Source of the DNA: a virus | Lineage: Duplodnaviria; Heunggongvirae; Uroviricota; Caudoviricetes | Reading direction: 5' to 3' (one strand) | DNA: 23,512 nucleotides | IMG/VR virus record: IMGVR_UViG_2531839455_000001 | Shown: positions 1 to 23,512 of the stretch, one piece after another | How positions within the stretch are numbered: position 1 is the first letter of the stretch | Layout of the letters: each line of letters begins with the position of its first letter | Translations under genes and position numbers: made by a program | Notes under the pieces: generated by a model | Told to the model about the DNA's origin: nothing | What the model saw: only the letters and a program-made list of their open reading frames with translations | Database searches by the model: none

Positions 1-1254
1 ATGCTGGAACAAATGGGCATTGCCGCGAAGCAAGCCTCGTATAAATTAGCGCAACTCTCCAGCCGCGAAAAAAATCGCGTGCTGGAAAAAATCGCCGATG
101 AACTGGAAGCACAAAGCGAAATCATCCTCAACGCTAACGCCCAGGATGTTGCTGACGCGCGTGCCAATGGCCTTGGCGAAGCGATGCTTGACCGTCTGGC
201 ACTGACGCCCGCACGGCTGAAAGGCATTGCCGATGATGTGCGCCAGGTGTGTAACCTCGCCGATCCGGTGGGGCAGGTAATCGATGGCAGCGTACTGGAC
301 AGCGGCCTGCGTCTTGAGCGTCGTCGCGTACCGCTGGGGGTTATTGGCGTGATTTATGAAGCGCGCCCGAACGTGACGGTTGATGTCGCTTCGCTGTGCC
401 TGAAAACCGGTAACGCAGTGATTCTGCGTGGCGGTAAAGAAACCTGTCGCACTAACGCGGCAACGGTGGCGGTGATTCAGGACGCCCTGAAATCCTGTGG
501 CTTACCGGTGGGTGCCGTGCAGGCGATTGATAATCCTGACCGTGCGCTGGTCAGTGAAATGCTGCGTATGGATAAATACATCGACATGCTGATCCCGCGT
601 GGTGGCGCTGGTTTGCATAAACTGTGCCGCGAACAGTCGACGATCCCGGTGATCACAGGTGGTATAGGCGTATGCCATATTTATGTTGATGAAAGTGTAG
701 AGATTGCTGAAGCATTAAAAGTGATCGTCAACGCGAAAACTCAGCGTCCGAGCACATGTAATACGGTAGAAACGTTGCTGGTGAATAAAAACATCGCCGA
801 TAGCTTCCTGCCCGCATTAAGCAAACAAATGGAGGAAAGCGGCGTGGCATTACACGCAGATGCAGCTGCGCTGGCGCAGTTGCAGACAGGCCCCGCGAAG
901 GTGGTGGCTGTTAAAGCGGAAGAGTATGACGATGAGTTTCTGTCATTAGATTTGAACGTCAAAATCGTCAGTGATCTTGACGATGCCATCGCCCATATTC
1001 GTGAACACGGCACACAACACTCCGATGCGATCCTGACCCGCGATATGCGCAACGCCCAGCGTTTTGTTAACGAAGTGGATTCGTCCGCTGTTTACGTTAA
1101 CGCCTCTACGCGTTTTACCGACGGCGGCCAGTTTGGACTGGGTGCGGAAGTGGCGGTAAGCACACAAAAACTCCACGCGCGTGGCCCAATGGGGCTGGAA
1201 GCACTGACCACTTACAAGTGGATCGGTATTGGTGATTACACCATTCGTGCGTAA
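1..1254 (+). CDS. proA: Gamma-glutamyl phosphate reductase (glutamate-5-semialdehyde dehydrogenase), complete 417 aa
   Basis: Full ORF from ATG to TAA; translation ([20 protein letters not shown]...[13 protein letters not shown]) matches enterobacterial ProA from recall; located immediately upstream of thrW as in E. coli. Confidence 0.95.
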
Positions 1255-1368
1255 ATAAAACCGGGTGATGCAAAAGTAGCCATTTGATTCACAAGGCCAT
1301 TGACGCATCGCCCGGTTAGTTTTAACCTTGTCCACCGTGATTCACGTTCGTGAACATGTCCTTTCAGG

Positions 1369-1444
1369 GCCGATATAGCTCAGTTGGTAGAGCAGCGCAT
1401 TCGTAATGCGAAGGTCGTAGGTTCGACTCCTATTATCGGCACCA
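1369..1444 (+). tRNA. thrW: tRNA-Thr (anticodon CGU), 76 nt with encoded CCA
   Basis: GCCGATATAGCTCAGTTGGTAGAGCAGCGCATTCGTAATGCGAAGGTCGTAGGTTCGACTCCTATTATCGGCACCA: 7-bp acceptor stem, D loop AGTTGGTA, anticodon loop TTCGTAA (CGT), T loop TTCGACT. Confidence 0.9.
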
Positions 1445-1454
1445 TTAAAATCAA
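1399..1454. repeat. attL: 56-bp core shared with attR (thrW 3' 46 nt plus 10 nt downstream)
   Basis: ATTCGTAATGCGAAGGTCGTAGGTTCGACTCCTATTATCGGCACCATTAAAATCAA is repeated exactly at 19624-19679; integrase gene ends 5 bp away. Confidence 0.85.
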
Positions 1455-1458
1455 TAAG

Positions 1459-2622
1459 TTACACATCATTAGTACCTTCCTTATTTTTTGACTGGGACAA
1501 ATTTGGGACCGGTGGGTTCAGGATCGAGTCTATTTGCCGTGCGTGTTCGGTAAGGTGATTAGGTGCAAGGTGAGCATATCGACGAACCATTTCGATAGAC
1601 TCCCAGCCTCCCATTTCCTGTAACACTGACAACGGGACTCCGGCTTGAACCAGCCAACTTGCCCAGGTGTGTCTCAAGTCGTGAAATCTGAAATCATCAA
1701 TACCAGCCCGTCTCAGCGCCGCTTTCCAGGCTGTGTTTGCGTCATACCGCATCTTCCTTACTGTTGGCGCTTTCGTTCCGTCTGGTTTGGTACAGCTTTC
1801 CTTGTACACAAATACCCAACGGTGATGATTCCCGATTTGTTTTTTCAATACGCGACATGCAGTATCATTCAGCGCAACGCCAATTGCGCGGTTTGATTTA
1901 CTCTCTTCCGGGTTTATCCATGCCACCCGGCGCTGCATATCTATTTGTTGCCATTCAAGGTTGATGATGTTCGAGCGTCTTAAGCCTGTTGCCAGTGCAA
2001 ATTCAACAACAGACTTTAATGGCTCCGGACATTCATCAATCAGCCTTTGTGCTTCATGGGGCTCCAGCCAGCGGATCCGTTTATTCTTTGGTTGAGGCAC
2101 TTTAATAATTGGTGCCTTATCCAGCATTTTCCATTCACGCTCTGCGGCTCTTAGTAGGGCCTTTATAAATGAAAGATGCGTAGCCTTCGTTGCAACGGAC
2201 GCTGGTTTTGGCGTGTATTCTGGAACAGGTTTCCCTTTTTTTCTGCATGCTTCTGCCCTGAGTTTCCAGTTTTCCTCATGACGCCGGTTCGTCATTTTCT
2301 GCATTGCTGAATAAATTTTTGATTCAGTAATGTCTCTTAGTTGCATTCCTGCGAAATGTTGAAGCCAGAATCCGATCCGGCTTTTGTCATCGTCCAGTGA
2401 TTTTTTATGTGCTTTCTCTTCAAGCCACCTGACACACGCTTCCTCGAACGTTATATCAGGTATTTCACCAAGTTTGCTGACCCGCCATGCTTCAGCCTTT
2501 AGCTTGTCATGGAGTTCTGTCGCCTGCCTTTTGTCCTTTGTTCCAAGAGACTGTTTAAATCTTTTACCGTTCGGCAATGTGAAACTGGCGTACCATATTT
2601 CACCTCTGCGGAAGAGTGACAT
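1459..2622 (-). CDS. int: Tyrosine recombinase, P22-type phage integrase (387 aa)
   Basis: [25 protein letters not shown]...[16 protein letters not shown]...RRYAHL; C-terminal R..H..R..Y catalytic pattern; length and sequence match recalled P22 Int, whose attB is thrW. Confidence 0.9.
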
Positions 2623-2849
2623 TTTCTTTCCTCTGTTATGCCATCACCCGCGCTCACCTGGACAGTATGCAGCGGAGACTGAAGAGCCGCAATGCAGGCT
2701 TGTCGTGTTGTGAGGTAAGGAGATTTATTCTTAGTGGGATCTTTGCGTGTTGCCTGAAGACGCCCTGTGCGTATCCAGTTAATGGCAGTCGGTCTGGATA
2801 TCTTGAGAAAATGACAGGCCTCATCGAGTGTGAGGCTGTATGGCTCCAT
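2499..2849 (-). CDS. xis: Excisionase (116 aa); start taken at internal Met [29 protein letters not shown]
   Basis: Start ATG (2849-2847) overlaps the upstream stop as TAATG (translational coupling); winged-helix-like N-terminus; 3' end overlaps the int start by ~124 nt. The six-frame ORF extends to 2933 but upstream residues look non-native. Confidence 0.7.
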
Positions 2850-3154
2850 TATTTCACCTCTTGCTGTGACATTGTTGAAAAATGGATACCAGCTCGTTGC
2901 TGCCAGACGATCCAACCGAGAGTCATATCCCATGCCATGTATTCGTTATTGCCGTTTTTTGCTCTCCGACGATCTACTAAGTCACCGAAACGCTTTTCCA
3001 TGAATAATTCATAAGCTTCGCGTTCATCTGGTTCTACTTCCAGAGATAGGAGTGCGATTTCATAAGCACGGCGCTCAATATCGTCTCGCACGTCAAGGCT
3101 GCTGATACGCTCTTTAATTTCTTTAATCAGTTCTTTGTCGGTAAAAGTGGTCAT
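2849..3154 (-). CDS. yfdT: Small early prophage protein, YfdT-like (101 aa)
   Basis: ORF MTTFTDKELIKEIKERISSLDV...; coupled to neighbours by overlapping stop/start; size and position match recalled CPS-53 yfdT. Confidence 0.7.
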   Translation of the reverse strand: MTTFTDKELIKEIKERISSLDVRDDIERRAYEIALLSLEVEPDEREAYELFMEKRFGDLVDRRRAKNGNNEYMAWDMTLGWIVWQQRAGIHFSTMSQQEVK

Positions 3155-3516
3155 TATGCTCCAGCCTCCGGTGCTTTTGGCATTACTGCCCAGTGAGTGA
3201 TATTGACGTTTTCAAGGTCCCCGACCTGAAATGTCCACTGCCATTCTCCGGTTTCTTTTTGTCCCCAGGTGTACCAGAGAGAACGCCAGCCAATTAGCCA
3301 GCCTTCTCCGTTAGCATCGAATAACAAAACACTTTCATTTGCTGGTGGCAGTTCAGTTGACACTGGTATTACTTTGTTTTCCTGTGCTGCACATTTAGCT
3401 TCAAGCGCATCGAATTTACGCACCAGGTATTCAGCATCTGTTTCATTTACTTTCAGATCTCGCGGTACACATCTCCCACGAAGAAACCCTTCCATTTCGA
3501 AAACATTCATGCGCAT
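3154..3516 (-). CDS. yfdS: Early prophage protein, YfdS-like (120 aa)
   Basis: ORF MRMNVFEMEGFLRGRCVPRDLKVNE...; overlaps upstream and downstream genes (operon packing). Confidence 0.7.
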   Translation of the reverse strand: MRMNVFEMEGFLRGRCVPRDLKVNETDAEYLVRKFDALEAKCAAQENKVIPVSTELPPANESVLLFDANGEGWLIGWRSLWYTWGQKETGEWQWTFQVGDLENVNITHWAVMPKAPEAGA

Positions 3517-4043
3517 TTGCGTAACTCCGATAACTCGTTAAAGCGTTCCATAAACATCCCGTAGGCATGGCCCGGTGCCAGTGGAATCACGTTGAACATC
3601 TCTGTTGCCGGGATACCTTCCAGTACAGGCCAGAAAGAGCCATCATCAAGCCCGAGATCGCGGCGTTCGGTTGCCAGCATGATGAGATCGGCATATTTCA
3701 CGGGCGTACTCATAACTGGGGGTAACCCGTATTTCTCACGGATTACGGCGTCTATTTTTTCTTCCATTTGTTTATAGTCAGGAAGAAGGCGTTTCAGTGG
3801 TGCGGGAATGTCCTGGCAATACGCTTCTGTTGCATCATGCATTAACGCTTCAAAAGCAAATTCCTGCGGCACCAGCTGGCTGCAAAGAACCGCATGTTGG
3901 GCGACGCTGTAGAAGTGCGAAAGATGACCGGCAAAGCGACAGATATTTGAAAGGGAAACCGCGATATCGTTAATATCGATGTCGTCTTTATTTATCCTGT
4001 CATAATAAAAATGCTTCCCGGAAAAAGTTTTAATAAATGACAT
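3507..4043 (-). CDS. yfdR: HD-domain phosphohydrolase (5'-deoxynucleotidase YfdR-like), 178 aa
   Basis: HD motif in ...FEALMHDATEAYCQD...; start chosen at MSFIKTFSGKHFYY (ATG 4043) with GGAG 7 nt upstream; ORF track start at 4070 is probably 9 codons too long. Confidence 0.8.
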   Translation of the reverse strand: MSFIKTFSGKHFYYDRINKDDIDINDIAVSLSNICRFAGHLSHFYSVAQHAVLCSQLVPQEFAFEALMHDATEAYCQDIPAPLKRLLPDYKQMEEKIDAVIREKYGLPPVMSTPVKYADLIMLATERRDLGLDDGSFWPVLEGIPATEMFNVIPLAPGHAYGMFMERFNELSELRKCA

Positions 4044-4170
4044 TTTGTTCTCCACGTATATGCGCTGCACCGCGCTGAATTCTGGTAAAAAGAATCCCTC
4101 ACCATCCGGCGATTATTGAGTAAATTACGTTTCCATAAATGCCCCCGCAGGGGCATTTGCAGTAATGAAA

Positions 4171-4995
4171 TCAGGCGGTGAAAGTACCAATAAAGGTTTC
4201 TACTTTGCTGTCCTTGAATTTCTCAACAAGCAGCTCACGAAATTCGTTAGCCATTTCTTCCTGCACCGCCTCCAGCTGAATAATGCGCAGAACCAGTACA
4301 GGACGATCGCCAGTGATAATACTGAGGCGTAATTTAAACGGACGTTCTTTCAGACCTTCAAACGGAACGCATTTAAATTCAAATGCCACTGGCATAATGT
4401 CTTTGGTCTTCGCTTCGACAGACTCCATCAGGGAGCGTTTGCCGCTGAAGTCATTATCTTCAAAATCAGCGGTCTGGTTTGCTTCAATCGTGATTTTACG
4501 GACAGCCGCAGCCGCTTTTGTTGCCTGAATAGCGTCACCATTAGCATCAAAGCCCACAAGATAGTCGGCCCAGTCTTCAATCCATTCTGCTAGTGACTTC
4601 TGGGAGTTACGCTCGCCGTTAACAGACAACAGAGCAGAGAACGGTGCTGTCTTTTTCAGTTTGAGTGTGGCGGTGTTATCTGCGTGACCTGGTTCATCAA
4701 TAGTACCTAGGTTAAGCACACTGACGGCACGCATATTATCAGCATCGATAAAGCAGCGGGTGCCTTCATCTGCAAGATCTTTAGAATAACGGGTAAAATC
4801 ATCGATGCTGGCAGTGGAAAGCGCACCACGGAAACGGAAGCGATTTAAATTAAATTTTTCCAGATCATGAATGCGGAAATTCTCAGGCAATGCCACAGCA
4901 TCGGCACCAATCTTACTGATAATTTCATTAACACCCTGAGCAGAAATAAGGGCATGGATTTGATTAATTGCGGTTGCGTCTAAGTTCTGAGACAT
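4171..4995 (-). CDS. yfdQ: DUF2303-type prophage protein, YfdQ-like (274 aa)
   Basis: [29 protein letters not shown]...; length and order match recalled CPS-53 yfdQ. Confidence 0.75.
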
Positions 4996-5060
4996 AATAA
5001 GTCCTCACTATATAAAGATATTCAGTGATGAGATAAATAATCAGTTAATTAAAAACGATA

Positions 5061-5423
5061 TTAACGACCTGCTGCGCGGAGTTTTCCGTCAGGTTCACCG
5101 GCAAGAGTCAGCAACTGTCCCTGGTCTTCCTGCAGAATAGTCAGGCGACCACCGCGATTGACATACATCGGCGTTTCGGTGGTGTCTTCTTCGGAAATTT
5201 TCCCGCGGTTAGTCGGGCGAACATATGAGAGTTTGTGTTTGATTTTCACTCGGTTCTCATCAAACGGTTCGATTTCTAGGTTGAGCGAGACCTTACCTTT
5301 GGTTTTCGTGTTCATCACACCGGAAGCGACTTCACTGAGAACTGCGCCGATTTTGGTTTCAAATACGCCGCCGTCCAGCTCCCCGATAAATGCCTGCACA
5401 TCAGTACTGCGTTCGCTAGCCAT
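5061..5423 (-). CDS. yfdP: Early prophage protein, YfdP-like (120 aa)
   Basis: Start at MASERSTDVQAFIGELDGG (ATG 5423) preceded by GAGGAG with 7-nt spacer; the upstream part of the 226-aa ORF is Arg/Pro-rich GC-rich read-through, judged non-coding. Confidence 0.7.
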   Translation of the reverse strand: MASERSTDVQAFIGELDGGVFETKIGAVLSEVASGVMNTKTKGKVSLNLEIEPFDENRVKIKHKLSYVRPTNRGKISEEDTTETPMYVNRGGRLTILQEDQGQLLTLAGEPDGKLRAAGR

Positions 5424-5892
5424 TTTGCTGCTCCTCATCATATCGACCCTGCAAGGTCGGTTAGTTTCTCCACAAAACAGAGAAGAACACCTGCGGTGAC
5501 TGCCGCCCGGATGGATTGGGTTATGAGCCCGTCGTCCGGTGATGCTCTTCTCTGTTTTGTAAAAAGGACGGTACCAGCCGGAAGCAAGGGTACAAGCTGG
5601 TACCGCCAAGACTACACACAGCATAAAGTTGTGGTGCCGGGTGCCTCCCGGTGCCTGGCGAAGGTTGCACACCAGGCGGGTGGGTATCCACAGAAGGTCG
5701 ACTGTCAGCCTCAACCTTAACCCGCGTGCGCTGAGCCGCATTCACCACAACGCTAAGGATTCTCTCTGGTTGAAAATACTTAGCTGTTATGTGCCTGCTT
5801 TTAGCCACATCAGGCGAGGTGGACCTAGTTATTCCCCAACAACAAGGATTCGGTTAATCTGGATATCCCCAACAACAATAAGAGTATTCAAT

Positions 5893-6408
5893 GTGATCGC
5901 TGAATTAACGGCAGCAATGACGGCTATTCGTGAAATCGCCCAGATTGCAAAACTAATGAACGAGGCAAAAACTCAAGCTGAAGTAAATGCGGCTATTGGT
6001 GAGCTGAACTCAAAGCTTGCGTCTATTCAGCGCGAATGCGTGTCTCTCGTTGAACTGCTGGGCTCTTATCAAGAAATAAATGCTTCTCTCAAAGCTAAAA
6101 TTGCAGAATTCGAAAACTTTGAGGCTCAGACGGAAGGCTATATCCTTAACCAACTTGAGTCGGGTACTTTTGTATACTCGAAGGAGGTAATCGTGAACGG
6201 TGACAGCATAACCATGCATCTTTGCCCAAAATGTTTTGGACAAAAGATAGTATCGATACTTCAACCATTCCCGGTTAGCGAAGATGAGCTTTTTCATAAA
6301 AGCAGGTGCCTCCACTGTGAAAATAAGTTTCTGATGAATAAAAATCCGGATTACGTATCGCCTCCATCCATTGAGGAGTTGGCCAGAAAACTTAACGGCA
6401 ATCTGTAG
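5893..6408 (+). CDS. Hypothetical protein: N-terminal coiled-coil-like, C-terminal Cys-rich (CPKC...CLHC) zinc-ribbon-like; moron opposing the leftward early operon
   Basis: Protein-like ORF; candidate starts GTG 5893 (AAGAG 8 nt upstream) or ATG 5917; rho-independent terminator follows at 6448-6470. Confidence 0.5.
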   Translation: MIAELTAAMTAIREIAQIAKLMNEAKTQAEVNAAIGELNSKLASIQRECVSLVELLGSYQEINASLKAKIAEFENFEAQTEGYILNQLESGTFVYSKEVIVNGDSITMHLCPKCFGQKIVSILQPFPVSEDELFHKSRCLHCENKFLMNKNPDYVSPPSIEELARKLNGNL

Positions 6409-6447
6409 ATTGCTACTGTTGTGGATATCCAGATTGTTAAAGAGCGA

Positions 6448-6470
6448 AGCGTCCTATAGGGCGCTTTTTT
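6448..6470 (+). terminator. Rho-independent terminator after moron gene
   Basis: AGCGTCC-TATA-GGGCGCT stem-loop (one G-U pair) followed by TTTTT. Confidence 0.5.
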
Positions 6471-6550
6471 GTTGCTAACGAATCATCCTGGACTTCATAT
6501 GCTCCAGGGGGCTACTTCGTGGGCGTCCTGCCTGTTTGTTGTTTCTCTTG

Positions 6551-6585
6551 GGTACATTATGTATCTCAAAGGTACATTGTCAAGT
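6551..6585 (-). promoter_or_regulatory. Putative leftward early promoter (PL-like) with operator half-sites (OL)
   Basis: On minus strand: -35 TTGACA, 17-bp spacer, -10 CATAAT; two TGTACC half-sites overlap the promoter, same core as the OR palindromes. Confidence 0.45.
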
Positions 6586-6610
6586 ATAAAAAAACCTGCC
6601 GAAGCAGGTT
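6586..6610 (-). terminator. Rho-independent terminator downstream of repressor gene
   Basis: Minus strand AACCTGC-TTCG-GCAGGTT followed by T7. Confidence 0.6.
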
Positions 6611-6622
6611 CATAAACATTGA

Positions 6623-7297
6623 TTAGGCTTTGATTTTGTATCTTCTTGGTTTTCCTGAGAAAATCACAGTTCCAATTATAGAGCAATTACCGTTGATCTT
6701 AATGTAAGGCTCAGGCCAGTTTGGGTTTAACGCTTTGAGATAACGCTGTGTCCCATCTTCTATCAACCTTTTGAAGGTGGTTTCACCTGTATCGTGCATC
6801 AATGCAATAACGTCGTCACCGTGGCAGGCAGGTACTTCAGGATCGACAAAAATCATGTCTCCCGGGCGGTACTCATCAATCATTGAATCACCTATCACCC
6901 GCAAGATATAAGTCATTTCCCCACAGGGTACAGGGCAGGGATACGTTTCTGCTGTGCTCAAATCAACCTCAGAATATCCAACTTCTTTCCATGCTCCGGC
7001 CTGTACCCATGATATGACAGGGACTAATGTGATTTGTTTATTAGTGATTGAAACATCAGGTTTTTTTGTGATGTTCGTTGTCTGGTGTTCTTGATCGAGC
7101 CATCCGACAGGCAGGTCGAAACATTTTTCGATGTGTCGTGCCATGCTGTCACCGATATTTTTAGTAGCACCATCTCCCATAAACCTGCTGGTCTGGGTTG
7201 GCTCGCGATCAATCATAGTGGCAAAGGAAGAATTCCCGCCAACACCATCTCTCAGTTTTCTGGCGTTAGACCGCCGGATGTCATGGATTGTTTTCAT
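6623..7297 (-). CDS. cI: Phage CI/C2-type repressor (N-terminal HTH, C-terminal S24 LexA-like peptidase), 224 aa
   Basis: ORF MKTIHDIRRSNARKLRDG...; C-terminal region ...LRVIGDSMIDEYRPGDMIFVDP... typical of S24 autocleaving repressors; divergent from a cro-like gene with palindromic operators between. Confidence 0.85.
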   Translation of the reverse strand: MKTIHDIRRSNARKLRDGVGGNSSFATMIDREPTQTSRFMGDGATKNIGDSMARHIEKCFDLPVGWLDQEHQTTNITKKPDVSITNKQITLVPVISWVQAGAWKEVGYSEVDLSTAETYPCPVPCGEMTYILRVIGDSMIDEYRPGDMIFVDPEVPACHGDDVIALMHDTGETTFKRLIEDGTQRYLKALNPNWPEPYIKINGNCSIIGTVIFSGKPRRYKIKA

Positions 7298-7312
7298 AAC
7301 GAAATTAAAACC

Positions 7313-7382
7313 CTTGTACCGTTAAGGTACAAGTATCTTGAAGGTTCATTTCAATCATGTAATATGTACGCCGGAGGTACAT
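7313..7382. promoter_or_regulatory. OR-like operator/promoter region between cI and cro
   Basis: Perfect palindromes CTTGTACC-GTTAA-GGTACAAG (7313-7333) and ATGTAC-GCCGGAG-GTACAT (7364-7382); candidate PR -35 TTGAAG / -10 TAATAT between them. Confidence 0.6.
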
Positions 7383-7387
7383 ATTGT

Positions 7388-7588
7388 ATGAAAGCGTATT
7401 GGGACTCTTTAACCAAAGAACAGCAGGGCGAGTTGGCCGGAAAAGTTGGCTCAACACCTGGCTACTTACGGCTGGTTTTCAATGGCTATAAAAAAGCCAG
7501 TTTTGTGCTGGCTAAAAAACTTGAGCAATGCACGTCAGGTGCAATTACGAAATCTGACTTAAGACCGGATATCTATCCGAAAGATTAG
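7388..7588 (+). CDS. cro: Cro-like HTH regulator (66 aa)
   Basis: MKAYWDSLTKEQQGELAGKVGSTPGYLRLVFNGYKK...; GGAGG upstream (spacer ~10 nt); divergent from cI. ORF track start at 7085 lies antisense inside cI, so rejected. Confidence 0.7.
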   Translation: MKAYWDSLTKEQQGELAGKVGSTPGYLRLVFNGYKKASFVLAKKLEQCTSGAITKSDLRPDIYPKD

Positions 7589-7619
7589 CAGAACACTTTC
7601 AATTTTTAACCACAGAACG

Positions 7620-8189
7620 ATGAGGCTAATCGTGGGTAAGCATCACTGGAAAGTAGAAAAACAGCCTGAGTGGTACGTGAAAGCTGTCAGAAAAACTATC
7701 GCGGCGTTGCCGGGTGGTTACGCTGAAGCGGCTGACTGGCTCGATGTAACAGAAAACGCTTTATTCAACCGCCTTCGTGCAGATGGCGATCAGATTTTCC
7801 CGCTGGGATGGGCAATGGTTTTACAGCGTGCTGGTGGCACTCACTTCATTGCTGATGCTGTGGCGCAGTCTGCAAATGGCGTCTTTGTGTCTCTTCCTGA
7901 CGTCGAAGATGTGGACAACGCCGATATTAACCAGCGTCTGCTGGAAGTCATTGAACAGATCGGCAGTTATTCAAAACAGATTCGTTCAGCAATCGAAGAC
8001 GGTGTAGTGGAACCGCATGAGAAGACAGCAATTAACGACGAGCTGTATCTCTCAATTTCGAAGCTGCAGGAGCATGCAGCACTTGTCTACAAAATTTTTT
8101 GCATTTCAGAAAGTAATGACGCCCGCGAGTGTGCAGCTCCGGGCGTCGTGGCGTCGATTGCTTCTGGTTGTGGAGAAACTAACGCATGA
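7620..8189 (+). CDS. CII-position regulatory protein (YdaT-like?), 189 aa; start may be GTG 7632
   Basis: Protein-like ORF directly downstream of cro in the rightward early operon; family assignment from position and weak recall only. Confidence 0.45.
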
Positions 8190-8524
8190 ACAGTTTAACA
8201 ACACACTACCGTCGCTCGCAACTGATTGCGCTTCCTGTACCGGGTGGAAAAGCGAAGGTGGAATATTGCTATGCAGTGAATGTACCAGGTGACAGGGAAA
8301 TTGTAACCCACAGCTTTGCAGAGTGGGCTGTGGGTGATTTCAACCGGCAGAAGGAGACAGTCCTTTGCGACAAGTTAACCGCTGGTTCAAAGATCACTAC
8401 GGAGTGCCCGTCAGAGTCATTCGTTGGGAGCCGGAAACACAACGGGTTATCTACCTCCGCGAAGGTTATGAGCATGAATGCTTCAGTCCGCTCGAACAGT
8501 TTCGTCGTAAATTCAGGGAAATAG
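8186..8524 (+). CDS. Hypothetical early protein; possibly frameshifted (see findings)
   Basis: ATG overlaps upstream stop (ATGA); N-terminal ~50 residues protein-like, C-terminal part low-complexity, while the alternative frame 8338-8544 looks more protein-like. Confidence 0.3.
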
Positions 8525-8533
8525 AGGTCGGTC

Positions 8534-9475
8534 ATGAGCACTAAATTAACCGGCTATGTATGGGATGGTTGCGCTGCATCAGGCATGAAGTTATCCAGCG
8601 TGGCAATTATGGCCCGCCTGGCTGATTTCAGTAATGACGAAGGTGTGTGCTGGCCATCAATTGAAACCATTGCCCGTCAGATTGGCGCGGGGATGAGTAC
8701 CGTCAGAACGGCTATCGCACGGCTGGAAGCAGAAGGCTGGTTAACGCGTAAGGCGCGTCGCCAGGGTAACCGCAATGCGTCGAATGTTTATCAGCTTAAC
8801 GTTGCGAAGCTTCAGGCAGCGGCATTTTCTCAACTGTCAGATTCTGACCCGTCAAAATCTGACGCATCAAAATCTGACCCGTCAAAATTTGATGCGTCGA
8901 AATCTGGCAAAAAAGCGGGTTTTCACCCGTCAGAATCTGGCGGGGATCCGTCAGTAAAATCAAAACATGATCCGTCAGATAAAAAACCTTCTCGTCCGGA
9001 CGCTTCGCAACCGGACACGCAGACGGCTGAACAGGATTTTTTAACTCGCCATCCTGATGCGGTTGTATTCAGCCCTAAAAAGCGCCAGTGGGGGACGCAG
9101 GATGATTTGACCTGCGCACAGTGGCTCTGGAAAAAAATCATCGCCCTGTACGAGCAGGCTGCCGAATGTGACGGCGAGGTGGTTCGTCCCAAAGAACCGA
9201 ACTGGACAGCCTGGGCAAACGAAATTCGCCTGATGTGTGTGCAGGATGGTCGTACTCACAAACAAATCTGCGAGATGTACAGCCGCGTCAGCCGCGATCC
9301 GTTCTGGTGCCGTAACGTGCTCAGCCCGTCGAAGCTGCGGGAAAAATGGGATGAGCTTTCCCTGCGCTTATCGCCGTCCGTAAGCACGTACACCGAAAAA
9401 CGCGAAGACCCGTACTTCAAATCCAGTTACGACAACGTGGACTACAGCCAGATCCCGGCAGGATTCAGGGGGTGA
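8534..9475 (+). CDS. Lambda O-like replication initiator (N-terminal winged-helix), 313 aa, iterons embedded
   Basis: N-terminus ...DEGVCWPSIETIARQIGAGMSTVRTAIARLEAEGWL...; central repeat-encoded segment DPSKSDASKSDPSKFDASKS coincides with DNA iterons. Confidence 0.7.
   Translation: MSTKLTGYVWDGCAASGMKLSSVAIMARLADFSNDEGVCWPSIETIARQIGAGMSTVRTAIARLEAEGWLTRKARRQGNRNASNVYQLNVAKLQAAAFSQLSDSDPSKSDASKSDPSKFDASKSGKKAGFHPSESGGDPSVKSKHDPSDKKPSRPDASQPDTQTAEQDFLTRHPDAVVFSPKKRQWGTQDDLTCAQWLWKKIIALYEQAAECDGEVVRPKEPNWTAWANEIRLMCVQDGRTHKQICEMYSRVSRDPFWCRNVLSPSKLREKWDELSLRLSPSVSTYTEKREDPYFKSSYDNVDYSQIPAGFRG
8828..8990. repeat. Iteron array (putative prophage ori) inside replication gene
   Basis: Tandem ~15-bp units TCTGACCCGTCAAAA / TCTGACGCATCAAAA / TCTGACCCGTCAAAA / TTTGATGCGTCGAAA and degenerate copies (..CCGTCAGAATCT.., ..TCCGTCAGTAAAATC.., ..TCCGTCAGATAAAAAA). 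Confidence 0.6.
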
Positions 9476-9490
9476 TCATGAGTCTGTTAA

Positions 9491-10009
9491 ATGACGTTCA
9501 GAAATTCATTGAAGCCCAAAGATATTGTTGGTGTATGGACCGTATGTCACGGGCATATTGCACCGCCAGATATTCCGGCAGGCTTCGTGGCTGTTTTCAA
9601 CAGTGATGAGGCATCGTGGCATCTCGTTGAAGACCATCGAGGTAAAACGGTTTATGACGTGGCATCAGGGGACGCGTTATTTATTTCTGAACTCGGTCCG
9701 TTACCGGAAAATGTTACTTGGTTGTCACCGGAAGGGGAATATCAGAAGTGGAACGGCACAGCCTGGGTGAAGGATACGGAAGCAGAAAAACTGTTCCGGA
9801 TCCGGGAGGCGGAAGAAACAAAAAACAGCCTGATGCAGGTAGCCAGTGAGCATATTGCGCCGCTTCAGGATGCTGCAGATCTGGAAATCGCAACGGAGGA
9901 AGAAACCTCGTTGCTTGAAGCCTGGAAGAAGTATCGGGTGTTGCTGAATCGTGTTGATACATCAACTGCACCTGATATTGAGTGGCCTGCAATCCCTGTT
10001 ATGGAATAA
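9491..10009 (+). pseudogene. Tail fibre assembly (Tfa) gene remnant: conserved C-terminal portion only, fused to an unrelated short N-terminus
   Basis: ...[35 protein letters not shown]...[16 protein letters not shown]...[22 protein letters not shown] matches the recalled Tfa C-terminal domain; canonical Tfa N-terminus absent; no tail fibre gene upstream. Confidence 0.65.
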
Positions 10010-10562
10010 TCGTTCCTGTTGTAGCCACAGTCACGTCATATACAAGAACTTGCCGGCCTAAGAAGAGTTCGTGCTGATTTTGAATATAAAATCAGCATTA
10101 CAACGCCCGAAATACCCAGGCTAAAAAATTTCTTAGGACATTATCAGCTGGCGATACATAGATGGACTGGATACTAGACCGATAGAGGCGCTGTATGCGT
10201 CATCTTGTCGTGATGCTGGCGAAGTTGTGCGAACGAAGTATTAACTTTTGCAGCCTAGCTGATTCAATTGATGCAGCCACACTAACGGGGCGCTTTTTTC
10301 CATGTAATGGTTGTAGAAGATGTTACTGAGAGGGATTAAATGAAACAGCAAATACGTCATATGTTAGAGCATGTTGTGGTTGACTGTTGAACACACCTAT
10401 CACAAATGTGCTTCTTTAGAAAGAGAATTTACATAAGCAAATTGCAACATGTTTTTTTTCTGAGTAAATAGTATGATTAACAATGCTGACTACCATTTTC
10501 TTACATGGCGAACCTAATTAAGAATTAAACGCGAGTAGATTACCCGCTTTAGAGGAGGATTT

Positions 10563-11504
10563 ATGTCCGGTTACTGTTTTTACTCTCAGGATGCATTAGC
10601 CTTAGCCCAGGCAGCTGGTGTTGATGTAATAATAAACGAGTATGCTGAGAAGAATAAAAAACAGACATATGTTCTTTGTCGTCCCCTGTCAAATGAGGAT
10701 GTAAAGTATGATTATGACCAAGCGATAGCGGTATTTTCGGCTGGTATAAAACCTTTTTTTATGAATTTAGGAGATGACGTCGAACTCTTTGAAGAGTATC
10801 AAGAGGATTTTCTAGAGGATGTATCATATTTAGCAGAGAAATTTAAGTATCGTAGTAAAATTGGAAGAAAAAAGACATGGCAAGATTTATTTGAAGTACT
10901 TTCTGTTGGTGATGCCGATTTCAGTAAGCTGGAGGTTGAAACTAAAGAAAGTAGAATAATTGATTTGCTAATCTCGCTTATTGTGGGAAGTATTAACGAT
11001 ACTTCAAGAATTAATCTTGAAGCAAGTAATTTATTAGATACAATAAAATCAAAGATTATTTTATTTGATACTGATCAAACAAAATTCGTTTTCCAAAGTG
11101 GAATTGGAAAAAAGACTGTAATACAAGGCTTGGCTGGTTCGGGGAAAACAGAACTCCTTTTACATAAATTAAAAGAGGTTTATTTAAGGAACCCTGATGC
11201 TAAAATTGCATTTACTTGTTTTAATAAAATACTTGCATCTACAATGAGAACTAGGATACCAGAGTTTTTTGATTTTATGCGAGTGGAAAAGCAAATTGAA
11301 TGGGGTACGAAACTTTTTTGTTTTAACTCTTGGGGTTTGACTAAAGATCCCTTTTCTGGGATGTATAGATATATATGTCATTATTACGAAATTCCATTCG
11401 GTGGTTTTGGCAACGGAGATTTCGATGCTCTTTGCAAAAAAGCCATTTTGGATATAAAAAAAGTGGGCGGTCTGATGAAAAAGCTCTCGATTATGTGTTT
11501 ATAG
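10563..11504 (+). CDS. UvrD-like SF1 helicase, N-terminal segment (unknown ~190-aa N-domain + Walker A); reading frame ends shortly after an A7 run
   Basis: AGAGGAGG RBS before ATG; Walker A GLAGSGKTELLLHK (nt ~11127-11168); AT-rich; frame continues sensibly in the -1 frame after 11456-11462. Confidence 0.7.
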   Translation: MSGYCFYSQDALALAQAAGVDVIINEYAEKNKKQTYVLCRPLSNEDVKYDYDQAIAVFSAGIKPFFMNLGDDVELFEEYQEDFLEDVSYLAEKFKYRSKIGRKKTWQDLFEVLSVGDADFSKLEVETKESRIIDLLISLIVGSINDTSRINLEASNLLDTIKSKIILFDTDQTKFVFQSGIGKKTVIQGLAGSGKTELLLHKLKEVYLRNPDAKIAFTCFNKILASTMRTRIPEFFDFMRVEKQIEWGTKLFCFNSWGLTKDPFSGMYRYICHYYEIPFGGFGNGDFDALCKKAILDIKKVGGLMKKLSIMCL

Positions 11505-12550
11505 ATGAAAGCCAAGATTTTCCACAAAGCTTCATTGAACTATGTGAAATGGTTACATCTAAAAAACTATATGTAGCGGGCGATGTATTTCAAAATATAT
11601 TTATGCCGATTAATGATAACGTGAATCGAGCAGATATAGTTCTTAAAAAATGTTATCGCACAGATCCAAAGAACTTAATGTTTTCTCATGCACTAGGAAT
11701 GGGACTTTATGAGAAACCGGTGCTTCGGTGGTTGAAAGAGACTGAGTGGGATTCTTGTGGATATAAATATAATAAGGTTGGGGATAGAGTACATTTATCT
11801 AGGGATCCGTTAAGACGCTTTGAAGATATTCCAAAAAATCATAAAAGTACGGCTATTCATTTACTAAAAGAAGTGGATAATGGTCCTGATAAAATAGTTG
11901 AAATTATTAAGGATATTCAGGCCCGCAATCCTACTTTAGAGCAAGGAGATATAGCAGTCATTTTCCTTGATGCTAGTGGTTATATTTATGATTATATTCA
12001 ATCACTAAAATCAAAAGTCAAGTTGCAGCTTGGTTGGGACTCTAATATTTCACATGAGACAAAATCAAAACAAGATGGGAAGCTTTTTATTTCCAATATA
12101 AACAATGCAAAAGGGCTTGAGTTCCCATTTGTTATTTGTTTTGCTATGAAATTAGTAAAGAGAGCAAACTTTCGAAATGCTCTGTATACTATGATGGCTA
12201 GATCTTTTTTAGAAAGCCATTTAGTTTTAAATAATGATAATGAAAATCCGGCAATGCCTACTATTATTGAAGGTTTAGATTTTCTCAATAAAAATGATTA
12301 TATGGATGTAAGACTTCCGTCGGATGAGGAAATAAACAATCAAAAGGATTATATTATTTTGGATGAGTCTACCTCTATTAATCAAATGGTTAGAAAATAT
12401 TGTGAAGATAAAAAATCCACACCTCGCTTAATAGCAAAAGTTACTCACACTGTAGAAACTATAATAGCAGGTCTTGATGATGATGATGTCGATGATGACT
12501 ATATAAATAGATTGATTGAAATAGAATATATAAGGAATAAAAAGTTATGA
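11375..12550 (+). CDS. UvrD-like SF1 helicase, C-terminal segment (helicase motifs II-VI); meaningful coding begins near 11462
   Basis: Motifs DYVFIDESQDF (II), YVAGDVFQNIF (III), CYRT (IV), AKGLEFPFVICF (VI); first ~29 codons of the ORF are an out-of-frame overlap with the N-terminal segment. Confidence 0.7.
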   Translation: MSLLRNSIRWFWQRRFRCSLQKSHFGYKKSGRSDEKALDYVFIDESQDFPQSFIELCEMVTSKKLYVAGDVFQNIFMPINDNVNRADIVLKKCYRTDPKNLMFSHALGMGLYEKPVLRWLKETEWDSCGYKYNKVGDRVHLSRDPLRRFEDIPKNHKSTAIHLLKEVDNGPDKIVEIIKDIQARNPTLEQGDIAVIFLDASGYIYDYIQSLKSKVKLQLGWDSNISHETKSKQDGKLFISNINNAKGLEFPFVICFAMKLVKRANFRNALYTMMARSFLESHLVLNNDNENPAMPTIIEGLDFLNKNDYMDVRLPSDEEINNQKDYIILDESTSINQMVRKYCEDKKSTPRLIAKVTHTVETIIAGLDDDDVDDDYINRLIEIEYIRNKKL

Positions 12551-13185
12551 GTTTTTATTTCTTTAATAATGTACCTACAGTGTACCTTGAAAAGTTCTGC
12601 GCTGTAAGAGATGCATTTTCCAATCTGGAAAATCTTCTTATTGCTGCGGAAATTATAAATACATGTCATGACTGTTGGAATAAAGAAACAAATGATTTCG
12701 ATTTGCTAATAAGTACTGGTACTCATAAGCGAATTCTGGTGAGGAAACCGGATGGTTTTTTTTCTATGAATTTACCATTTCAAGTAATTGAGTATGAAAG
12801 CAATATCTGTTTTAACTATGATGCCTATGGGCTTCCTGTTAATGCAGAGTTTATTTCTCGATGCAGGAATGTAATAAATACTTGCAGTAATGGCGCTTTT
12901 TCTCAGGAGGCAATTGCTCTTGAATTGTGTGATAACTTTGATCGAGATATTCAAAGTGCTATAAATTATGCTGATGCAATTTGTTCATTGTTGTTAGTTG
13001 ATCATGGGTATTTTAGGTTTGATGATGATCCTAAAAATGCGAAGGATAAAGTGCATCCAAGATATCACTTTGATTTTTTCTTCAATAATTCTACTAATGT
13101 AAAGATAGGCTGTAATACTCGTTTGGATGAATCATTTTTTTTAGAACTATTTGATGTAAATAAAGACCGCCCCTATCTGGCTTGA
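12547..13185 (+). CDS. Hypothetical 212-aa protein, translationally coupled partner of the helicase
   Basis: ATG overlaps helicase stop (ATGA); AT-rich, Cys/His/Asp-rich (LVDHGYFRFDDDPKNAKDKVHPRYHFDF); strong hairpin directly after stop. Confidence 0.65.
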   Translation: MSFYFFNNVPTVYLEKFCAVRDAFSNLENLLIAAEIINTCHDCWNKETNDFDLLISTGTHKRILVRKPDGFFSMNLPFQVIEYESNICFNYDAYGLPVNAEFISRCRNVINTCSNGAFSQEAIALELCDNFDRDIQSAINYADAICSLLLVDHGYFRFDDDPKNAKDKVHPRYHFDFFFNNSTNVKIGCNTRLDESFFLELFDVNKDRPYLA

Positions 13186-13187
13186 AT

Positions 13188-13213
13188 TATAAGCGCCCAT
13201 CAGGGCGCTTATA
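13188..13213. terminator. Stable hairpin (11-bp stem) immediately 3' of the cassette; no U-tract
   Basis: TATAAGCGCCC-ATCA-GGGCGCTTATA. Confidence 0.3.
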
Positions 13214-13635
13214 GGGTGAGATGAGTATTATAAAGAGTCTGTTTTGGGTAGTGTTTTTATAAATATTTACATATATCATAACTTTTGCCAATGTAATATT
13301 TGAATTCTTCTATTACGTATTTAAGTATCGTTTGGCTTTTTTTCTTTGGCTATCCTGCACTCAATAAGCATAAAAATCCATTTACATTGTTTTTGCATAT
13401 GACATGTTTTTAATTGTTCGAATGGATCGTGTTAGTACTATTTTATCTGGTAAAAAGCAGATGTAGATATTAGGAAGTTTTTTTTGAATGATAATGGAGC
13501 AATTAAGATTTTTTATTCTAACCATTCCCTAGAAATACTCTGCCTAAAAAATAGACATAATATGGCAACCATAATAGGCCGGTTTTTGGTGGCATGAAAG
13601 GATTTTTAATCCTTGTGCCTGACACCTTATCATGA

Positions 13636-14504
13636 TTATGAAAGACCGTAGTATTTATTTAGCGCGGTGGTAGCGGCTTGAGTTGCTACAGCTATTCCTA
13701 TACCCAAAATACCATGGGCTGCTTTACTTGCAATATTTGCCAGCCATTTACTAACAGATTGACCGTATTCATCACGTCTGTTAGCTATCGGGCCATCTTC
13801 ACCAATAGCAATTTCTAAATCGTTTACATCAGATTTAGGAAACCCCTGAGCTAAGAGATATTCTTTTAATGATTCAATGTTGTTTTTTACGATATGGTTA
13901 TTCACAGAAAATGAGTTTTCATTTCCGAAGTTTATAACAGTATTGTCTCCAAAAATTGAGTTATGAAACAATGAAGACGTGTCGATATTTTTAAGTTTTT
14001 CTGTCATGTTTTTCTCATCTGATATTTCAGAAACTTGATCAGAAAGTTCAAGTATAAAATCAAGTAGCCGTGATCTGACCTGAGTTAAGATGGAAGTGAA
14101 GTTATGTAGCGCGATCTCTTTATAACAGCATGTTAACTCATAGCCTCTATCGATACCTTTGCAATATTTAACTAATGCATAATCTAAAGGAATTGGCTGC
14201 TGCAGGGTATGGCTATCACCAGCATTGGTTACTAGGTCTTCGATTTGACTGATTGAAAGTCTAACTTTACTGGTTGTAGCATCTTCATAGTCATCTTCAC
14301 TGAGATAGCCAATCGGTAAAGGAAAAGCTCTATATAGGCGAATGCCATTGTTCAGATCTGCAAGAATTCTTGTGCCAACAATTCTATAATCGGGAAGGGA
14401 AACTGAATCAGAATAACCGTTTATCTCATGATTTACCCATGCAGCAAGCTCCTTTTTCCCGATAGAGAAAAGAAGGATCTTTGTTTTTATGAGAGCATCT
14501 GTTG
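13636..14504 (-). pseudogene. Abi-like gene (AbiTii-type N-terminal domain suspected), 3' portion; gene split by IS66-family insertion
   Basis: Minus-strand frame is open from the IS boundary (14504) to the stop at 13636 (...KELAAWVNHEINGYSDS...MTEKLKNIDTSS...AAHGILGIGIAVATQAATTALNKYYGLS); the ORF track shows only the distal 123 aa because there is no in-frame ATG upstream. Confidence 0.6.
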
Positions 14505-14534
14505 GTAAGCGGCTCGTCAGAACCGTATTGATAT

Positions 14535-16106
14535 TTACTGAGAGCTCAGATCAACTTTCCAGGGCAACAGATCGCGTACCCGGTTTGCCGGCCAGTCCTG
14601 GATATGTTCAATGACGTAGCGCAGCCACTTTTCTGGCTCCACATTGTTCAGACGGCATGTGCCGATCAGCGAGTACAACACCGCCGCATGTTCACCACCG
14701 CTGTCGGAACCCGCGAACATCCACTTTTTCCGGCCTACGGCCACTCCCCGTAAGGCGTTCTCTGCGATGTTGTTGTCGATTTCCACCCAGCCATTACTGC
14801 AGTACACGTTCAGTGCATCCCACTGTTTCAGCAGGTATGCGAACGCTTTTGCCGTATCTGAGTGACGCGACAGTGTTTTCATCTGTTGCTGTATCCAGTC
14901 ATACAGTGACTGCATCAGTGGCGCGGCTCTGGTTTTTCTTGCCGCCAGACGCTGTTCTGCTGAACAGCCCCGGACCTCTGCCTCGATGGCATACAGTTCA
15001 CCGATACGCTGCAGGGCTTCCGTGGTGATGTCGGTGGGCGCTCTTGCATGCACATCGTGGATTTTTCTCCGGGCATGAGCCATACACGCGGCTTCCGTTA
15101 TTCTGCCGGATTCGTATAACGCCCGGTAACCACCGTAAGCATCGGCCTGAAGCACACCGCTGTAACCGGCCAGGTGATTTTGTGGATGGATACCTTTCCG
15201 GTCCGGACTGTACGCGAACCAGACCGCCGGGGGCATCTGTGAACCGGCGTTACGGTCATCACGGACGTAGACCCACAGCCGGGCTGTCCGGGTTTTACCG
15301 CTGCCCGGCTCCTGGACCGGGACGGGGATATCATCAGCATGGACTTTACCGGGCATCAGCACATACTGGCGCAGGACGTCATACAGCGGCTCCAGTAGTT
15401 CAGCAACGGCACCTGTCCAGCGCCCCAGTGTGGCACGGCTCAGCTCCACACCCTGACGGCGGTATATCTCTGACTGGCGGTATAACGGCAGATGGTCTGC
15501 ATATTTTCCGGTGACGACATGGGCCAGGAGCCCCGCTCCGGCATAACTGCGTGCAATGGGTTTTGAAGGTACTGGTGCCTGCACGATATGGTCGCACCGA
15601 CAACAGGCCAGTTTCGGACGTTGTGTTTCGATAACCTTAAAGGCGCTGCTGATAAGCTCCAGTTGCTCTGACACATCACATCCCAGAGAACTGAGTTCAC
15701 CACCACAGGCAGGACAGCATTCCTCTTCCGGCCGGATAACCCGGGTTTCACGGGGAAGTGAGGCCGGTAACGGTTTACGGGCTGAAGACTGGCGCAGGGC
15801 GGATGGCAGTACCGGGTCATATTGCTCACCCAGCGTTTCCGCCATTTCTTCCTGAAGTGCGCTGATTCGCTCCTGTGCTTCCTGTATCTGCCGTTCGGTT
15901 TTTGCACGAAGTTTTTCTGAGCTTTTACCGAACTGCATACGTTGCAGTTTCGCAACCAGCGCCTTCAGCCGGTTGATTTCGGAAGCATAAGCCGCCACCC
16001 GCTGTGAGAGCAGGCGGTTGTATTCAGCCATCTGGCGTATGGTGTCCTGTTGCGTCTGCAACAGTGCCCGCAGGCGGGCGTTCTCATGAGCAAGTGAGGT
16101 GTCCAT
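14535..16106 (-). CDS. tnpC: IS66-family transposase TnpC (523 aa)
   Basis: [20 protein letters not shown]... with leucine-zipper-like N-terminus, CxxC...CxxC zinc-finger and DDE-type core, matching recalled IS66 Orf3. Confidence 0.9.
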
Positions 16107-16125
16107 ATCCTCACTTTACAACGGG

Positions 16126-16473
16126 TTATATGCGGATTCCAGCGCGTTCCGTTCGTTTCGGGTGCTTCCAGTTGATACCTTCAAGAAGCATGGATAACTG
16201 AGCCGGAGTAAGGTGCACCTTGCCGTCACGGGTGACTGGCCAGACGAAGCGGCCCCGCTCCAGGCGTTTGGTGAAGAGGCACAGTCCGTCACTGTCAGCC
16301 CACAACACTTTTATCTGGTCACCCCGGCGTCCGCGGAAGATGAACAGGTGTCCGGAGAACGGGTCATCCTTCAGGACGTTCTGAACTTTTGATGCCAGGC
16401 CGTTAAAGCCATTTCGCATATCGGTGATACCTGCAACCAGCCAGATACGCGAACCTGCAGGGAGAGATATCAT
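16126..16473 (-). CDS. tnpB: IS66-family TnpB (Orf2), 115 aa
   Basis: MISLPAGSRIWLVAGITDMRNGFNGLASKVQ...GHLFIFRGRRGDQIKVLWAD..., the recalled conserved IS66 Orf2 signature. Confidence 0.85.
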   Translation of the reverse strand: MISLPAGSRIWLVAGITDMRNGFNGLASKVQNVLKDDPFSGHLFIFRGRRGDQIKVLWADSDGLCLFTKRLERGRFVWPVTRDGKVHLTPAQLSMLLEGINWKHPKRTERAGIRI

Positions 16474-16679
16474 CAGTGGCTGCTCCCTTTTATTTCGCGG
16501 ATAAGTGTCTGTAATAACGCCGGCGTCAGTTTACCTTTAAGCCTGAGAGTTCCGGCCGGCAGAACCAGCTCACAACACAGACTGTCGGACGGTGTATTTA
16601 TCTGCTCTGGTTCCTGTGCGGGGGCCGGGATTTTATTATCCGGCTCCGGCGTTAACGTCACGGGAAGCAGTGCCGGCAT
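16473..16679 (-). CDS. IS66-internal small ORF (68 aa), stop overlaps tnpB start; possibly part of the accessory protein
   Basis: ATGA overlap with tnpB; Pro-rich; no in-frame ATG upstream; uncertain. Confidence 0.3.
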   Translation of the reverse strand: MPALLPVTLTPEPDNKIPAPAQEPEQINTPSDSLCCELVLPAGTLRLKGKLTPALLQTLIREIKGSSH

Positions 16680-16809
16680 ATTTTTTCCGGAAGGCAGCAG
16701 GCCACCTTTCCGGTATTGATGGTCGCCAGTTGAAGAGCAGGTTATCGTTGATTCCGTTTTCCCGGGGCGATCTGCGCCACACAGGCTCCGGGCTGCAGTG
16801 ACTGCTCCA

Positions 16810-17154
16810 CTAAGGCGATTTTAAACTCATAAGGGAAGTTGGGCCGCCGGGGGACGTTTTTTTACCACGGGGGCGTTCGGATATAACGGTGCTTTCAGGA
16901 CGTACGACTGGTACCGTGGAAAATTGTCCGTAAAGGCAGGCATCAAGTTCCTGCTCCGACATGCCTGCGGGCAAAGGCCACGAAAGGCCAGCTCTCCGAA
17001 AGCGCACGAACATACTACAAACTGTTGATTTTGGTACACCCAGGCGACGCCCGGCCACAACCCGGGGTAAATGTTCTTCAAAGTGAAGACGTAAAGCTTC
17101 AGTGATCCAGGTCCGGTGTTTCATACGATAGTGTCCATTAAAAATGATGGACAT
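16810..17154 (-). CDS. tnpA: IS66-family accessory protein TnpA (Orf1), HTH-containing, ~104-114 aa
   Basis: First ORF inside the left IR, same strand as tnpB/tnpC; HTH-like ...LGVPKSTVCSMFVRFRRAGLSWPLP...; alternative start MKHRTWITE at 17124. Confidence 0.5.
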   Translation of the reverse strand: MSIIFNGHYRMKHRTWITEALRLHFEEHLPRVVAGRRLGVPKSTVCSMFVRFRRAGLSWPLPAGMSEQELDACLYGQFSTVPVVRPESTVISERPRGKKTSPGGPTSLMSLKSP

Positions 17155-17207
17155 TATTTTTGTAGAGCCGGAGGAAACAGACCAGACGGTTTAAATGAGC
17201 CGGTTAC

Positions 17208-17267
17208 ATCTGTTGTGTCTTCATCACCAGTACTTAGTATCTGAATGATTTCTTGCAGTTGGTTCAT
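17208..17267 (-). pseudogene. Abi-like gene, 5' portion (first 18-20 codons, MNQLQEIIQILSTGDEDT...), separated from its 3' portion by the IS66 element
   Basis: Removing the IS and one TSD copy joins this segment in frame with 14504-13636 to give a continuous 306-codon ORF. Confidence 0.55.
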
Positions 17268-17281
17268 ATGTCTTATCCCAT

Positions 17282-17305
17282 AAAAAAGCCCGCATAAGCG
17301 GGCTT
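17282..17305 (-). terminator. Rho-independent terminator (minus strand) just upstream of the Abi-like start
   Basis: Minus strand AAGCCCGC-TTAT-GCGGGCTT followed by T6. Confidence 0.5.
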
Positions 17306-17434
17306 CTATGTCACTAAAGAGCCGCGGCTCCTTTGCGTATCCTTTTTTGTCTCCTCACCGTCTGGTCGGTGTCCTGCTGAGACTGCTAACTTCCTGTTTT
17401 TGTTGGTGTTGTCCTTACACTGTCCAATCATGAT

Positions 17435-17462
17435 TGGTGGAGCTGGCGGGAGTTGAACCCGC
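17435..17462 (-). other. ssrA (tmRNA) 3'-end fragment, att-site-like footprint
   Basis: Minus strand reads GCGGGTTCAACTCCCGCCAGCTCCACCA, identical to the recalled 3' terminus of E. coli tmRNA; no matching 5' half, so not a complete RNA gene. Confidence 0.6.
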
Positions 17463-17849
17463 TGACACGTCGTATGCAAGAACTTGCTGCGGCTGGATGG
17501 TGGACTTTCGATAGTGCGAGTATTGAATGATTTCCATCTATTACAGATTTTACCGTATTTCGGCATGAATGAAACTGAATATCCTCCCACCGACCCTCCA
17601 TGACTTTACACCACTGTCTCTGGGGCTGCTATGTGCCAAGAGCGGACGTTACAATCATCAGCCTATCCATTAACTAATGGGAATAGGTCACGATAGTTGT
17701 TGAATGAGCCCTTGTATAGTTTCAAAAATTGCTTTGATTTAATACATTGATACTGTTAGATTCTGAAGGATCCTATCAGTTTTAACACAATAGGTTTGTA
17801 TAAAAACATCCTGCAGCGTTTCAAATATTTTTCATGAGGTATTTATAAA

Positions 17850-18956
17850 ATGATTACTAGTGGGTATTTAATAGGACAGATAATTGACGACCTATCAAAT
17901 ATAGCACAGCAAGCAAAAGTCAGAAACAAACTTGGACATACTGATTTATCTGTGTTTGCTGAGAATTTTTTCAAGGATATACTAAACGAGACACTGGAAC
18001 TATCCTTAATAAACACTAACATAACAAGAGCTAACGAGCCTGGTATAGATCTTGCTGATATGGCAAAAAAAACAGCATTCCAGGTCACAACTGACAAAAC
18101 AAGTAAAAAAGTAATAAACACTCTTGAAAAAATAACATCTGAACAAAGAAATAATTACCGCCACTTCAATATTTTGATAATAGGTGATAAACAAGATAAG
18201 TATGAGGCTGTAACGAAAGCTTTAGCTAACAGAAGTGATACCGAAGAATCTTATGATGAAAGTGAAGAAGAACAAAAAAGTAAGATTCATAAAGATATAG
18301 TATTTGATCCAAACGAAAACATTATGGATTTGACTGACTTATTCCGTAAAATAATTGGGTTAGATTTGGTGAATATCCAAAAAATCCATAGCATCATCCA
18401 AAAAGAAGGCGCGAAAGTCAAAATTGAGCTTCAGGTCCCTGATGAGAATGGTGAGTTTCAAACGAATGGTTATGATCTTTGGGAATCACGTCCAAAAAAA
18501 CAACTTAGCGATGGGGTCATTTTCAGTAACTGGGAAGCTGCACAAGGCGGAGCAGTAGCCACACAAGAAGCAATTGATAAAACTAAGAAAGACATTGAGG
18601 AATTAGCGAGTCGCCTTTATTCCTTGCCACGAATAACACGCGAGTTTCTAGCAATGCTTTATGAGCTGGCTAACTATAAACGTGAACGATATGATGAGCA
18701 TCCAAGTATTTTCTATAGTTTTGTTAAAAAAACTTACCCCAATGCAGACGAAGAGATAAAATTACTGCTATCTCATGAGTTAATCGATATGGACTCTGAA
18801 CAAAAAGACACCGAAAGGTTTGTGGATACCGAGATTGGGTTATGTTTTTCTCTTCCATACAAGTCTTACCTAAATTTAGGGTTCTATAACTTTGTAAATG
18901 AAAATAAAATTTTATTTCGTGACGTAATTGGAAAGGTGGATTTTTCATGCTTCTAA
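17850..18956 (+). CDS. Hypothetical AT-rich 368-aa protein (orphan cargo gene next to attR; possible abortive-infection/defence protein)
   Basis: Clean ORF with GAGGT RBS 9 nt upstream; Lys/Glu/Asn-rich; no recognisable phage structural or housekeeping motifs by eye. Confidence 0.7.
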   Translation: MITSGYLIGQIIDDLSNIAQQAKVRNKLGHTDLSVFAENFFKDILNETLELSLINTNITRANEPGIDLADMAKKTAFQVTTDKTSKKVINTLEKITSEQRNNYRHFNILIIGDKQDKYEAVTKALANRSDTEESYDESEEEQKSKIHKDIVFDPNENIMDLTDLFRKIIGLDLVNIQKIHSIIQKEGAKVKIELQVPDENGEFQTNGYDLWESRPKKQLSDGVIFSNWEAAQGGAVATQEAIDKTKKDIEELASRLYSLPRITREFLAMLYELANYKRERYDEHPSIFYSFVKKTYPNADEEIKLLLSHELIDMDSEQKDTERFVDTEIGLCFSLPYKSYLNLGFYNFVNENKILFRDVIGKVDFSCF

Positions 18957-19623
18957 ATCCAAAATGACATCCCACTATATTTCATTGTTCTAACTCCTTT
19001 TGACTGCATAATAAGTCATCGGTTATGTTAGCCGACTGACTTTATGTTATTTACATTTAAATGACACAGTTGGAATATAATAATCAGCTGAAACAATTAC
19101 ACATAATTTCAAAATATTCTTTCATGTAACACTTCACCAGTAGAATTATCTCCGCTACCACATAATAAGCTTAAATCATATTAGAGTGTCTCTTGTTCTG
19201 GAGGCGAAAAATATATTTAATAAAGCTACAGCCTCCCAATTAGCATTGACCTAGTCACATGATGTCGCCAGTGGGCAAGATGAAGGGCCTTAATTGGTCT
19301 GTTGTTTTACTGTTCAGGTAAGCCTGTTGCCAGAGATAAGTTTGTTTTTTTATGAAAGTCAGCTCTTCGCTCATAACAGACATTCACTACAGTTATGGTA
19401 GAAGGTATGCATGCTGGGTGGGGAAAGTATGAAGGAAAAGAAGGCTGCTGTGTCGTTTGACATCACTGCAATCTTCTTATTGGTTATGCGGGTCGTAGTG
19501 GGACAAAACTGAGACACATAAGGCCTAGCAATGGCTTGCAAGGCTTTACATGTTTTGATGTGGTGGGACTTGTGAGCGCAGTGTTGATGGGGTAATGCTT
19601 TGAATTAGAAGCGGATTCTTATA

Positions 19624-19679
19624 ATTCGTAATGCGAAGGTCGTAGGTTCGACTCCTATTATCGGCACCATTAAAATCAA
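19624..19679. repeat. attR: exact 56-bp copy of thrW 3' end + 10 nt (partial tRNA-Thr, not a functional gene)
   Basis: Identical to 1399-1454; lacks the tRNA 5' half. Confidence 0.85.
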
Positions 19680-19950
19680 ATTGTTACGTAAGATCTTATC
19701 ATTCTCCCACCAAAAAATTATCTTAATGTAACAGCTGGTGTAAGTAAATTCTATCAACGAAGATCAATCTTATCTACTGACCAAAAAGGCCTGATAGGGC
19801 TTCGCTCACTATACATCCTTGGCTGCAGGTTTAGTTGTACACCACTCCTAAATTTAATGTGTTGGCAATGTGTTCAATAAAGCTCGAACAAATTAGCTCA
19901 TTATGATCGGTTAATACTTCAACTTCTGGTTGCATGATTGTTTGTCCGTA

Positions 19951-19985
19951 AAAAGATAACGCGCCTGCCGGGTAGTAGCAGGCGC
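19951..19985 (-). terminator. Putative terminator downstream of the toxin-antitoxin operon
   Basis: Minus strand GCGCCTGC-(9-nt loop)-GCAGGCGC followed by a T-rich tract (GTTATCTTTTT). Confidence 0.4.
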
Positions 19986-20050
19986 ATTACGCAATAGGTA
20001 AACAAGGGAGGAAGTTCAGAAATGTAAATCGGGAAGGTTGTACGCAATGT

Positions 20051-20730
<680 letters not shown>

Positions 20731-20748
20731 TACAGTTCTCCACTATTG

Positions 20749-20970
20749 TCAGTTCAGGGTGATGCTCATCAGGCAGGTATAGGGCCCATTGCGGTCCTGG
20801 CGGCGTTCGGCGTATACCGCGAGGACTCCGGCGATATCCGGAACGTCCCTGCCGGTGTAATGACAGACGCTACCGTGCCACTGGTATTTGCCGGTGCAGT
20901 AGCGAAAGATTCGGGACTCAGGATGCTGGCGGTATATCGTCATTGCCCTGCGTTTACTGATAATTTTCAT
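20749..20970 (-). CDS. ykfH: DUF987 protein (YkfH/YeeT-like), 73 aa
   Basis: MKIISKRRAMTIYRQHPESRIFRYCTGKYQWHG...; start at internal Met of the 77-aa ORF. Confidence 0.75.
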   Translation of the reverse strand: MKIISKRRAMTIYRQHPESRIFRYCTGKYQWHGSVCHYTGRDVPDIAGVLAVYAERRQDRNGPYTCLMSITLN

Positions 20971-20978
20971 GTAATACC

Positions 20979-21455
20979 TCAAAGCAGACCGTGTTCTGCG
21001 AACGAATAGATTTGCCTGCCACCGACAATCAGATGGTCAGGGACACGGATATCCACCAGCTGAAGCACCTGAACCAGTCGCTGCGTGAGGGTTTTGTCGG
21101 CCTGGCTAGGTGTCGTCTCGCCGGAAGGATGGTTATGCGCGAGTATCACCGCCGCCGCGTTGAAGTGCAGAGCACGTTTGACCACCTCCCGGGGATGCAC
21201 CTCGGTGCGGTTAATCGTGCCGGTGAAGAGCGTTTCATGGGCAATCAACTGATTCTGGTTGTCCAGATACAACACCCGGAACTCTTCCCGCTCAAGCGCG
21301 GCCATATGCAGTCGCAGCCATTCACGTACGGCGTGGGTAGAGGTGAAGGCTACGCCGGGCTCATGCAGGTGGCGGTCCAGAGCCCTGAGCGCCCGCTGAA
21401 TGAGACGCCGGTCCTGTGGCGTCATCTCGCCGGGTAAAAAGGAAAGCTGTTTCAT
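20979..21455 (-). CDS. ykfG: RadC-like JAB-domain protein (YkfG/YeeS-like), 158 aa
   Basis: JAMM-like motif ...HFNAAAVILAHNHPSGETTPSQAD... Confidence 0.85.
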   Translation of the reverse strand: MKQLSFLPGEMTPQDRRLIQRALRALDRHLHEPGVAFTSTHAVREWLRLHMAALEREEFRVLYLDNQNQLIAHETLFTGTINRTEVHPREVVKRALHFNAAAVILAHNHPSGETTPSQADKTLTQRLVQVLQLVDIRVPDHLIVGGRQIYSFAEHGLL

Positions 21456-21470
21456 CTGTTGCTCCTTCGG

Positions 21471-21929
21471 TCAGTCGATAATACGCAGAATGGCGTGAGC
21501 CTCTGGATGTTGCATGGCATACTCCCGCAGGCGGTAATAGTGTGCGGTCATCGCGTCACATTCTGTACGGCAGGCATGGTGGCTATACGCAATCAGGCAG
21601 ACAGCAATACCTGCTGCTTCTGCACTCATTTGGGCATCGTTACCGTTCAGGCAGTTAAACAGACGCCATGTCTCATCGTTGTCAGGCTCGGGGGACATAA
21701 ATGCGCCGCCATTGCTGAGGGTGTAGAACGACCAGATACCACCGCTGTAGCCCTCACAGAAGCGGTCCATCCAGGCGAAGATATGCGGCTCCAGGAGTAG
21801 CCACTGCGGGATAGCGCCAAAGTACTGTGGCCAGAAATCGATACGCTGTTCATCGGGGACCGGCGTGACGGTCAGTTCAAATTCGGGTTGGTTAGCGGGT
21901 GCGAGGTCGTGCTGCGTCTGTGTTGTCAT
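21471..21929 (-). CDS. yafX: Antirestriction protein (YafX/YfjX/KlcA-like), 152 aa
   Basis: Start at MTTQTQHDLAPANQPEFELTV... (ATG 21929, GGAGAC RBS); ORF track start at 22142 is an upstream extension. Confidence 0.8.
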   Translation of the reverse strand: MTTQTQHDLAPANQPEFELTVTPVPDEQRIDFWPQYFGAIPQWLLLEPHIFAWMDRFCEGYSGGIWSFYTLSNGGAFMSPEPDNDETWRLFNCLNGNDAQMSAEAAGIAVCLIAYSHHACRTECDAMTAHYYRLREYAMQHPEAHAILRIID

Positions 21930-22026
21930 GGGTATGTCTCCGTCAATAAAAACGCCAGCGGCGATGGCTGGCGTATGGGGATATAAAGTGTGTTCGGGGA
22001 GGTGAATGCGGGTAAATGCTTCGCGA

Positions 22027-22266
22027 TCAGCGGGTGGCCGTGTCTGTACGGATGCCTGAGGTGCGGATATAGCGGTTAAGACCTTCACCGGCATCCGGCT
22101 CAAAGTTCCATGCCCGCCAGACCATCCGGCCTTCAGTATCACGAACCACCAGACGGAAGTGACTGCCCTGGTCGTCTTCGAGTGTGATATTGCTGTACGT
22201 GGTAGTGACCGCTTGCGCTTGTCTCCGGGTGAAAGGCCCCGGTGGCAGCAACACGGATTGGGTCAT
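22027..22266 (-). CDS. ykfF: DUF905 protein (YkfF-like), 79 aa
   Basis: [43 protein letters not shown]...; start at internal Met of the 150-aa ORF. Confidence 0.75.
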
Positions 22267-22342
22267 TTTCGGGCTCCTGATAAAAGAAAACCCCGGCAGC
22301 CTGCTAGCTGTCGGGGTGGATTTGCTGGGGAAGATACTACTA

Positions 22343-22810
22343 TCAGTCGTTGCTGCAGTCTCCGAGAGTGGACAGAACTTTCTCAGTGTTCTTCCGGTCC
22401 GCAGTGAAGGTCCCTGCTTTGTGGTCATTGACGTAGACGTCGAACTGCCCGGCCTCAGAGATATTGCTGATGAAGTCAAACCAGGCGTTATCGCCGTTAC
22501 GCCAGCCCAGGCTGGACGGAATAATGTACTGCTGGTGATCCATCACTACGGTGATAGTAGTGTCGTCATCGTGCGAACTGACCATCTTGTCATCGGCAAG
22601 GGTAAGAAAGACTGAATGCTGATAGAAACCATTCTGGTCCGGGTTCCCTGTGCAGTTGATGGTAAACGTCTTTCCGCTGGCTTCGGTCACGCTGTATTCC
22701 GTATTGCCCTGACCGTAACCCTGCTGCCAGAACCCCGGGATAGCAGAGGCATTAAAGCTCGCGAGCAGTACACCCGCCAGCATAAACCGACTTAGTGAAA
22801 GTATTGTCAT
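22343..22810 (-). CDS. ykfB: Secreted/periplasmic small protein (YkfB-like), 155 aa
   Basis: N-terminal signal-peptide-like segment [23 protein letters not shown]; position in CP4-6-like block. Confidence 0.65.
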
Positions 22811-22832
22811 TCTTGTCTCCTTTGTCGTTGTT

Positions 22833-23276
22833 TTATTCCTGATTGTCAGGGTTCGAGGGTATCAGTAGCTGCCCCATCAGTTTGCCGTCATGGGCGTACT
22901 CAAAGTATTTTTCTTTGGTATACGGGTCCGTCACCTCCTGGTATTCCAGTTTGATGTTATCGGCAATACACAGCGCATTCATCAGCGGCTGGATGGTTTT
23001 TTCCTGCATATCCACGAGGTAGTAGTAACTACCGCCCTCGCAGCCATCGGGCGACTCACGGGTACGTAAGACCTGCAGGGTGAGACCTGATGAAAAGCCA
23101 ACCTGTGACCATTCTTCGCTGACATCATCCTGCCGACTGACCACATCGCTGAAGCGCGGAGGCGTGAGGTCCTTAAATTTACTGATAGCTTTCAGGTCAT
23201 CACTCCTGTCATCGCAGGCGCTCAGAAACAGAGTGGTGGCAACCATCGCCAGCAGAGGTAGTGTTTTACATTTCAT
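22833..23276 (-). CDS. yafY: Lipoprotein (YafY-like), 147 aa
   Basis: Signal peptide plus lipobox (LFLSAC); start overlaps upstream stop (TAATG). Confidence 0.7.
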   Translation of the reverse strand: MKCKTLPLLAMVATTLFLSACDDRSDDLKAISKFKDLTPPRFSDVVSRQDDVSEEWSQVGFSSGLTLQVLRTRESPDGCEGGSYYYLVDMQEKTIQPLMNALCIADNIKLEYQEVTDPYTKEKYFEYAHDGKLMGQLLIPSNPDNQE

Positions 23277-23512
23277 TATTTTTTCCCTGAAATCAGACGT
23301 ACCACTTTGGCAAAGACATAAATGCCGACGAAAATACCCACCGGCACGCCGACGAACGGTGTCAGCGCGACACTGGCAGCACCGGCTGCGCCACCTCCCG
23401 TCAGCAGTGCGGCAACAGTGGCAAGGGTCAGGGCCGCGAGACTGTCGGACACCCCGGTTTTGTTCAGAATGATGACGATGACAACAATGGCGATAATGGC
23501 AATAACGGGCAT
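23276..23512 (-). CDS. Small hydrophobic membrane protein, 78 aa, runs to window edge (start may lie outside)
   Basis: Highly hydrophobic/Gly-Ala-rich ORF coupled to the yafY-like gene; Met at 23512 may be coincidental. Confidence 0.45.
   Translation of the reverse strand: MPVIAIIAIVVIVIILNKTGVSDSLAALTLATVAALLTGGGAAGAASVALTPFVGVPVGIFVGIYVFAKVVRLISGKK

Follow-up and report, generated by a model that had tools for sequence, protein, structure and literature searches.

Tandem lysogeny at thrW has been demonstrated experimentally in Shigella flexneri with SfX followed by SfI, and the newcomer was positioned at the thrW-proximal attL (PMC3306764). The SfI-SfX tandem uses the integrase family of the locus described here and likewise occupies the target that lies between proA and thrW; in both, the incoming element is thrW-proximal, with att sites at each end and between the elements. 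The distal partner in the present locus is CP4-6 rather than a second Sf phage, however, and the proximal element is defective and lacks gtrABC. The window, which refers throughout to the whole 23,512-nt stretch of DNA that was analysed, contains a gutted lambda-like prophage lying between thrW and an older CP4-6 in ETEC E. coli, very probably produced by successive integrations at thrW and later decay.

The attP, int, xis and next five early-left genes of the element are collinear with those of SfV (U82619), SfI, SfII and SfIV at 97-98%, and the int-xis-orf28..32 gene order of SfV is identical to that of the element. SfV likewise has a cargo slot between tfa and attP, but it holds gtrA-gtrB-gtrV, whereas that of the intact relative of the element holds a helicase pair, AbiTii and SMEK. 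The tail genes of SfV are Mu-like, whereas the intact relative has lambda-like head and tail genes. Identity as a serotype-converting phage of the SfV group was rejected due to the absence of gtrA-gtrB-gtr(type), the slot being occupied by the helicase pair, AbiTii, ISCro1 and SMEK. P22 resembles the element in its 46-nt core, which is the thrW 3' end, in its Int and Xis proteins, whose lengths are likewise 387 and 116 aa, and in the boundary of its P arm, but identity in the arms drops to ~80% and the remainder of its genome is unrelated, with the relative encoding a lambda-like virion and not that of a podovirus. The defective lambdoid prophages e14, CPS-53/KpLE1, Rac and DLP12 of E. coli have likewise been reduced by deletion, with int/xis, immunity genes and a few morons remaining; the present element differs from these in its att site, its specific cargo and its traceability at 99.8% to an almost intact relative.

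Attachment sites, integration module and the CP4-6 neighbour

The features that bound the element are as follows:

1-1254, plus strand: proA, in the chromosome on the upstream side of thrW (annotated in RefSeq at the identical locus; 97.6% to K-12)
1369-1444, plus strand: thrW, complete tRNA-Thr(CGT), with its 3' 46 nt within the attL core (ARAGORN; Rfam tRNA, 71.8 bits)
1399-1454, no strand: attL core, copy 1 of the 56-nt repeat (exact repeat)
1459-2622, minus strand: int, full-length tyrosine integrase of 387 aa (Pfam Phage_integrase, 3e-48; BLASTP)
2499-2849, minus strand: xis, full-length excisionase of 116 aa (HTH_17; phrog_2907 excisionase, 1e-50; BLASTP)
19498-19623, no strand: P arm of attP (~125 nt), now in attR (left boundary the same in SfIV, SfI, SfV, SfII and P22)
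19624-19679, no strand: attR core, copy 2 of the 56-nt repeat, a partial thrW (exact repeat)
19680-23512, minus strand: CP4-6 left arm with ykfI, yafW, ykfH, ykfG, yafX, ykfF, ykfB, yafY/yfjS and ypjK (K-12 MG1655 match)

The 56-nt direct repeat proposed by the first-pass annotation is exact; 46 nt of it are the thrW 3' end, and 10 further nt follow. At 95% identity the repeat can be extended to 64 nt, and its two copies start 18,225 bp apart. By our own estimate, the chance of an exact 56-mer pair occurring in 23.5 kb is ~5e-26 (2.8e8 pairs divided by 4^56). Five independent complete genomes (TW11681, 67-1, 504239, LR883000 and S1-NGR-02-A) carry the whole 23.5-kb arrangement at ~100% identity, and the repeats, which the same annotation had allowed might be missing from a better assembly, are present in all five. 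Rejoining attP in silico yields a 481-nt sequence that is contiguous in SfIV, SfI, SfV and SfII (97-98.5%) and in P22 (79.6%), and the matches in all of these phages begin at window position 19498. The predicted attB junction (1454|19680) is the sequence of K-12. The attL junction of this prophage type was found in 1213 genomes.

The int ORF stops 4 nt past the attL repeat and is adjoined and overlapped by xis; the int/xis pair noted next to attL is present with both genes at full length. BLASTP alignments without gaps place Int at 98% to SfV Int and 90% to P22 Int, and Xis at 98% and 87% to the respective SfV and P22 proteins. The motifs GLR215, K242, H314-x-x-R317, W340 and Y349, with residues assigned from the alignment, are the same in P22 Int. 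The label of P22-type given to this module holds at the family level but not in closeness, as the module is nearer to Shigella phage SfV (98%) than to P22 (90%). Int, Xis, both cores and the P arm look intact, and conservation with the free phages suggests that the arm-type Int, Xis and IHF sites are intact as well. Excision of the element as a circle is plausible, given Int and Xis expression after loss of the repressor. An exact-pattern scan of IMG/VR and JGI metagenome contigs, which has low power, returned 0 matches to a contiguous attP with the SMEK-side flank of the element.

The block beyond attR, previously described as CP4-6-like, is genuine CP4-6 DNA: window positions 19624-23504 align ungapped over 3881 nt (3.9 kb) with the K-12 thrW 3' end and CP4-6 left arm at 99.0%, in the gene order ykfI-yafW-ykfH-ykfG-yafX-ykfF-ykfB-yafY. 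The island of the source genome continues into mmuPM, yagB, yagE-H, xynR and argF, and differs from CP4-6 of K-12 in that a heat-resistance locus (LHR/tLST) is inserted in it, that it has mhp genes and that it lacks both intF and a distal thrW fragment. CP4-6 of K-12 is bounded on its distal side by the integrase intF and a fragment of thrW. No integrase (intF) is annotated past argF in TW11681 and there is no third thrW core within the next 72 kb; CP4-6 in this strain is a truncated variant. Comparison with strains carrying CP4-6 only, a check that had been suggested for this locus, showed the predicted empty-site junction of thrW directly to CP4-6 in 368 of 5426 E. coli genomes (99.8-100%), including K-12 MG1655. 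An attR of this type abuts CP4-6 in 42/5426 E. coli genomes, and strain 81 carries another, independently decayed prophage of this type in front of CP4-6. A literature search on CP4-6, thrW and excision jointly found nothing relevant.

Retained prophage genes, deletions and the cargo slot

The prophage genes retained between the integration module and the cargo are listed below:

2849-5423, minus strand: early-left operon of yfdT-, yfdR-, yfdQ- and yfdP-like genes (order and gene sizes as SfV orf28-orf32)
6623-7297, minus strand: intact CI-like repressor ymfK, with HTH and S24/LexA-type peptidase (phrog_4 transcriptional repressor, 2e-49)
7388-7588, plus strand: Cro-like ymfT (annotation of the identical locus)
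7632-8189, plus strand: ymfL (annotation of the identical locus)
8534-9475, plus strand: O-like replication initiator (phrog_391 'replication initiation O-like', 8e-136)
9517-9557, no strand: 41-bp remnant of rrrD (lysozyme), left as a scar between two deletions (BLASTN against L009)
9557-10009, plus strand: 3' fragment of tfa, tail-fibre assembly (Caudo_TAP, 3e-44; annotated as partial)

The reference for the deletions is L009, a near-intact 47-kb lambda-like thrW prophage of strain 25-07338, which matches window positions 1-9518 at 99.76%, 9555-14504 at 99.98% and 17207-19670 at 100%. These matches define both deletions as well as the IS insertion with its 8-bp duplication. BLASTN alignment of the window to L009 places the two deletions at 9518-16403 and 16445-41385 in L009 coordinates; together they amount to 31.8 kb and took away yfdN through Q, the lysis and terminase genes and every head and tail gene. 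Annotation, Pfam and the L009 comparison identified no lysis, head or tail genes in the element except the 3' tfa fragment, which agrees with its initial description as a degraded prophage. The complete late gene set of a viable phage (Q, lysis, terminase, head, tail) is not present, and the element is therefore a defective member of the thrW lambdoid prophages.

The CI-like repressor is a single protein accession common to TW11681, cS33a and 25-07338. Six 15-bp iterons (repeat family D1) are located at 8822-8944 inside the O-like gene and constitute a putative ori. A sigma-70 promoter scan of the immunity region gave no more sites than shuffled sequence. An Rfam match to IS009 is located at 9768-9966 within the tfa fragment. 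For many genes of the element, PGAP uses the names of their yfd and ymf homologues.

The slot between tfa and attP contains the following:

10563-12550, plus strand: STM2767-family SF1 helicase (NCBIfam NF053713, 7e-272; UvrD_C_2/AAA_19)
12547-13185, plus strand: STM2766-family helicase-associated protein of 212 aa (overlaps the helicase stop by 4 nt)
13636-14504, minus strand: AbiTii-domain gene, minus its first ~17 codons and promoter (Pfam AbiTii, 3e-30; PADLOC AbiTii, 9e-29)
14505-17207, minus strand: ISCro1, IS66 family, tnpA-tnpB-tnpC (ends GTAAGCGGCTC.../GTAACCGGCTC...)
17435-17462, minus strand: fossil ssrA-type att core, the last 28 nt of tmRNA (phage arm at 17207-17434)
17850-18956, plus strand: intact SMEK_N (Mrr-like nuclease) domain protein of 368 aa (Pfam SMEK_N, 2e-33)

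The helicase is 662 aa in RefSeq assemblies and is frameshifted in the window by an A7/A8 run at 11456. PADLOC v2 provided only partial matches for the helicase (PDLC03002, residues 158-346, and a weak GajB) and none for the 212-aa partner, so the pair was rejected as a named PADLOC defence system. The helicase sequence had no match among PDB sequences. Since the window copy is frameshifted, a structure model was built on a relative, P0044 (pLDDT 72.8, pTM 0.43), and its Foldseek matches in the PDB were generic SF1 helicases (SLFN11/14, Upf1, Dna2, GajB, RecD) at TM <0.3; no inference was therefore made on the N-terminal ~140-aa domain. In the literature search, STM2767 turned up solely in deletion maps of Salmonella, where it serves as a locus tag, and no functional study was found.

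The AbiTii protein is 306 aa when intact, with an uninterrupted gene in L007 and L009; in the window its 5' codons and promoter were lost to ISCro1. The terminal inverted repeats of ISCro1 begin with GTAA(G/C)CG, in keeping with the IS66 family, and an 8-bp target duplication, ATCTGTTG, is present at 14497-14504 and 17208-17215. Four homopolymer indels in ISCro1 tnpA separate the window from RefSeq. The ssrA-type core with its arm matches one end of a prophage integrated at ssrA in ET300 with 98.8% identity and the annotated attP/'tmRNA pseudogene' of phage LLS with 92%. The SMEK_N protein matches the Mrr domain of Kordia Mrr-APAZ pAgo in the PDB (4e-16) and the PADLOC Aga_REase model (4e-28).

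Two of the three cargo units are broken in the window, the helicase by its frameshift and AbiTii by ISCro1. The earlier proposal that excision might mobilise the cargo cassette is weak in light of the deletion of Q, lysis, terminase and all head and tail genes. We infer that cos lies in the deleted late region, as the packaging genes do in the intact relative. With the late region and its packaging genes gone, the excised circle cannot package itself. Self-mobilisation of the cargo is unlikely, and its only routes of spread would be general gene transfer or recombination with an infecting phage related to the element.

Order of events and alternative origins

The proposed history begins with CP4-6, which would have occupied thrW first, as in K-12. 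A ~47-kb lambda-like temperate phage would have come second, with Int catalysing recombination of attP with the 46-nt 3' end of the intact thrW, and would have brought both the SfV/P22-type int-xis-attP module and the defence-gene cargo in the tfa-attP slot. This integration would have restored thrW at attL beside int and left the partial thrW of attR against CP4-6. Two internal deletions of 31.8 kb and the insertion of ISCro1 into the AbiTii gene would form the third step, leaving an 18,225-bp defective prophage with both att sites, int, xis, a repressor/cro/cII-like switch, the O-like initiator with its iterons and the cargo. Expression of Int and Xis on repressor loss could probably still release the defective prophage in circular form, but it is unable to produce particles. 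Successive integration at thrW, as put forward in the first-pass annotation, is supported by the empty-site junction, the rejoined attP and the SfX/SfI tandem precedent, while the order of arrival is suggested by distribution and decay and not by a dated phylogeny.

The same prophage type is very common at thrW (1213 genomes), the tandem is present in 42 genomes from varied sources, and the two flanks diverge unequally from K-12 (proA 97.6%, CP4-6 99.0%), which would suit import of the whole proA-thrW-prophage-CP4-6 block in pre-built form by homologous recombination after transduction or conjugation. Such an import is somewhat unlikely, and it alters the place of the events but not the mechanism, as the att architecture still demands site-specific integration.

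It is improbable that selection maintains the element for its defence cargo as a semi-autonomous, lambda-dv-like or satellite-like entity that excises and uses the O/iteron origin to replicate. Its retention of exactly int, xis, both att sites, the repressor, cro, a cII-like gene and the O-like gene with iterons, and its ~100% identity across five genomes, are consistent with such an element, but those five genomes may be one clone, an IS interrupts AbiTii, and the window copy of the helicase carries a frameshift. The 99.8% identity to the intact 47-kb prophage and the 41-bp scrap of the lysozyme gene at the joint are the signature of random deletion, and no capsid-redirecting or packaging genes are present. 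Pfam, PHROG and NCBIfam scans of the element identified no satellite genes for helper-exploiting packaging, and a satellite/PICI (or P4-like) identity was rejected on account of the element being a deletion derivative with the rrrD scrap at its joint.

The complete 46-nt thrW 3' end within attR might be used by a tRNA-targeting island integrase, which would allow the reverse order, with the lambdoid prophage arriving first and CP4-6 integrating later into the partial thrW. This order is very improbable given that the prophage-free thrW-CP4-6 junction is found in 368 genomes (99.8-100%) against 42 with the tandem, that CP4-6, with neither intF nor a third thrW core within 72 kb, is the more decayed partner, and that differently decayed prophages of this type precede the same CP4-6 arm; in addition, the sole experimental case put the newcomer of this Int family at the thrW-proximal attL. 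An assembly or duplication artefact as the source of the att repeat has a negligible chance of being correct and was rejected because five independent complete assemblies agree on the whole arrangement and each repeat copy has its own coherent flank matching free-phage attP and K-12 attB, even though five homopolymer indels relative to RefSeq show the base-level quality of the window to be imperfect.

Arrival of the lambda-like prophage in front of a resident CP4-6 is the preferred reading, and tandem thrW occupancy of this kind is an ordinary, already documented route for filling tRNA hotspots. The locus accounts for ~18 kb of the genome of an ETEC human-challenge strain, which is mainly bookkeeping, and it leaves knowledge of tRNA-gene hotspots and P22/SfV-type integration unchanged. 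It offers, beside an older cryptic prophage, a clean and datable case of how a prophage decays, marked by deletion joints that are exact and by the target duplication of an IS. The evidence of slot exchange between phages of differing integration specificities is of some interest, and any wider value may lie only in the uncharacterised helicase pair and SMEK nuclease gene carried in the moron slot.

The att repeats and the integration module

The window encodes a single tRNA, tRNA-Thr(CGT) (1369–1444), identified by ARAGORN. A direct repeat of 64 nt at 95% identity is located at 1399–1462 and 19624–19687, and the repeat finder and reading of the sequence agree that its first 56 nt are exact and comprise the last 46 nt of the tRNA gene, thrW, plus 10 nt. 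This is the repeat described in the first-pass annotation, whose observation is confirmed in every detail. By our own arithmetic, approximately 5e-26 exact 56-mer pairs are expected by chance in 23.5 kb. Five complete genomes of E. coli (those of ETEC challenge strain TW11681 and of 67-1, 504239, LR883000 and S1-NGR-02-A) carry the entire window at essentially 100% identity, so an assembly artefact is ruled out as the source of the repeat. Directly following attL are the two genes of the integration module.

Genes of the integration module
1459–2622, (-) strand: int, a 387-aa tyrosine integrase (Pfam Phage_integrase, 3e-48) with its stop 4 nt beyond the attL repeat
2499–2849, (-) strand: xis, a 116-aa excisionase, overlapping int

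The integrase exhibits 98% identity to that of Shigella phage SfV and 90% to that of Salmonella phage P22, without gaps, and the excisionase 98% and 87% respectively, which bears out, at family level only, the earlier assignment of a P22-type int/xis pair abutting attL. An attP was built in silico by placing the core between the 300 nt that precede it at attR and the 300 nt that follow it at attL. A 481-nt stretch of the joined site occurs unbroken in the free phages SfIV, SfI, SfV and SfII at 97–98.5% identity, and in P22, BTP1 and others at about 79.5%. Each end of the element is therefore one half of a single P22/SfV-family attP. The match always begins at the equivalent of window position 19498, 125 nt left of the core, and the conserved P-arm module is predicted to be complete.

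Successive occupancy of thrW

Beyond attR, the region 19624–23504 aligns without gaps to the thrW 3' end and CP4-6 left arm of K-12 MG1655 at 99.0% identity. The island of the source genome runs on through mmuPM, yagB, yagE–H, xynR and argF, and the block previously termed CP4-6-like is therefore the cryptic prophage CP4-6 itself. No integrase or further thrW core was found for 72 kb at the far side of the CP4-6 homologue in the source genome. The TW11681 homologue (L001 40152–47509 and L002 5069–20083, two chromosomal segments outside the window) has lost its integrase end, includes a displaced mhp operon, and holds an inserted heat-resistance locus (LHR/tLST) encoding clpK, sHSP20-GI, yfdX1/2, hdeD-GI, trx-GI, kefB-GI, psiE-GI, htpX and a degP-like gene. 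Junctions were counted across 5426 complete E. coli genomes, with the empty site made by deleting the element in silico.

Junctions at thrW in 5426 complete E. coli genomes
Empty site, thrW abutting CP4-6: 368/5426, at 99.8–100% identity, K-12 included
proA–thrW–int of this type (attL): 1213/5426
P arm–core–CP4-6 (attR; tandem form): 42/5426

Other tandem genomes carry the same prophage type in different states of decay, such as strain 81 with IS3, IS1 and IS5 insertions. The most parsimonious history has CP4-6 occupying thrW first; a lambdoid phage would then have integrated into the still-intact thrW, and decay of the resulting prophage would have followed. This order agrees with the arrangement of an experimental tandem lysogen, in which SfI entering a host with resident SfX took the thrW-proximal attL, leaving the two phages in tandem between proA and yaiC (PMC3306764). 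With the empty-site junction and this precedent, the tandem occupancy through successive integrations proposed earlier is upheld at a recognised integration hotspot (PMC7545054).

Decay relative to a near-intact prophage and the remaining genes

Strain 25-07338 contains a near-intact 47.3-kb lambda-like prophage at thrW (L009), which encodes terminase, portal, capsid, tape measure, J, Lom, stf and tfa; beyond its attR is a different gene set featuring an AAA ATPase and an S8 peptidase.

The window compared with L009
1–9518: 99.76% identity
9555–14504: 99.98% identity
14505–17207: ISCro1 insertion with IS66-type ends and the 8-bp target duplication ATCTGTTG
17207–19670: 100% identity

Two deletions relative to L009 (9518–16403 and 16445–41385) total 31.8 kb and are separated by a persisting 41-bp scrap of the lysozyme gene (window 9517–9557). 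Q and the lysis, packaging and all virion genes are lost, and the AbiTii-domain gene (306 aa) loses its first ~17 codons to ISCro1. The earlier description of a degraded prophage thus holds, and these gene losses define it precisely. Compared with the TW11681 RefSeq record, the window contains one SNP (1512) and five homopolymer indels (11456, 16723, 16764, 16849 and 16875). The helicase gene is frameshifted by A7 in place of A8 at 11456, and the other four indels fall in ISCro1 tnpA, breaking its reading frame. These indels are probably base-calling errors of another assembly, though they could also be real.

The five genes following xis match SfV orf28–orf32 in order and size. The CI-like repressor, which is intact, has a LexA-type peptidase domain; after it come cro-like, ymfL and DUF4222 genes and a replication initiator of the O-like type (phrog_391, 8e-136). 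A 171-aa ORF (5893–6408, (+) strand; phrog_1244) lies just left of the repressor gene and opposite to the early-left operon, a site that is often home to superinfection-exclusion genes.

Repeats within the O-like initiator gene
8822–8944: six 15-bp iterons (TCAAAATCTGACSCR-like)

By analogy, iterons in this gene occupy the lambda-style place for a putative replication origin. Beyond the initiator, the late region is reduced to the 3' part of the tail-fibre assembly gene, tfa. Within the surviving fragment, 9768–9966 matches the whole of Rfam IS009 (RF02111, 220.9 bits). In DNA, the adjacent region 10010–10300 is about 85% identical to genes for DNA invertases ("recombinase family protein") in other E. 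coli prophages, and is probably the remnant of a tail-fibre invertase beside tfa.

Defence-type cargo and its mobility

The slot between tfa and attP is filled by gtrABC in SfV and P22, whereas here it contains defence-type cargo of three units and one att remnant. The block spanning tfa, the STM2767-family helicase, its 212-aa STM2766-family partner and AbiTii recurs at 98.9% identity in strain ET300, where it forms the end of a lambdoid prophage integrated at ssrA.

The att remnant
17435–17462, (-) strand: fossil att core, the final 28 nt of ssrA (tmRNA), with a phage arm of about 230 nt; whole site 17207–17462

This site exhibits 98.8% identity to the end of the ET300 ssrA prophage; the annotated attP of phage LLS matches it at 92%, and homology turns to lambda b-region-like DNA exactly at the ssrA core (17459–17654, 81%). 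Its presence inside the cargo marks an old module swap between phages of different integration specificity. The SMEK protein (17850–18956) is intact at 368 aa and stand-alone, with an N-terminal SMEK_N domain and an uncharacterised C-terminal half of ~190 aa. A match at 4e-16 relates the N-terminal domain to the Mrr nuclease domain of a short-pAgo partner, and the SMEK domain has been cited as a pAgo-associated nuclease domain (PMC10810196). Only 11 of 5426 E. coli genomes match the 2.3-kb SMEK segment (17160–19497) across 80% or more of its length. A related thrW prophage, that of strain cS33a (L004 19523–20934), encodes the Kiwa defence pair KwaA/KwaB beside Q, so this phage group has a second variable defence slot.

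No truncation affects int, xis, the repressor gene, the cro-side genes, either core or the P arm, and the encoded proteins are those of the intact relative; SOS-induced excision to an 18,225-bp circle is therefore plausible on sequence grounds. The O-like gene and its iterons might allow such a circle to replicate. Exact-pattern scans of IMG/VR and JGI metagenome contigs returned 0 matches to a contiguous attP with the element's own cargo flank. Having lost the packaging and virion genes, an excised circle could not package itself, and the earlier suggestion of potential cargo mobilisation was too optimistic. Realistically, the cargo could spread only by general gene transfer or by recombination with an infecting relative, the latter being possible because tfa and attP/int homology flank the cargo. 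The architecture is ordinary and well precedented, and experiments might be worthwhile only on the helicase pair, which is uncharacterised, and on the cassette's passage from one att specificity to another.

Follow-up and report, generated by a model that had tools for sequence, protein, structure and literature searches.

Faubladier and colleagues are said to have reported in 1990 that DicF, the small RNA of the dicF locus in the Qin prophage of Escherichia coli K-12, is made by processing of an operon transcript and by termination. A 3′ hairpin followed by a U tail is the usual form of an Hfq-binding small RNA, and in the sib/tI region of phage lambda, read-through of a terminator yields an RNA that forms a longer, RNase III-cuttable stem, with the fate of the RNA depending on termination. 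STnc100 and PasD are prophage-borne, Hfq-associated small RNAs that usually lie in the late region (bioRxiv 10.64898/2026.05.13.724894). In E. coli K1 strain RS218, sRNA-17 is a 193-nt RNA from an mEp460-type prophage, detected by 5′/3′ RACE and Northern blotting (Sun et al. 2020, PMC7719688); its deletion raised yfdP ~96-fold and yfdR too, the trans targets reported for it are indirect, and its authors identified no Rfam relative and do not describe the helix P1, the three-way junction (3WJ), or the relation to the dicF locus that we set out here (PMC7719688).

The DNA analysed here, referred to as the window, is a stretch of 23,512 nt from a tailed-phage record (IMG/VR IMGVR_UViG_2531839455_000001) and represents a prophage remnant adjoining a tRNA gene (1369-1441). 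The genes and signals around the region of interest are as follows:

Minus strand: integrase and yfdT/S/R/Q/P, the early-left genes
6623-7297, minus strand: gene for a LexA-type repressor
−35 TTGACA at 6583 and −10 CATAAT ending at 6556, minus strand: strong PL-like promoter, beyond the terminator of the repressor gene
5893-6408, opposite strand to the operon: ORF of 171 aa (the moron), with its own terminator at 6446-6467

The structured region, 5424-5892, is the interval from the moron to the start codon of yfdP (5423). PL is placed at ~6550, and the 516-bp moron, flanked by a 19-nt inverted repeat (5856-5874 / 6417-6435), is inserted between PL and the structured region; PL must read antisense through it to reach the RNA cassette described below. 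A consensus scan for sigma-70 promoters found none adjoining the cassette; its hits were confined to the PL-like site (6583-6556) and a pair of sites in or close to the repressor gene, and by eye there is no conserved −10/−35 in the sequences upstream of the cassette in five phages. Because the prophage is a remnant, the cassette may be out of use in this particular genome.

Read 5′ to 3′ on the minus strand from 5822 to 5424, the modules follow one another in the order 5′ hairpin, helix P1, core, single strand, terminator, 3WJ, small hairpin, and ribosome-binding site of yfdP:

5793-5822, minus strand: start of the conserved block (CCACC) and 5′ hairpin, GCCUG (5815-5811) pairing with CAGGC (5797-5793), from the comparative analysis
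5792-5771 (5′ strand) and 5765-5746 (3′ strand), minus strand: helix P1, ACAUAACAGCUAAG... with ...CUUAGCGUUGUG, 17-20 bp
About 5752-5561, minus strand: putative small RNA of ~192 nt, ended by the terminator; local sRNA-17 allele whose core resembles STnc100
5628-5751, minus strand: core domain of several hairpins, with the closing helix GUUGUGGUG (5751-5743) / CACCACAAC (5636-5628)
5651-5637, minus strand: core hairpin CCGGG-AGGCA-CCCGG, with invariant loop and covarying stem
5608-5623, minus strand: single-stranded stretch UGCUGUGUGUAGUCUU, candidate base-pairing seed
5561-5607, minus strand: intrinsic terminator, stem 5607-5596 / 5578-5567, then CUUUUU
5471-5561, minus strand: 3WJ RNA, from the alignment and the MFE fold
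5561-5541 / 5491-5471, minus strand: H1, the closing stem of the 3WJ, 19-21 bp
5539-5535 / 5511-5507, minus strand: H2 of the 3WJ
5530-5528 / 5520-5518, minus strand: H3 of the 3WJ, with loop CUCAUAA
5506-5503 / 5496-5493, minus strand: H4 of the 3WJ
5518-5531, minus strand: CGGGCUCAUAACCC, an exact 14-nt match to the anticodon stem-loop of the initiator tRNA of E. coli (K-12 metZ, L223:888-964)
5459-5444, minus strand: small hairpin CGACCUUGCAGGGUCG, ahead of the Shine-Dalgarno sequence GAGGAG (5436-5431) and the start codon (5423) of yfdP

The minus-strand RNA from 5830 to 5424 is predicted to fold with a free energy of −173.3 kcal/mol (z = −5.6 relative to dinucleotide shuffles), compared with −157.3 kcal/mol (z = −3.7) for the plus strand, i.e., 16 kcal/mol weaker, and the MFE fold agrees with the structure derived independently from homologues. 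For the latter, the 520 nt upstream of the first early-left ORF were aligned, followed by loci from IMG/VR; covariation is seen in every helix among homologous phages of Escherichia, Shigella, Salmonella, Klebsiella, Citrobacter, and Cronobacter. G-U pairs are frequent (U21-G101 is found in 24 of 26 sequences) and are compatible with the minus strand alone, which speaks for a structure in RNA and not in DNA. BLAST finds the region, as mosaic pieces, in 74 phage records (SfV, SfII, SfIV, ST64B, mEp460, cdtI, Stx2 phages, and phages of Klebsiella, Citrobacter, and Cronobacter), and a 501-nt query (5900-5400) has matches in 3087 of 5426 complete E. coli genomes. In every phage examined, the element is located between the repressor/PL and the first early-left ORF.

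The initial annotation, which was based on the letters of the window and a list of its reading frames, had drawn attention to this spacer and to a perfect 15-bp inverted repeat in it (5472-5486 / 5546-5560, with 59 nt between the arms). The repeat search recovered it and extended it to 25-nt arms that are 84% complementary (5472-5496 / 5536-5560); it is part of H1. The same search also returned the closing helix of the core. By our estimate, ~1e-4 perfect inverted repeats of 15 bp would be expected by chance in 470 bp. The second stem described there, 9 bp around a 17-nt loop, has the location and loop given but is a perfect 10 bp in the repeat search (5569-5578 / 5596-5605), and it forms part of the terminator. 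The GC content, said to exceed that of the flanks, is 0.525-0.585 over 5400-5800 and does so relative to the moron gene and the yfdQ side (0.375-0.44), but the contrast to yfdP (0.495-0.51) is only modest. Across homologous phages, the comparison that had been suggested as a check, the paired arms are kept by compensatory changes. In all, the initial interpretation is supported in part: a structured RNA in the PL transcript is what we find, namely a covarying RNA on the sense strand of the operon, and the small-RNA and RNA-processing options were also right, but the remaining options were not.

At the 5′ end, the hairpin block is conserved in SfV, sal3, phiES15, LLS, L076, and L114; in LLS it is found ~25 nt past the −10 of PL, and in L084 it directly follows the PL-proximal element considered below. 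The P1 duplex has an energy of −19 to −30 kcal/mol in 10 variants versus −13 to −18 kcal/mol for shuffled strands, and as the central sequence differs in each of these 10 variants, the pairing has been kept by covariation. P1 may be a helix at which processing of the RNase III type takes place. The sRNA-17 5′ end, as mapped, falls on C5752 within the 3′ strand of P1, which suggests that this end is produced by processing and not by initiation. Long helices of the type cut by RNase III, at which cleavage is presumed, bracket the region, in line with the RNA-processing element that had been proposed. In the core, compensatory changes are found in 10 of the 17 predicted pairs when 16 cores are compared, including those of K-12 Qin and of the EDL933 STnc100, and the stem of the core hairpin occurs as CCGGG/CCCGG, GGUGG/CCACC, or CCUGG/CCAGG. 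The candidate seed is unpaired in both the MFE and centroid folds and is identical in 8 of 10 alleles, all found by BLAST without reference to that stretch (ST64B is one base off, sal3 two); it is absent from the mEp460 / Stx2a_WGPS2 allele. A scan for targets within the window found none, the best non-self duplex (−23.9 kcal/mol) being equal to the mean for shuffled seeds (−24.0 kcal/mol). The terminator hairpin is kept at the same place with at least five unrelated stem sequences, always with CYUUUUU behind it.

The 3WJ was analysed in an alignment of 26 distinct homologues, in which 96.8% of the cells are paired versus at most 57% with the partners slid; 8 pairs have changes on both sides, the covariation score is 0.189 as against 0.03-0.05, and the structure is reproduced by the MFE fold. 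It is found directly behind the U run in 106 of 109 distinct contexts irrespective of the downstream gene and, being tied to the U run whatever ORF follows, is part of the small-RNA cassette and not of yfdP. With its stem of 19-21 bp, a second RNase III-type site is plausible, but the nearly invariant internal loop points to a more specific partner than RNase III. The loop bases CUCAU hardly vary among the homologues. The 3WJ is a previously undescribed RNA element. Further downstream, the small hairpin ahead of yfdP reads GGCGGUGGCAGCCGCC in other alleles, i.e., its structure is kept while its sequence has changed.

How does this cassette relate to the described small RNAs? With mEp460 (L010) as the reference for placing the RS218 primers, all sRNA-17 primers map to L010 1655-1848, for which the window equivalent is 5752-5561, and the way in which the RACE primers and the Northern probe are oriented places the RNA in the sense of yfdP. 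The window allele thus has the same locus, strand, and ends as the RACE-mapped RNA, and the flanks are >95% identical to mEp460 over 5609-5400; identity does not extend over the whole length, good alignment being confined to ~25 nt at the 5′ end and ~60 nt at the 3′ end. Judged by this homology to an experimentally mapped prophage small RNA (PMC7719688), which also bears out the earlier suggestion of a prophage sRNA, the window small RNA is the local allele of sRNA-17. The published sRNA-17 deletion spans L010 1681-1798, and since it leaves the terminator in place, its effect on yfdP is ambiguous and could be one in cis or one of the cassette.

The initial annotation could match the region to no known family by eye; an Rfam scan does find matches, although these are below threshold. 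STnc100 (RF02076) matches 5781-5558 on the minus strand over the full model (1-206) with 43.4 bits, short of the gathering score of 47 and hence not listed in the scan at the gathering threshold, at an E-value of 4.7e-8 for 701 nt or 1.6e-6 for the whole window. The core motif is identical to both the model consensus and the EDL933 copy, and the closing helix covaries; the window copy is not in the usual setting of STnc100, the late region of lambdoid prophages past Q and close to stx or nanS-p. The EDL933 copy, by contrast, lies downstream of Q/TerB and upstream of a SASA esterase. An E-value Rfam scan of the whole window revealed no second copy downstream of PR. PasB, considered as the identity of the window RNA with IS009 nearby, was rejected, as PasB sits in a structural-gene operon. 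The DicF model (RF00039) gives a weak match of 19.4 bits (E = 0.13; threshold 48 bits) to the terminator, which is DicF-like in sequence, and the single strand is UGCUGUGUGUAGUCUU, not UUUCUGGUGACGUUU as in the DicF seed. Against the DicF model, sister alleles reach 46.5 and 38.1 bits, and against STnc100 they reach 33-41 bits. In L029, L076, L086, and L114, P1 is followed immediately by the same single strand, by a terminator with 46.5 bits against DicF, and then by an STnc100-like core, which precedes dicB (in L086) or another first gene. The dicF locus of K-12 Qin (L135 2176-2586) likewise consists of P1, DicF with its terminator, an STnc100-like core, and dicB, and the build of that locus (a long helix, a small RNA with terminator, a structured domain, and the first early-left gene) is also that of the window.

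We therefore favour, with a probability of roughly 0.6, the reading that the spacer is the structured leader of the early-left operon and contains a small-RNA gene of the dicF-locus type whose product is processed, terminated, and active in trans. Transcripts entering from PL (antisense through the moron) or from a weak local promoter would be cleaved in the 17-20 bp of P1, probably by RNase III, leaving a 5′ end that would be tucked into the closing helix GUUGUGGUG/CACCACAAC. Most polymerases would halt at the terminator (5607-5561), giving a stable RNA of ~192 nt that would end in a hairpin with a U tail and would act in trans via UGCUGUGUGUAGUCUU, as DicF does via its own, different seed. 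By analogy with these systems, the product is most likely a base-pairing small RNA, excised from early-left transcripts and ended by the terminator, and the terminator most likely also gates expression from yfdP to int, such that yfdP, yfdQ, yfdR ... int would be silent unless it is read through. Only in the read-through RNA would the 3WJ form, its 19-21 bp stem right behind the U run, where it may most probably serve as a second processing site, as a stabiliser, or in translational control of whichever ORF comes first. This reading is grounded in the architecture, the covariation, and the homologies, and we infer its remaining steps, including binding by Hfq, cleavage by RNase III, and what the 3WJ does, by analogy with DicF, STnc100/PasD, and sRNA-17. 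Against it stand the published sRNA-17 allele, which does not have the proposed seed, the Rfam scores below the curated thresholds, and the negative outcome of the promoter and target scans.

Other explanations have to be weighed against this one. It is tentatively possible that the leader acts purely in cis, as an attenuator or barrier that sets transcription into yfdP-int, with the ~190-nt RNA a by-product without trans function; such a leader may also shield the long untranslated RNA from Rho and RNases, with the 3WJ controlling translation or stability of the first ORF. This would account for a position that is the same in all phages, between PL and the first ORF, for a 3WJ that goes with the terminator and not with a particular downstream gene, for a core module that can lie either ahead of the seed or behind the terminator, for the lack of a target of the seed in the window, and for the partial sRNA-17 deletion having de-repressed the adjacent yfdP and yfdR far beyond any distant gene. 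However, the relatives STnc100, PasD, and DicF are Hfq-associated, abundant, stand-alone small RNAs (bioRxiv 10.64898/2026.05.13.724894 for STnc100/PasD), sRNA-17 accumulates as a discrete RNA, and seeds usually look like this 16-nt single strand, which lies just 5′ of the terminator and is conserved from genus to genus; moreover, action in cis and action in trans are mutually compatible. A processive antitermination RNA, either put-like or a nut-like site in which CCGGG-AGGCA-CCCGG serves as boxB for some protein, is distinctly improbable; it would allow polymerase to pass terminators further downstream. No N gene lies between PL and the first ORF in the phages examined, the hairpin has the invariant loop and covarying stem of protein-binding hairpins, and the same core is present in the EDL933 late region downstream of a Q-type antitermination gene; but the element has an efficient-looking terminator of its own, it is present in a single copy in the window with none downstream of PR, and STnc100 and PasD are described as free, Hfq-bound small RNAs. 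No put homology of the cassette emerged when the HK022 immunity region was scanned with Rfam and for motifs or when putL and putR were read directly, and the antitermination element envisaged in the initial annotation is not borne out: its 9-bp stem belongs to a terminator, not an antiterminator.

That the region is instead a decayed protein-coding gene, as implied by the RefSeq/PGAP label “frameshifted hypothetical protein” at 5748-5438 (minus strand), is highly improbable. All three sense frames are fairly open, PGAP calls a pseudogene, and the ST64B, L022, and L129 alleles have a strong Shine-Dalgarno sequence and a start codon in an enlarged terminator loop, leading into a frame of 50-66 codons; yet Kp4866-6 has ACG at the aligned start position. 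The spacer had been described as having no credible ORF, and although ORFs do exist (95, 74, and 49 aa, plus an in-frame 226-aa extension of yfdP), none is gene-like and no frame is conserved. Substitutions relative to six homologues are spread evenly over codon positions (e.g., 16/14/18, 14/10/13, 21/19/19), indels are mostly non-multiples of three (1, 2, 20, 25 nt), no frame is open throughout the region in ~30 distinct homologues, the 3′ strand of the long stem, although conserved in its nucleotides, falls into three different frames depending on the phage, and no Pfam domain is found in the three spacer ORFs; we conclude that the region is non-coding. A conserved protein gene that is frameshifted in this copy, the outcome that the initial annotation held to speak against its own reading, is hence apparent from the PGAP label but fails the tests of frame, periodicity, and Pfam; in addition, the compensatory changes and the G-U pairs suggest that RNA pairing is under selection. 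The PGAP pseudogene call is probably spurious, a propagated artefact. An element acting at the DNA level, such as a recombination or attachment site, the decayed end of a mobile element, or a decayed tRNA gene, is barely credible. It would suit the long inverted repeat, the mosaic boundaries located in the region, the 14-nt identity to a tRNA anticodon arm, and the hairpins resembling a T arm that other alleles have in their P1 loop, but on the other strand the G-U pairs would turn into A-C mismatches, the plus-strand fold is the weaker one by the 16 kcal/mol given above, the arms are maintained through compensatory substitutions across genera, and the orientation is fixed relative to the operon. 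The retained G-U pairs and the energy asymmetry indicate a one-strand RNA, contrary to the decayed mobile or recombination site once considered. ARAGORN found no tRNA or tmRNA in 11 homologous loci, including homologues with T-arm-like hairpins, and the sole match of the Rfam tRNA model in the window is at 1369-1441, with none in the cassette.

Directly past PL, and outside the region 5424-5892, lies another structured element of 74 nt (6544-6471, minus strand). It is found at ~29 distinct loci and in 47 phage records from nine genera, with covarying stems and behind PL promoters of different immunity types. Homology to HK022 put was considered and rejected: the covariance model of the element finds neither putL nor putR, which makes it only a positional analogue of putL. 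The element could explain passage of the terminator after induction. A more far-reaching idea, which we consider unlikely, is that the whole PL leader of this large group of N-less lambdoid phages is an RNA-only control system composed of an antiterminator, an excisable small RNA, and a 3WJ operator. In such a system, the PL-proximal element would represent a novel, put-analogous class of antiterminator that modifies polymerase, the small-RNA cassette would be the excisable regulator, and the 3WJ, which copies the anticodon arm of initiator tRNA exactly, would be a tRNA-mimic operator that gates translation of the first early gene via the 30S P site or a tRNA-fMet-binding protein.

The cassette is present, by BLAST, in more than half of the complete E. 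coli genomes and in phages of at least five other genera, where it is annotated as nothing or as a frameshifted pseudogene, and reading it as non-coding corrects a recurrent mis-annotation. The literatures on sRNA-17, on STnc100/PasD, and on the dicF locus, previously unconnected, describe rearrangements of the same few modules, i.e., a processing helix, a core, a seed with terminator, and a structured domain behind the terminator, and this view provides a frame for predicting prophage small RNAs with swapped seeds. The terminator barrier offers an explanation in cis for the de-repression of yfdP and yfdR upon deletion of sRNA-17, and both the PL-proximal element and the 3WJ, one arm of which resembles that of initiator tRNA, are testable candidates for control of the early-left operon in N-less lambdoid phages.

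Among the closest known systems is sRNA-17, with which the window RNA shares the position directly upstream of yfdP in an SfV/mEp460-type prophage, the strand, the 5′ end sequence (C)GUUGUGGUGAAUGCG, the terminator UUGGCGGUACCAG...CUGGUACCG with its U run, and the downstream 3WJ (~96% identical). The two differ in the central ~100 nt of the core, where the window has the STnc100-type hairpin CCGGGAGGCACCCGG and sRNA-17 has CCGGAGAUCAGCACCGG, and in the single strand, which is 10 nt longer in the window, sRNA-17 being without these 10 nt of the candidate seed. With STnc100 the window RNA has in common the identical CACCGGGAGGCACCCGGCACCA motif, the closing helix, and a 3′ terminator; in contrast to STnc100 and PasD, which occupy the late region between Q and the nanS-p esterase, it is located in the early-left operon by the repressor, and its 3′ single strand differs. 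Like the Qin dicF locus, it sits in the immunity-proximal leftward operon and combines an upstream P1-type helix, a short single strand with a GGCGGUAYCAG terminator, and an STnc100-like core, but in the window the core comes ahead of the seed and in Qin behind the terminator, the seed bears no relation to the ftsZ-pairing sequence of DicF, and the parts downstream are the 3WJ and yfdP rather than the core and dicB. Lambda sib/tI is a comparison in terms of how it works only and is not homologous; cleavage of P1 and of the 3WJ stem would follow its example. The PL-proximal element is like HK022 putL by position only (right after PL, ~70 nt, structured) and unlike put has no second copy downstream of PR. 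The cassette is a rearranged member of the module family that includes the dicF locus; for the most part it varies a theme known from prophage small RNAs, and attached to it are two conserved RNA elements not described before.

The opposite-strand moron, a 171-aa ORF (5893-6408) whose only Pfam match is weak and under threshold, lies between the PL promoter and the structured RNA leader of yfdP, in the following setting:

5856-5874 / 6417-6435, 19-nt inverted repeat, arms 95% complementary
5833-5845 and 5866-5878, two 13-nt direct repeats (TCCCCAACAACAA) at the left edge of the moron cassette
6471-6544, minus strand, PL-proximal element of 74 nt (AAACAACAAACAGGCAGGACGCCCACGAAGUAGCCCCCUGGAGCAUAUGAAGUCCAGGAUGAUUCGUU)

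The inverted repeat encloses the ORF together with its terminator. The cassette is missing from some phages (L084, LLS and ST64B), and in L084 the 5' hairpin of the leader directly adjoins the PL-proximal element. Because of the bracketing inverted repeat, the phages that lack the cassette and the direct junction in L084, the moron appears to be a cassette that has been inserted and whose ends are defined.

Within the leader, the inner arm of the three-way-junction RNA carries a tRNA-like stretch:

5518-5531, minus strand, CGGGCUCAUAACCC, a 14-nt perfect match to the anticodon stem-loop of E. coli initiator tRNA (metZ)

The CUCAU loop bases of this arm are nearly invariant among homologues, and positions 37-38 vary (AA, UA or UC). 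The terminator hairpin is larger in ST64B (L006, 1660-1725), as it is in L022, L129 and L051, and its loop presents a strong Shine-Dalgarno sequence, AGGAGGAAG, and a GUG or AUG from which a 50-66-codon frame traverses the three-way junction; in ST64B, this frame extends to the yfdP ribosome-binding site. It may serve as a leader peptide in some phages. The window does not have the frame, and Kp4866-6 has an ACG codon at the aligned position where ST64B-type alleles start.

The loop of the long helix P1 is enlarged by an insertion of 80-100 nt in sal3 (L014), phiNP (L009), Kp4866-6 (L008) and Stx2a_WGPS2 (L011). The insertion contains two hairpins resembling tRNA T-arms (CUGGUUCGAUUCCAG and GUCCGUUCAAUUCGGAC); ARAGORN found no tRNA in these alleles. 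One IMG/VR allele (L127, 13595-13735) has a 7-nt tandem duplication in the conserved hairpin region, GGCACCCGGCACCCGGCACC. Related parts occur in E. coli K-12 Qin (L135), where neither is annotated in the record, with a P1-type helix ∼200 nt upstream of dicF and the following core directly 3' of the DicF terminator:

L135 2451-2581, STnc100-like core in the dicF-dicB spacer, GUGAUGUGGUGAAUGCGGCUGAGCGCACGCGG...CACCUGGAGGCACCAGGCACUGCAUCAC

Elsewhere in the window, an RNA of a known family scores in full:

9768-9966, plus strand, Rfam IS009 RNA, 220.9 bits

It lies within or overlaps a tail-fibre-assembly ORF (9491-10009). Since a replication-type HTH gene immediately precedes that ORF, the prophage is a deleted remnant.

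The PL-proximal element, just downstream of a PL-like promoter (6583-6556), is without annotation in every record. Its stems covary, and it is kept directly 3' of PL promoters with differing immunity types at ∼29 distinct loci and in 47 phage records, the latter from phages of Salmonella, Escherichia, Shigella, Klebsiella, Yersinia, Citrobacter, Aeromonas, Pectobacterium and Pantoea. A covariance model made from it did not match the HK022 antiterminator RNAs putL and putR; in position and size, it is like putL.

Follow-up and report, generated by a model that had tools for sequence, protein, structure and literature searches.

The interval 9476-10009 raises the question of how a phage replication gene came to be followed by the 3' part of a tail fibre assembly gene (tfa), with the lysis and morphogenesis genes of intact close relatives absent. 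The interval lies in the window, which is the whole stretch of 23,512 nucleotides that was analysed. Based on the comparisons described here, it is very probably a scar that an internal deletion left in a lambdoid prophage recently integrated at thrW. The loss amounts to 31.8 kb, comprising Q and the lysis, packaging, head, tail and tail-fibre genes, and the joints, at which 2 nt (CA) and 3 nt (ATA) are shared, would have arisen by illegitimate, microhomology-mediated joining. The scar is a textbook case of prophage domestication by ordinary decay, and it documents how one ETEC-associated lineage disarmed a freshly acquired prophage but held on to the genes for immunity and integration and to the accessory genes.

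Source Region and Organization of the Element

The window is the proA-thrW region of Escherichia coli and matches five complete chromosomes at 99.97-100% (strains 504239, 67-1, TW11681, S1-NGR-02-A and LR883000). It contains a lambdoid prophage of the SfII/SfIV/PhiR49 type that measures 18.3 kb between attL and attR. The tRNA-Thr gene thrW was located at 1369-1444 by ARAGORN. Its 3' part together with 10 nt forms attL (1399-1454, + strand), which is an exact direct repeat of 56 nt with the partial thrW copy that constitutes attR (19624-19679, + strand). A CP4-6-like island adjoins attR on its far side. The presence of att direct repeats at a tRNA gene, with the integrase gene beside attL, is characteristic of a lambdoid prophage, and the remnants of yfdN, rrrD and tfa that are found at the joint mark this one as defective.

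The gene order begins with int (1459-2577, - strand) next to attL, followed by a putative xis, yfdT, yfdR, yfdQ and yfdP. These are succeeded by a gene for a LexA-family cI-like repressor (ymfK), the cro-like ymfT, ymfL, a DUF4222 gene and an O-like gene of the HTH_36 type. Beyond the O-like gene lie the chimeric scar and then an AT-rich block that extends up to attR. The O-like replication-initiator gene (8534-9475, + strand) is intact and is the last gene in the early-right operon to have escaped damage. Its product matches Pfam HTH_36, with weak matches to DnaD_N and RP-C, and is 99-100% identical to proteins of PhiR49_1, SfII, SfIV and Kati that are annotated as 'DNA replication protein O' or 'primosomal protein'. 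The gene comes with iteron-like repeats. In all, the element retains int, the putative xis, the cI-like repressor, cro, the O-like gene, both att sites and the accessory cargo. With its late genes gone, it is presumably unable to lyse its host or to form particles.

The accessory cargo is distinguished by its low GC content. The region 10563-14532 (31-40% GC in the GC profile, with Pfam and PADLOC matches) contains a UvrD-like helicase gene, ORFs of 212 and 123 aa and the remnant of an AbiTii gene. The AbiTii gene is split by ISCro1, an insertion sequence of the IS66 family (14505-17206, - strand), and a SMEK-domain gene (17850-18956, + strand) is the last cargo gene before attR.

An Intact Sister Prophage at the Same Site

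A complete prophage of 47.4 kb occupies the same thrW site in strain 2013C-4991 (NZ_CP027355), and because this sister is intact at the same site, the joints could be mapped at the level of single bases. Positions 1-9518 of the window align to the left arm of the sister, and positions 9555-14504 and 17207-19670 correspond to its right arm, which is interrupted in the window by the ISCro1 insertion that the sister lacks. Every part of the element is more than 99.9% identical to the 47-kb prophage. Between the shared arms the sister carries 31.8 kb that is missing from the window, and this finding strongly supports the proposal, made in a first-pass annotation of the sequence, that the late region was lost by internal deletion. 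The mapping of breakpoints against an intact prophage, which that annotation had recommended, is thereby accomplished.

The missing DNA begins with the remainder of yfdN and continues through a LexA-like gene, rusA, the KilA-N and DUF968 genes and Q. After Q, it takes in two hypothetical genes, a gene for a methyltransferase, essD, most of the rrrD gene, rzpD and iss, and it ends with the terminase, portal, head and tail genes, J, lom, stf (L003 17888-21127 in the sister; there is none in the window) and the first 130 nt of tfa. The first-pass annotation had stated that all lysis and structural genes were missing. This holds for Q, for the head and tail genes and for every intact lysis gene, but a piece of rrrD of 36-41 nt survives. 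The same annotation had also counted a P-like helicase loader among the losses. However, neither the sister nor PhiR49_1 possesses a loader, and in both the O-like gene leads directly into yfdN.

The isolated phages agree with the sister on the left arm. In PhiR49_1, SfII and SfIV the O-like gene runs into yfdN exactly where the window diverges, and SfII, SfIV and SfV share the early region of the window up to exactly 9518. PhiR49_1 has the same early gene order as the element, followed by Q. The prophage in the window has an early region of the SfII/SfIV/PhiR49_1 type and a tail of lambda type.

The cargo is also present in the sister. The region 10563-14532 is colinear with, and 99.98% identical to, the sequence 3' of the intact tfa of the sister (L003), in which the helicase, 212-aa, AbiTii and SMEK genes likewise lie between tfa and attR. 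It had been suggested that an AT-rich, defence-like cargo replaced the late region, but the cargo already stands 3' of tfa in the sister. Judged from this gene order, the cargo is ancestral and comparable to the b region of lambda, and it did not replace the late genes.

The two arms also bear on the age of the scar. The flanking host gene proA differs from that of 2013C-4991 at 18 of 1,254 positions, whereas the left arm of the prophage has five differences in about 8,100 nt and the right arm has none in 7,400 nt. Because proA has diverged while the prophage arms are nearly identical, both the acquisition and the deletion are recent. The same alignments indicate that the phage entered two different host backgrounds recently and that the deletion is later still. 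The sister may not be the exact parent of the prophage in the window; its rrrD is interrupted by an internal stop, and both rzpD and the minor tail L gene are frameshifted.

Architecture of the Scar

The scar consists of three parts in the order yfdN' / CA / rrrD fragment / ATA / 'tfa, with 6,886 bp missing at the first joint and 24,940 bp at the second. The first part is the 5' remnant of yfdN (9472-9518, + strand), a gene of the PerC family. Its GTG start at 9472 overlaps the stop of the O-like gene, and identity to the sister (L002) stops at 9518. This leaves 15 codons and 2 nt of yfdN, with the break in codon 16, and the frame now closes after 44 codons at 9604-9606. The intact YfdN has 164 aa, and it is on the intact protein that the Pfam PerC match is found.

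The second part (9517-9557, + strand) is an internal fragment of the endolysin gene rrrD, comprising codons 43-55. It matches the sister in 41 of 41 nt (L002 20006-20046), with an E value of 4e-15 against the sister locus and of 3e-11 against 28 Gb, and the same 41-mer lies within the annotated rrrD of about 3,900 E. coli genomes. The fragment has its native orientation and stands in colinear order, and 36 nt of it (9519-9554) are unique to rrrD. The third part (9555-10009, + strand) is the 3' part of tfa, 455 nt that encode codons 45-194 and the stop and are 100% identical to the tfa of NZ_CP027355 from nt 131 onward.

At joint J1, between yfdN and rrrD, the flanking sequences share the 2 nt CA (9517-9518), and at joint J2, between rrrD and tfa, they share the 3 nt ATA (9555-9557). 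The joints accordingly fall at 9518/9519 and 9554/9555, inside the open reading frame 9491-10009, and not at 9476, where the junction had first been placed. The end of the O-like gene at 9475 and the start of an ORF 16 bp farther on (ATG at 9491) were both read correctly. The description of the replication gene as directly followed by a tfa remnant is right as to order, but yfdN (9472-9518) and rrrD (9517-9557) intervene. The short overlaps at both joints, together with the colinear island of 36 nt between them, are the pattern of microhomology-mediated template switching or end joining, for which 1-5 shared nt and short inserts templated by nearby sequence are characteristic.

Formation of the Scar

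The two joints could have been formed together or in succession. A single complex event, consisting of either two template switches or the joining of three fragments, seems somewhat the better account, and two successive deletions are nearly as plausible. The lean towards a single event is based on the tiny island being colinear and on a second scar, L294, having the same multi-island architecture. L294 reads rrrD' / S49' (268 nt) / tape-measure' (84 nt) / stf' (about 115 nt) / 'tfa; all of its islands are colinear, and the overlaps at its joints are 1-3 nt. Under two independent deletions, the chance of an island of 36 nt would be roughly that of hitting 40 nt out of tens of kb.

The scar was found in five of 5,426 complete genomes and in one IMG/VR contig, and all copies are identical. 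Neither joint occurs without the other in any of the genomes or of the metagenome and viral contigs searched. In the 5,426 complete genomes, a 76-nt junction query returned no genome with only one of the joints; an exact 31-mer across J2 had no match in metagenomes; and the only match to a 31-mer across J1 in IMG/VR carries both joints. If the lineage is narrow, both models predict such a lack of intermediates.

Recurrent Breakpoints in tfa and rrrD

The ends joined at J2 do not appear to be at random positions, as both coincide with breakpoints reused in other E. coli prophages. The recurrence of these breakpoints is a solid observation. For tfa, the chimeric ORF was searched against a protein collection, the best 120 matches were examined and identical joints were collapsed. 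Among these matches are about 35 distinct chimeras, of which at least 19, each with a different left partner, are joined at tfa codon 44/45. This site, HS2, has the sequence ...GATA^TTGCACC. Seven other chimeras are joined at tfa codons 16-20 and only about nine elsewhere. The partners at HS2 include YfdN broken at another codon, lambda-type gpA at three points, another terminase at two, the major capsid protein, ParB/YnaK at two points, Q, J, tail protein T, minor tail protein Z, Stf at three positions and others. At least 19 independent fusions, those at the classic DLP12 and Rac loci among them, have this tfa nucleotide as their right end.

At the DNA level, eight joints (the window, L007, L009, L011, L060, L201, L294 and L295) keep tfa from (A)TTGCACC, mostly with a shared TA or ATA. 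Nested series occur at single loci: at the DLP12 locus gpA is cut at three different points that are all joined at HS2, and at the Rac locus there are three joints, J(100), ynaK(91) and ynaK(140). In L295 the event is an inversion with one end at HS2. The joint in L060 is out of frame, from which it follows that the recurrence is mutational and not selected through the protein. In an unbiased DNA sample, about 237 copies of tfa yielded two junctions at HS2 (L060 and L201) and one derivative of the K-12 type at codon 50 (L140). The reciprocal arrangement, in which tfa codons 1-44 are joined to something downstream, was seen in none of 150 copies, a small sample. A search of the literature returned no description of a deletion hotspot in tfa.

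The left end of J2 recurs as well. This site, rrrD-37, reads ...GGGCATA^ (L002 20046) and has four different right partners. Besides tfa in the window, these are the S49 protease gene (L294), codon 4 of Rz (L066, where the joint is a deletion of 338 bp) and an intergenic position 1.3 kb downstream (L313). About 125 copies of rrrD in the unbiased sample gave two junctions at rrrD-37. The break falls on the 3' arm of a 28-nt imperfect palindrome, TGTATGGACCGTATGTCACGGGCATACA, with a dG of -7.5 kcal/mol and a marginal score (z about -1.6). The recurrence of both ends of J2 argues against plain random illegitimate recombination.

Several known agents were considered for HS2. To our knowledge, the site has no convincing match to the lambda operators, the dif/XerC arms, the sfx sites of shufflons, the phiX/pC194 nick site, cosN or the thrW att core. 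Structure scoring of single-stranded DNA revealed no significant hairpin at HS2 (z = -0.25 to -1.4). Crossover by Pin/Din recombinases was rejected. The pix sites of e14 (AAACCTTGGTTTGGGAGAAGG) lie in stfP and stfE and are unlike HS2, and the 26-bp AAACC-NN-GGTTT site of the Din family (Pin/Gin/Cin) is found neither at HS2 nor at rrrD-37. A DNA end limited by RecBCD at Chi was likewise rejected. This would call for GCTGGTGG on the 3'-ending strand at 4-6 nt from the break. The bottom strand beside HS2, about 6 nt from the break and in the right orientation, carries TCTGGCGG in the allele of the window (6/8) and TCTGGTGG in another allele (7/8), and there is no Chi-like sequence at the right distance from rrrD-37. 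The Rpn nucleases were also discarded as a cause of the hotspot, as the study of these enzymes reports no sequence specificity (PMC5350276).

Is Prophage Decay Channelled?

These recurrences raise the possibility, put forward here tentatively, that the decay of lambdoid prophages in E. coli is partly channelled, with a few exact positions serving as recurrent, polar ends of deletions and sometimes of inversions. The ends would be tfa codon 44/45, a weaker zone around tfa codons 16-20 and ...GGGCATA^ in rrrD, and J2 of the window would join two of them, HS2 and rrrD-37. Deletions of this kind would strip the block of lysis and morphogenesis genes and spare the early region and the cargo beyond tfa. 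Their cause would be a sequence-directed DNA end, produced by a nuclease or nickase, by a stall at a quasi-palindrome or by protection of a 3' end, followed by joining at TA microhomologies and sometimes by serial template switches.

This idea is a rival to random illegitimate recombination as the mechanism of J2-type joints, and it leaves the deletion itself untouched. A 3' end would be made or protected at ...GATA^TTGCACC and at ...GGGCATA^, and it would then join wherever 1-4 nt, usually TA, match. Candidate agents are a sequence-specific nuclease or a recombinase acting at pseudo-sites, a polymerase stall at a quasi-palindrome and an exonuclease stop. The diversity of left partners at HS2, the agreement of the eight DNA-level joints, the nested series at DLP12 and Rac, the inversion in L295 and the four right partners and palindrome of rrrD-37 all speak for such a process. 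Against it, no mechanism fits both sites: HS2 is devoid of significant single-stranded structure and of likeness to the pix sites, only an imperfect Chi-like match occurs at HS2 and none at rrrD-37, and the palindrome at rrrD-37 is marginal. Moreover, truncated copies are few in the unbiased DNA (2 of about 237 for tfa at HS2 and 2 of about 125 for rrrD at rrrD-37). A site-directed origin of J2-type joints is thus a serious contender but on balance a doubtful one. If it were true, the inactivation of prophages would not be purely random erosion, and the constancy of tfa leftovers in the cryptic prophages of E. coli would be explained.

The Chimeric Open Reading Frame

Whichever mechanism produced J2, the scar contains an open reading frame of 172 aa with an ATG start (9491-10009, + strand), as established from the ORF listing and a comparison of translations. 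Its first nine codons are out-of-frame yfdN, codons 10-22 correspond to RrrD residues 43-55 in frame, and codons 23-172, from I23 onward, are 100% identical to residues 45-194 of the 194-aa Tfa. The first reading of the C-terminal part as Tfa was therefore accurate, and the N-terminus, which had been called short and unrelated, is the product of the yfdN and rrrD fragments. In the ORF, 22 unrelated residues replace Tfa residues 1-44. The Caudo_TAP domain (PF02413) is kept at residues 50-169, where it matches profile positions 1-130 of 131 with E = 2.9e-44. PADLOC gave no match to the chimeric ORF, and a variant that differs by one residue is on record in NCBI assemblies (P0001).

It could be argued that the ORF is a working, N-terminally truncated tail-fibre chaperone under selection, acting in trans on the fibres of other prophages or as a decoy against superinfecting phages. 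A complete Caudo_TAP domain stands in a frame opened by an ATG, and in-frame fusions of other sequences to Tfa(45-194) recur. Client fibres are also conceivable, as genomes with any match to the region hold a median of three matching places, nearly all of which are annotated as tail fibre assembly genes. However, the 44 N-terminal residues that were lost are highly conserved in all full-length Tfa copies sampled. Inspection of the sequence upstream of the ATG at 9491 showed no convincing Shine-Dalgarno sequence, and any ribosomes that passed on from the O-like gene by coupling would read the yfdN frame, which closes at 9606. In addition, stf, which as the cognate fibre gene should lie directly upstream of tfa, is gone, PGAP annotates 9557-10009 as a pseudogene with a missing N-terminus, and out-of-frame joints at the same tfa site exist too. 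Finally, the remnant and the parental allele are still 100% identical, which means that selection has had no time to leave a trace. A selected chaperone is therefore very improbable. The ORF is better described as an apparently accidental pseudogene of three parts, a by-product of the deletion that lacks a cognate tail fibre. Given that the whole Caudo_TAP domain stands in an open ATG frame, the remnant may have some residual activity.

Other Readings of the Locus

Two further readings can for practical purposes be set aside. The first is a single recombination between the O-like gene and tfa at a shared motif, CCGGCAGG(N)TTC, that would have exchanged the late region for imported defence cargo. 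The motif that the first-pass annotation had noticed (CCGGCAGGNTTC) is indeed present at 9455 and 9575, and its 11/12-nt form occurs nowhere else in the window. A crossover at CCGGCAGG would have left one copy, but both survive, 120 bp apart, each in its native context within sequence that shows 100% colinearity with the intact prophage. The joints are elsewhere, and the cargo is already 3' of tfa in the sister.

The second is a natively small element or phage satellite in which an O-like gene, a short Tfa-like gene and cargo are the original order, and it is scarcely credible. In its favour, only 18.3 kb here accommodate int, genes for a repressor and for replication, the cargo and two intact att sites. 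PICI or P4-like satellites, however, keep a conserved small gene order across diverse hosts. Intact elements or satellites with this order and a full-length protein at this position had been named as the finding that would speak against a deletion, yet the order is confined to five complete genomes, 100% identical to one another, and one contig. Moreover, the joint holds an out-of-frame yfdN and a fragment of a lysozyme gene, and the element is in every part nearly identical to a 47-kb prophage.

Comparison with Known Systems

One of the closest parallels to the element is CPS-53 (KplE1) of K-12. Like the window, CPS-53 contains homologous early genes (yfdT, yfdR, yfdQ, yfdP, the O-like yfdO and yfdN), and a deletion joins yfdM, the 5' piece of a methyltransferase gene, to the remnants yfdL, yfdK and tfaS. 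The two differ in that CPS-53 is located at argW, has other breakpoints, retains a complete yfdN and has suffered the loss of its immunity region. As cargo it carries a gtr serotype-conversion operon in place of the helicase/AbiTii/SMEK set of the window. CPS-53 is flanked by att sites and can still excise (PMC2951348).

In DLP12 of K-12, the fusion aaaD'|tfaD joins the terminase gene gpA to tfa at the same hotspot as in the window. Variants of DLP12 have gpA ending in ...GSDY, ...RNTL or ...IGTD joined to IAPPDIP, and K-12 reads ...RNTL|IPAGF, which corresponds to an HS2 joint followed by a slip of 15 nt between GATATT repeats. In contrast to the window, DLP12 has a terminase gene as its left partner, keeps Q and the lysis genes and has no short island. 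A third parallel is the chimeric YmfN of e14 (oweE + aaaE), in which the replication-protein gene of an early region of the ymfK/ymfT/ymfL type, as in the window, is fused to a late gene (K-12 RefSeq) and which is annotated as a 'chimeric replication protein/phage terminase'. In e14, however, the right partner is a terminase gene and not tfa, and the result is one long ORF.

Parallels to the joints themselves are found outside the prophages. Glickman and Ripley in 1984 reportedly described deletion hotspots in lacI that are associated with palindromes or quasi-palindromes. The location of rrrD-37 in a palindrome arm and the very short repeats at the joints resemble these hotspots, but the score of rrrD-37 is marginal, and the tfa hotspot is without a comparable palindrome. 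Template switching of the MMBIR/FoSTeS type shares with the window the joints of 2-3 nt and a colinear copied stretch, and L294 has several such islands. The model, developed for human copy-number variants and stressed E. coli, predicts non-recurrent endpoints (PMC2621351). In contrast, the endpoints described here recur at one or both ends, and a replicative origin of the joints is only a candidate. Overall, these comparisons identify the element in the window as an instance of a defective lambdoid prophage, with CPS-53, e14 and DLP12 as what appear to be its nearest counterparts.

Relationship to the sister prophage

The sister prophage at the same thrW site, in strain 2013C-4991, was compared with the window on both sides of the left attachment site. 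In proA (window 1-1254), 18 of 1,254 nt differ between the two strains, whereas the adjoining prophage arm (window 1455-9518) differs at only 5 of approximately 8,100 nt. Therefore, the same phage recently entered different host lineages. Beyond the right attachment site, a second island follows directly in tandem (window 19680-23512). This island is CP4-6-like and contains ykfI/yafW toxin-antitoxin, antirestriction, JAB, ykfF, ykfB, and yfjR-type genes.

The annotation of the sister prophage includes an internal stop in rrrD and a frameshift in rzpD (19881-20835 of L002, its left part), as well as a frameshifted minor tail L gene (26689-27386 of L003, its right part). This seemingly intact prophage could itself be defective, or its assembly may contain errors.

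Replication and cargo genes

Within the O-like gene, a 15-nt repeat (TCTGACCCGTCAAAA) is present in 4.3 copies (window 8843-8906). These repeats are iteron-like and possibly indicate where replication of the prophage begins.

The UvrD-like helicase gene is split into ORFs at 10563-11504 and 11375-12550 by a 1-nt deletion in an A-run at window 11456, through either a genuine frameshift or an error in sequencing; NZ_CP025859 possesses a single 662-aa gene at this place. At window 14041-17206, the abortive-infection gene AbiTii of the prophage cargo is interrupted by ISCro1, a member of the IS66 family; the gene is intact in the sister prophage, where it encodes 306 aa. Relative to NZ_CP025859, four single-base insertions (window 16723, 16764, 16849, and 16875) all fall within the IS66-family tnpA region, a pattern that looks like assembly error.

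Recurrent breakpoints in rrrD and tfa

At least 19 independent E. coli gene fusions, counted among the 120 best protein matches, have their right-hand end fixed at tfa codon 44/45 (...GATA^TTGCACC), and the DLP12 and Rac loci are among their sites. This breakpoint lies at window 9555 (tfa nt 131-134) and is represented by loci L007, L009, L011, L060, L201, L294, and L295 and by proteins P0002-P0048. A second, weaker cluster is found at tfa codons 16-20.

Similarly, deletions repeatedly have their left-hand end at ...CACGGGCATA^ in rrrD, where four different right-hand partners are joined. This rrrD position corresponds to window 9554-9557 and L002 20046, recurs in L294, L066, and L313, and is enclosed by an imperfect 28-nt palindrome. 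L066 and L343 share a right-hand end at Rz codon 4 (L002 20385).

Two related prophages, L294 and L295, both have McrBC-like cargo 3' of tfa. L294 contains a colinear scar of five pieces, rrrD'|S49'|tape-measure'|stf'|'tfa (7895-8348). In L295, the Q-porin-holin-rrrD block is inverted (4988-8208), and one inversion end adjoins the tfa hotspot.

Among the tfa copies from gut metagenomes, one specific truncated form is common: 8 of 116 have it, and their in-frame flanks are identical. Its joint lies at nt 94, again immediately 5' of ATT(C)CACC. The metagenome contigs are L134, L136, L137, L164, L169, L224, L226, and L235, and further loci given for this form are L068 and L128; two more, L149 and L168, are possibly versions of it with a frameshift.

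In tfaD of the K-12 prophage DLP12 (L013 4640-4670), 15 nt (GCACCGCCAGATATT) are absent relative to the codon 44/45 joint of other strains. This loss is consistent with a slip between the two GATATT repeats of tfa.

Follow-up and report, generated by a model that had tools for sequence, protein, structure and literature searches.

Helicase+DUF2290, called Rst_HelicaseDUF2290 in DefenseFinder and helicase-DUF2290 in PADLOC, is a validated defence class without a known mechanism. Its validated example, pFR91, comes from the P4-like satellite of K. pneumoniae SB5961 and blocks T7 (Rousset et al. 2022, PMC9122126); the construct lists the helicase first and the DUF2290 protein second, and the helicase carries an N-terminal NERD domain (HHpred probability 98.1% in the supplement of the same study, PMC9122126). 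The same authors list a pair in the hotspot of Vibrio K139-like prophages (entry 119, 'DUF2290 | NERD/AAA_19/UvrD_C', 26 occurrences; PMC9122126). PA1372/PA1371 of P. aeruginosa PAO1 have also been assigned to Helicase+DUF2290 (PMC11637435) and are required for the cost of plasmid pNUK73, high rep expression and SOS induction (PMC4410645, PMC11637435). A lactococcal 'DUF2290/Helicase' gave no protection from the phages tried (PMC11381338).

Here we describe a two-gene operon (10563-13185) that encodes an SF1/UvrD-like helicase and a 212-aa partner in a viral record of 23,512 nucleotides, the whole of which is referred to as the window. By sequence comparison, this cassette appears to belong to a divergent subfamily of Helicase+DUF2290 that bears the NCBI name STM2767/STM2766, and our verdict is that it probably represents a new member of a known defence class rather than a new kind of system. 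The first-pass annotation had proposed an uncharacterised defence operon in a prophage cargo slot that could not be placed in a named system. The cargo context, the rarity of the cassette and the homology to the anti-T7 helicase lend support to the defence reading, but neither 'uncharacterised' nor the lack of a named system stands, as a subfamily member is present in the Vibrio hotspot table of Rousset et al. (2022) and NCBI holds curated models for both proteins; the assignment given here is, moreover, to an analogue that the annotation itself had named.

The cassette is located at the end of a decayed prophage within an 18-kb element that is bounded by 64-bp direct repeats of the tRNA-Thr 3' end (1399-1462 and 19624-19687), which agrees with its earlier placement between the replication module and attR. 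The structural genes of this prophage are deleted, the tail-fibre-assembly gene tfa just upstream of the cassette is truncated (9557-10009), and ISCro1 interrupts the AbiTii gene. The operon is AT-rich (GC ~0.33), and GC is 0.31-0.36 over 10.5-14 kb compared with ~0.50 in the flanks; together with the Shine-Dalgarno sequence AGAGGAGGA (10551..10559, + strand), which is read from the sequence 3 nt before the helicase ATG at 10563, this bears out the description of an AT-rich island with its own ribosome-binding site. An AT-rich non-coding leader (10010..10562, + strand) precedes the operon and is kept with the cassette in other prophages: a query spanning 10400-13400, which takes in the 3' part of the leader, matches 30 of the 32 carrier E. 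coli genomes at 99-100% identity, and the tfa-to-helicase gap of ~553 bp recurs in loci L001 and L035. Inside the leader lies the remnant of a Gin/Pin-type DNA invertase (10195-10300), where a 44-aa ORF (10195-10329) matches Gin residues 70-104 (E 6e-6). A simple promoter scan found no convincing sigma-70 promoter upstream of the operon. Directly after the partner stop codon, a hairpin with a 12-bp stem (13187..13214, + strand; MFE -21.3 kcal/mol, z -4.4, with none of 200 shuffles folding as well) likely marks the 3' end of the operon; it lacks a T-run and is therefore not a canonical intrinsic terminator. No RNA family was found within the cassette in Rfam.

The helicase gene (10563..12550, + strand) was assigned to the STM2767 family of SF1/UvrD-like helicases from the ORF list and from NCBIfam, Pfam, PADLOC and hhalign matches, and its intact allele encodes 662 aa (WP_000017384.1). 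NCBIfam NF053713 scores 903.7 bits against a cutoff of 550, and the Pfam families UvrD_C_2, UvrD-helicase and AAA_19 cover residues 183-555. The best PADLOC match is 'Helicase' PDLC03002 (E 3.6e-32), which is matched in part (profile positions 181-370 of 707), and the accession number of this model adjoins those of the DUF2290 models. The core begins at residue 165 with a segment (11055..11093, + strand; ILFDTDQTKFVF / IILFDTDQTKFVF) that we take to be a Q-motif by analogy to the LNxxQxxAV of UvrD, Rep and PcrA, and within which L167, F168, D169, T170, D171, Q172, T173, F175, V176 and F177 are invariant. On the same strand, it is followed by Walker A/motif I, GLAGSGKT (11127..11150), which is invariant in 36 homologues, by motif II, DYVFIDESQDF (11489..11521), a Walker B of the DExQD type, and by motif III, YVAGDVFQNIF (11570..11602). 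The CYRT motif (11651-11662) comes next, and motifs V/VI (12107..12202, + strand) consist of AKGLEFPFVICF (12107-12142) and then FRNALYTMMAR, in the region spanned by Pfam UvrD_C_2 (residues 508-555). Every motif quoted in the first-pass annotation, which had recognised a full SF1 set, lies at verified coordinates. A C-terminal extension of ~100 aa (12239..12547, + strand) has no family match in the Pfam search and evolves under weaker constraint than the core (dN/dS 0.08-0.20 versus 0.01-0.03).

In the window, however, this gene falls into two ORFs (10563-11504 and 11375-12550) because of a -1 frameshift at an A7 run (11449..11455, + strand) where intact alleles have A8, the one-base deletion behind the earlier allusion to a 'frame-corrected' helicase. 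With the reading frame broken at this run, either the assembly is at fault here or the strain carries an inactive system. If the A7 frameshift were real, the helicase would not be made, and the locus would be a decaying pseudogene remnant without current function; consistent with this are the split gene itself, the same A7 in an independent IMG/VR contig (L031), the heavily decayed surrounding prophage, and the decay of the pair elsewhere, strain S1-NGR-02-A having a frameshift in the partner gene and Xenorhabdus a fragmented helicase. By contrast, A8 and an intact 662-aa protein are present in the complete E. coli genomes compared at this site; the run is A8 and the gene unbroken in the complete genome of the near-identical strain TW11681 and in three further complete genomes with 100% identity over the window, and alignment to locus L001 gives a single 1-base gap with otherwise 100% identity, so that only one base separates the cassette from intact alleles. 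Furthermore, the window has four additional single-base insertions within 150 bp of an IS66 tnpA, a gene that is intact in TW11681, and such a pattern is typical of homopolymer sequencing errors. We consider mis-assembly to be the more likely cause of the broken frame and regard a pseudogene remnant as possible but on balance unlikely.

The region ahead of the helicase core comprises ~150-165 aa; the extra domain of the first-pass annotation is real, although its size had been overestimated at ~190 aa, because the Q-motif begins at residue 165. An N-terminal domain with an alpha/beta fold (aa 1-146; 10563..11000, + strand) contains the basic motif KFKYRxKIGRKKxW. Three hhalign tests of its identity as a NERD domain were all negative, and at the level of sequence the domain could not be matched to the NERD domain of the validated helicase. 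No PDB match was obtained in a sequence-profile search of this domain, nor at E<=1e-3 for the full helicase profile. In two independent structural searches, the top matches of the N-terminal domain were Schlafens; the eukaryotic proteins SLFN11/12/14, in which an N-terminal RNase core is followed by a C-terminal SF1 helicase domain, share with the cassette helicase a domain order in which an N-terminal domain, putatively nuclease-like in the cassette, precedes an SF1 ATPase. In fold, the strongly basic N-terminal domain looks nuclease-like. The fold of the partner has no PDB match, and a sequence-profile search of the PDB with the partner likewise found nothing.

The partner, a DUF2290-like member of the STM2766 family of helicase-associated proteins (12547..13185, + strand; 212 aa, WP_000011690.1), has its start codon in an ATGA overlap with the stop codon of the helicase gene, as originally read. 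NCBIfam NF053714 scores 202.9 bits against a cutoff of 70. In Pfam, the partner has only two chance-level matches (E 0.19 and 0.33), PF10053 being absent at E<=1, and in PADLOC it has no match whatever at E<=1. A PF10053 or PADLOC DUF2290 match is also absent from seven remoter partners (~25% identical) found in Bacteroidota and on plasmids of Firmicutes and Acinetobacter. A word-indexed homologue search gave a misleadingly narrow picture (43 clusters), and an exhaustive profile search alone exposed the superfamily, which has 636 representatives at 50% identity and spreads over Proteobacteria, Bacteroidota and Firmicutes. Among 54 sampled relatives, 10 match Pfam DUF2290 (best E 9.7e-8) and 11 match PADLOC DUF2290 (best E 3.1e-9), so that most sampled members score below the thresholds of both models.

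The superfamily is marked by the signature motif GYFRFDDD-x8-HPRYHFD-x9-KIG (13006..13110, + strand), a putative active or binding site. Residues Y155, R157, D161, H170, P171, H174, D176, K186 and G188 are invariant in 55 sequences at 17-30% identity, and the motif occupies three consecutive predicted strands (155-160, 173-179 and 183-189). The invariant cluster R62, R157, D161, H170, H174, D176 and K186, together with the nearly invariant D159, resembles a metal-dependent hydrolase site. Alignments to the validated DUF2290 protein and to positions 95-165 of Pfam DUF2290 are confined to the signature motif.

Several features are shared with pFR91: the order of a helicase and then a ~210-220 aa partner, adjacent and co-oriented; a UvrD-like helicase with an extra N-terminal domain of ~180 aa; an RFDxD...HPxxH...K/R-I motif (aa 155-203 in the cassette superfamily, 134-182 in the validated protein); and residence in prophage or satellite cargo hotspots. 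The helicase profile matches the pFR91 helicase with an hhalign probability of 98.8% (E 9e-17, 301 columns, 27% identity), and the partner superfamily matches the validated DUF2290 protein over 47 columns of the motif (E 9.8e-5, probability 58%), although the partner's own profile does not (hhalign probability 0.4%). The two systems nevertheless differ in that the helicases are only 27% identical, the cassette N-terminal domain has no NERD similarity detectable by sequence, the cassette partner lacks a Pfam or PADLOC DUF2290 match, and D176, invariant in the cassette partner superfamily, is Thr in the validated protein. Vibrio entry 119, in contrast, falls in the same subfamily: its helicase, listed with DUF2290 in Table S6 of Rousset et al., is 47% identical over 399 aa from residue 1, the N-terminal domain included, and its 'DUF2290' protein is matched over the full length by the partner profile (hhalign 98.7%, E 2.7e-16). 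It is likewise prophage cargo, but from another host clade and prophage type, and was listed from bioinformatics alone. The same pairing is encoded in the curated models NF053713 (STM2767 family DEAD/DEAH box helicase) and NF053714 (STM2766 family helicase-associated protein), and both cassette proteins score far above the cutoffs, but the model names carry no functional or defence annotation. Compared by description only, PA1372/PA1371 of PAO1 resemble the cassette as a horizontally acquired low-GC islet with a UvrD_C-type helicase and a small constant partner; their phenotype, however, is plasmid cost, SOS induction and rep expression, not phage resistance. Hachiman and Gabija share the two-gene architecture and the proposed logic of a sensor helicase and an effector, but the cassette has neither DUF1837/HamA nor an SF2 HamB, and it lacks an OLD/TOPRIM GajA, as the first-pass annotation had noted by eye. 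HamA and HamB matches are absent for both proteins, the partner has no GajA-type match in Pfam or PADLOC, and GajB models match the helicase weakly (E 1.8e-5 or worse) because of generic UvrD motifs; membership in either system is rejected because the defining partner domains are absent.

The helicase is followed by an adjacent, co-oriented partner in all 34 complete loci, which cover three phyla and consist of 18 close loci, 7 distant ones (Bacteroidota, Firmicutes and Acinetobacter), 6 viral contigs found by a scan with the helicase alignment, L035 and two plasmid records; locus L019, cut at a contig edge, is outside this count. The two genes usually overlap by 4 nt and co-diverge, and dN/dS values of 0.03-0.10 for both genes against Salmonella, Pantoea and Klebsiella orthologues represent strong purifying selection and speak against chance reading frames. 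The cassette retains a GC of ~0.33 in hosts of much higher G+C. Despite its UvrD-like motifs, the pair has virtually no chance of being a core-genome helicase operon for housekeeping DNA repair: the presence/absence check that the first-pass annotation had called for finds it in only 32 of 5426 complete E. coli genomes (0.6%), a pattern scan of 100,044 species representatives finds it in 14, every occurrence lies in a low-GC island or a mobile element, and the lack of a PDB match for the full helicase profile also speaks against it. That reading is already refuted by distribution, and the pair is accessory.

Horizontal transfer carries the pair, as one low-GC unit, into the cargo slots of prophages, onto plasmids and into defence islands. 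Intact lambdoid prophages have it after stf-tfa and before attR, beside an AbiTii gene, and SMEK and ATPase+S8 protease genes are also neighbours at this right end. Elsewhere, it is found as a moron in a myovirus tail module and adjoining a phage terminase; in Xanthomonas, a true Hachiman pair adjoins the cassette as a separate system, and on Lactobacillales plasmids the pair adjoins type I R-M or methyltransferase genes. Across 149 flanking ORFs of 16 loci, neighbourhoods are heterogeneous, with some defence or methyltransferase genes and many housekeeping genes; the defence-island association is therefore supportive in particular loci but not universal.

Alternatively, the pair could serve its carrier: the helicase would be an accessory to replication or recombination, the partner its loader or regulator, and both would aid phage or plasmid replication or maintenance. 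The pair comes immediately after the replication initiator gene on an 11.8-kb C. perfringens plasmid and often neighbours serine-recombinase genes, and the related PAO1 helicase PA1372 raises plasmid rep gene expression. Nevertheless, the pair occupies cargo positions (after tail fibres, in tail modules) rather than replication modules, it is also found in chromosomal islets without nearby mobile-element genes, a homologous system blocks T7, and a tblastn search with the partner shows the pair to be absent from all 50,697 phage genomes deposited, and hence no core function of phages. We judge such service distinctly unlikely. Tight translational coupling, strict co-inheritance and the proximity of other TA genes, for example pepG1 and hicB, where the pair is carried by plasmids and prophages would also fit an addiction module that stabilises its prophage or plasmid, with the partner as a toxin restrained by the helicase and no direct sensing of invaders. 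A 662-aa motor with all ATPase motifs conserved would, however, be an atypical antitoxin, and loss of the helicase beside an intact, unchecked toxin would be lethal, yet the helicase alone is lost or frameshifted and the partner ORF intact in some genomes (the window and Xenorhabdus L011, where the partner matches full length by tblastn with only a 139-aa ORF from an ATG/GTG start). An addiction module thus appears highly improbable.

Taken together, we think it probable that this prophage-borne cargo is a two-protein anti-phage or anti-plasmid system of the Helicase+DUF2290 class, in its divergent STM2767/STM2766 subfamily. The remoteness of the tested relative (pFR91), the unprotective lactococcal pair, the housekeeping neighbours at many loci, the frameshift in the window and the outcome of the promoter scan all count against defence. 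We propose that the translationally coupled helicase and partner would form a complex, and that the SF1A motor, with its basic nuclease-like N-terminal domain, would load onto the DNA of an invading phage or plasmid at its ends or at replication intermediates. Engagement on invader DNA may then activate or release the DUF2290-like partner, which would damage nucleic acid, and invader replication would be blocked or the cell killed. The overall logic would be that of a sensor helicase and an effector, like Hachiman HamAB or Gabija.

We further speculate on a joint reading in which the partner is a nucleic-acid hydrolase of a previously unseen fold, its active site formed by the invariant R/D/H/K cluster on three adjacent strands, and is licensed by a helicase bearing a bacterial counterpart of the Schlafen RNase core; taken as a whole, this is a long shot. 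Current detection models capture only part of the much wider Helicase+DUF2290 class, and our results suggest linking NCBI's 'STM2766 family helicase-associated protein' to the DUF2290 defence class in annotation. The invariant residues of the superfamily provide a short list of point mutants for a first mechanistic test, and the E. coli/Salmonella subfamily is a handy experimental entry, with a native host, a small operon and intact alleles in sequenced ETEC and ExPEC strains. If the Schlafen-like reading is true, STM2767/STM2766 would be a prokaryotic analogue of Schlafen-type immunity, in which a nuclease-like domain and an SF1 motor restrict viral replication, by a mechanism distinct from that of the NERD-bearing type-A Helicase+DUF2290 systems.

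The AT-rich island with its own strong ribosome-binding site that the first-pass annotation had described is borne out: GC falls to 0.31-0.40 over 10.0-14.5 kb between flanks of ~0.50, and just upstream of the helicase ATG at 10563 lies a strong Shine-Dalgarno sequence, AGAGGAGGA (10551-10559, +). The SF1 motifs quoted there are all present at verified coordinates, and the 212-aa partner gene (WP_000011690.1; 12547-13185, +) begins, as claimed, with an ATGA overlapping the helicase stop. A hairpin with a 12-bp stem lies 3' of the partner stop (13187-13214; -21.3 kcal/mol, z = -4.4); Rfam found no RNA families in the cassette.

The helicase frame is broken in the window, and the ORF list gives two parts, 10563-11504 (+) and 11375-12550 (+). 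Alignment of the cassette (2,623 bases) with the intact allele of the E. coli locus L001 (2,624 bases) showed a single difference, a run of seven A residues (A7; 11449-11455) against eight (A8), and putting back the missing A yields a 662-aa helicase, WP_000017384.1. Over its full length the window has counterparts at ~100% identity in six complete E. coli genomes. One of these, from the near-identical strain TW11681, was aligned base by base; it carries A8, and its helicase is annotated as intact. Relative to it, the window shows one substitution and five single-base indels: four insertions (16723, 16764, 16849 and 16875) clustered in 150 bp of an IS66-family tnpA that is intact in TW11681, and the A-run deletion in the helicase (11455). 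The indel pattern suggests homopolymer-type assembly errors in the source of the window. Since A7 also occurs in one IMG/VR contig, L031, a true lineage-specific pseudogene retains some probability, but we regard it as unlikely, given the intact A8 allele of TW11681 and the error-like character of the window indels.

The profile-HMM check proposed by the first-pass annotation was run with Pfam and PADLOC and confirmed a UvrD-type helicase. Pfam matched UvrD-type domains alone, over residues 183-555, leaving residues 1-180 without a match, and the best PADLOC match was a partial one to 'Helicase' PDLC03002 (E 3.6e-32), with 'NERD+UvrD' next in rank. The partner had no meaningful Pfam match and none in PADLOC. 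Both proteins match NCBIfam equivalogs, namely 'STM2767 family DEAD/DEAH box helicase' (903.7 bits) and 'STM2766 family helicase-associated protein' (202.9 bits); a literature search for these two locus tags found no functional studies. A word-indexed search with the partner returned 43 close clusters only, and an exhaustive profile search reached 636 representatives, nearly all of them stand-alone proteins of ~200-240 aa. Among 54 sampled distant relatives (17-30% identity), Pfam DUF2290 matched 10 (best E 9.7e-8) and PADLOC DUF2290 matched 11 (best E 3.1e-9), and no other family recurred. These matches span profile positions ~95-165, which correspond to the signature segment GYxRxDxD...HPxxHxD...KxG, and an alignment of 55 sequences is invariant at R62, P77, Y155, R157, D161, H170, P171, H174, D176, K186 and G188 of the partner. 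The PDB offered no structural relative of the partner, and most of its superfamily escapes standard models.

Sequences for comparison with the published Helicase+DUF2290 class came from the supplements to Rousset et al. 2022 (PMC9122126). The helicase of Vibrio prophage-hotspot entry 119, labelled 'DUF2290 | NERD/AAA_19/UvrD_C' (PMC9122126), is 47% identical to the window helicase from residue 1 (E 9e-117) over the 399 residues available, and the DUF2290 protein of that entry is matched over its full length by the window partner profile (hhalign 98.7%, E 2.7e-16); entry 119 and the window pair are members of one subfamily. A far greater distance separates the pair from the validated system, pFR91, from a P4 satellite of K. 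pneumoniae SB5961, which acts against T7 (PMC9122126). Its helicase is securely homologous to that of the window (98.8%, E 9e-17, 27% identity), whereas its DUF2290 protein does not match the window partner's own profile (probability 0.4%) and matches a broad superfamily profile over 47 motif columns only (58%, E 9.8e-5). A profile of the helicase N terminus showed no similarity to the NERD-bearing N termini of three type-A helicases. On these comparisons the window pair belongs to a divergent second branch within the Helicase+DUF2290 class, a branch catalogued from sequence. The earlier statement that the pair cannot be placed in a named system is thus superseded: it falls in the Helicase+DUF2290 class, appears in the 2022 supplementary table and is modelled by NCBI.

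In every locus with both positions present, the helicase is followed directly by the partner, in fixed order and usually with a 4-nt overlap. This arrangement was seen in 18 close loci, including Salmonella, Pantoea, Klebsiella, Aeromonas, Pseudomonas, Vibrio, Xanthomonas and Rheinheimera, and in seven distant ones (Bacteroidota, Firmicutes plasmids and one Acinetobacter plasmid); the helicase is ~40% identical over its full length in L022 and L023, the two Bacteroidota-type loci measured. The pair is also carried by six viral contigs, the locus L035 and two further plasmid records (Salmonella and Pantoea). The identities of the two proteins drop together, from 87%/84% down to 54%/42%, dN/dS is 0.03-0.10 for both, and the GC of the pair stays at ~0.33 even where the host is much richer in G+C. 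The helicase and partner are real, constrained genes that move horizontally. The two members decay independently in other genomes: E. coli S1-NGR-02-A has a frameshifted partner (L002 5149-5786), and in Xenorhabdus hominickii (L011 476-2608) the helicase is fragmented with the partner match still full length.

The cassette occupies a decayed prophage of ~18.2 kb bounded by a 64-bp direct repeat, 95% identical, of the 3' part of tRNA-Thr (attL/attR; 1399-1462 and 19624-19687). On the 5' side the order is proA, tRNA-Thr, integrase, early and replication genes, a truncated tail-fibre-assembly gene (tfa; 9557-10009) and the cassette, and on the 3' side an AbiTii-like gene cut by ISCro1, a SMEK-domain gene (17847-18953, +) and CP4-6-like genes. 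A second element, CP4-6-like (ykfI/yafW and others), follows on the far side of attR and indicates that the thrW site is occupied in tandem. Intact lambdoid prophages show the order J, lom, stf, tfa, helicase-partner pair, AbiTii and attachment site; strain 3985 has this order at ssrA, and in strain HCP5S3_I4 SMEK and then an AAA-ATPase and S8-peptidase pair follow further along. The window element is therefore a deletion derivative with its cassette in the classical right-end cargo slot ahead of attR, in agreement with the prophage cargo location first proposed. The suggested survey of E. coli placed the cassette in 32 of 5426 complete genomes, chromosomal in every case.

Several other features of this element were recorded. 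The AbiTii-domain gene (13636-14533, -), which encodes 306 aa where intact and is split here by the IS66-family ISCro1 (14536-17151), accompanies the helicase and partner in lambdoid prophages integrated at three different sites. The AAA-ATPase and S8-peptidase pair of HCP5S3_I4 (L001 16025-19134) presumably resembles the IetAS defence pair. Within a 313-aa HTH replication-type gene (8534-9475), a 30-nt repeat occurs in six overlapping copies, most of them 15 nt apart (TCAAAATCTGACCCG-like; 8822-8944), an arrangement reminiscent of the iteron origin that lies within lambda gene O. Rfam IS009 matches at full length (220.9 bits; 9768-9966, +) within the truncated tfa gene. Between tfa and the cassette are the remains of a Gin/Pin/Hin-type DNA invertase (10195-10300, +) that match Gin residues 70-104 (E 6e-6); STM2766/STM2767 of Salmonella LT2 are, as we assume, a few genes from hin-fljBA, and both arrangements may derive from the same ancestral prophage end.

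Elsewhere, Klebsiella-type myovirus prophages carry the pair with a gpU-like tail protein on one side and a tail collar fibre gene on the other, a tail-module cargo slot different from the lambdoid one; the collar fibre gene beside the pair is oppositely oriented (L029 7626-12394; L032; L010). A metagenomic phage has the pair upstream of the large terminase, and it was not found in 50,697 deposited phage genomes. In Xanthomonas hydrangeae (L007 11004-14509) the pair adjoins a complete Hachiman system (HamA and HamB); X-Tfes/XVIPCD type IV effector and SymE-like toxin genes occupy the other flank. The pair is close to type I R-M genes on a Lacticaseibacillus paracasei plasmid and to DNA methyltransferase and DEAD/DEAH helicase genes on a Lactococcus plasmid. 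Ordinary housekeeping neighbours occur at many other loci, so the defence-island signal is local, not universal.

The defence reading of the first-pass annotation remains plausible and better supported than rival explanations, although its claim of an uncharacterised, unplaceable system does not stand. A T7 block is the phenotype of a Helicase+DUF2290 relative (PMC9122126). In PAO1, the cost of pNUK73, rep over-expression and SOS induction depend on the helicase PA1372 (PMC4410645), now assigned to this class (PMC11637435); a lactococcal homologue gave no protection against the phages tried (PMC11381338). We consider it probable that the pair is a defence or anti-MGE system of the Helicase+DUF2290 class. 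No published mechanism for this class was found in the literature searched; our preferred reading is that the two proteins would form a sensor-helicase/effector complex that engages the replication intermediates of incoming DNA, its effector being the DUF2290-like partner as a putative metal-dependent hydrolase, and the specific division of labour into helicase sensor and partner effector is offered as a tentative, rather doubtful proposal. The residual interest of the cassette lies in the mechanism of the Helicase+DUF2290 class, in the structural isolation of its partner and in a superfamily most of which existing models overlook.

Follow-up and report, generated by a model that had tools for sequence, protein, structure and literature searches.

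A split helicase gene in an E. coli prophage probably reflects a one-base deletion in a generic A8 hotspot

The helicase gene that lies in two reading frames in the window (by which we mean the whole stretch of DNA that was analysed, 23,512 nucleotides) is best explained, with a probability of about 0.8, as a single-ORF gene for a 662-aa helicase that has undergone a heritable 1-bp deletion, A8 to A7, at a generic mutational hotspot, the change being neither programmed nor demonstrably selected. Most likely, the base was lost from the A8 tract by slipped-strand mispairing during replication, and translation would then end 13 codons past the tract. We found no description of this A7 allele in the literature searched. 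The parts of the split gene are as follows.

10563-11504, + strand: ORF1, N-terminal helicase fragment in frame 0; on translation, 300 native residues, 13 out-of-frame residues and a stop
11456-11462, + strand: A7 tract, where the 1-bp deletion took one base from A8 (the parental ATA AAA AAA AGT codes for I K K S)
11462-12550, + strand: ORF2, remainder of the helicase in the -1 frame, with motif II (DESQD), the UvrD_C_2 domain and the C terminus

The run AAAAAAA is bordered by T (11455) on its 5' side and by G (11463) on its 3' side, and frame 0 reads it as A_AAA_AAA and then G. The 313-aa product of ORF1 carries the Walker A motif GLAGSGKT and ends in ...ILDIKK, followed by the 13 out-of-frame residues VGGLMKKLSIMCL and the stop codon at 11502-11504. 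The -1 frame (positions congruent to 2 modulo 3) reads ...KKSGRSDEKALDYVFIDESQDF... and is open to 12550, continuing beyond the A run as SGRSDEKALDYVFIDESQDF... to its end there. ORF2 has no obvious start of its own; gene callers choose GTG at 11495 or ATG at 11549, giving called genes of 351 or 333 aa, and the version that starts at ATG 11549 lacks motif II. When compared with the NF053713 profile, ORF1 covers positions 3-309 (426.4 bits) and ORF2 positions 310-661 (469.1 bits), so that each falls below the 550-bit cutoff, and the two matches abut at positions 309/310, which puts the frame transition exactly at the A run. A/T runs of at least 7 bases occur at 17 places in the window, and an A7 run as such is unremarkable. 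That the transition falls on this one is no coincidence, because over 2.9 kb the window differs from E. coli strain 504239 by a single base, A7 versus A8. The initial annotation had proposed that the helicase switches from frame 0 to frame -1 at this A7, with the Walker A frame stopping at 11504 and motif II onward lying in the -1 frame; the translations agree on both points, as does the profile abutment on the first. The full-length helicase, which it put at ~650 aa, has 662 aa.

Near-identical E. coli genomes have A8 at the site and one 662-aa ORF, which encodes an SF1 helicase of the STM2767 family. Restoring A8 in the window yields a protein that matches NF053713 with 903.7 bits over profile positions 3-661 of 665 (cutoff 550), which places it in the STM2767 family, and that also matches the Pfam families UvrD_C_2 (45.3 bits; cutoff 27.4), UvrD-helicase (33; cutoff 23) and AAA_19 (33; cutoff 25.1). 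It has the features of an SF1 (UvrD-like) helicase, with GSGKT in the ORF1 part, DESQD in the ORF2 part and UvrD-type domains; no domain was assigned to its N-terminal region of ~160 aa, and a search against PDB sequences gave no matches for the helicase. The gene is followed immediately, on the same strand, by a partner gene, giving the arrangement of an STM2767/STM2766 module.

12547-13185, + strand: intact gene for an STM2766-family helicase-associated protein of 212 aa (NF053714, 202.9 bits; cutoff 70), the start of which overlaps the helicase stop by 4 nt

Of 5426 complete E. coli genomes, 31 have the cassette of helicase and partner, each in a single, chromosomal copy. All 11 of the complete E. 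coli genomes that we inspected directly, which span five haplotype groups with 96.4-100% identity, have A8 and an uninterrupted helicase CDS; the protein is 662 aa long in these genomes except at locus L046, where the gene is cut short at its 3' end by IS1 and a CDS of 1962 bp still spans the tract. A8 was read in loci L001-L003, L013-L016, L046 and L048-L051. Outside E. coli, Salmonella members of the family (660 aa) have DINNSG at the site of the tract in a single ORF, Klebsiella and Pantoea have ATA AAT AAT AGT, again in single ORFs, and a single frame runs across the site in 25 of 25 other-species homologues with an alignment that spans it. The linker that contains the tract is poorly conserved and immediately precedes motif II. 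Because the E. coli relatives have A8 in a single ORF and the outgroups have AAT AAT in a single frame, these comparisons indicate that in-frame A8 is the parental state in E. coli and A7 the derived one, and that the tract itself is a recent feature of the E. coli clade, formed by a change of AAT AAT to AAA AAA. The reverse order, with A7 ancestral and A8 derived, is ruled out by the outgroups. A 1-bp deletion from an A8 ancestor was among the initial annotation's own proposals and is borne out by the 11 complete genomes and the single-ORF outgroups. The annotation had also named an observation that would speak against its reading, namely that homologues would consistently be two ORFs; what we found instead is homologues with A8 or AAT AAT, all with single ORFs.

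We next consider whether A7 could be an artefact of sequencing or assembly in the source contig, with A8 in the true genome. Homopolymers are classic sites of error, and the public contig AQFG01000016.1 (GCA_000355155.2) has four single-base insertions in an IS66 tnpA that are missing from the closest genomes compared. However, at least 24 contigs encode exactly this 313-aa truncated product, some in NCBI drafts that come from different projects and others in Logan assemblies, so that the same allele recurs across independent assemblies and projects that include direct assemblies of public read sets. A7 was read in nine of nine fetched loci of the lineage, each with 0-3 private SNPs, and the nine are therefore distinct isolates. 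A7 also occurs together with SNP 1512G in both sequences examined (the window and locus L047), whereas A8 occurs with 1512A in five of five complete genomes of the same clone. An assembly error at the A tract is ruled out by the A7 that independent assemblies have in common, which also disposes of the condition, set by the initial annotation, that resequencing might restore A8, and we regard an error of either kind in the source contig as very unlikely. A7 is thus a heritable allele of a sublineage, as shown by its presence in independent assemblies and its co-segregation with 1512G. Our scan of viral contigs found A7 on one IMG/VR contig, L047, and the metagenome scan gave no matches to the A7-A9 alleles.

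The insertions in IS66 are a different matter. A comparison of all 23.5 kb with strain 504239 gives the A7/A8 base, 3 SNPs and 4 private insertions as the differences, and against its closest complete relatives the window has at most 3 SNPs but five single-base indels. The insertions and the element that contains them are located as follows.

about 14505-17206: IS66-family element (ISCro1), interrupting an AbiTii-domain gene whose flanks lie at 13636-14504 and from 17207 onward
16723, 16764, 16849 and 16875, - strand: single-base insertions in the IS66/ISCro1 tnpA, all four within 153 bp

Three of the four insertions are in or beside G runs. The best match of the IS66 element in the complete E. 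coli collection is 99.6% identical, and the closest genomes lack all four insertions. The 114-aa ORF that the insertions create was found on one public contig only, AQFG01000016.1 of GCA_000355155.2, which matches the window exactly and is the likely origin of it. All four are probably errors made in assembling a multi-copy repeat; the helicase gene, by contrast, has one place per genome.

To ask how often such alleles arise, we looked up the exact sequences of predicted slippage products, using two T8 tracts in the partner gene as internal controls for the helicase tract. The counts below are of contigs, not of independent strains, and some of the slipped alleles seen only in Logan may be sequencing errors.

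11456, helicase A8: -1 allele on 16 contigs of L001 type, 3 of L013 type (L008), 6 of L014 type (P0031) and 3-5 of a fourth haplotype (P0006/P0050); +1 allele (A9) on 1 contig, of L014 type
12756-12763, + strand, partner T8: -1 allele (T7) on 14 contigs, +1 allele (T9) on 5
13135-13142, + strand, partner T8 near the 3' end of the gene: T7 on 9 contigs, T9 on 2
10754, helicase T7: -1 allele (T6) on 3 contigs, +1 allele (T8) on 0
11436, helicase A6: -1 allele on 0 contigs

Intact helicase alleles of three haplotypes were found on 360, 462 and 232 contigs (about 1054), and slipped alleles make up ~3% of contigs. At least four haplotypes have A7 and one has A9, so that the length varies in both directions. 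One of the partner frameshifts, T7 at 12756, is seen in the complete genome of strain S1-NGR-02-A, in which the partner gene is annotated as frameshifted. Slipped alleles are most numerous for 8-nt runs, fewer for 7 and fewest for 6, and deletions exceed insertions; this pattern is expected, because the indel rate in E. coli climbs exponentially with run length (PMC8510543). Without the 16 clonal contigs, the helicase tract is in line with the control tracts. Synonymous-codon shuffles gave no enrichment of runs of at least 8 nt in either gene (helicase, 1 observed versus a mean of 0.54, P = 0.46; partner, 2 observed versus a mean of 0.97, P = 0.21). The cassette is 32-33% GC and lysine-rich, and 8-nt runs therefore arise by composition. 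As a mutational hotspot, the A8 tract is generic and dependent on length, since the T8 controls have the same spectrum, the 7-nt run has few slipped alleles and the 6-nt run none, and 8-nt runs are not enriched. Like the other 8-nt runs of the cassette, it loses or gains a base recurrently across E. coli lineages.

These data also bear on the possibility of phase variation, with the tract as a contingency locus that reversibly turns the helicase module ON and OFF (A7 being OFF), for example to relieve cost or autoimmunity. The length variants in both directions fit such a switch, as do the lack of secondary decay in the A7 alleles (with A8 put back, the L008 protein equals the intact L013 protein, and L008 has no secondary disabling mutation; its upstream context is different, with an intact tail gene) and the recent innovation of the tract in the E. 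coli alleles. Short homopolymers can serve as reversible switches elsewhere, as is reported for a 7C run in glpK of M. tuberculosis (bioRxiv 10.1101/717272). The two T8 runs of the partner, however, have the same spectrum at comparable frequency, and because these controls behave alike there is nothing special about the helicase tract. The test with synonymous shuffles was negative for selection of mutable tracts. Within the window's clone, A7 co-segregates with the marker SNP and is uniform on at least 16 contigs, with no mixing among contigs. Slipped alleles are rare overall, and the tract is absent from sister clades and is not conserved outside E. coli. Where mismatch repair is proficient, an A8 tract of E. 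coli should have a much lower mutation rate than the classical contingency loci. The likeness to those loci, such as restriction-modification genes of Haemophilus, Neisseria and Campylobacter, lies in a repeat inside a putative defence-type ORF with -1 and +1 variants; the tract here differs in being short (8 nt), neither enriched nor conserved, similar to its controls and, judging from the contigs compared, stably inherited in the clone. Thus, although length polymorphism is bidirectional, the tract does not exceed comparable tracts in mutability, enrichment or conservation, and reversible phase variation between A8 and A7 is unproven and has no specific support; we consider it unlikely. The absence of secondary lesions from A7 fits a very recent inactivation and equally fits reversible switching or selection through leaky expression.

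The A7 tract could instead be a site of programmed recoding, in which the gene gives two products and also a full-length fusion, the latter made through transcriptional slippage or a -1 shift of the ribosome on A_AAA_AAA. The zero-frame X_XXY_YYZ heptamer is present as A_AAA_AAA, in the codons atA AAA AAA, and a -1 shift on it would give exactly the wild-type protein. IS elements use this heptamer, on which shifts are more frequent than background (PMC4066793). However, the stimulators of a programmed site are missing: GGAG, GAGG and AGGA do not occur within 30 nt upstream of the tract, and a downstream segment of 78 nt folds at -14.9 kcal/mol against a shuffle mean of -13.8 (z = -0.40), which is not beyond shuffles. 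A search of Rfam returned no matches at the A7 site. The two-ORF state is a minority, derived allele, with a single ORF in the ancestor and in all outgroups, and the truncated ORF1 product gives no sign of an independent role. The run of 7 nt is also shorter than the usual length for productive transcriptional slippage, about 9 A/T or, in some organisms, 8; selection against A/T runs, a proxy for slippage-prone length, is evident at ~9 nt in many bacterial genomes (PMC1088944). Compared with dnaX-type -1 frameshifting, the A7 site shares a zero-frame slippery heptamer of lysine codons and a meaningful protein as the outcome of the shift, whereas dnaX has A_AAA_AAG with an upstream SD-like element and a downstream hairpin, and the heptamer here ends in A and has neither stimulator. 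Unlike that of dnaX, the shifted arrangement is not conserved, and it is a mutation of in-frame A8. Programmed frameshifting at A7 is therefore not supported, since the stimulators are lacking, the run falls short of ~9 A/T and the two-ORF layout is not conserved; the suggestion in the initial annotation that the split gene might be joined in this way does not stand, and we hold it to be extremely improbable.

Adventitious leakage is another matter. A -1 ribosomal slip on A_AAA_AAA, or one A inserted by RNA polymerase, would restore the exact wild-type protein, probably at a fraction of a percent if published reporters are a guide. The frameshift background in E. coli is ~0.055%, and heptamers free of stimulators shift 2-10-fold more often, at about 0.1-0.5%; A_AA.A_AA.A is among the motifs with more than 0.10% frameshifting (PMC4066793). 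In the pDEST17 overexpression system, C-AAA-AAA gave 25-60% frameshifting (PMC1851650), so that leakage here could exceed this estimate; T7 RNA polymerase is unusually slippage-prone (PMC6149199). An adventitious, low-level full-length product is thus plausible. One could go further and suppose that the E. coli-specific A8 is a low-rate reversible switch of the module, and that A7 is an OFF state kept slightly leaky by -1 frameshifting or RNA polymerase slippage. If so, lineages could shed and regain the activity of the module while the gene is retained, but we regard this combined proposal as unlikely.

Under the preferred reading, a single-base deletion at a generic hotspot, the break would leave Walker A and motif Ia in ORF1, and motif II (DESQD) with every motif after it in ORF2, which lacks an evident start. 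Judged from this helicase architecture, the product would most likely be null or close to it, and the two-gene module as a whole most likely inactive in this lineage, apart from leakage. The allele resembles homopolymer slipped-strand frameshift alleles (pseudogenes or ‘fs-genes’) in being a single-base change of run length in a coding sequence that is length-dependent, deletion-biased and recurrent, and we see no substantive difference from such alleles in bacterial accessory genes. Together with the internal controls, it indicates that 8-nt homopolymers in AT-rich prophage cargo yield recurrent loss-of-function alleles, and such patterns should not be taken as phase variation or recoding without rate data.

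For annotation, the ORFs at 10563-11504 and 11462-12550 are to be read as one broken gene, not as two. Public records list the helicase halves as separate proteins, and the PHROGs families phrog_16361 (313 positions) and phrog_13375 (372 positions) split the helicase exactly at this junction. Since phrog_16361 has the same length as the 313-residue A7 product of ORF1, the frameshift allele may have been propagated into the reference library as two proteins.

The module itself is the more interesting object, as a conserved SF1 helicase with a 212-aa partner; it ranges from Proteobacteria to Firmicutes, and no function has been published for it. In the STM2767 literature the gene appears as a landmark only, and we did not find functional work there. 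In distant loci with enough flank, tblastn placed a partner homologue directly 3' of the helicase at 25 loci, from Proteobacteria to Firmicutes. Across loci L017-L041 the partner has the invariant motif GY[IF]R[YF]D.D ... HP..H.D ... K.G, with invariant residues R157, D159-D161, H170, P171, H174, D176, K186 and G188. Its AlphaFold model is confident, and searches returned no Pfam family and no convincing structural match to a known fold. The helicase is a partial match to the PADLOC ‘Helicase’ model (E = 3.6e-32), which we take to be part of the Helicase+DUF2290 system of Rousset et al. DUF2290 was not found in the partner, either in Pfam at E up to 10 or in PADLOC. The module resembles the Helicase + DUF2290 anti-phage system (Rousset et al. 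2022, PMC9122126) in its pair of genes, a helicase and then a small protein, and in its location within a hotspot of prophage cargo, but its partner lacks DUF2290, and NCBIfam has separate families, NF053713 and NF053714, for the two proteins. A role of the module in anti-phage defence is plausible from this context.

The prophage in the window is degraded and has thrW as its integration site. The cassette belongs to its AT-rich cargo, which is at the tail-fibre end, and the tail-fibre assembly gene upstream of the cassette is truncated and contains a further element.

9768-9966, + strand: IS009 (Rfam RF02111), matched over its full length with 220.9 bits; lies within the truncated tail-fibre assembly gene

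Elsewhere, the cassette follows the tail-fibre assembly gene of prophages at different chromosomal sites, beside AbiTii-domain and SMEK-domain genes. A search of the phage collection gave no match to the cassette, and the plasmid collection gave only a distant Salmonella copy, with 81.9% identity. The AbiTii-domain gene that IS66 interrupts in the window is intact (921 bp) in strain HCP5S3_I4 (L003, 6238-7158), so that a second putative defence gene is also inactivated in the lineage. Other strains inactivate the module by other routes, through a frameshift in the partner or an IS1 between the two genes. At L046 (strain Res13-Lact-PEB20-37-A), IS1 lies at 3636-4333, at the 3' end of the helicase gene, and parts it from the partner. 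Farther upstream in the window, a small prophage gene beside yfdP (about 5438-5748, - strand; L001, 7039-7349) is annotated as ‘frameshifted’ in five of the five complete genomes of the clone, which fits a generally decaying prophage at thrW.

Follow-up and report, generated by a model that had tools for sequence, protein, structure and literature searches.

The AbiT abortive-infection system of Lactococcus lactis needs two proteins, AbiTi, a predicted endoribonuclease, and AbiTii (PMC13064643). The AbiTii domain is described as globular and alpha+beta, with a single highly conserved glutamate, and it also occurs in the AbiTii-HEPN fusions of the c2405 and Ymh families (Anantharaman et al. 2013, PMC3710099). 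Here we analysed a window of 23,512 nucleotides, that is the whole stretch of DNA, in which an AbiTii-family gene carried by a prophage is interrupted by the IS66-family element ISCro1. To our knowledge, no AbiTii-family protein has been characterised outside Lactococcus, and when the literature was searched for phage protection or toxicity of the family of about 300 aa, only the work on Lactococcus AbiT and the description of the domain were found. Accessory ("moron") defence genes lie at the attachment-site end of temperate phages, as in e14 and in the cargo of the lambda b-region.

Like Lactococcus AbiTii (PF18864), the protein of the window fits the AbiTii profile nearly end to end with its N-terminal 190 residues and is carried on a mobile element. 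It differs from the Lactococcus system in lacking both an AbiTi-like gene and a conserved neighbour, and in carrying a further C-terminal module, conserved and about 115 residues long. With the AbiTii-HEPN fusions (c2405, Ymh) it shares the arrangement of an N-terminal AbiTii domain and a putative C-terminal output module in one polypeptide, but this module is not HEPN and consists of a four-helix domain after a disordered FGDN motif. As in moron cargo, the gene stands between tail-fibre genes and the attachment site, is AT-rich, has defence-like neighbours and is swapped among unrelated prophages; the family differs from such cargo by its unusually fixed place after ssrA and a terminator in four genera, with a conserved spacer of 167 nt.

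The ISCro1 insertion and the restored gene

The features of the locus are collected in Table 1. The positions originally given for the inverted repeats, the direct repeats and the gene segments all hold.

Table 1. Position, strand and properties of the features of the locus (numbering of the window)
Feature	Position	Strand	Remarks
attL of degraded prophage	1399..1454	+	overlaps 3' end of tRNA-Thr(CGT) (1369-1444)
UvrD-like helicase (STM2767-family) and 212-aa partner (STM2766-family)	10563..13185	+	convergent with AbiTii gene
AbiTii-family gene, 3' fragment	13636..14504	-	codon 18 to stop
Conserved C-terminal module, residues 193-306	13639..13980	-	FGDN-motif linker, then four-helix domain (residues 223-306)
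AbiTii-domain coding part, most of	13981..14504	-	residues 4-192; first part at 17216-17258
Target-site duplication, left copy	14497..14504		ATCTGTTG, 8 bp
ISCro1 (IS66 family) insertion sequence, 2703 bp	14505..17207	-	99.8-99.9% full-length identity to annotated ISCro1
Terminal inverted repeat IRR, downstream of transposase gene	14505..14526		GTAAGCGGCTCGTCAGAACCGT; 17/22 vs other end
IS66 DDE transposase (tnpC), 523 aa, intact	14535..16106	-	Pfam DDE_Tnp_IS66 1e-102
IS66 TnpB (Orf2), 115 aa, intact	16126..16473	-	Pfam TnpB_IS66 4.7e-40
IS66 tnpA, broken into 114-aa and 68-aa ORFs	16473..17154	-	four 1-base insertions
Terminal inverted repeat IRL, upstream of tnpA	17186..17207		reverse complement GTAACCGGCTCATTTAAACCGT
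Target-site duplication, right copy	17208..17215		ATCTGTTG; gene nt 53-60, codons 18-20
AbiTii-family gene, 5' fragment	17208..17267	-	start codon and codons 1-20
Terminator-like hairpin and U-tract	17280..17305	-	ends 12 nt upstream of AbiTii start codon; fold -24.8 kcal/mol, z -4.0
28-nt fossil of ssrA (tmRNA) 3' end	17435..17462	-	ssrA attachment-site core
SMEK-domain protein, predicted nuclease-type defence protein	17850..18956	+	divergent from AbiTii gene
attR copy of tRNA-Thr attachment repeat	19626..19679	+	right border of prophage remnant

When ISCro1 and one copy of the repeat were deleted in silico, the minus strand was left with a single open frame of 921 nt, made up of 306 codons and a stop. 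This frame encodes the 306-codon protein that had been reconstructed in the original prediction, and it was identical over 921/921 nt to the natural uninterrupted allele of E. coli 25-07338 (L002 12237-13157), which has only one ATCTGTTG. Uninterrupted alleles in related genomes, proposed beforehand as a check, were present in 31 complete E. coli genomes, one of them being this nucleotide-identical copy. The AbiTii-family gene in the window is inactivated by the insertion of ISCro1 into codons 18-20, since it is split into a stub of 20 codons and a remainder with neither promoter nor start. No in-frame ATG, GTG or TTG occurs in the 3' fragment before Met184 at 14007, and in strain 504239 the interrupted gene is annotated as a partial pseudogene and a 123-aa "hypothetical protein". 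Overall, an accessory prophage gene has been knocked out by an IS in an ordinary way, and both partners were already named in public annotation, the element as ISCro1 and the product of the intact allele as "AbiTii domain-containing protein" (WP_033803116.1). Its value is that a clean natural null allele and its identical intact counterpart are at hand for experiments on an AbiTii-family protein in E. coli.

The element had been assigned to IS66 with an 8-bp target duplication, and correctly so: it is 99.8-99.9% identical to E. coli copies annotated as IS66-like ISCro1 (tnpA, tnpB, transposase), and the empty site holds the repeat once. A match of 8 bp at two fixed positions would arise by chance with a probability of ~1.5e-5. 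The ends of the element are GTAAGCGGCTCG... and the reverse complement of ...GAGCCGGTTAC, with 17 matches in the first 22 positions, and both terminal inverted repeats start with GTAA. Further Pfam matches of the tnpC product were zf-IS66, LZ_Tnp_IS66 and IS66_C. The genes of ISCro1 and the interrupted gene run in the same direction on the minus strand. With ISCro1, first named in Citrobacter rodentium, the window copy has in common its near-identity, the order tnpA-tnpB-DDE transposase, the GTAA ends and the 8-bp duplication; it differs in its length of 2703 bp (annotated copies have 2699 bp, thus 4 bases fewer) and in four private 1-base insertions which break tnpA.

Compared with the 2699-bp copy at the same locus in strain 504239, in which tnpA is intact and encodes a 225-aa TnpA with an HTH_Tnp_1 domain, these insertions lie at 16723, 16764, 16849 and 16875. 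They split the tnpA of the window into its two ORFs and were absent from 4650 other ISCro1 places. Because they were seen in no other copy, sequencing error is possible, and they may reflect either such error or real decay. The element had been called complete; this applies to both ends, tnpB and the DDE transposase, but not to the frameshifted tnpA.

Of 5426 complete E. coli genomes, five had the junction of ISCro1 with the gene, and these five form one small group. As the junction is confined to this group and its flanks are letter-identical to the intact allele, the insertion looks like a single recent event. The five carriers have 7-9 chromosomal ISCro1 places each in addition to plasmid copies, and other copies in this lineage lie in unrelated genes, for example traD and a portal gene.

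Architecture of the restored protein

The product of the gene was shown to be an AbiTii-domain protein built of two parts in a fixed arrangement, in which the AbiTii N-terminus is followed by a conserved helical C-terminal module. The AbiTii-type N-terminus that had been suspected from a short motif was confirmed by profile search of the reconstructed protein, which matched Pfam PF18864 with E=3.7e-34 and 119 bits (curated cut-off 27.6 bits) over residues 4-192 and profile positions 3-184 of 189, and the AbiTii model of PADLOC with 3.3e-33. In the AF2 model, residues 1-177 formed mixed helices and strands (alpha+beta) with pLDDT mostly between 75 and 90. Full-length relatives have about 304-306 aa and reach down to 37% identity. 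In alignments of 36 and of 49 relatives, E44 was invariant within the motif W-x3-E-x2-GY, and we infer that it is the published conserved glutamate of AbiTii.

When the C-terminal module alone was used as query, 708 cluster representatives (50% identity) were retrieved, and 9 of the 10 sampled had an AbiTii N-terminus. A large family is flagged in this way, and the module conserved in it has no Pfam model and, for its confidently modelled four-helix domain, no structural relative in the PDB. Neither an enzymatic or toxin signature nor a sequence relative was found for the module, the invariant positions of which are G203, L230, L247 and K278. In order to recognise a HEPN domain, a conserved His (as in c2405) or an R-x4-6-H motif in the C-terminal domain was looked for. 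No His or Arg of the module was invariant among the aligned relatives, and there was no match to Pfam HEPN even at E<=10.

The C-terminus had also been described as a hydrophobic Gly/Ala-rich segment. It is rich in Gly and Ala but appears too weakly hydrophobic for a classical transmembrane helix, with a best 19-residue Kyte-Doolittle mean of 1.38 against the usual transmembrane cut-off of 1.6. In seven sampled relatives the corresponding values were about 0.7-1.1, and several of these carry a charged Glu within the segment. Since its hydropathy stays below the threshold, the segment looks more like an amphipathic hairpin of helices than like a clear membrane span, and this hairpin may be membrane-active.

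Prophage setting and the ssrA site

The AbiTii-family gene was shown to be temperate-phage cargo. It is carried by lambda-like and Mu-like prophages, where it follows the tail-fibre genes, and none of 50,697 deposited phage genomes gave a match to it. In the prophages that integrate at ssrA in E. coli, Klebsiella, Leclercia and Yersinia, it directly follows ssrA and a terminator as the first gene, and the 167-nt spacer between ssrA and the gene is far more conserved than the gene itself. The prophage of strain 3985 is bounded at both ends by the ssrA core, with the AbiTii-family gene inside. The hairpin upstream of the gene is conserved in the ssrA-adjacent copies of the same four genera; in our interpretation the phage brings it along to replace the terminator of ssrA. 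The region upstream of the AbiTii gene showed no sigma-70-like promoter.

In the window, as in strain 25-07338, the gene is situated away from ssrA. In the window it is part of the cargo arm of a degraded tRNA-Thr prophage, inside the att repeats and between the helicase pair and the SMEK gene, and homology to the ssrA-adjacent alleles ends at the 28-nt ssrA fossil. This prophage has lost lysis, head and tail genes amounting to about 30 kb. The GC content is 37% for the AbiTii gene, 33% for the helicase pair and 46% for the window. The helicase is frameshifted at 11456 in the window only, and the SMEK protein matched Pfam SMEK_N (2.1e-33) and the PADLOC model Aga_REase (4e-28).

Elsewhere, IetAS is among the defence-like neighbours in strain 25-07338, a Vibrio homologue shares a cassette array with a TIR-domain gene, and distant homologues in Amphritea and Psychrobacter stand among housekeeping-type genes. 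No partner gene was conserved across the genome contexts examined, and the AbiTi model of PADLOC matched neither the protein itself nor the helicase, the 212-aa protein or the SMEK protein.

Proposed role of the gene and possible causes of its loss

The explanation which we prefer, and to which we assign as a whole a probability of roughly 0.8, is that ISCro1 knocked out a prophage AbiTii gene with a presumed anti-phage role, in the course of its own expansion. ISCro1 transposed into codons 18-20 of the 306-codon gene and left the 8-bp duplication; this would be a by-product of its spread in a lineage with an already decaying prophage, and selection would not be needed. The restored protein would be a single-gene anti-phage factor of the abortive-infection type. 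In line with what has been proposed for the AbiTii-HEPN RNase fusions, its AbiTii domain might be the phage-sensing or regulatory part, and the four-helix module might provide the output in place of a separate AbiTi nuclease or a fused HEPN domain. As the module bears no enzyme-like signature, this output would most likely consist of oligomerisation and membrane disturbance, or of target binding; the mechanism is put forward tentatively because the module is without relatives and its hydropathy lies below the transmembrane range. The defence-like neighbours (helicase pair, SMEK, IetAS and the TIR-domain gene) were counted in favour of a role in defence. The gene had been predicted to encode an abortive-infection effector: its membership in the AbiTii family bears this out, but the term effector can be applied to the single-gene form only provisionally, since the prototype AbiTii requires its partner AbiTi, the predicted nuclease.

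The loss of the gene might instead have been selected, which we regard as possible though doubtful. The gene would then be costly or self-toxic, and lineages inactivating it through IS insertion or IS-mediated deletion would be favoured. Besides the ISCro1 insertion, four further IS-associated breaks were found in complete genomes. IS3 interrupts the gene at nt 121/122 in W150 and at nt 312/313 in D10, IS1 lies at nt 832/833 in ZH177 and LR882493, and in strain 2 HS-C an IS1 is present and the whole AbiTii gene is gone. The equally AT-rich helicase pair, which at 2624 nt is 2.85-fold longer than the AbiTii gene, had one IS1 event in 31 genomes; that 4 of 5 IS events fell in the shorter gene corresponds to a binomial p=0.018, on small numbers and with kinship ignored. 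This hints at recurrent loss of the AbiTii-family gene. Against selection, the counts are small and take no account of phylogeny, the 5' end of the gene faces the boundary of prophage and attachment site where IS elements and islands accumulate, and several of the breaks may be deletions extending from outside. Moreover, the gene is intact in 31 of 39 carriers among the complete E. coli genomes, the intact alleles were shown by sequence comparison to be under purifying selection (dN/dS ~0.13 between E. coli alleles), and the copies of ISCro1 in which the carrier lineage is rich have struck traD and the portal gene as well. Loss on account of cost or toxicity is no more likely than neutral decay. 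The recurrent IS breaks and the fixed place behind ssrA provide cheap leads on the cost and regulation of prophage defence genes.

It is unlikely that the gene has no part in defence and serves the prophage itself (lysogeny maintenance, exclusion or a role at the ssrA site) or an unrelated function, AbiTii being a mere label. The strictly kept position directly after ssrA in four genera and the conserved spacer would fit such a role, as would a C-terminal module with neither enzymatic nor toxin signature and the occurrence of some homologues in non-mobile contexts. However, attachment-site arm sequences and the terminator account for the conservation of the spacer, and the gene persists away from ssrA in the window and in strain 25-07338. 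It also travels with prophages of unrelated types, which have lambda-like and Mu-like tails, in a position typical of accessory cargo, and AbiTii is otherwise known only from a validated Abi system and from HEPN RNase fusions (PMC3710099, PMC13064643).

We consider it rather improbable that the family represents a widespread single-gene Abi with non-enzymatic helical output which in enterobacterial ssrA prophages is expressed by read-through from ssrA upon integration and is costly enough to be knocked out repeatedly by IS elements. The promoterless gene would then be transcribed only after integration, by read-through of the terminator of the strongly expressed ssrA.

It is very unlikely that the protein and a neighbour, either SMEK or the helicase pair, together make up a multi-gene system. 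The prototype AbiT is two-component (PMC13064643) and the gene in the window is flanked by defence-like genes, but the neighbours vary with the context (DinI/DUF262, an 86-aa ORF, an S24 peptidase, SRAP, the helicase pair or integron-like cassettes) and the neighbours tested gave no match to PADLOC AbiTi. SMEK is missing from the ssrA-adjacent copies, and the helicase pair is convergent and also present where the AbiTii gene is deleted or truncated.

An assembly artefact, in which a repeat-induced chimera put an IS copy inside the gene, could practically be ruled out: the five 1-base indels between the window and the closest complete genome, four of them clustered in the IS, suggest lower sequence quality in the repeat, but both junctions are exact with the 8-bp duplication and are identical in five independently assembled complete genomes.

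The ISCro1 insertion and the restored gene

The original prediction placed an IS66 element inside an Abi-like gene, and this was borne out by the 8-bp duplication of ATCTGTTG flanking the IS, by the IS66 genes within it and by the empty site in other genomes. The 2703 bp between the two ATCTGTTG copies begin with GTAAGCGGCTC... at one end and with GTAACCGGCTC... (reverse complement) at the other, and the ends agree at 17 of their first 22 positions. Copies annotated as 'IS66-like element ISCro1' on E. coli chromosomes and plasmids matched over the full length with 99.8-99.9% identity. The inserted IS is ISCro1, an already known and active element, and related sequence was found in 3017 of 5426 complete genomes. 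The positions of the IS and of the other features are collected in the table.

Features of the interrupted AbiTii-family gene and its surroundings in the window
Feature	Position	Strand	Remarks
tRNA-Thr(CGT)	1369-1444		prophage integration site
Attachment repeat, 54-56 bp	1399-1454 and 19626-19679		borders of the prophage remnant
Deletion junction	~9518-9555
Rfam IS009 (RF02111) match	9768-9966	plus	candidate small RNA
STM2767-family UvrD-like helicase and STM2766-family 212-aa partner	10563-13185	plus	convergent with the AbiTii-family gene
Helicase indel	11456		A8 to A7
AbiTii-family gene, 3' fragment	13636-14504	minus
ORF from Met184	13636-14007	minus	123 aa
ATCTGTTG	14497-14504 and 17208-17215		flanks the IS
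ISCro1	14505-17207
IS66-type DDE transposase		minus	523 aa; Pfam DDE_Tnp_IS66, 1e-102
IS66 TnpB		minus	115 aa; 4.7e-40
tnpA region		minus	upstream of the TnpB and DDE transposase genes
tnpA single-base insertions	16723, 16764, 16849, 16875
AbiTii-family gene, 5' fragment	17208-17267	minus
Spacer	17268-17434
Hairpin and U-tract	17280-17305	minus	at the spacer end
ssrA 3'-end fossil	17435-17462	minus	28 nt; homology to ssrA-adjacent alleles ends exactly there
SMEK-domain protein	17850-18956	plus	divergent from the AbiTii-family gene; Pfam SMEK_N, 2.1e-33; PADLOC short-Argonaute-associated REase model, 4e-28
CP4-6-like island	19680-23512

The element had been called complete, which held for its family, its ends, the DDE transposase and TnpB, but tnpA is split by four single-base insertions within 153 bp. 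In comparison with the same-locus copy of E. coli 504239, which is 2699 bp long and has an intact 225-aa TnpA, these insertions break the tnpA of the window into ORFs of 114 and 68 aa. None of the 4650 ISCro1 places in complete genomes had them (best identity 98.2%), and they may therefore be private mutations, a sign of decay, or sequencing errors of the source assembly. A fifth indel relative to strain 504239 frameshifts the helicase gene in the window only.

When the IS and one repeat copy were removed in silico, a single continuous minus-strand frame of 921 nt was obtained, encoding exactly the 306-aa protein that had been reconstructed before. The search for uninterrupted alleles elsewhere found the gene in six complete genomes, among them E. 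coli 25-07338, equal to the restored gene at 921 of 921 positions and holding a single ATCTGTTG, so the insertion is not a chance arrangement. In strain 25-07338 the product is annotated as 'AbiTii domain-containing protein' (WP_033803116.1); it is a member of the AbiTii family of Pfam, a label already given by NCBI. The insertion was correctly observed, and as an event it is ordinary.

The target duplication covers nt 53-60 of the gene (codons 18-20). No in-frame ATG, GTG or TTG was present between the IS and Met184 in the 3' fragment, and therefore no product containing the putative sensor can be made; to judge from the reading frames, only the 123-aa C-terminal ORF would in principle be translatable. 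Public genomes list this ORF, which starts at Met184 and keeps the original stop, as a hypothetical protein of its own. The PHROGs family phrog_16090 (123 positions, function not given) corresponds to residues 184-306 of the restored protein. It was built solely on the Met184 ORF and is an annotation artefact of the truncated gene.

Domain architecture of the AbiTii-family protein

An AbiTii-type N-terminus had been proposed, and HMM searches agreed: residues 4-192 of the restored protein matched Pfam AbiTii (PF18864) at profile positions 3-184 of 189 with E=3.7e-34, and the PADLOC AbiTii model matched at 3.3e-33. No NCBIfam model matched the full protein. Full-length relatives of 302-320 aa, with a few shorter partial entries, were spread across Gammaproteobacteria, with identity down to 37% among the matches listed; tblastn against deposited phage genomes found no homologue. 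The invariant residues include W40, E44, G47 and Y48, which make up the W.N.E.NGY motif recognised earlier, and an invariant helix carries Q159-V160, R163-L164 and F167.

Pfam gave no match to residues 184-306 at E<=10, and sequence-profile searches of the PDB with the full protein and with the conserved C-terminal module (residues 193-306) found no relative. When the module alone was searched against 1.84 billion representatives, 708 proteins were matched at E<=1e-3; in the best 150 of these the match was C-terminal, mostly in proteins of about 300 aa. An AbiTii N-terminus was present in nine of ten sampled proteins with the module, indicating that the architecture is fixed, not shuffled. The full-length AlphaFold2 model (pLDDT 76.8) of a cluster representative, 93% identical to the restored protein, has an alpha+beta N-terminal domain, and the model of the C-terminal part alone consists of a disordered stretch with a conserved F-G-D-N motif followed by a four-helix domain at residues 223-306 (pLDDT 90-96). 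The module contains no invariant His or Arg and is therefore not a HEPN domain of the c2405 or Ymh type.

The C-terminus had also been described as hydrophobic and Gly/Ala-rich. It is Gly/Ala-rich, but the maximum 19-residue Kyte-Doolittle mean of this helix pair was 1.38 in the restored protein, below the transmembrane threshold, and about 0.7-1.1 in seven sampled relatives, several of which have a Glu within the pair. A transmembrane reading was set aside as unlikely, with hydropathy under the threshold across the family; the pair is more probably amphipathic than a classical membrane span. Our literature search found no description of a family of ~300-aa proteins that combine AbiTii with the four-helix domain, of a fixed place of the gene behind ssrA or of its repeated disruption by IS.

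The ssrA attachment site and the prophage cargo arm

In several genomes the AbiTii-family gene stands immediately 3' of smpB-ssrA and is read in the same direction; beyond it comes the tail end of a prophage, whose type differs between genomes (lambda-like or Mu-like baseplate). Genes in this position were found in E. coli 3985 and E. coli WP2-S18, and homologues in Yersinia proxima (49% protein identity), Leclercia (56%) and Klebsiella aerogenes (69%). The ssrA 3' end of strain 3985 has a second, 26-nt copy past the prophage integrase, which places the AbiTii-family gene inside the prophage, where it is an attachment-site-proximal cargo gene. In the window only a fossil of the ssrA 3' end is present, at the place where full ssrA stands in E. 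coli, Klebsiella, Leclercia and Yersinia. Rfam gave no match at the fossil or the spacer, and ARAGORN reported the tRNA-Thr only and no tmRNA.

A spacer of 167 nt separates the CCA end of ssrA from the start codon, and its conservation far exceeds that of the gene it precedes. E. coli, Klebsiella and Leclercia share it almost unchanged and Yersinia has it partially conserved, whereas synonymous sites of the AbiTii-family gene are saturated between those genera. Because of this much better conservation, the spacer is probably an attachment-site arm together with a phage-supplied replacement terminator for ssrA. The promoter scan, in which no sigma-70-like promoter appeared in the spacer upstream of the gene, overlooked a minus-strand terminator hairpin with a U-tract 12 nt 5' of the ATG, which folding afterwards supported (-24.8 kcal/mol, z -4.0).

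The chromosome of E. coli 504239, isolated from human stool in India, matched the window with 99.96% identity. Compared with the complete prophage of strain 3985, the remnant still has its integrase gene, the early and immunity genes and the cargo arm on the right, and some 30 kb that held regulatory, lysis, head and tail genes are gone. The arm consists, in order, of a partial tail-fibre assembly gene, the helicase, its 212-aa partner, the AbiTii-family gene and the SMEK-domain gene; in 25-07338 the same arm runs on into an IetAS system. With helicase, SMEK and IetAS neighbours, the AbiTii-family gene occupies a typical prophage cargo/defence hot spot. It is AT-rich: its GC content of 37% is lower than that of the window (46%) and of the IS (55%).

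Several further observations were made around the arm. In lambda-like prophages the helicase/212-aa cassette occurs together with the AbiTii-family gene, and it persists where that gene is deleted or truncated; the 212-aa partner corresponds to phrog_13184 and has no Pfam or PADLOC family. No Argonaute gene accompanies the SMEK-domain gene, which is located on its own between the ssrA fossil and the attachment repeat of tRNA-Thr. The Rfam IS009 match is full-length (220.9 bits) and lies within the partial tail-fibre assembly gene. According to the 504239 annotation, the CP4-6-like island after the remnant encodes a YkfI/YafW type IV toxin-antitoxin pair, an antirestriction protein, a JAB-domain protein and a YfjR-like WYL-domain regulator.

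Recurrent disruption and proposed function

The identical ISCro1 junction was found in five of 5426 complete genomes (504239, 67-1, TW11681, S1-NGR-02-A and LR883000). Since the flanks in all five are 100% identical to the intact allele, this comparison of sequences points to a single recent insertion in one lineage. Each of the five has 7-9 chromosomal ISCro1 places in addition to plasmid copies, some in or beside traD and a portal gene. Among the 39 genomes with any part of the AbiTii-family gene, 31 had it intact and 5 had the ISCro1 insertion. IS3 was inserted at nt 121/122 of the gene in W150 and at nt 312/313 in D10. ZH177 and LR882493 share the same endpoints, with only nt 833-921 left, and in ZH177 the break lies about 55 nt away from an IS1 copy; in 2 HS-C the whole gene was replaced by IS1.

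By default, the ISCro1 insertion is taken as a neutral by-product, arising from the expansion of IS while the prophage decays. Alternatively, IS disruption could reflect selected loss of a costly gene. The helicase pair, used as a control (2624 nt, 33% GC), was hit by IS1 once in 31 genomes; of the five IS events, four fell in the 2.85-fold shorter AbiTii-family gene (binomial p 0.018, phylogeny ignored). This excess is suggestive of recurrent loss by IS, but as it ignores phylogeny and is confounded by the position of the gene at the prophage edge, the neutral by-product was kept as the default, with selected loss as a less likely but serious alternative.

Intact alleles were under purifying selection (dN/dS ~0.13), and the contexts of the gene are mobile and defence-rich, including prophage cargo and a cassette-like Vibrio array that holds a TIR-domain gene. 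In Lactococcus, the abortive-infection system AbiT consists of two proteins; it disturbs phage DNA replication and capsid protein production, and phages escape through mutations in early genes and in the major capsid protein. AbiTi is a predicted endoribonuclease, and no catalytic fold is recognisable in AbiTii (2026 review, PMC13064643). Elsewhere HEPN RNases are fused to AbiTii domains (c2405, Ymh), and AbiTii has been proposed as the phage-interacting or regulatory part of these fusions (Anantharaman et al., PMC3710099). The protein studied here differs from two-component AbiT in standing without AbiTi and from the fusions in being without HEPN, and at most it would function like these systems. 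A reading of the gene as half of a multi-gene system was rejected, as no AbiTi-like gene was found at the locus when the protein itself, the helicase, its 212-aa partner and the SMEK protein were tested, and no neighbour gene was conserved across the genome contexts compared.

We assign a probability of roughly 0.55-0.6 to a defence role. The protein would then act as a single-gene, phage-triggered abortive-type factor, with the AbiTii domain as putative sensor and the C-terminal helical module as putative output. Because no enzyme signature was found, the output would be sought in oligomerisation with membrane disturbance, or in target binding; as a specific mechanism this is decidedly doubtful.

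The Vibrio homologue (V. jasicida, 40% identity; locus L017, 1-14915) belongs to an extended array in which small genes follow one another on one strand with short spacers; by its layout this array looks like a superintegron cassette array. Its contents include a TIR-domain CAP12-PCTIR gene, MazG, FRG, DUF6161 and acetyltransferases.

Follow-up and report, generated by a model that had tools for sequence, protein, structure and literature searches.

What is an exact copy of the 3' end of the tmRNA gene (ssrA) doing inside a prophage that is integrated at thrW? The question is raised by a stretch of 23,512 nucleotides (hereafter the window; IMG/VR record IMGVR_UViG_2531839455_000001, Caudoviricetes), the minus strand of which reads GCGGGTTCAACTCCCGCCAGCTCCACCA at positions 17462..17435 and is there identical, at 28 of 28 positions, to the terminal 28 nt of E. 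coli K-12 ssrA (L003 1429-1456; K-12 2755928-2755955).

A tmRNA 3' end without a tmRNA gene

The 28-mer (17435..17462, minus strand) comprises T-stem, T-loop, T-stem, acceptor 3' strand and CCA, the parts of an ssrA-type attachment (att) core. Identity to ssrA begins at the first base of the T-stem; the base before it is A in the window (...GTCA) and C in ssrA (...GGAC). Searched as a pattern with up to three mismatches, the 28-mer is matched once in the window and in none of 100 dinucleotide-preserving shuffles. Over the window ARAGORN identifies thrW at 1369-1444 alone and no tmRNA gene, and Rfam at gathering thresholds returns just the thrW tRNA and IS009, with no tmRNA family. Under permissive Rfam settings RF00023 and the permuted RF04321 reach 16.3 and 19.7 bits, compared with a gathering score of 47, and only the T-arm and the acceptor 3' strand are aligned. 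When folded, the acceptor 3' strand is left without a partner, and the tRNA-like domain that is formed by paired 5' and 3' ends is thus absent at the 28-mer. Absent upstream of it are also the tag reading frame and the pseudoknots, their place being taken by DNA that normally follows tfa in lambdoid phages and is unrelated to the body of ssrA. A reading of this DNA made from the sequence only had described a perfect 28-bp copy of the ssrA 3' end with no tmRNA 5' half, and the 28/28 match and the ARAGORN and Rfam searches bear this out. The same searches rule out that the 28-mer belongs to a complete or permuted tmRNA, to a tRNA-like gene, the possibility which that reading had set against itself, or to any Rfam family.

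The surrounding element is one prophage at thrW

The window represents the proA-thrW locus, and those of its stretches that were compared are 99.9-100% identical to the ETEC-type strain 504239. At the left, the 3' half of thrW and its flank form attL (1399..1462, plus strand; ARAGORN and repeat comparison), and at the right a direct repeat of the thrW 3' half, 95% identical over 64 nt, forms attR (19624..19687, plus strand). The arm adjoining attR (about 19499-19687) matches, at 94-96% identity, what is annotated as the attP/int region in SfI, SfII and SfIV, and a CP4-6-like island lies beyond attR. The sole integrase in the window is a tyrosine integrase of thrW type (1459..2622, minus strand), which is 27% identical to the Int of the ssrA-type phage LLS discussed below. 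The sequence-only reading had proposed a search for a second att-like repeat or an integrase fragment; this found neither in the window, nor is there a second copy of the core or any ssrA gene. Taken together, the thrW repeats bracketing the region, the Sf-type attP arm and the single integrase indicate one prophage and not two, and the 28-mer with its conserved flanks is situated about 2 kb inside the right end of this prophage and not at an element boundary.

Between the thrW repeats are found early genes of yfdP/Q/R type, a tfa remnant, an invertase remnant, a helicase pair, a split AbiTii gene, the conserved segment with the 28-mer and a gene with a SMEK domain. The lambda-like tfa remnant (9557-10006, plus strand) is 97% identical to residues 45-194 of lambda Tfa and is followed by the Fin/Pin invertase remnant (10105-10299, plus strand). 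The cargo on the tfa side consists of a DEAD/DEAH helicase of the STM2767 family with its STM2766-family partner (10563..13185, plus strand) and of AbiTii, of which the first 20 codons, starting at the ATG at 17267, occupy 17207..17267 on the minus strand. After codon 20 the gene is split by ISCro1 (IS66 family, with tnpA, tnpB and tnpC; 14535..17206, approximate ends, minus strand), and its remainder lies to the left of this element. The SMEK-domain gene (17850..18956, plus strand) constitutes the cargo on the attR side, and the ssrA fragment thus lies, as had been noted from the sequence, between divergent genes, AbiTii on the minus and SMEK on the plus strand. The same AbiTii-to-SMEK module is present without the insertion sequence in about six other genomes, for example HCP5S3_I4.

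Two further features of the prophage deserve mention. The Rfam match to IS009 (9768-9966; 220.9 bits, full length) falls wholly within the coding sequence of the tfa remnant (ORF 9491-10009), and probably represents conserved tfa coding DNA and not a small RNA gene. At 8822-8944, within a 313-aa helix-turn-helix ORF (8534-9475), about six tandem units of some 15 nt (TCAAAATCTGACCCG-like) are found, which look like the iterons of a replication origin of lambda O type, arrayed within its initiator gene.

Similarity to the ssrA locus continues through a terminator

The similarity to ssrA loci does not end with the 28-mer. It extends for about 155 bp past it, to 17277, at 91-96% identity, a continuation which the sequence-only reading had overlooked. 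This downstream arm (17277..17434, minus strand) comes next to the ssrA core both in phage LLS and at the ssrA loci of chromosomes; among 5,426 complete E. coli genomes, 5,417 show a match that starts where the 28-mer starts and runs through the arm, mostly at the true ssrA locus. The arm opens with CCAATCATGATTGG (17437-17424, overlapping the CCA), a perfect 14-bp palindrome which occurs after true ssrA as well and could be a candidate protein-binding site or be linked to 3' processing of tmRNA. It closes with a Rho-independent terminator (minus strand 17305-17282; -18.9 kcal/mol, z = -4.8, followed by a U-run), 130 nt downstream of the T-arm hairpin, and the terminator reported earlier behind the fragment is thereby confirmed. 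Comparison of its stem (window 17286-17303) with the copies in loci L245 and L004 reveals a paired change, GCCCGC...GCGGGC versus GCCCAC...GTGGGC, by which the hairpin is kept. Such a change is consistent with selection for termination after ssrA.

The origin of the arm at the chromosomal locus itself allows two readings. In K-12 MG1655 (L245, 2777972-2783304), past the right end of CP4-57, psaA is followed by the arm, by ypjA, which encodes an autotransporter, and by pinH, an invertase pseudogene. Lambdoid prophages have this order at their tail-fibre end, which suggests that the DNA after K-12 ssrA is what remains of an old lambdoid element. At chromosomal ssrA the arm may be either native or left over from such a prophage.

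On the other side of the terminator, the start codon of AbiTii (17267) is only 14 nt beyond the U-run. This leaves no room for a promoter of its own, and AbiTii would have to be expressed by transcription that arrives from upstream through read-through or antitermination. Were the phage integrated at ssrA, a gene of the same direction in the place of AbiTii would come immediately behind the ssrA terminator.

The DNA upstream of the core is the tail of a lambdoid late operon

Upstream, the core abuts a conserved non-coding block (17459..17654, minus strand), normally found after tfa in lambdoid phages, that is 81% identical to lambda 24162-24356, between ea31 and ea47 in the b region, and 93% identical to phi458. 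This block of about 200 bp is present in 5,383 of the 5,426 genomes, with a median of three copies per genome. It lacks three-base periodicity, and indels of 1, 2 and 4 nt are frequent, as expected of non-coding DNA. Its most conserved part is the 3' terminal 100 nt or so, ending in an imperfect palindrome of about 34 nt, CCGCAGCACGTTCTTGCATACGACGTGTCTGCGG, which terminates in GCGG and so shares 4 nt with the start of the core. A tfa gene of the other strand has its stop codon about 11 nt short of this palindrome in 35 of 122 viral-contig loci, and the block is thus the usual non-coding tail of the late operon. An ssrA-like core follows the block in 30 of the 122 loci; elsewhere it is followed by cargo such as lambda ea47.

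Other identities of the block were considered and rejected. A truncated invertase abuts the block in phi458, a hint that it could be a decayed serine-invertase gene; tblastn gives nothing past residue 67, and the absent codon periodicity and the frequent indels also speak against such a relic. It does not qualify as a structured RNA, since an invariant inverted repeat is all that is seen, with no covariation, no Rfam family and no sigma-70-like promoter. Nor is it the integrase-side arm of the attP of LLS or of the related prophage in strain 1506D011, as those arms differ in sequence. The sharp 3' edge of the block, finally, might suggest a hot junction of site-specific recombination, and is largely explained by tfa alleles and cassettes: many of the varied continuations at this edge are different tfa alleles whose ends lie about 11 nt away from the palindrome, and cassettes make up the remainder.

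A composite segment spread among prophages

Upstream block, core and downstream arm form a non-coding composite of about 378 bp (17277-17654), in which the core-plus-arm is joined to the post-tfa block precisely at the first base of ssrA identity. The joint is identical in all 26 unique composites (...CTGCGG|(G/T)TTCAAC), and GCGG is all that the T-stem shares with the block. From the uniformity of these sequences one old illegitimate join, which would later have spread, fits the data. At a coverage of at least 80%, 338 of the 5,426 complete E. coli genomes contain the composite, and the prophages that carry it are integrated at thrW, icd and dusA. Fin/Pin and tfa genes are located 2-6 kb away on the arm side in ten of ten IMG/VR composites, and the whole composite was not found in the sequenced free phages of the collection. 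A literature search found no description of the composite, of the lambda ea31-ea47 spacer block or of the palindrome-bounded cassettes treated below.

The ssrA part of the composite is no better conserved than its surroundings, with a mean identity of 87% for the core and 87-90% for the flanks. The exact 23 nt from T-loop to CCA are kept in 13 of the 26 unique composites, the other 13 having substitutions or deletions of 1-5 nt. The least conserved part is the 3' strand of the T-stem with the acceptor (0.84). Best conserved are the T-loop (0.97) and CCAATCATGATTGG (0.98), the latter also in composites with a decayed ssrA core. This hints at some constraint, although their conservation is partly an ascertainment effect as the scan patterns fixed those bases.

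Related prophages keep the composite and differ in their cargo

The intact thrW prophage of NS-NP030 carries the integrase, helix-turn-helix and phage-protein accessions of strain 504239, and its composite, about 96% identical to that of the window, is internal to the prophage. Here the composite is flanked by retron Ec48 on one side and by BRO-N...GIY-YIG cargo on the other, and this latter cargo is protein-identical to that beside true ssrA in 1506D011. The element had been a candidate for a prophage within a prophage, which is ruled out as it is a single thrW prophage. In EC14, two hypothetical genes, the composite and a type II restriction-modification pair follow each other, with a copy of the thrW attR about 2 kb off. 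Related thrW prophages therefore retain the composite while the cargo genes differ on both sides of it.

Changing defence-type genes also occupy the slots beside the upstream block in loci L247, L246, L007, L008 and L011. They include retron Ec48, type II restriction-modification, DUF3800, DUF4145, SMEK, AbiTii, the STM2767/2766 helicase pair and BRO-N/ImmA, and in addition a pair of a PtuAB-like AAA ATPase and an HNH protein (lambda ea59/ea31; the 'retron system HNH' pair).

Comparison with known attachment sites

The closest counterpart of the core and arm is found in the free lambdoid phage LLS (PQ299149), in which positions 26311-26493 are 92% identical to window 17277-17462 over 183 nt, terminator included, and where the depositors annotated a tmRNA pseudogene and attP. 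Two things led to the deduction of this attP: 29 bp that are identical to the 3' end of ssrA, and an integrase which shares 99.7% identity with the one of an ssrA-integrated prophage (PMC12315714). With the attL of an LLS-like prophage at ssrA, core and arm share 96% identity. Strain 1506D011 has a complete prophage of LLS type at ssrA, which starts with ssrA, core, arm, BRO-N/HTH/ImmA/GIY-YIG cargo, tfa and tail, and proceeds through early genes, int and AAA/RloB to a second core (GCGGA variant) and a P4-type integrase. As the fifth base of its cores is polymorphic, the crossover is placed within the 23 nt from T-loop to CCA. The window resembles LLS and the 1506D011 prophage in the ssrA 3'-end core, in the arm of about 155 bp with its terminator (92-96%), in the yfdP/Q/R type of early genes and in the position of core and arm beside cargo that adjoins invertase and tail-fibre genes. 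It differs in what lies on the other side of the core: in LLS the ssrA similarity amounts to about 39 nt and is followed by gene 31 and then the integrase, whereas in the window the post-tfa block sets in exactly where the 28-mer begins, and a cognate integrase is lacking. Of the constituents of a functional ssrA attP of LLS type, the window consequently has the core and the tail-side arm and lacks the integrase-side arm and the cognate integrase/excisionase. The proposal that the fragment stems from an ssrA-targeting element is upheld by these comparisons; the CP4-57-type source that had been named as an example is not, since the relatives are lambdoid and the arm that follows ssrA in CP4-57 is a different sequence from that of the window.

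Three other systems are instructive. At psaA in K-12, the right junction of CP4-57, a partial ssrA 3' end is likewise followed by the arm (about 93% identical, by eye). There, however, the ssrA part is 14 bp long, coincides with a real end of an element at ssrA and has its repeat counterpart in the intact ssrA gene, while the window copy is 28 bp long and stands without a partner inside a thrW prophage. Being internal to the thrW attL and attR, as it is in NS-NP030 and EC14, the latter does not have the character of an island end. Lambdoid prophages of STEC/EPEC are known to carry copies of chromosomal attB sites, with flanking host gene sequence, which are used by other phages, the sources being yecE, ykgJ/ecpE and ompW and ssrA not among them (Nakamura et al. 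2021, PMC8112680). The window shows the structural half of this arrangement, a copy of a chromosomal target inside a lambdoid prophage beside a variable cargo locus, but its ssrA copy consists of core and arm only and no occupied copy is found in 5,426 complete genomes. In the b region of lambda (ea59-ea31 / ea47), and at 'moron' loci, the order int, attP, cargo, post-tfa block, cargo, tfa is as in the window, with the difference that there is no ssrA core and that the ea47 cassette begins where the core of the window begins.

Origin of the composite and alternative explanations

We consider it most probable, at roughly three chances in four, that the 28-mer is the core of an attachment site of an ssrA-type lambdoid phage, which has lost its integrase-side arm together with the integrase and is now an orphan relic within one thrW prophage. 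By analogy with the way tRNA- and tmRNA-targeting integrases work, the copy carried by an ssrA-integrating phage would replace the 3' end of ssrA and supply a new terminator, and the terminator of the arm would originally have replaced that of ssrA. A lambdoid lineage at ssrA may then have swapped its integrase and att module, with core and tail-side arm left in place. The integrase-side arm would have been lost in the join to the post-tfa block, and without that arm the site would be unable to act as attP. The composite of the window would accordingly be inactive both as an RNA and as the att site of this prophage, and would persist as passenger DNA. It would still provide about 380 bp of shared homology between two variable slots for defence-type cargo, and thereby a possible crossover region for cargo exchange; lambda is documented to recombine with prophage remnants where the two share short stretches of diverged homology (PMC3945230). 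Counting against a relic is the core of the window itself, which is perfect (28/28) and without decay, a state that fits recent acquisition and retained function alike.

The sequence-only reading had gone further and suggested that the cargo to the right of the tfa remnant may come from a separate ssrA island of CP4-57 type, which would make the element a mosaic and the 28-mer the mark of an old island end. The junction of core and arm does resemble one of attR type, as at K-12 psaA, and the helicase pair is named after locus tags of Salmonella LT2. Yet the thrW repeats enclose the whole region, the intact relative in NS-NP030 holds the composite within one prophage, the DNA upstream of the core is standard lambdoid post-tfa DNA and not that of an island, and besides the differing CP4-57 arm there is the lack of a second integrase or repeat. 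Nor do the helicases behave as cargo of ssrA islands: a tmRNA gene is found within 10 kb in none of 28 related loci across bacteria, and none of these loci has a copy of the core or block. We therefore abandon the two-element mosaic, and the derivation of the cargo from an ssrA-associated island with it, as improbable. More improbable still is a functional RNA, tRNA-like or a small RNA derived from tmRNA, that would be made from the ORF-less region and ended by the terminator. A T-arm hairpin can indeed form, a strong terminator lies 130 nt downstream and the region is poor in ORFs; against this stand the unpaired acceptor 3' strand and the absence of an Rfam family at threshold, of a sigma-70-like promoter in 17150-17950 and of compensatory changes outside the invariant palindrome. 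In half of the copies the ssrA part has moreover decayed by indels, and the terminator is explained as the replacement terminator of ssrA.

More serious, though in our judgement still unlikely, is that the core is a live secondary target, an attB within a prophage that offers an extra site to P4/CP4-57-type islands or LLS-like phages. As a target of bacterial type needs the core only, intact copies could in principle still be hit by ssrA-specific integrases. The 28/28 identity to ssrA and the functional attB copies that lambdoid prophages carry beside cargo loci (PMC8112680) speak for this, as does the only candidate for an occupied composite core, contig L094 (IMGVR_UViG_2698536560_000011), where at 2040-3673 the post-tfa block and an ssrA core of the GCGGT variant are joined to the arm of a P4-type integrase. 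In many E. coli genomes the attL at true ssrA matches this integrase arm at 99.8% identity. L094, however, is a lone 11-kb, draft-derived contig with a single copy of the core, and may represent an island that has entered an orphan core, the distal junction (attR) of a prophage at ssrA or an assembly error at the repeat. A junction of block, core and island arm, of either the L094 or the K-12 CP4-57 type, occurs in none of the 5,426 complete genomes at a coverage of at least 80%, the former candidate NS-NP030 is a single thrW prophage, and half of the unique cores would yield a defective tmRNA end. Use of intact composite cores by ssrA-specific integrases thus appears to be rare at best. Given L094, some composite cores may nevertheless be used, or the post-tfa block may be the true arm of some ssrA phages.

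Palindromes and a possible array of cassettes

A side finding concerns the palindrome at the end of the upstream block. A 48-nt profile of it, searched over 277 loci (3.0 Mb), gives 204 matches; at least two copies are present in 53 loci, the 57 adjacent pairs are all in direct orientation and their spacings are discrete. The first copies were chosen by the search patterns; the second copies and the orientation were not. A degenerate direct copy is located in the window just past the stop codon of the tfa remnant (10028..10053, minus strand), and together with the copy at the core (17459-17505, minus strand) it brackets the invertase remnant, the helicase, STM2766, AbiTii, the arm and the core. 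In lambda (NC_001416) copies at 22573-22613, just past tfa, and at 24162-24209 bracket ea47, L247 has copies at 9143-9189, 11818-11865 and 12851-12885, and the three palindromes of NS-NP030 delimit [core, arm, BRO-N...hypothetical gene] and [GIY-YIG]. Covariation lends modest support to a hairpin, with 90.8% of cells paired, changes on both sides in five cells (found in none of 500 shuffles) and a score of 0.090 versus 0.074. Runs of T follow some copies and not others, and the CCGCAGCACGTTCTTGCATACGACGTGTCTGCGG palindrome may be a terminator or insulator or else a homology anchor for cassette exchange. A reading that joins these observations is conceivable, although we think it doubtful: the region from tfa to the integrase would be an array of cassettes, each bounded by direct copies of the hairpin-capable palindrome as dedicated exchange sites, and the ssrA core and arm the leading edge of a cassette, the intact ones being live landing sites for ssrA-specific islands and phages. 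Equally doubtful is the accompanying supposition that exchange in such an array would proceed by short-homology or site-directed recombination, lambda included.

Significance for prophage annotation and evolution

An exact tmRNA 3' end within a prophage should not be taken as an island boundary or a pseudo-tmRNA, and island-finding tools that use tRNA and tmRNA fragments could mis-split prophages in the 338 or more E. coli genomes with the composite. Orphan copies of att sites in prophages are already known as a kind, and the ssrA composite is a further example. Were intact cores still targets of recombination, they would offer a route for the nesting of islands in prophages or for chromosomal rearrangements between thrW and ssrA. 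The composite and its bounding palindromes constitute a fixed frame around two variable slots, which hold AbiTii/helicase, SMEK, retron Ec48, restriction-modification and PtuAB-like ea59/ea31 genes, and this frame could anchor a systematic mining of defence genes. For the evolution of lambdoid phages, the composite implies that close relatives have changed their integration modules (ssrA versus thrW, icd and dusA) while half of the old att site was kept, and the half that is retained serves as a dated marker of the module exchange.

What the first reader, a model, noticed from the sequence alone, without database searches (positions are those of the whole stretch)
17850..18956. Orphan 368-aa AT-rich gene in the cargo slot next to attR
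Seen: a well-formed ORF with good RBS, strongly AT-rich and Lys/Glu/Asn-rich, transcribed divergently from the Abi-like gene and placed in the last slot before attR (where P22-like phages carry lysogenic-conversion cargo). Inference: candidate single-gene defence/abortive-infection protein; the N-terminal ~130 residues (..GHTDLSVFAENFFKDILNE..GIDLADMAKKTAFQVTTDK..) could be a small nuclease-like or sensor domain, but I cannot assign a family by eye.
Basis: inference. Interest (0 to 1): 0.55.

Follow-up and report, generated by a model that had tools for sequence, protein, structure and literature searches.

The report
Stand-alone SMEK nuclease in prophage cargo slot
The gene is real and encodes a rare two-domain protein: a nuclease domain already known as the killing module of two bacterial immune systems, joined to an uncharacterised sensor-like domain. 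It sits in the variable cargo slot at the end of a prophage, so it is a good but untested candidate for a single-gene anti-phage defence.

Summary
The ORF at 17850-18956 (+, 368 aa, GC 0.35) is confirmed. It is the last gene before the thrW attR of an SfIV/SfV-like prophage remnant, in the position where SfIV carries its gtr O-antigen genes.

It is not an orphan. Residues 8-170 match the SMEK_N domain (PF21941, 2e-33; NF033859). This Mrr-like PD-(D/E)xK nuclease is the effector in SMEK-APAZ short-Argonaute systems and in short Lamassu LmuA. It also matches the solved Kordia "Mrr domain" (26bh, 4e-16). E38, D67, Q78, T80 and K87 are invariant.

Residues about 223-368 form a confident winged-helix-containing domain with no Pfam or PDB sequence relative. 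In 1.84 billion proteins this domain occurs only in this fixed ~340-370 aa architecture (281 clusters).

No neighbouring gene is conserved across 59 loci, and there is no Argonaute or LmuB. Homologues lie in prophage ends, ICEs and plasmids, next to DarTG, IetAS, HNH, RM and AbiTii genes.

The winged helix is acidic, including its recognition helix and wing. A classic modified-DNA reader (type IV) model is therefore less likely than a trigger-sensing or autoinhibitory domain.

Verdict: a plausible single-gene defence nuclease, a new variant of a known kind. Function is untested.

The parts
17836..17839 (+). GAGG Shine-Dalgarno-like motif, 10 nt upstream of the ATG
   Evidence: Read directly from the sequence. 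No sigma-70 promoter stands out above chance in 17550-19700: 6 sites found against 7.4 expected.
17850..18956 (+). Complete SMEK-wH gene, 368 aa plus stop
   Evidence: ORF listing. It is 100% identical in 11 of 5426 complete E. coli genomes, where it is annotated 'SMEK domain-containing protein'.
17871..18359 (+). N-terminal SMEK_N (Mrr-like PD-(D/E)xK) nuclease domain, aa 8-170. Invariant residues are E38, N57, N62, G65, D67, Q78, T80 and K87.
18228..18299 (+). Acidic insertion (aa 127-150, ..NRSDTEESYDESEEEQKSKIH..). It is present only in some of the closest homologues and has low model confidence.
   Evidence: Alignment A1 shows a gap here in most homologues. Mean pLDDT is 61 for residues 131-140.
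18363..18515 (+). Linker: a long helix (aa 173-194) followed by a conserved but low-confidence loop (aa 195-222, consensus ELEVPDxDGxYPTSGxDxWE)
   Evidence: AF2 secondary structure and pLDDT of 58-77. E193, L194, G201 and E212 are at least 90% conserved.
18516..18953 (+). C-terminal family-specific domain (aa 223-368). It contains a winged helix (aa ~259-335) with an invariant LPRxTR motif (L256, P260, R261, T263, R264) and L306. The domain is acidic.
19624..19679 (+). attR: a 56-bp duplicate of the 3' half of tRNA-Thr (thrW). Its attL copy is at 1399-1454.
   Evidence: Alignment, BLAST and the tRNA call at 1369-1444.
17283..17462 (-). Context: an inverted relic of the ssrA 3' end plus about 150 bp of the chromosomal flank downstream of ssrA. 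It marks the left border of the ~2.2-kb segment that carries the gene.
   Evidence: Rfam tmRNA match at 17446-17462. It is 90-97% identical to the ssrA 3' end and flank in about 5000 E. coli genomes.
13636..17267 (-). Context: the divergently transcribed AbiTii gene, interrupted by ISCro1 (IS66 family, 14505-17206)
   Evidence: PF18864 3.7e-34 and PADLOC AbiTii 3.3e-33 on the intact copy L002:10751-11668. Insertion breakpoints with a ~9-bp overlap.

Best explanation
The gene encodes a self-contained, single-polypeptide defence nuclease carried as accessory cargo at the end of a prophage.

The N-terminal SMEK domain is a Mrr-like PD-(D/E)xK DNase: E38 on helix 2, D67 at the start of a strand, Q78-x-T80 on the next strand, and K87 on the following helix. 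This domain is the effector.

The C-terminal domain contains a winged helix, is acidic and is specific to this family. I propose it is the sensor or regulator. It would hold the nuclease inactive until it binds an infection cue, more likely a phage protein or nucleoprotein structure than a modified base. Cue binding would release or multimerise the nuclease, which would then cut DNA and stop phage replication, possibly at the cost of the cell.

Shown: the ORF, its domain identity, the invariant catalytic-type residues, the fixed two-domain architecture, the absence of a conserved partner, and the mobile-element and defence-island context.

Inferred: nuclease activity of this protein, the sensor role of the C-terminal domain, activation by oligomerisation (by analogy with SPARDA and Lamassu effectors), and the anti-phage phenotype.
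For: - Domain identity: PF21941 115.6 bits against a cutoff of 27; NF033859 80.9 bits against 30; Kordia Mrr domain 26bh 4e-16.
- Catalytic-type residues: E38, D67, Q78, T80 and K87 are invariant in 44 homologues that go down to 30% identity.
- SMEK is a documented effector nuclease. [quoted passage not shown] It is also a short-Lamassu LmuA effector (PMC12663957).
- The C-terminal domain is exclusive to this architecture: 281 clusters among 1.84e9 proteins, essentially all with the domain at about residues 150-345 of 335-370-aa proteins.
- No conserved neighbour in 59 loci from more than 8 phyla, and no Piwi or SMC-like neighbour.
- Context in this window: the slot holds gtr genes in SfIV. 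In other E. coli prophages it holds type II RM plus a 379-aa protein, GIY-YIG plus an AAA ATPase, or RT plus SLATT.
- Context of homologues: next to IetA/IetS in E. coli; HNH_2 plus integrase at icd in Serratia; YobI-ATPase, HNH_5 and a Tn7-like element in Pseudomonas; an ICE in Salmonella; a Metallophos-STAND protein in Rhodobacter; DarT-HD plus Macro downstream of tail fibres, and beside large serine recombinases, in IMG/VR proviruses.
- Rare and patchy distribution: 11 of 5426 E. coli genomes, with GC 0.35 in a 0.5 GC host. This is typical of horizontally moving defence cargo.
- The winged helix is acidic. Family median charge is -7, position 302 in H3 is 95% D/E, and the wing is 40-70% D/E. 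This favours a protein-sensing or autoinhibitory role over direct DNA reading.
Against: - No experiment exists for this family. No paper mentioning it was found.
- PADLOC 2.0 has no system model for it. The only hit is to the nuclease part of a pAgo-associated model.
- The context evidence is guilt by association. Only roughly a tenth of immediate neighbours hit defence models (a rough reading of a summary table), and no background rate was measured.
- In Nostocales the gene is syntenic beside housekeeping genes.
- The canonical (D/E)xK lysine is replaced by T80, so activity depends on the inferred relocated K87.
- tblastn found no homologue in 50,697 deposited phage genomes.
- The interdomain arrangement is uncertain (pTM 0.58), and oligomerisation was not tested.
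- The Pantoea plasmid copy lies near ardA and psiB in a leading-region-like segment, where anti-defence genes are more usual.
Confidence: 0.55

Rival explanations
1. It is a type IV (modification-dependent) restriction endonuclease. The C-terminal winged helix reads modified phage DNA (for example hmC, glucosyl-hmC, m6A or other hypermodified bases) and directs the Mrr-like nuclease to cut it. Unmodified host DNA is spared, so no methyltransferase is needed.
For: - Nuclease-plus-winged-helix fusions are an established design for type IV enzymes (PMC11037411). Stand-alone nuclease-plus-C-terminal-sensor enzymes without a methyltransferase, such as the END nucleases, restrict hypermodified phages (PMC12191111).
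- The nuclease fold matches MspJI and FokI-type cleavage domains, and the SMEK fold is closest to AspBHI (bioRxiv 10.1101/2023.06.08.544223).
- No methyltransferase is adjacent in the window or conserved among neighbours.
Against: - The winged helix is acidic. Family median net charge of the C-terminal domain is -7 and pI is about 5.
- The helix at the recognition position has a 95% conserved D/E at 302 and otherwise conserved hydrophobic residues. The wing is 40-70% D/E. This is the opposite of known DNA-reading winged helices.
- There is no sequence relationship to the DpnI or Mrr-N winged helices or to any PDB chain.
Confidence: 0.2
2. It serves the mobile element rather than host immunity. 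It could be a nuclease for inter-element competition or exclusion, for plasmid or prophage establishment (anti-defence), or for addiction, with no role against lytic phages.
For: - All well-resolved contexts are mobile elements: prophage ends, an ICE, conjugative plasmids and a Tn7-like element.
- The Pantoea copy lies between umuDC-like genes and an orphan methyltransferase, ardA and psiB.
Against: - No antitoxin-like or immunity partner is conserved.
- The same effector domain is documented only in defence systems (PMC10810196, PMC12663957).
- Neighbours are mostly defence genes, not anti-defence genes.
- Prophage-borne defence also serves the element, so this rival overlaps with the main explanation.
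Confidence: 0.12
3. It is an effector that needs a separately encoded sensor. Candidates are the neighbouring UvrD-like helicase module, AbiTii, or an unlinked host factor. In that case it is one part of a multi-gene system, not a single-gene system.
For: - In its known systems SMEK is driven by another protein: pAgo, or LmuB/C (PMC12205087, PMC12663957).
- In the E. coli prophage it travels with helicase + 212 aa + AbiTii.
Against: - None of these neighbours is present at the 59 loci from other species.
- AbiTii is inactivated here while the SMEK gene remains intact and 100% conserved.
- The protein carries its own conserved, family-exclusive C-terminal domain.
Confidence: 0.06
4. It is a catalytically dead or decaying nuclease-fold protein, acting as a regulator, a DNA-binding protein or a remnant.
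For: - The canonical lysine of (D/E)xK is T80.
- The prophage is a remnant with several broken genes.
Against: - Full-length ORFs with invariant E38, D67, Q78, T80 and K87 persist across phyla down to about 28% identity.
- The same QxT...K configuration occurs in the Kordia domain, whose complex cleaves DNA (PMC12205087).
Confidence: 0.05

Closest known systems
SMEK-APAZ (Mrr-like-APAZ) partner of short prokaryotic Argonautes, clade S2B, e.g. the Kordia jejudonensis KjAgo system (PDB 26bh holds the Mrr domain)
   Same: Both have the same N-terminal nuclease domain family. Our protein matches 26bh at 4e-16 over aa 9-182 and PADLOC Aga_REase-PNTD1-PNTD2 at 4e-28. Both share the E...D...QxT...K residues.
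   Different: Our protein has no APAZ region. Only positions 7-181 of the 463-position profile are matched. No Argonaute gene lies nearby here or at 59 other loci. The C-terminal domain is unrelated and specific to this family.
Short Lamassu LmuA with a SMEK effector domain
   Same: Both have SMEK as an N-terminal effector fused to a C-terminal regulatory part (PMC12663957).
   Different: No LmuB (SMC-like) or LmuC neighbour is present, and there is no PADLOC Lmu hit. Our protein is much shorter and stands alone.
Type IV restriction enzymes of the Mrr / MspJI-AspBHI kind, and winged-helix-nuclease fusions (DpnI/HhiV4I-like)
   Same: Both combine a Mrr-like PD-(D/E)xK nuclease with a winged-helix-fold domain in one polypeptide, with no methyltransferase (PMC11037411).
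   Different: The domain order is reversed relative to Mrr. No Mrr_cat Pfam hit appears even at E<=1. The winged helix is acidic and unrelated in sequence to known modification readers.
END nucleases (type IIS-like nuclease plus an inactive EndoIII sensor)
   Same: Both are stand-alone defence nucleases without a methyltransferase, with an N-terminal cleavage domain and a C-terminal sensing domain that sets specificity (PMC12191111).
   Different: The sensor fold differs (winged helix, not HhH/EndoIII), and so does the nuclease family.

Membership tests
SMEK_N domain family (Pfam PF21941 / NCBIfam NF033859) | HMM match above the curated cutoff | tested here: met
   PF21941 scores 115.6 bits against a cutoff of 27, over aa 10-168 and profile positions 1-139 of 140. 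NF033859 scores 80.9 bits against 30.
SMEK_N domain family (Pfam PF21941 / NCBIfam NF033859) | PD-(D/E)xK / Mrr-like restriction-endonuclease fold with conserved acidic, Gln and Lys residues | tested here: met
SMEK_N domain family (Pfam PF21941 / NCBIfam NF033859) | Nuclease activity | not testable with these tools
   Activity is reported only for the Kordia SMEK-APAZ/KjAgo complex (cited in PMC12205087 and PMC10810196).
Short-pAgo nuclease systems (SPARDA-like SMEK-APAZ + pAgo) | APAZ region C-terminal to the nuclease domain | tested here: not met
   The PADLOC Aga_REase-PNTD1-PNTD2 profile is matched only at positions 7-181 of 463. A profile of the C-terminal domain finds only proteins of the same 335-370-aa architecture.
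Short-pAgo nuclease systems (SPARDA-like SMEK-APAZ + pAgo) | Adjacent short Argonaute (MID-PIWI) gene | tested here: not met
   There is no such ORF in the window. No Piwi family appears among the flanking genes of the other loci.
Lamassu (LmuA-LmuB(-LmuC)) | SMC-like LmuB encoded next to the effector protein | tested here: not met
   The neighbours are IS66/AbiTii on one side and attR on the other. There is no conserved neighbour at 59 loci and no Lmu model hit.
Type IV modification-dependent restriction enzymes | Nuclease domain fused to a domain that reads DNA modification | tested here: inconclusive
   A nuclease and a winged-helix fold are both present. However, the winged helix is acidic at the recognition helix and wing and has no sequence relative among solved readers.
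Type IV modification-dependent restriction enzymes | No cognate methyltransferase | tested here: met
   No methyltransferase lies within the prophage right end, and none recurs among neighbours.
Type IV modification-dependent restriction enzymes | Cleavage depends on modified DNA | not testable with these tools
   This needs in vitro or plaque assays with modified and unmodified DNA.
Known single-gene defence systems in PADLOC-DB 2.0.0 | Match to a system model over most of the protein | tested here: not met
   The only hits are two Aga_REase-PNTD1-PNTD2 models (PDLC02399, PDLC02415), both matching only the N-terminal part. Newer DefenseFinder models could not be run.
Prophage-end accessory (moron/defence) cargo | Located between the last structural gene and att; variable content between related prophages; deviant GC | tested here: met
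   attR lies about 670 bp downstream. SfIV carries gtr genes in the same slot. Related E. coli prophages carry alternative cargo there. Gene GC is 0.35.

The most novel reading that the evidence does not exclude
SMEK-wH is a previously unrecognised single-gene anti-phage system. Its family-exclusive, acidic, winged-helix-containing domain would be a new kind of infection sensor, binding a phage protein or acting as a DNA-mimicking autoinhibitor, that switches on a Mrr-like collateral DNase. It would be the free-standing counterpart of the effector module that Argonaute and Lamassu systems recruit.
Probability: 0.35. Interest if true: 0.55.

Novelty: new variant of a known kind. Interest (0 to 1): 0.45.

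Why it matters
If the gene protects against phages, it would add a compact (1.1 kb) single-protein system to the defence catalogue. It would also show that the SMEK nuclease, so far known only as a module driven by Argonaute or Lamassu sensors, can act with its own built-in sensor.

The C-terminal domain is found nowhere else and looks unlike a DNA reader. Identifying what it senses could therefore reveal a new trigger-recognition mode.

The locus also illustrates that the gtr (serotype-conversion) slot of SfIV/P22-type prophages is reused as a defence hotspot. That is useful for mining further systems. If the gene does nothing against phages, it remains an ordinary, already-named domain protein in a decaying prophage.

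Tried and rejected
- pAgo-associated system: rejected. There is no APAZ match and no Argonaute neighbour.
- Lamassu: rejected. There is no LmuB or LmuC.
- C-terminal domain shared with other effector architectures: an HMM search of 1.84e9 proteins found only the same architecture. The exceptions were mis-called starts or fragments.
- Conserved partner gene: all-vs-all clustering of +-3 neighbours at 59 loci found none outside Nostocales synteny.
- Foldseek against the PDB with the full model gave nothing significant.
- afdb50 was not available, so AlphaFold-database relatives of the C-terminal domain could not be examined.
- tblastn against deposited phage genomes found no hit.
- Literature searches for the accession, and for SMEK together with defence or restriction, found no study of the stand-alone family. 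A search for 'Mrr-APAZ' found nothing.
- The promoter and terminator scan was not above chance.
- The tmRNA-like hit turned out to be an att-site relic, not an RNA gene.

Full report
**1. Observation**

The ORF 17850-18956 (+) is real. It has an ATG start, encodes 368 aa, and has a GAGG motif 10 nt upstream. Its 372-codon open frame far exceeds the longest frame in 500 shuffles of the surrounding 2.1 kb (mean 85, maximum 188).

Gene GC is 0.349. The window as a whole is 0.46, and the flanking proA, IS66 and CP4-6-like parts are 0.53-0.56. The protein is rich in I, L, E, K, D and N.

**2. Setting**

The window starts with proA and tRNA-Thr (thrW, 1369-1444), followed by an integrase and early genes. 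These are 97-99% identical to Shigella serotype-converting phages SfIV, SfV and SfII.

A 56-bp copy of the tRNA 3' half at 19624-19679 repeats 1399-1454 and marks attR. To the right lies a CP4-6-like island carrying ykfI/yafW and other genes.

The prophage is a remnant. After a tail-fibre-assembly fragment come four AT-rich elements:
- a UvrD-like helicase of 662 aa;
- a 212-aa protein;
- an AbiTii gene on the minus strand;
- the gene under study.

In this window AbiTii is split by ISCro1 (IS66 family) at 14505-17206, with a ~9-bp duplication.

In SfIV, the stretch between tail-fibre assembly and attP/int carries gtrA-gtrB-gtrIV. In related E. coli prophages the same end carries other cargo: type II RM plus an unknown 379-aa protein, GIY-YIG plus an AAA ATPase, or RT plus SLATT.

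The 582-bp spacer between AbiTii and the gene contains an inverted relic of the ssrA 3' end and its chromosomal flank. The gene therefore sits in a ~2.2-kb segment bounded by two att-type remnants.

**3. What the protein is**

*N-terminal domain.* Residues 8-170 are a SMEK_N domain: PF21941 2.1e-33, NF033859 4.6e-23. They match the solved "Mrr domain from Kordia jejudonensis Mrr-APAZ pAgo" (26bh) at 4.3e-16. They also match the nuclease part only of the PADLOC model Aga_REase-PNTD1-PNTD2.

E38, D67, Q78, T80 and K87 are invariant down to 30% identity. The pattern D...QxT...K is shared with the Kordia domain. It resembles the D...QxK variant that I recall for Mrr from my own knowledge, not tested here, with the lysine apparently moved to the next helix.

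The literature describes SMEK as a Mrr-like effector nuclease in two settings:
- short-Argonaute S2B systems (PMC10810196; PMC12205087; bioRxiv 10.1101/2023.06.08.544223);
- short Lamassu LmuA (PMC12663957).

It also heads larger proteins: an 888-aa Agrobacterium protein, and a 1105-aa SMEK-TPR protein beside a reverse transcriptase.

Its hallmark is an invariant L..LPRxTR motif at the start of helix 1, plus L306.

A profile of this half, searched against 1.84 billion representative proteins, found only 281 clusters. Virtually all have the same ~340-370 aa layout. The apparent exceptions are mis-called starts or fragments. The architecture is therefore fixed and the C-terminal domain is exclusive to it.

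**4. Is it stand-alone?**

Sixty-seven loci came from one-genome-per-species contigs. They cover Proteobacteria, Nostocales, Bacteroidota, Myxococcota, Paenibacillus, Armatimonadota and others.

Clustering the +-3 neighbours at 59 full-length loci found no shared neighbour, apart from local synteny in Nostocales. Pfam and PADLOC scans of the immediate neighbours gave only scattered hits: integrases, HNH, McrBC, IetA/S, SIR2, AbiJ, Cas1 and PDC candidates. No Piwi or SMC-like proteins appeared.

**5. Contexts elsewhere**

| Host / source | Context |
|---|---|
| E. coli (11 of 5426 complete genomes, 100% identical) | Same prophage end; once followed by IetA/IetS |
| Serratia | Between icd and a lambda-type integrase, with an HNH_2 gene |
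| Pseudomonas | Near YobI-ATPase, HNH_5 and a Tn7-like element |
| Salmonella | ICE cargo |
| Rhodobacter | Next to a Metallophos-STAND protein |
| Pantoea | Conjugative plasmid, near ardA and psiB |
| IMG/VR (six viral contigs) | After tail fibres beside DarT-HD plus Macro; beside large serine recombinases; four of six within 7 kb of a contig end |

**6. Mechanism**

The effector is almost certainly the SMEK nuclease. The open question is what the C-terminal domain does.

The textbook reading would be a type IV enzyme whose winged helix reads modified DNA. The family's winged helix argues against this:
- The C-terminal domain is acidic, with median net charge -7 and pI about 5.
- The helix at the recognition position has 95% D/E at position 302 and otherwise conserved leucines.
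- The wing is 40-70% D/E.

I therefore favour a sensor or autoinhibitor that responds to a phage protein or structure and licenses the nuclease. Activation may work by multimerisation, as in SPARDA and Lamassu, but that step is analogy, not evidence. I keep the type IV model as the main rival.

**7. Novelty**

The domain and the protein name are already in databases, and the nuclease-plus-sensor logic is familiar. What appears to be undescribed is this stand-alone family, its exclusive C-terminal domain, and any phenotype. PADLOC 2.0 has no model for it, and the searchable literature has no study of it.

I rate it a new variant of a known kind, of moderate interest.

Noticed in passing
window 14505-17206 (IS), 13636-14504 and 17207-17267 (gene halves): An ISCro1 (IS66-family: tnpA, tnpB and a 523-aa transposase) is inserted about 55 nt into an AbiTii abortive-infection gene, with a ~9-bp target duplication. 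The gene also seems to carry a frameshift. The copy in strain 2013C-4991 (L002) is intact.
   Followed up: yes
window 10563-13185: An AT-rich (GC 0.33) two-gene module: a 662-aa UvrD-like helicase (PADLOC 'Helicase' PDLC03002, 3.6e-32; weaker NERD+UvrD and GajB hits) plus a 212-aa protein with no family. It looks like a candidate defence pair. In the window the helicase is split into two overlapping ORFs by a 1-nt indel relative to L001 and L002. This may be an assembly error, since the window differs from L001 only by 5 indels.
   Followed up: partly
window 17283-17462 (minus strand): An inverted relic of the last ~28 nt of ssrA (tmRNA) plus about 150 bp of the chromosomal flank downstream of ssrA, 90-97% identical to about 5000 E. 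coli genomes. It looks like a captured attR of an ssrA-integrating element. The same relic occurs at the right ends of other prophages that carry different cargo.
   Followed up: partly
L003 8165-9304 (minus), E. coli Res13-Lact-EB12-05: In a related prophage the same att-proximal slot holds a 379-aa protein with no Pfam or PADLOC hit, next to a type II restriction-modification pair. It is another unexplored cargo candidate.
   Followed up: no
window 19700-23512: Immediately right of attR lies a CP4-6-like island (ykfI/yafW toxin-antitoxin, JAB/RadC-like, antirestriction, DUF905 and others). Two mobile elements are therefore stacked in tandem at thrW.
   Followed up: partly
L090 3778-4800 and L091 5860-6885 (IMG/VR contigs): In two viral contigs a ~341-aa protein with no Pfam hit ends 10 nt before the SMEK-wH homologue. 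It may be an operon partner in that lineage only.
   Followed up: no
L087 5206-7670 (IMG/VR provirus): A DarT domain fused to an HD domain, followed by a Macro-domain protein (DarTG-like), lies directly upstream of a 61%-identical SMEK-wH homologue and downstream of tail-fibre genes.
   Followed up: partly
window 18228-18299 (aa 127-150): A highly acidic, low-confidence insertion (SDTEESYDESEEEQKS) is present in only some of the closest homologues (for example P0004, P0024, P0032), while others such as Salmonella and Citrobacter lack it. Its role is unknown.
   Followed up: no
L022, L028, L038, L039, L043, L044 (Nostocales): In heterocystous cyanobacteria the homologue lies in a conserved chromosomal neighbourhood next to a double-domain PTPS/QueD-like gene. 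Everywhere else its distribution is patchy and associated with mobile elements.
   Followed up: no
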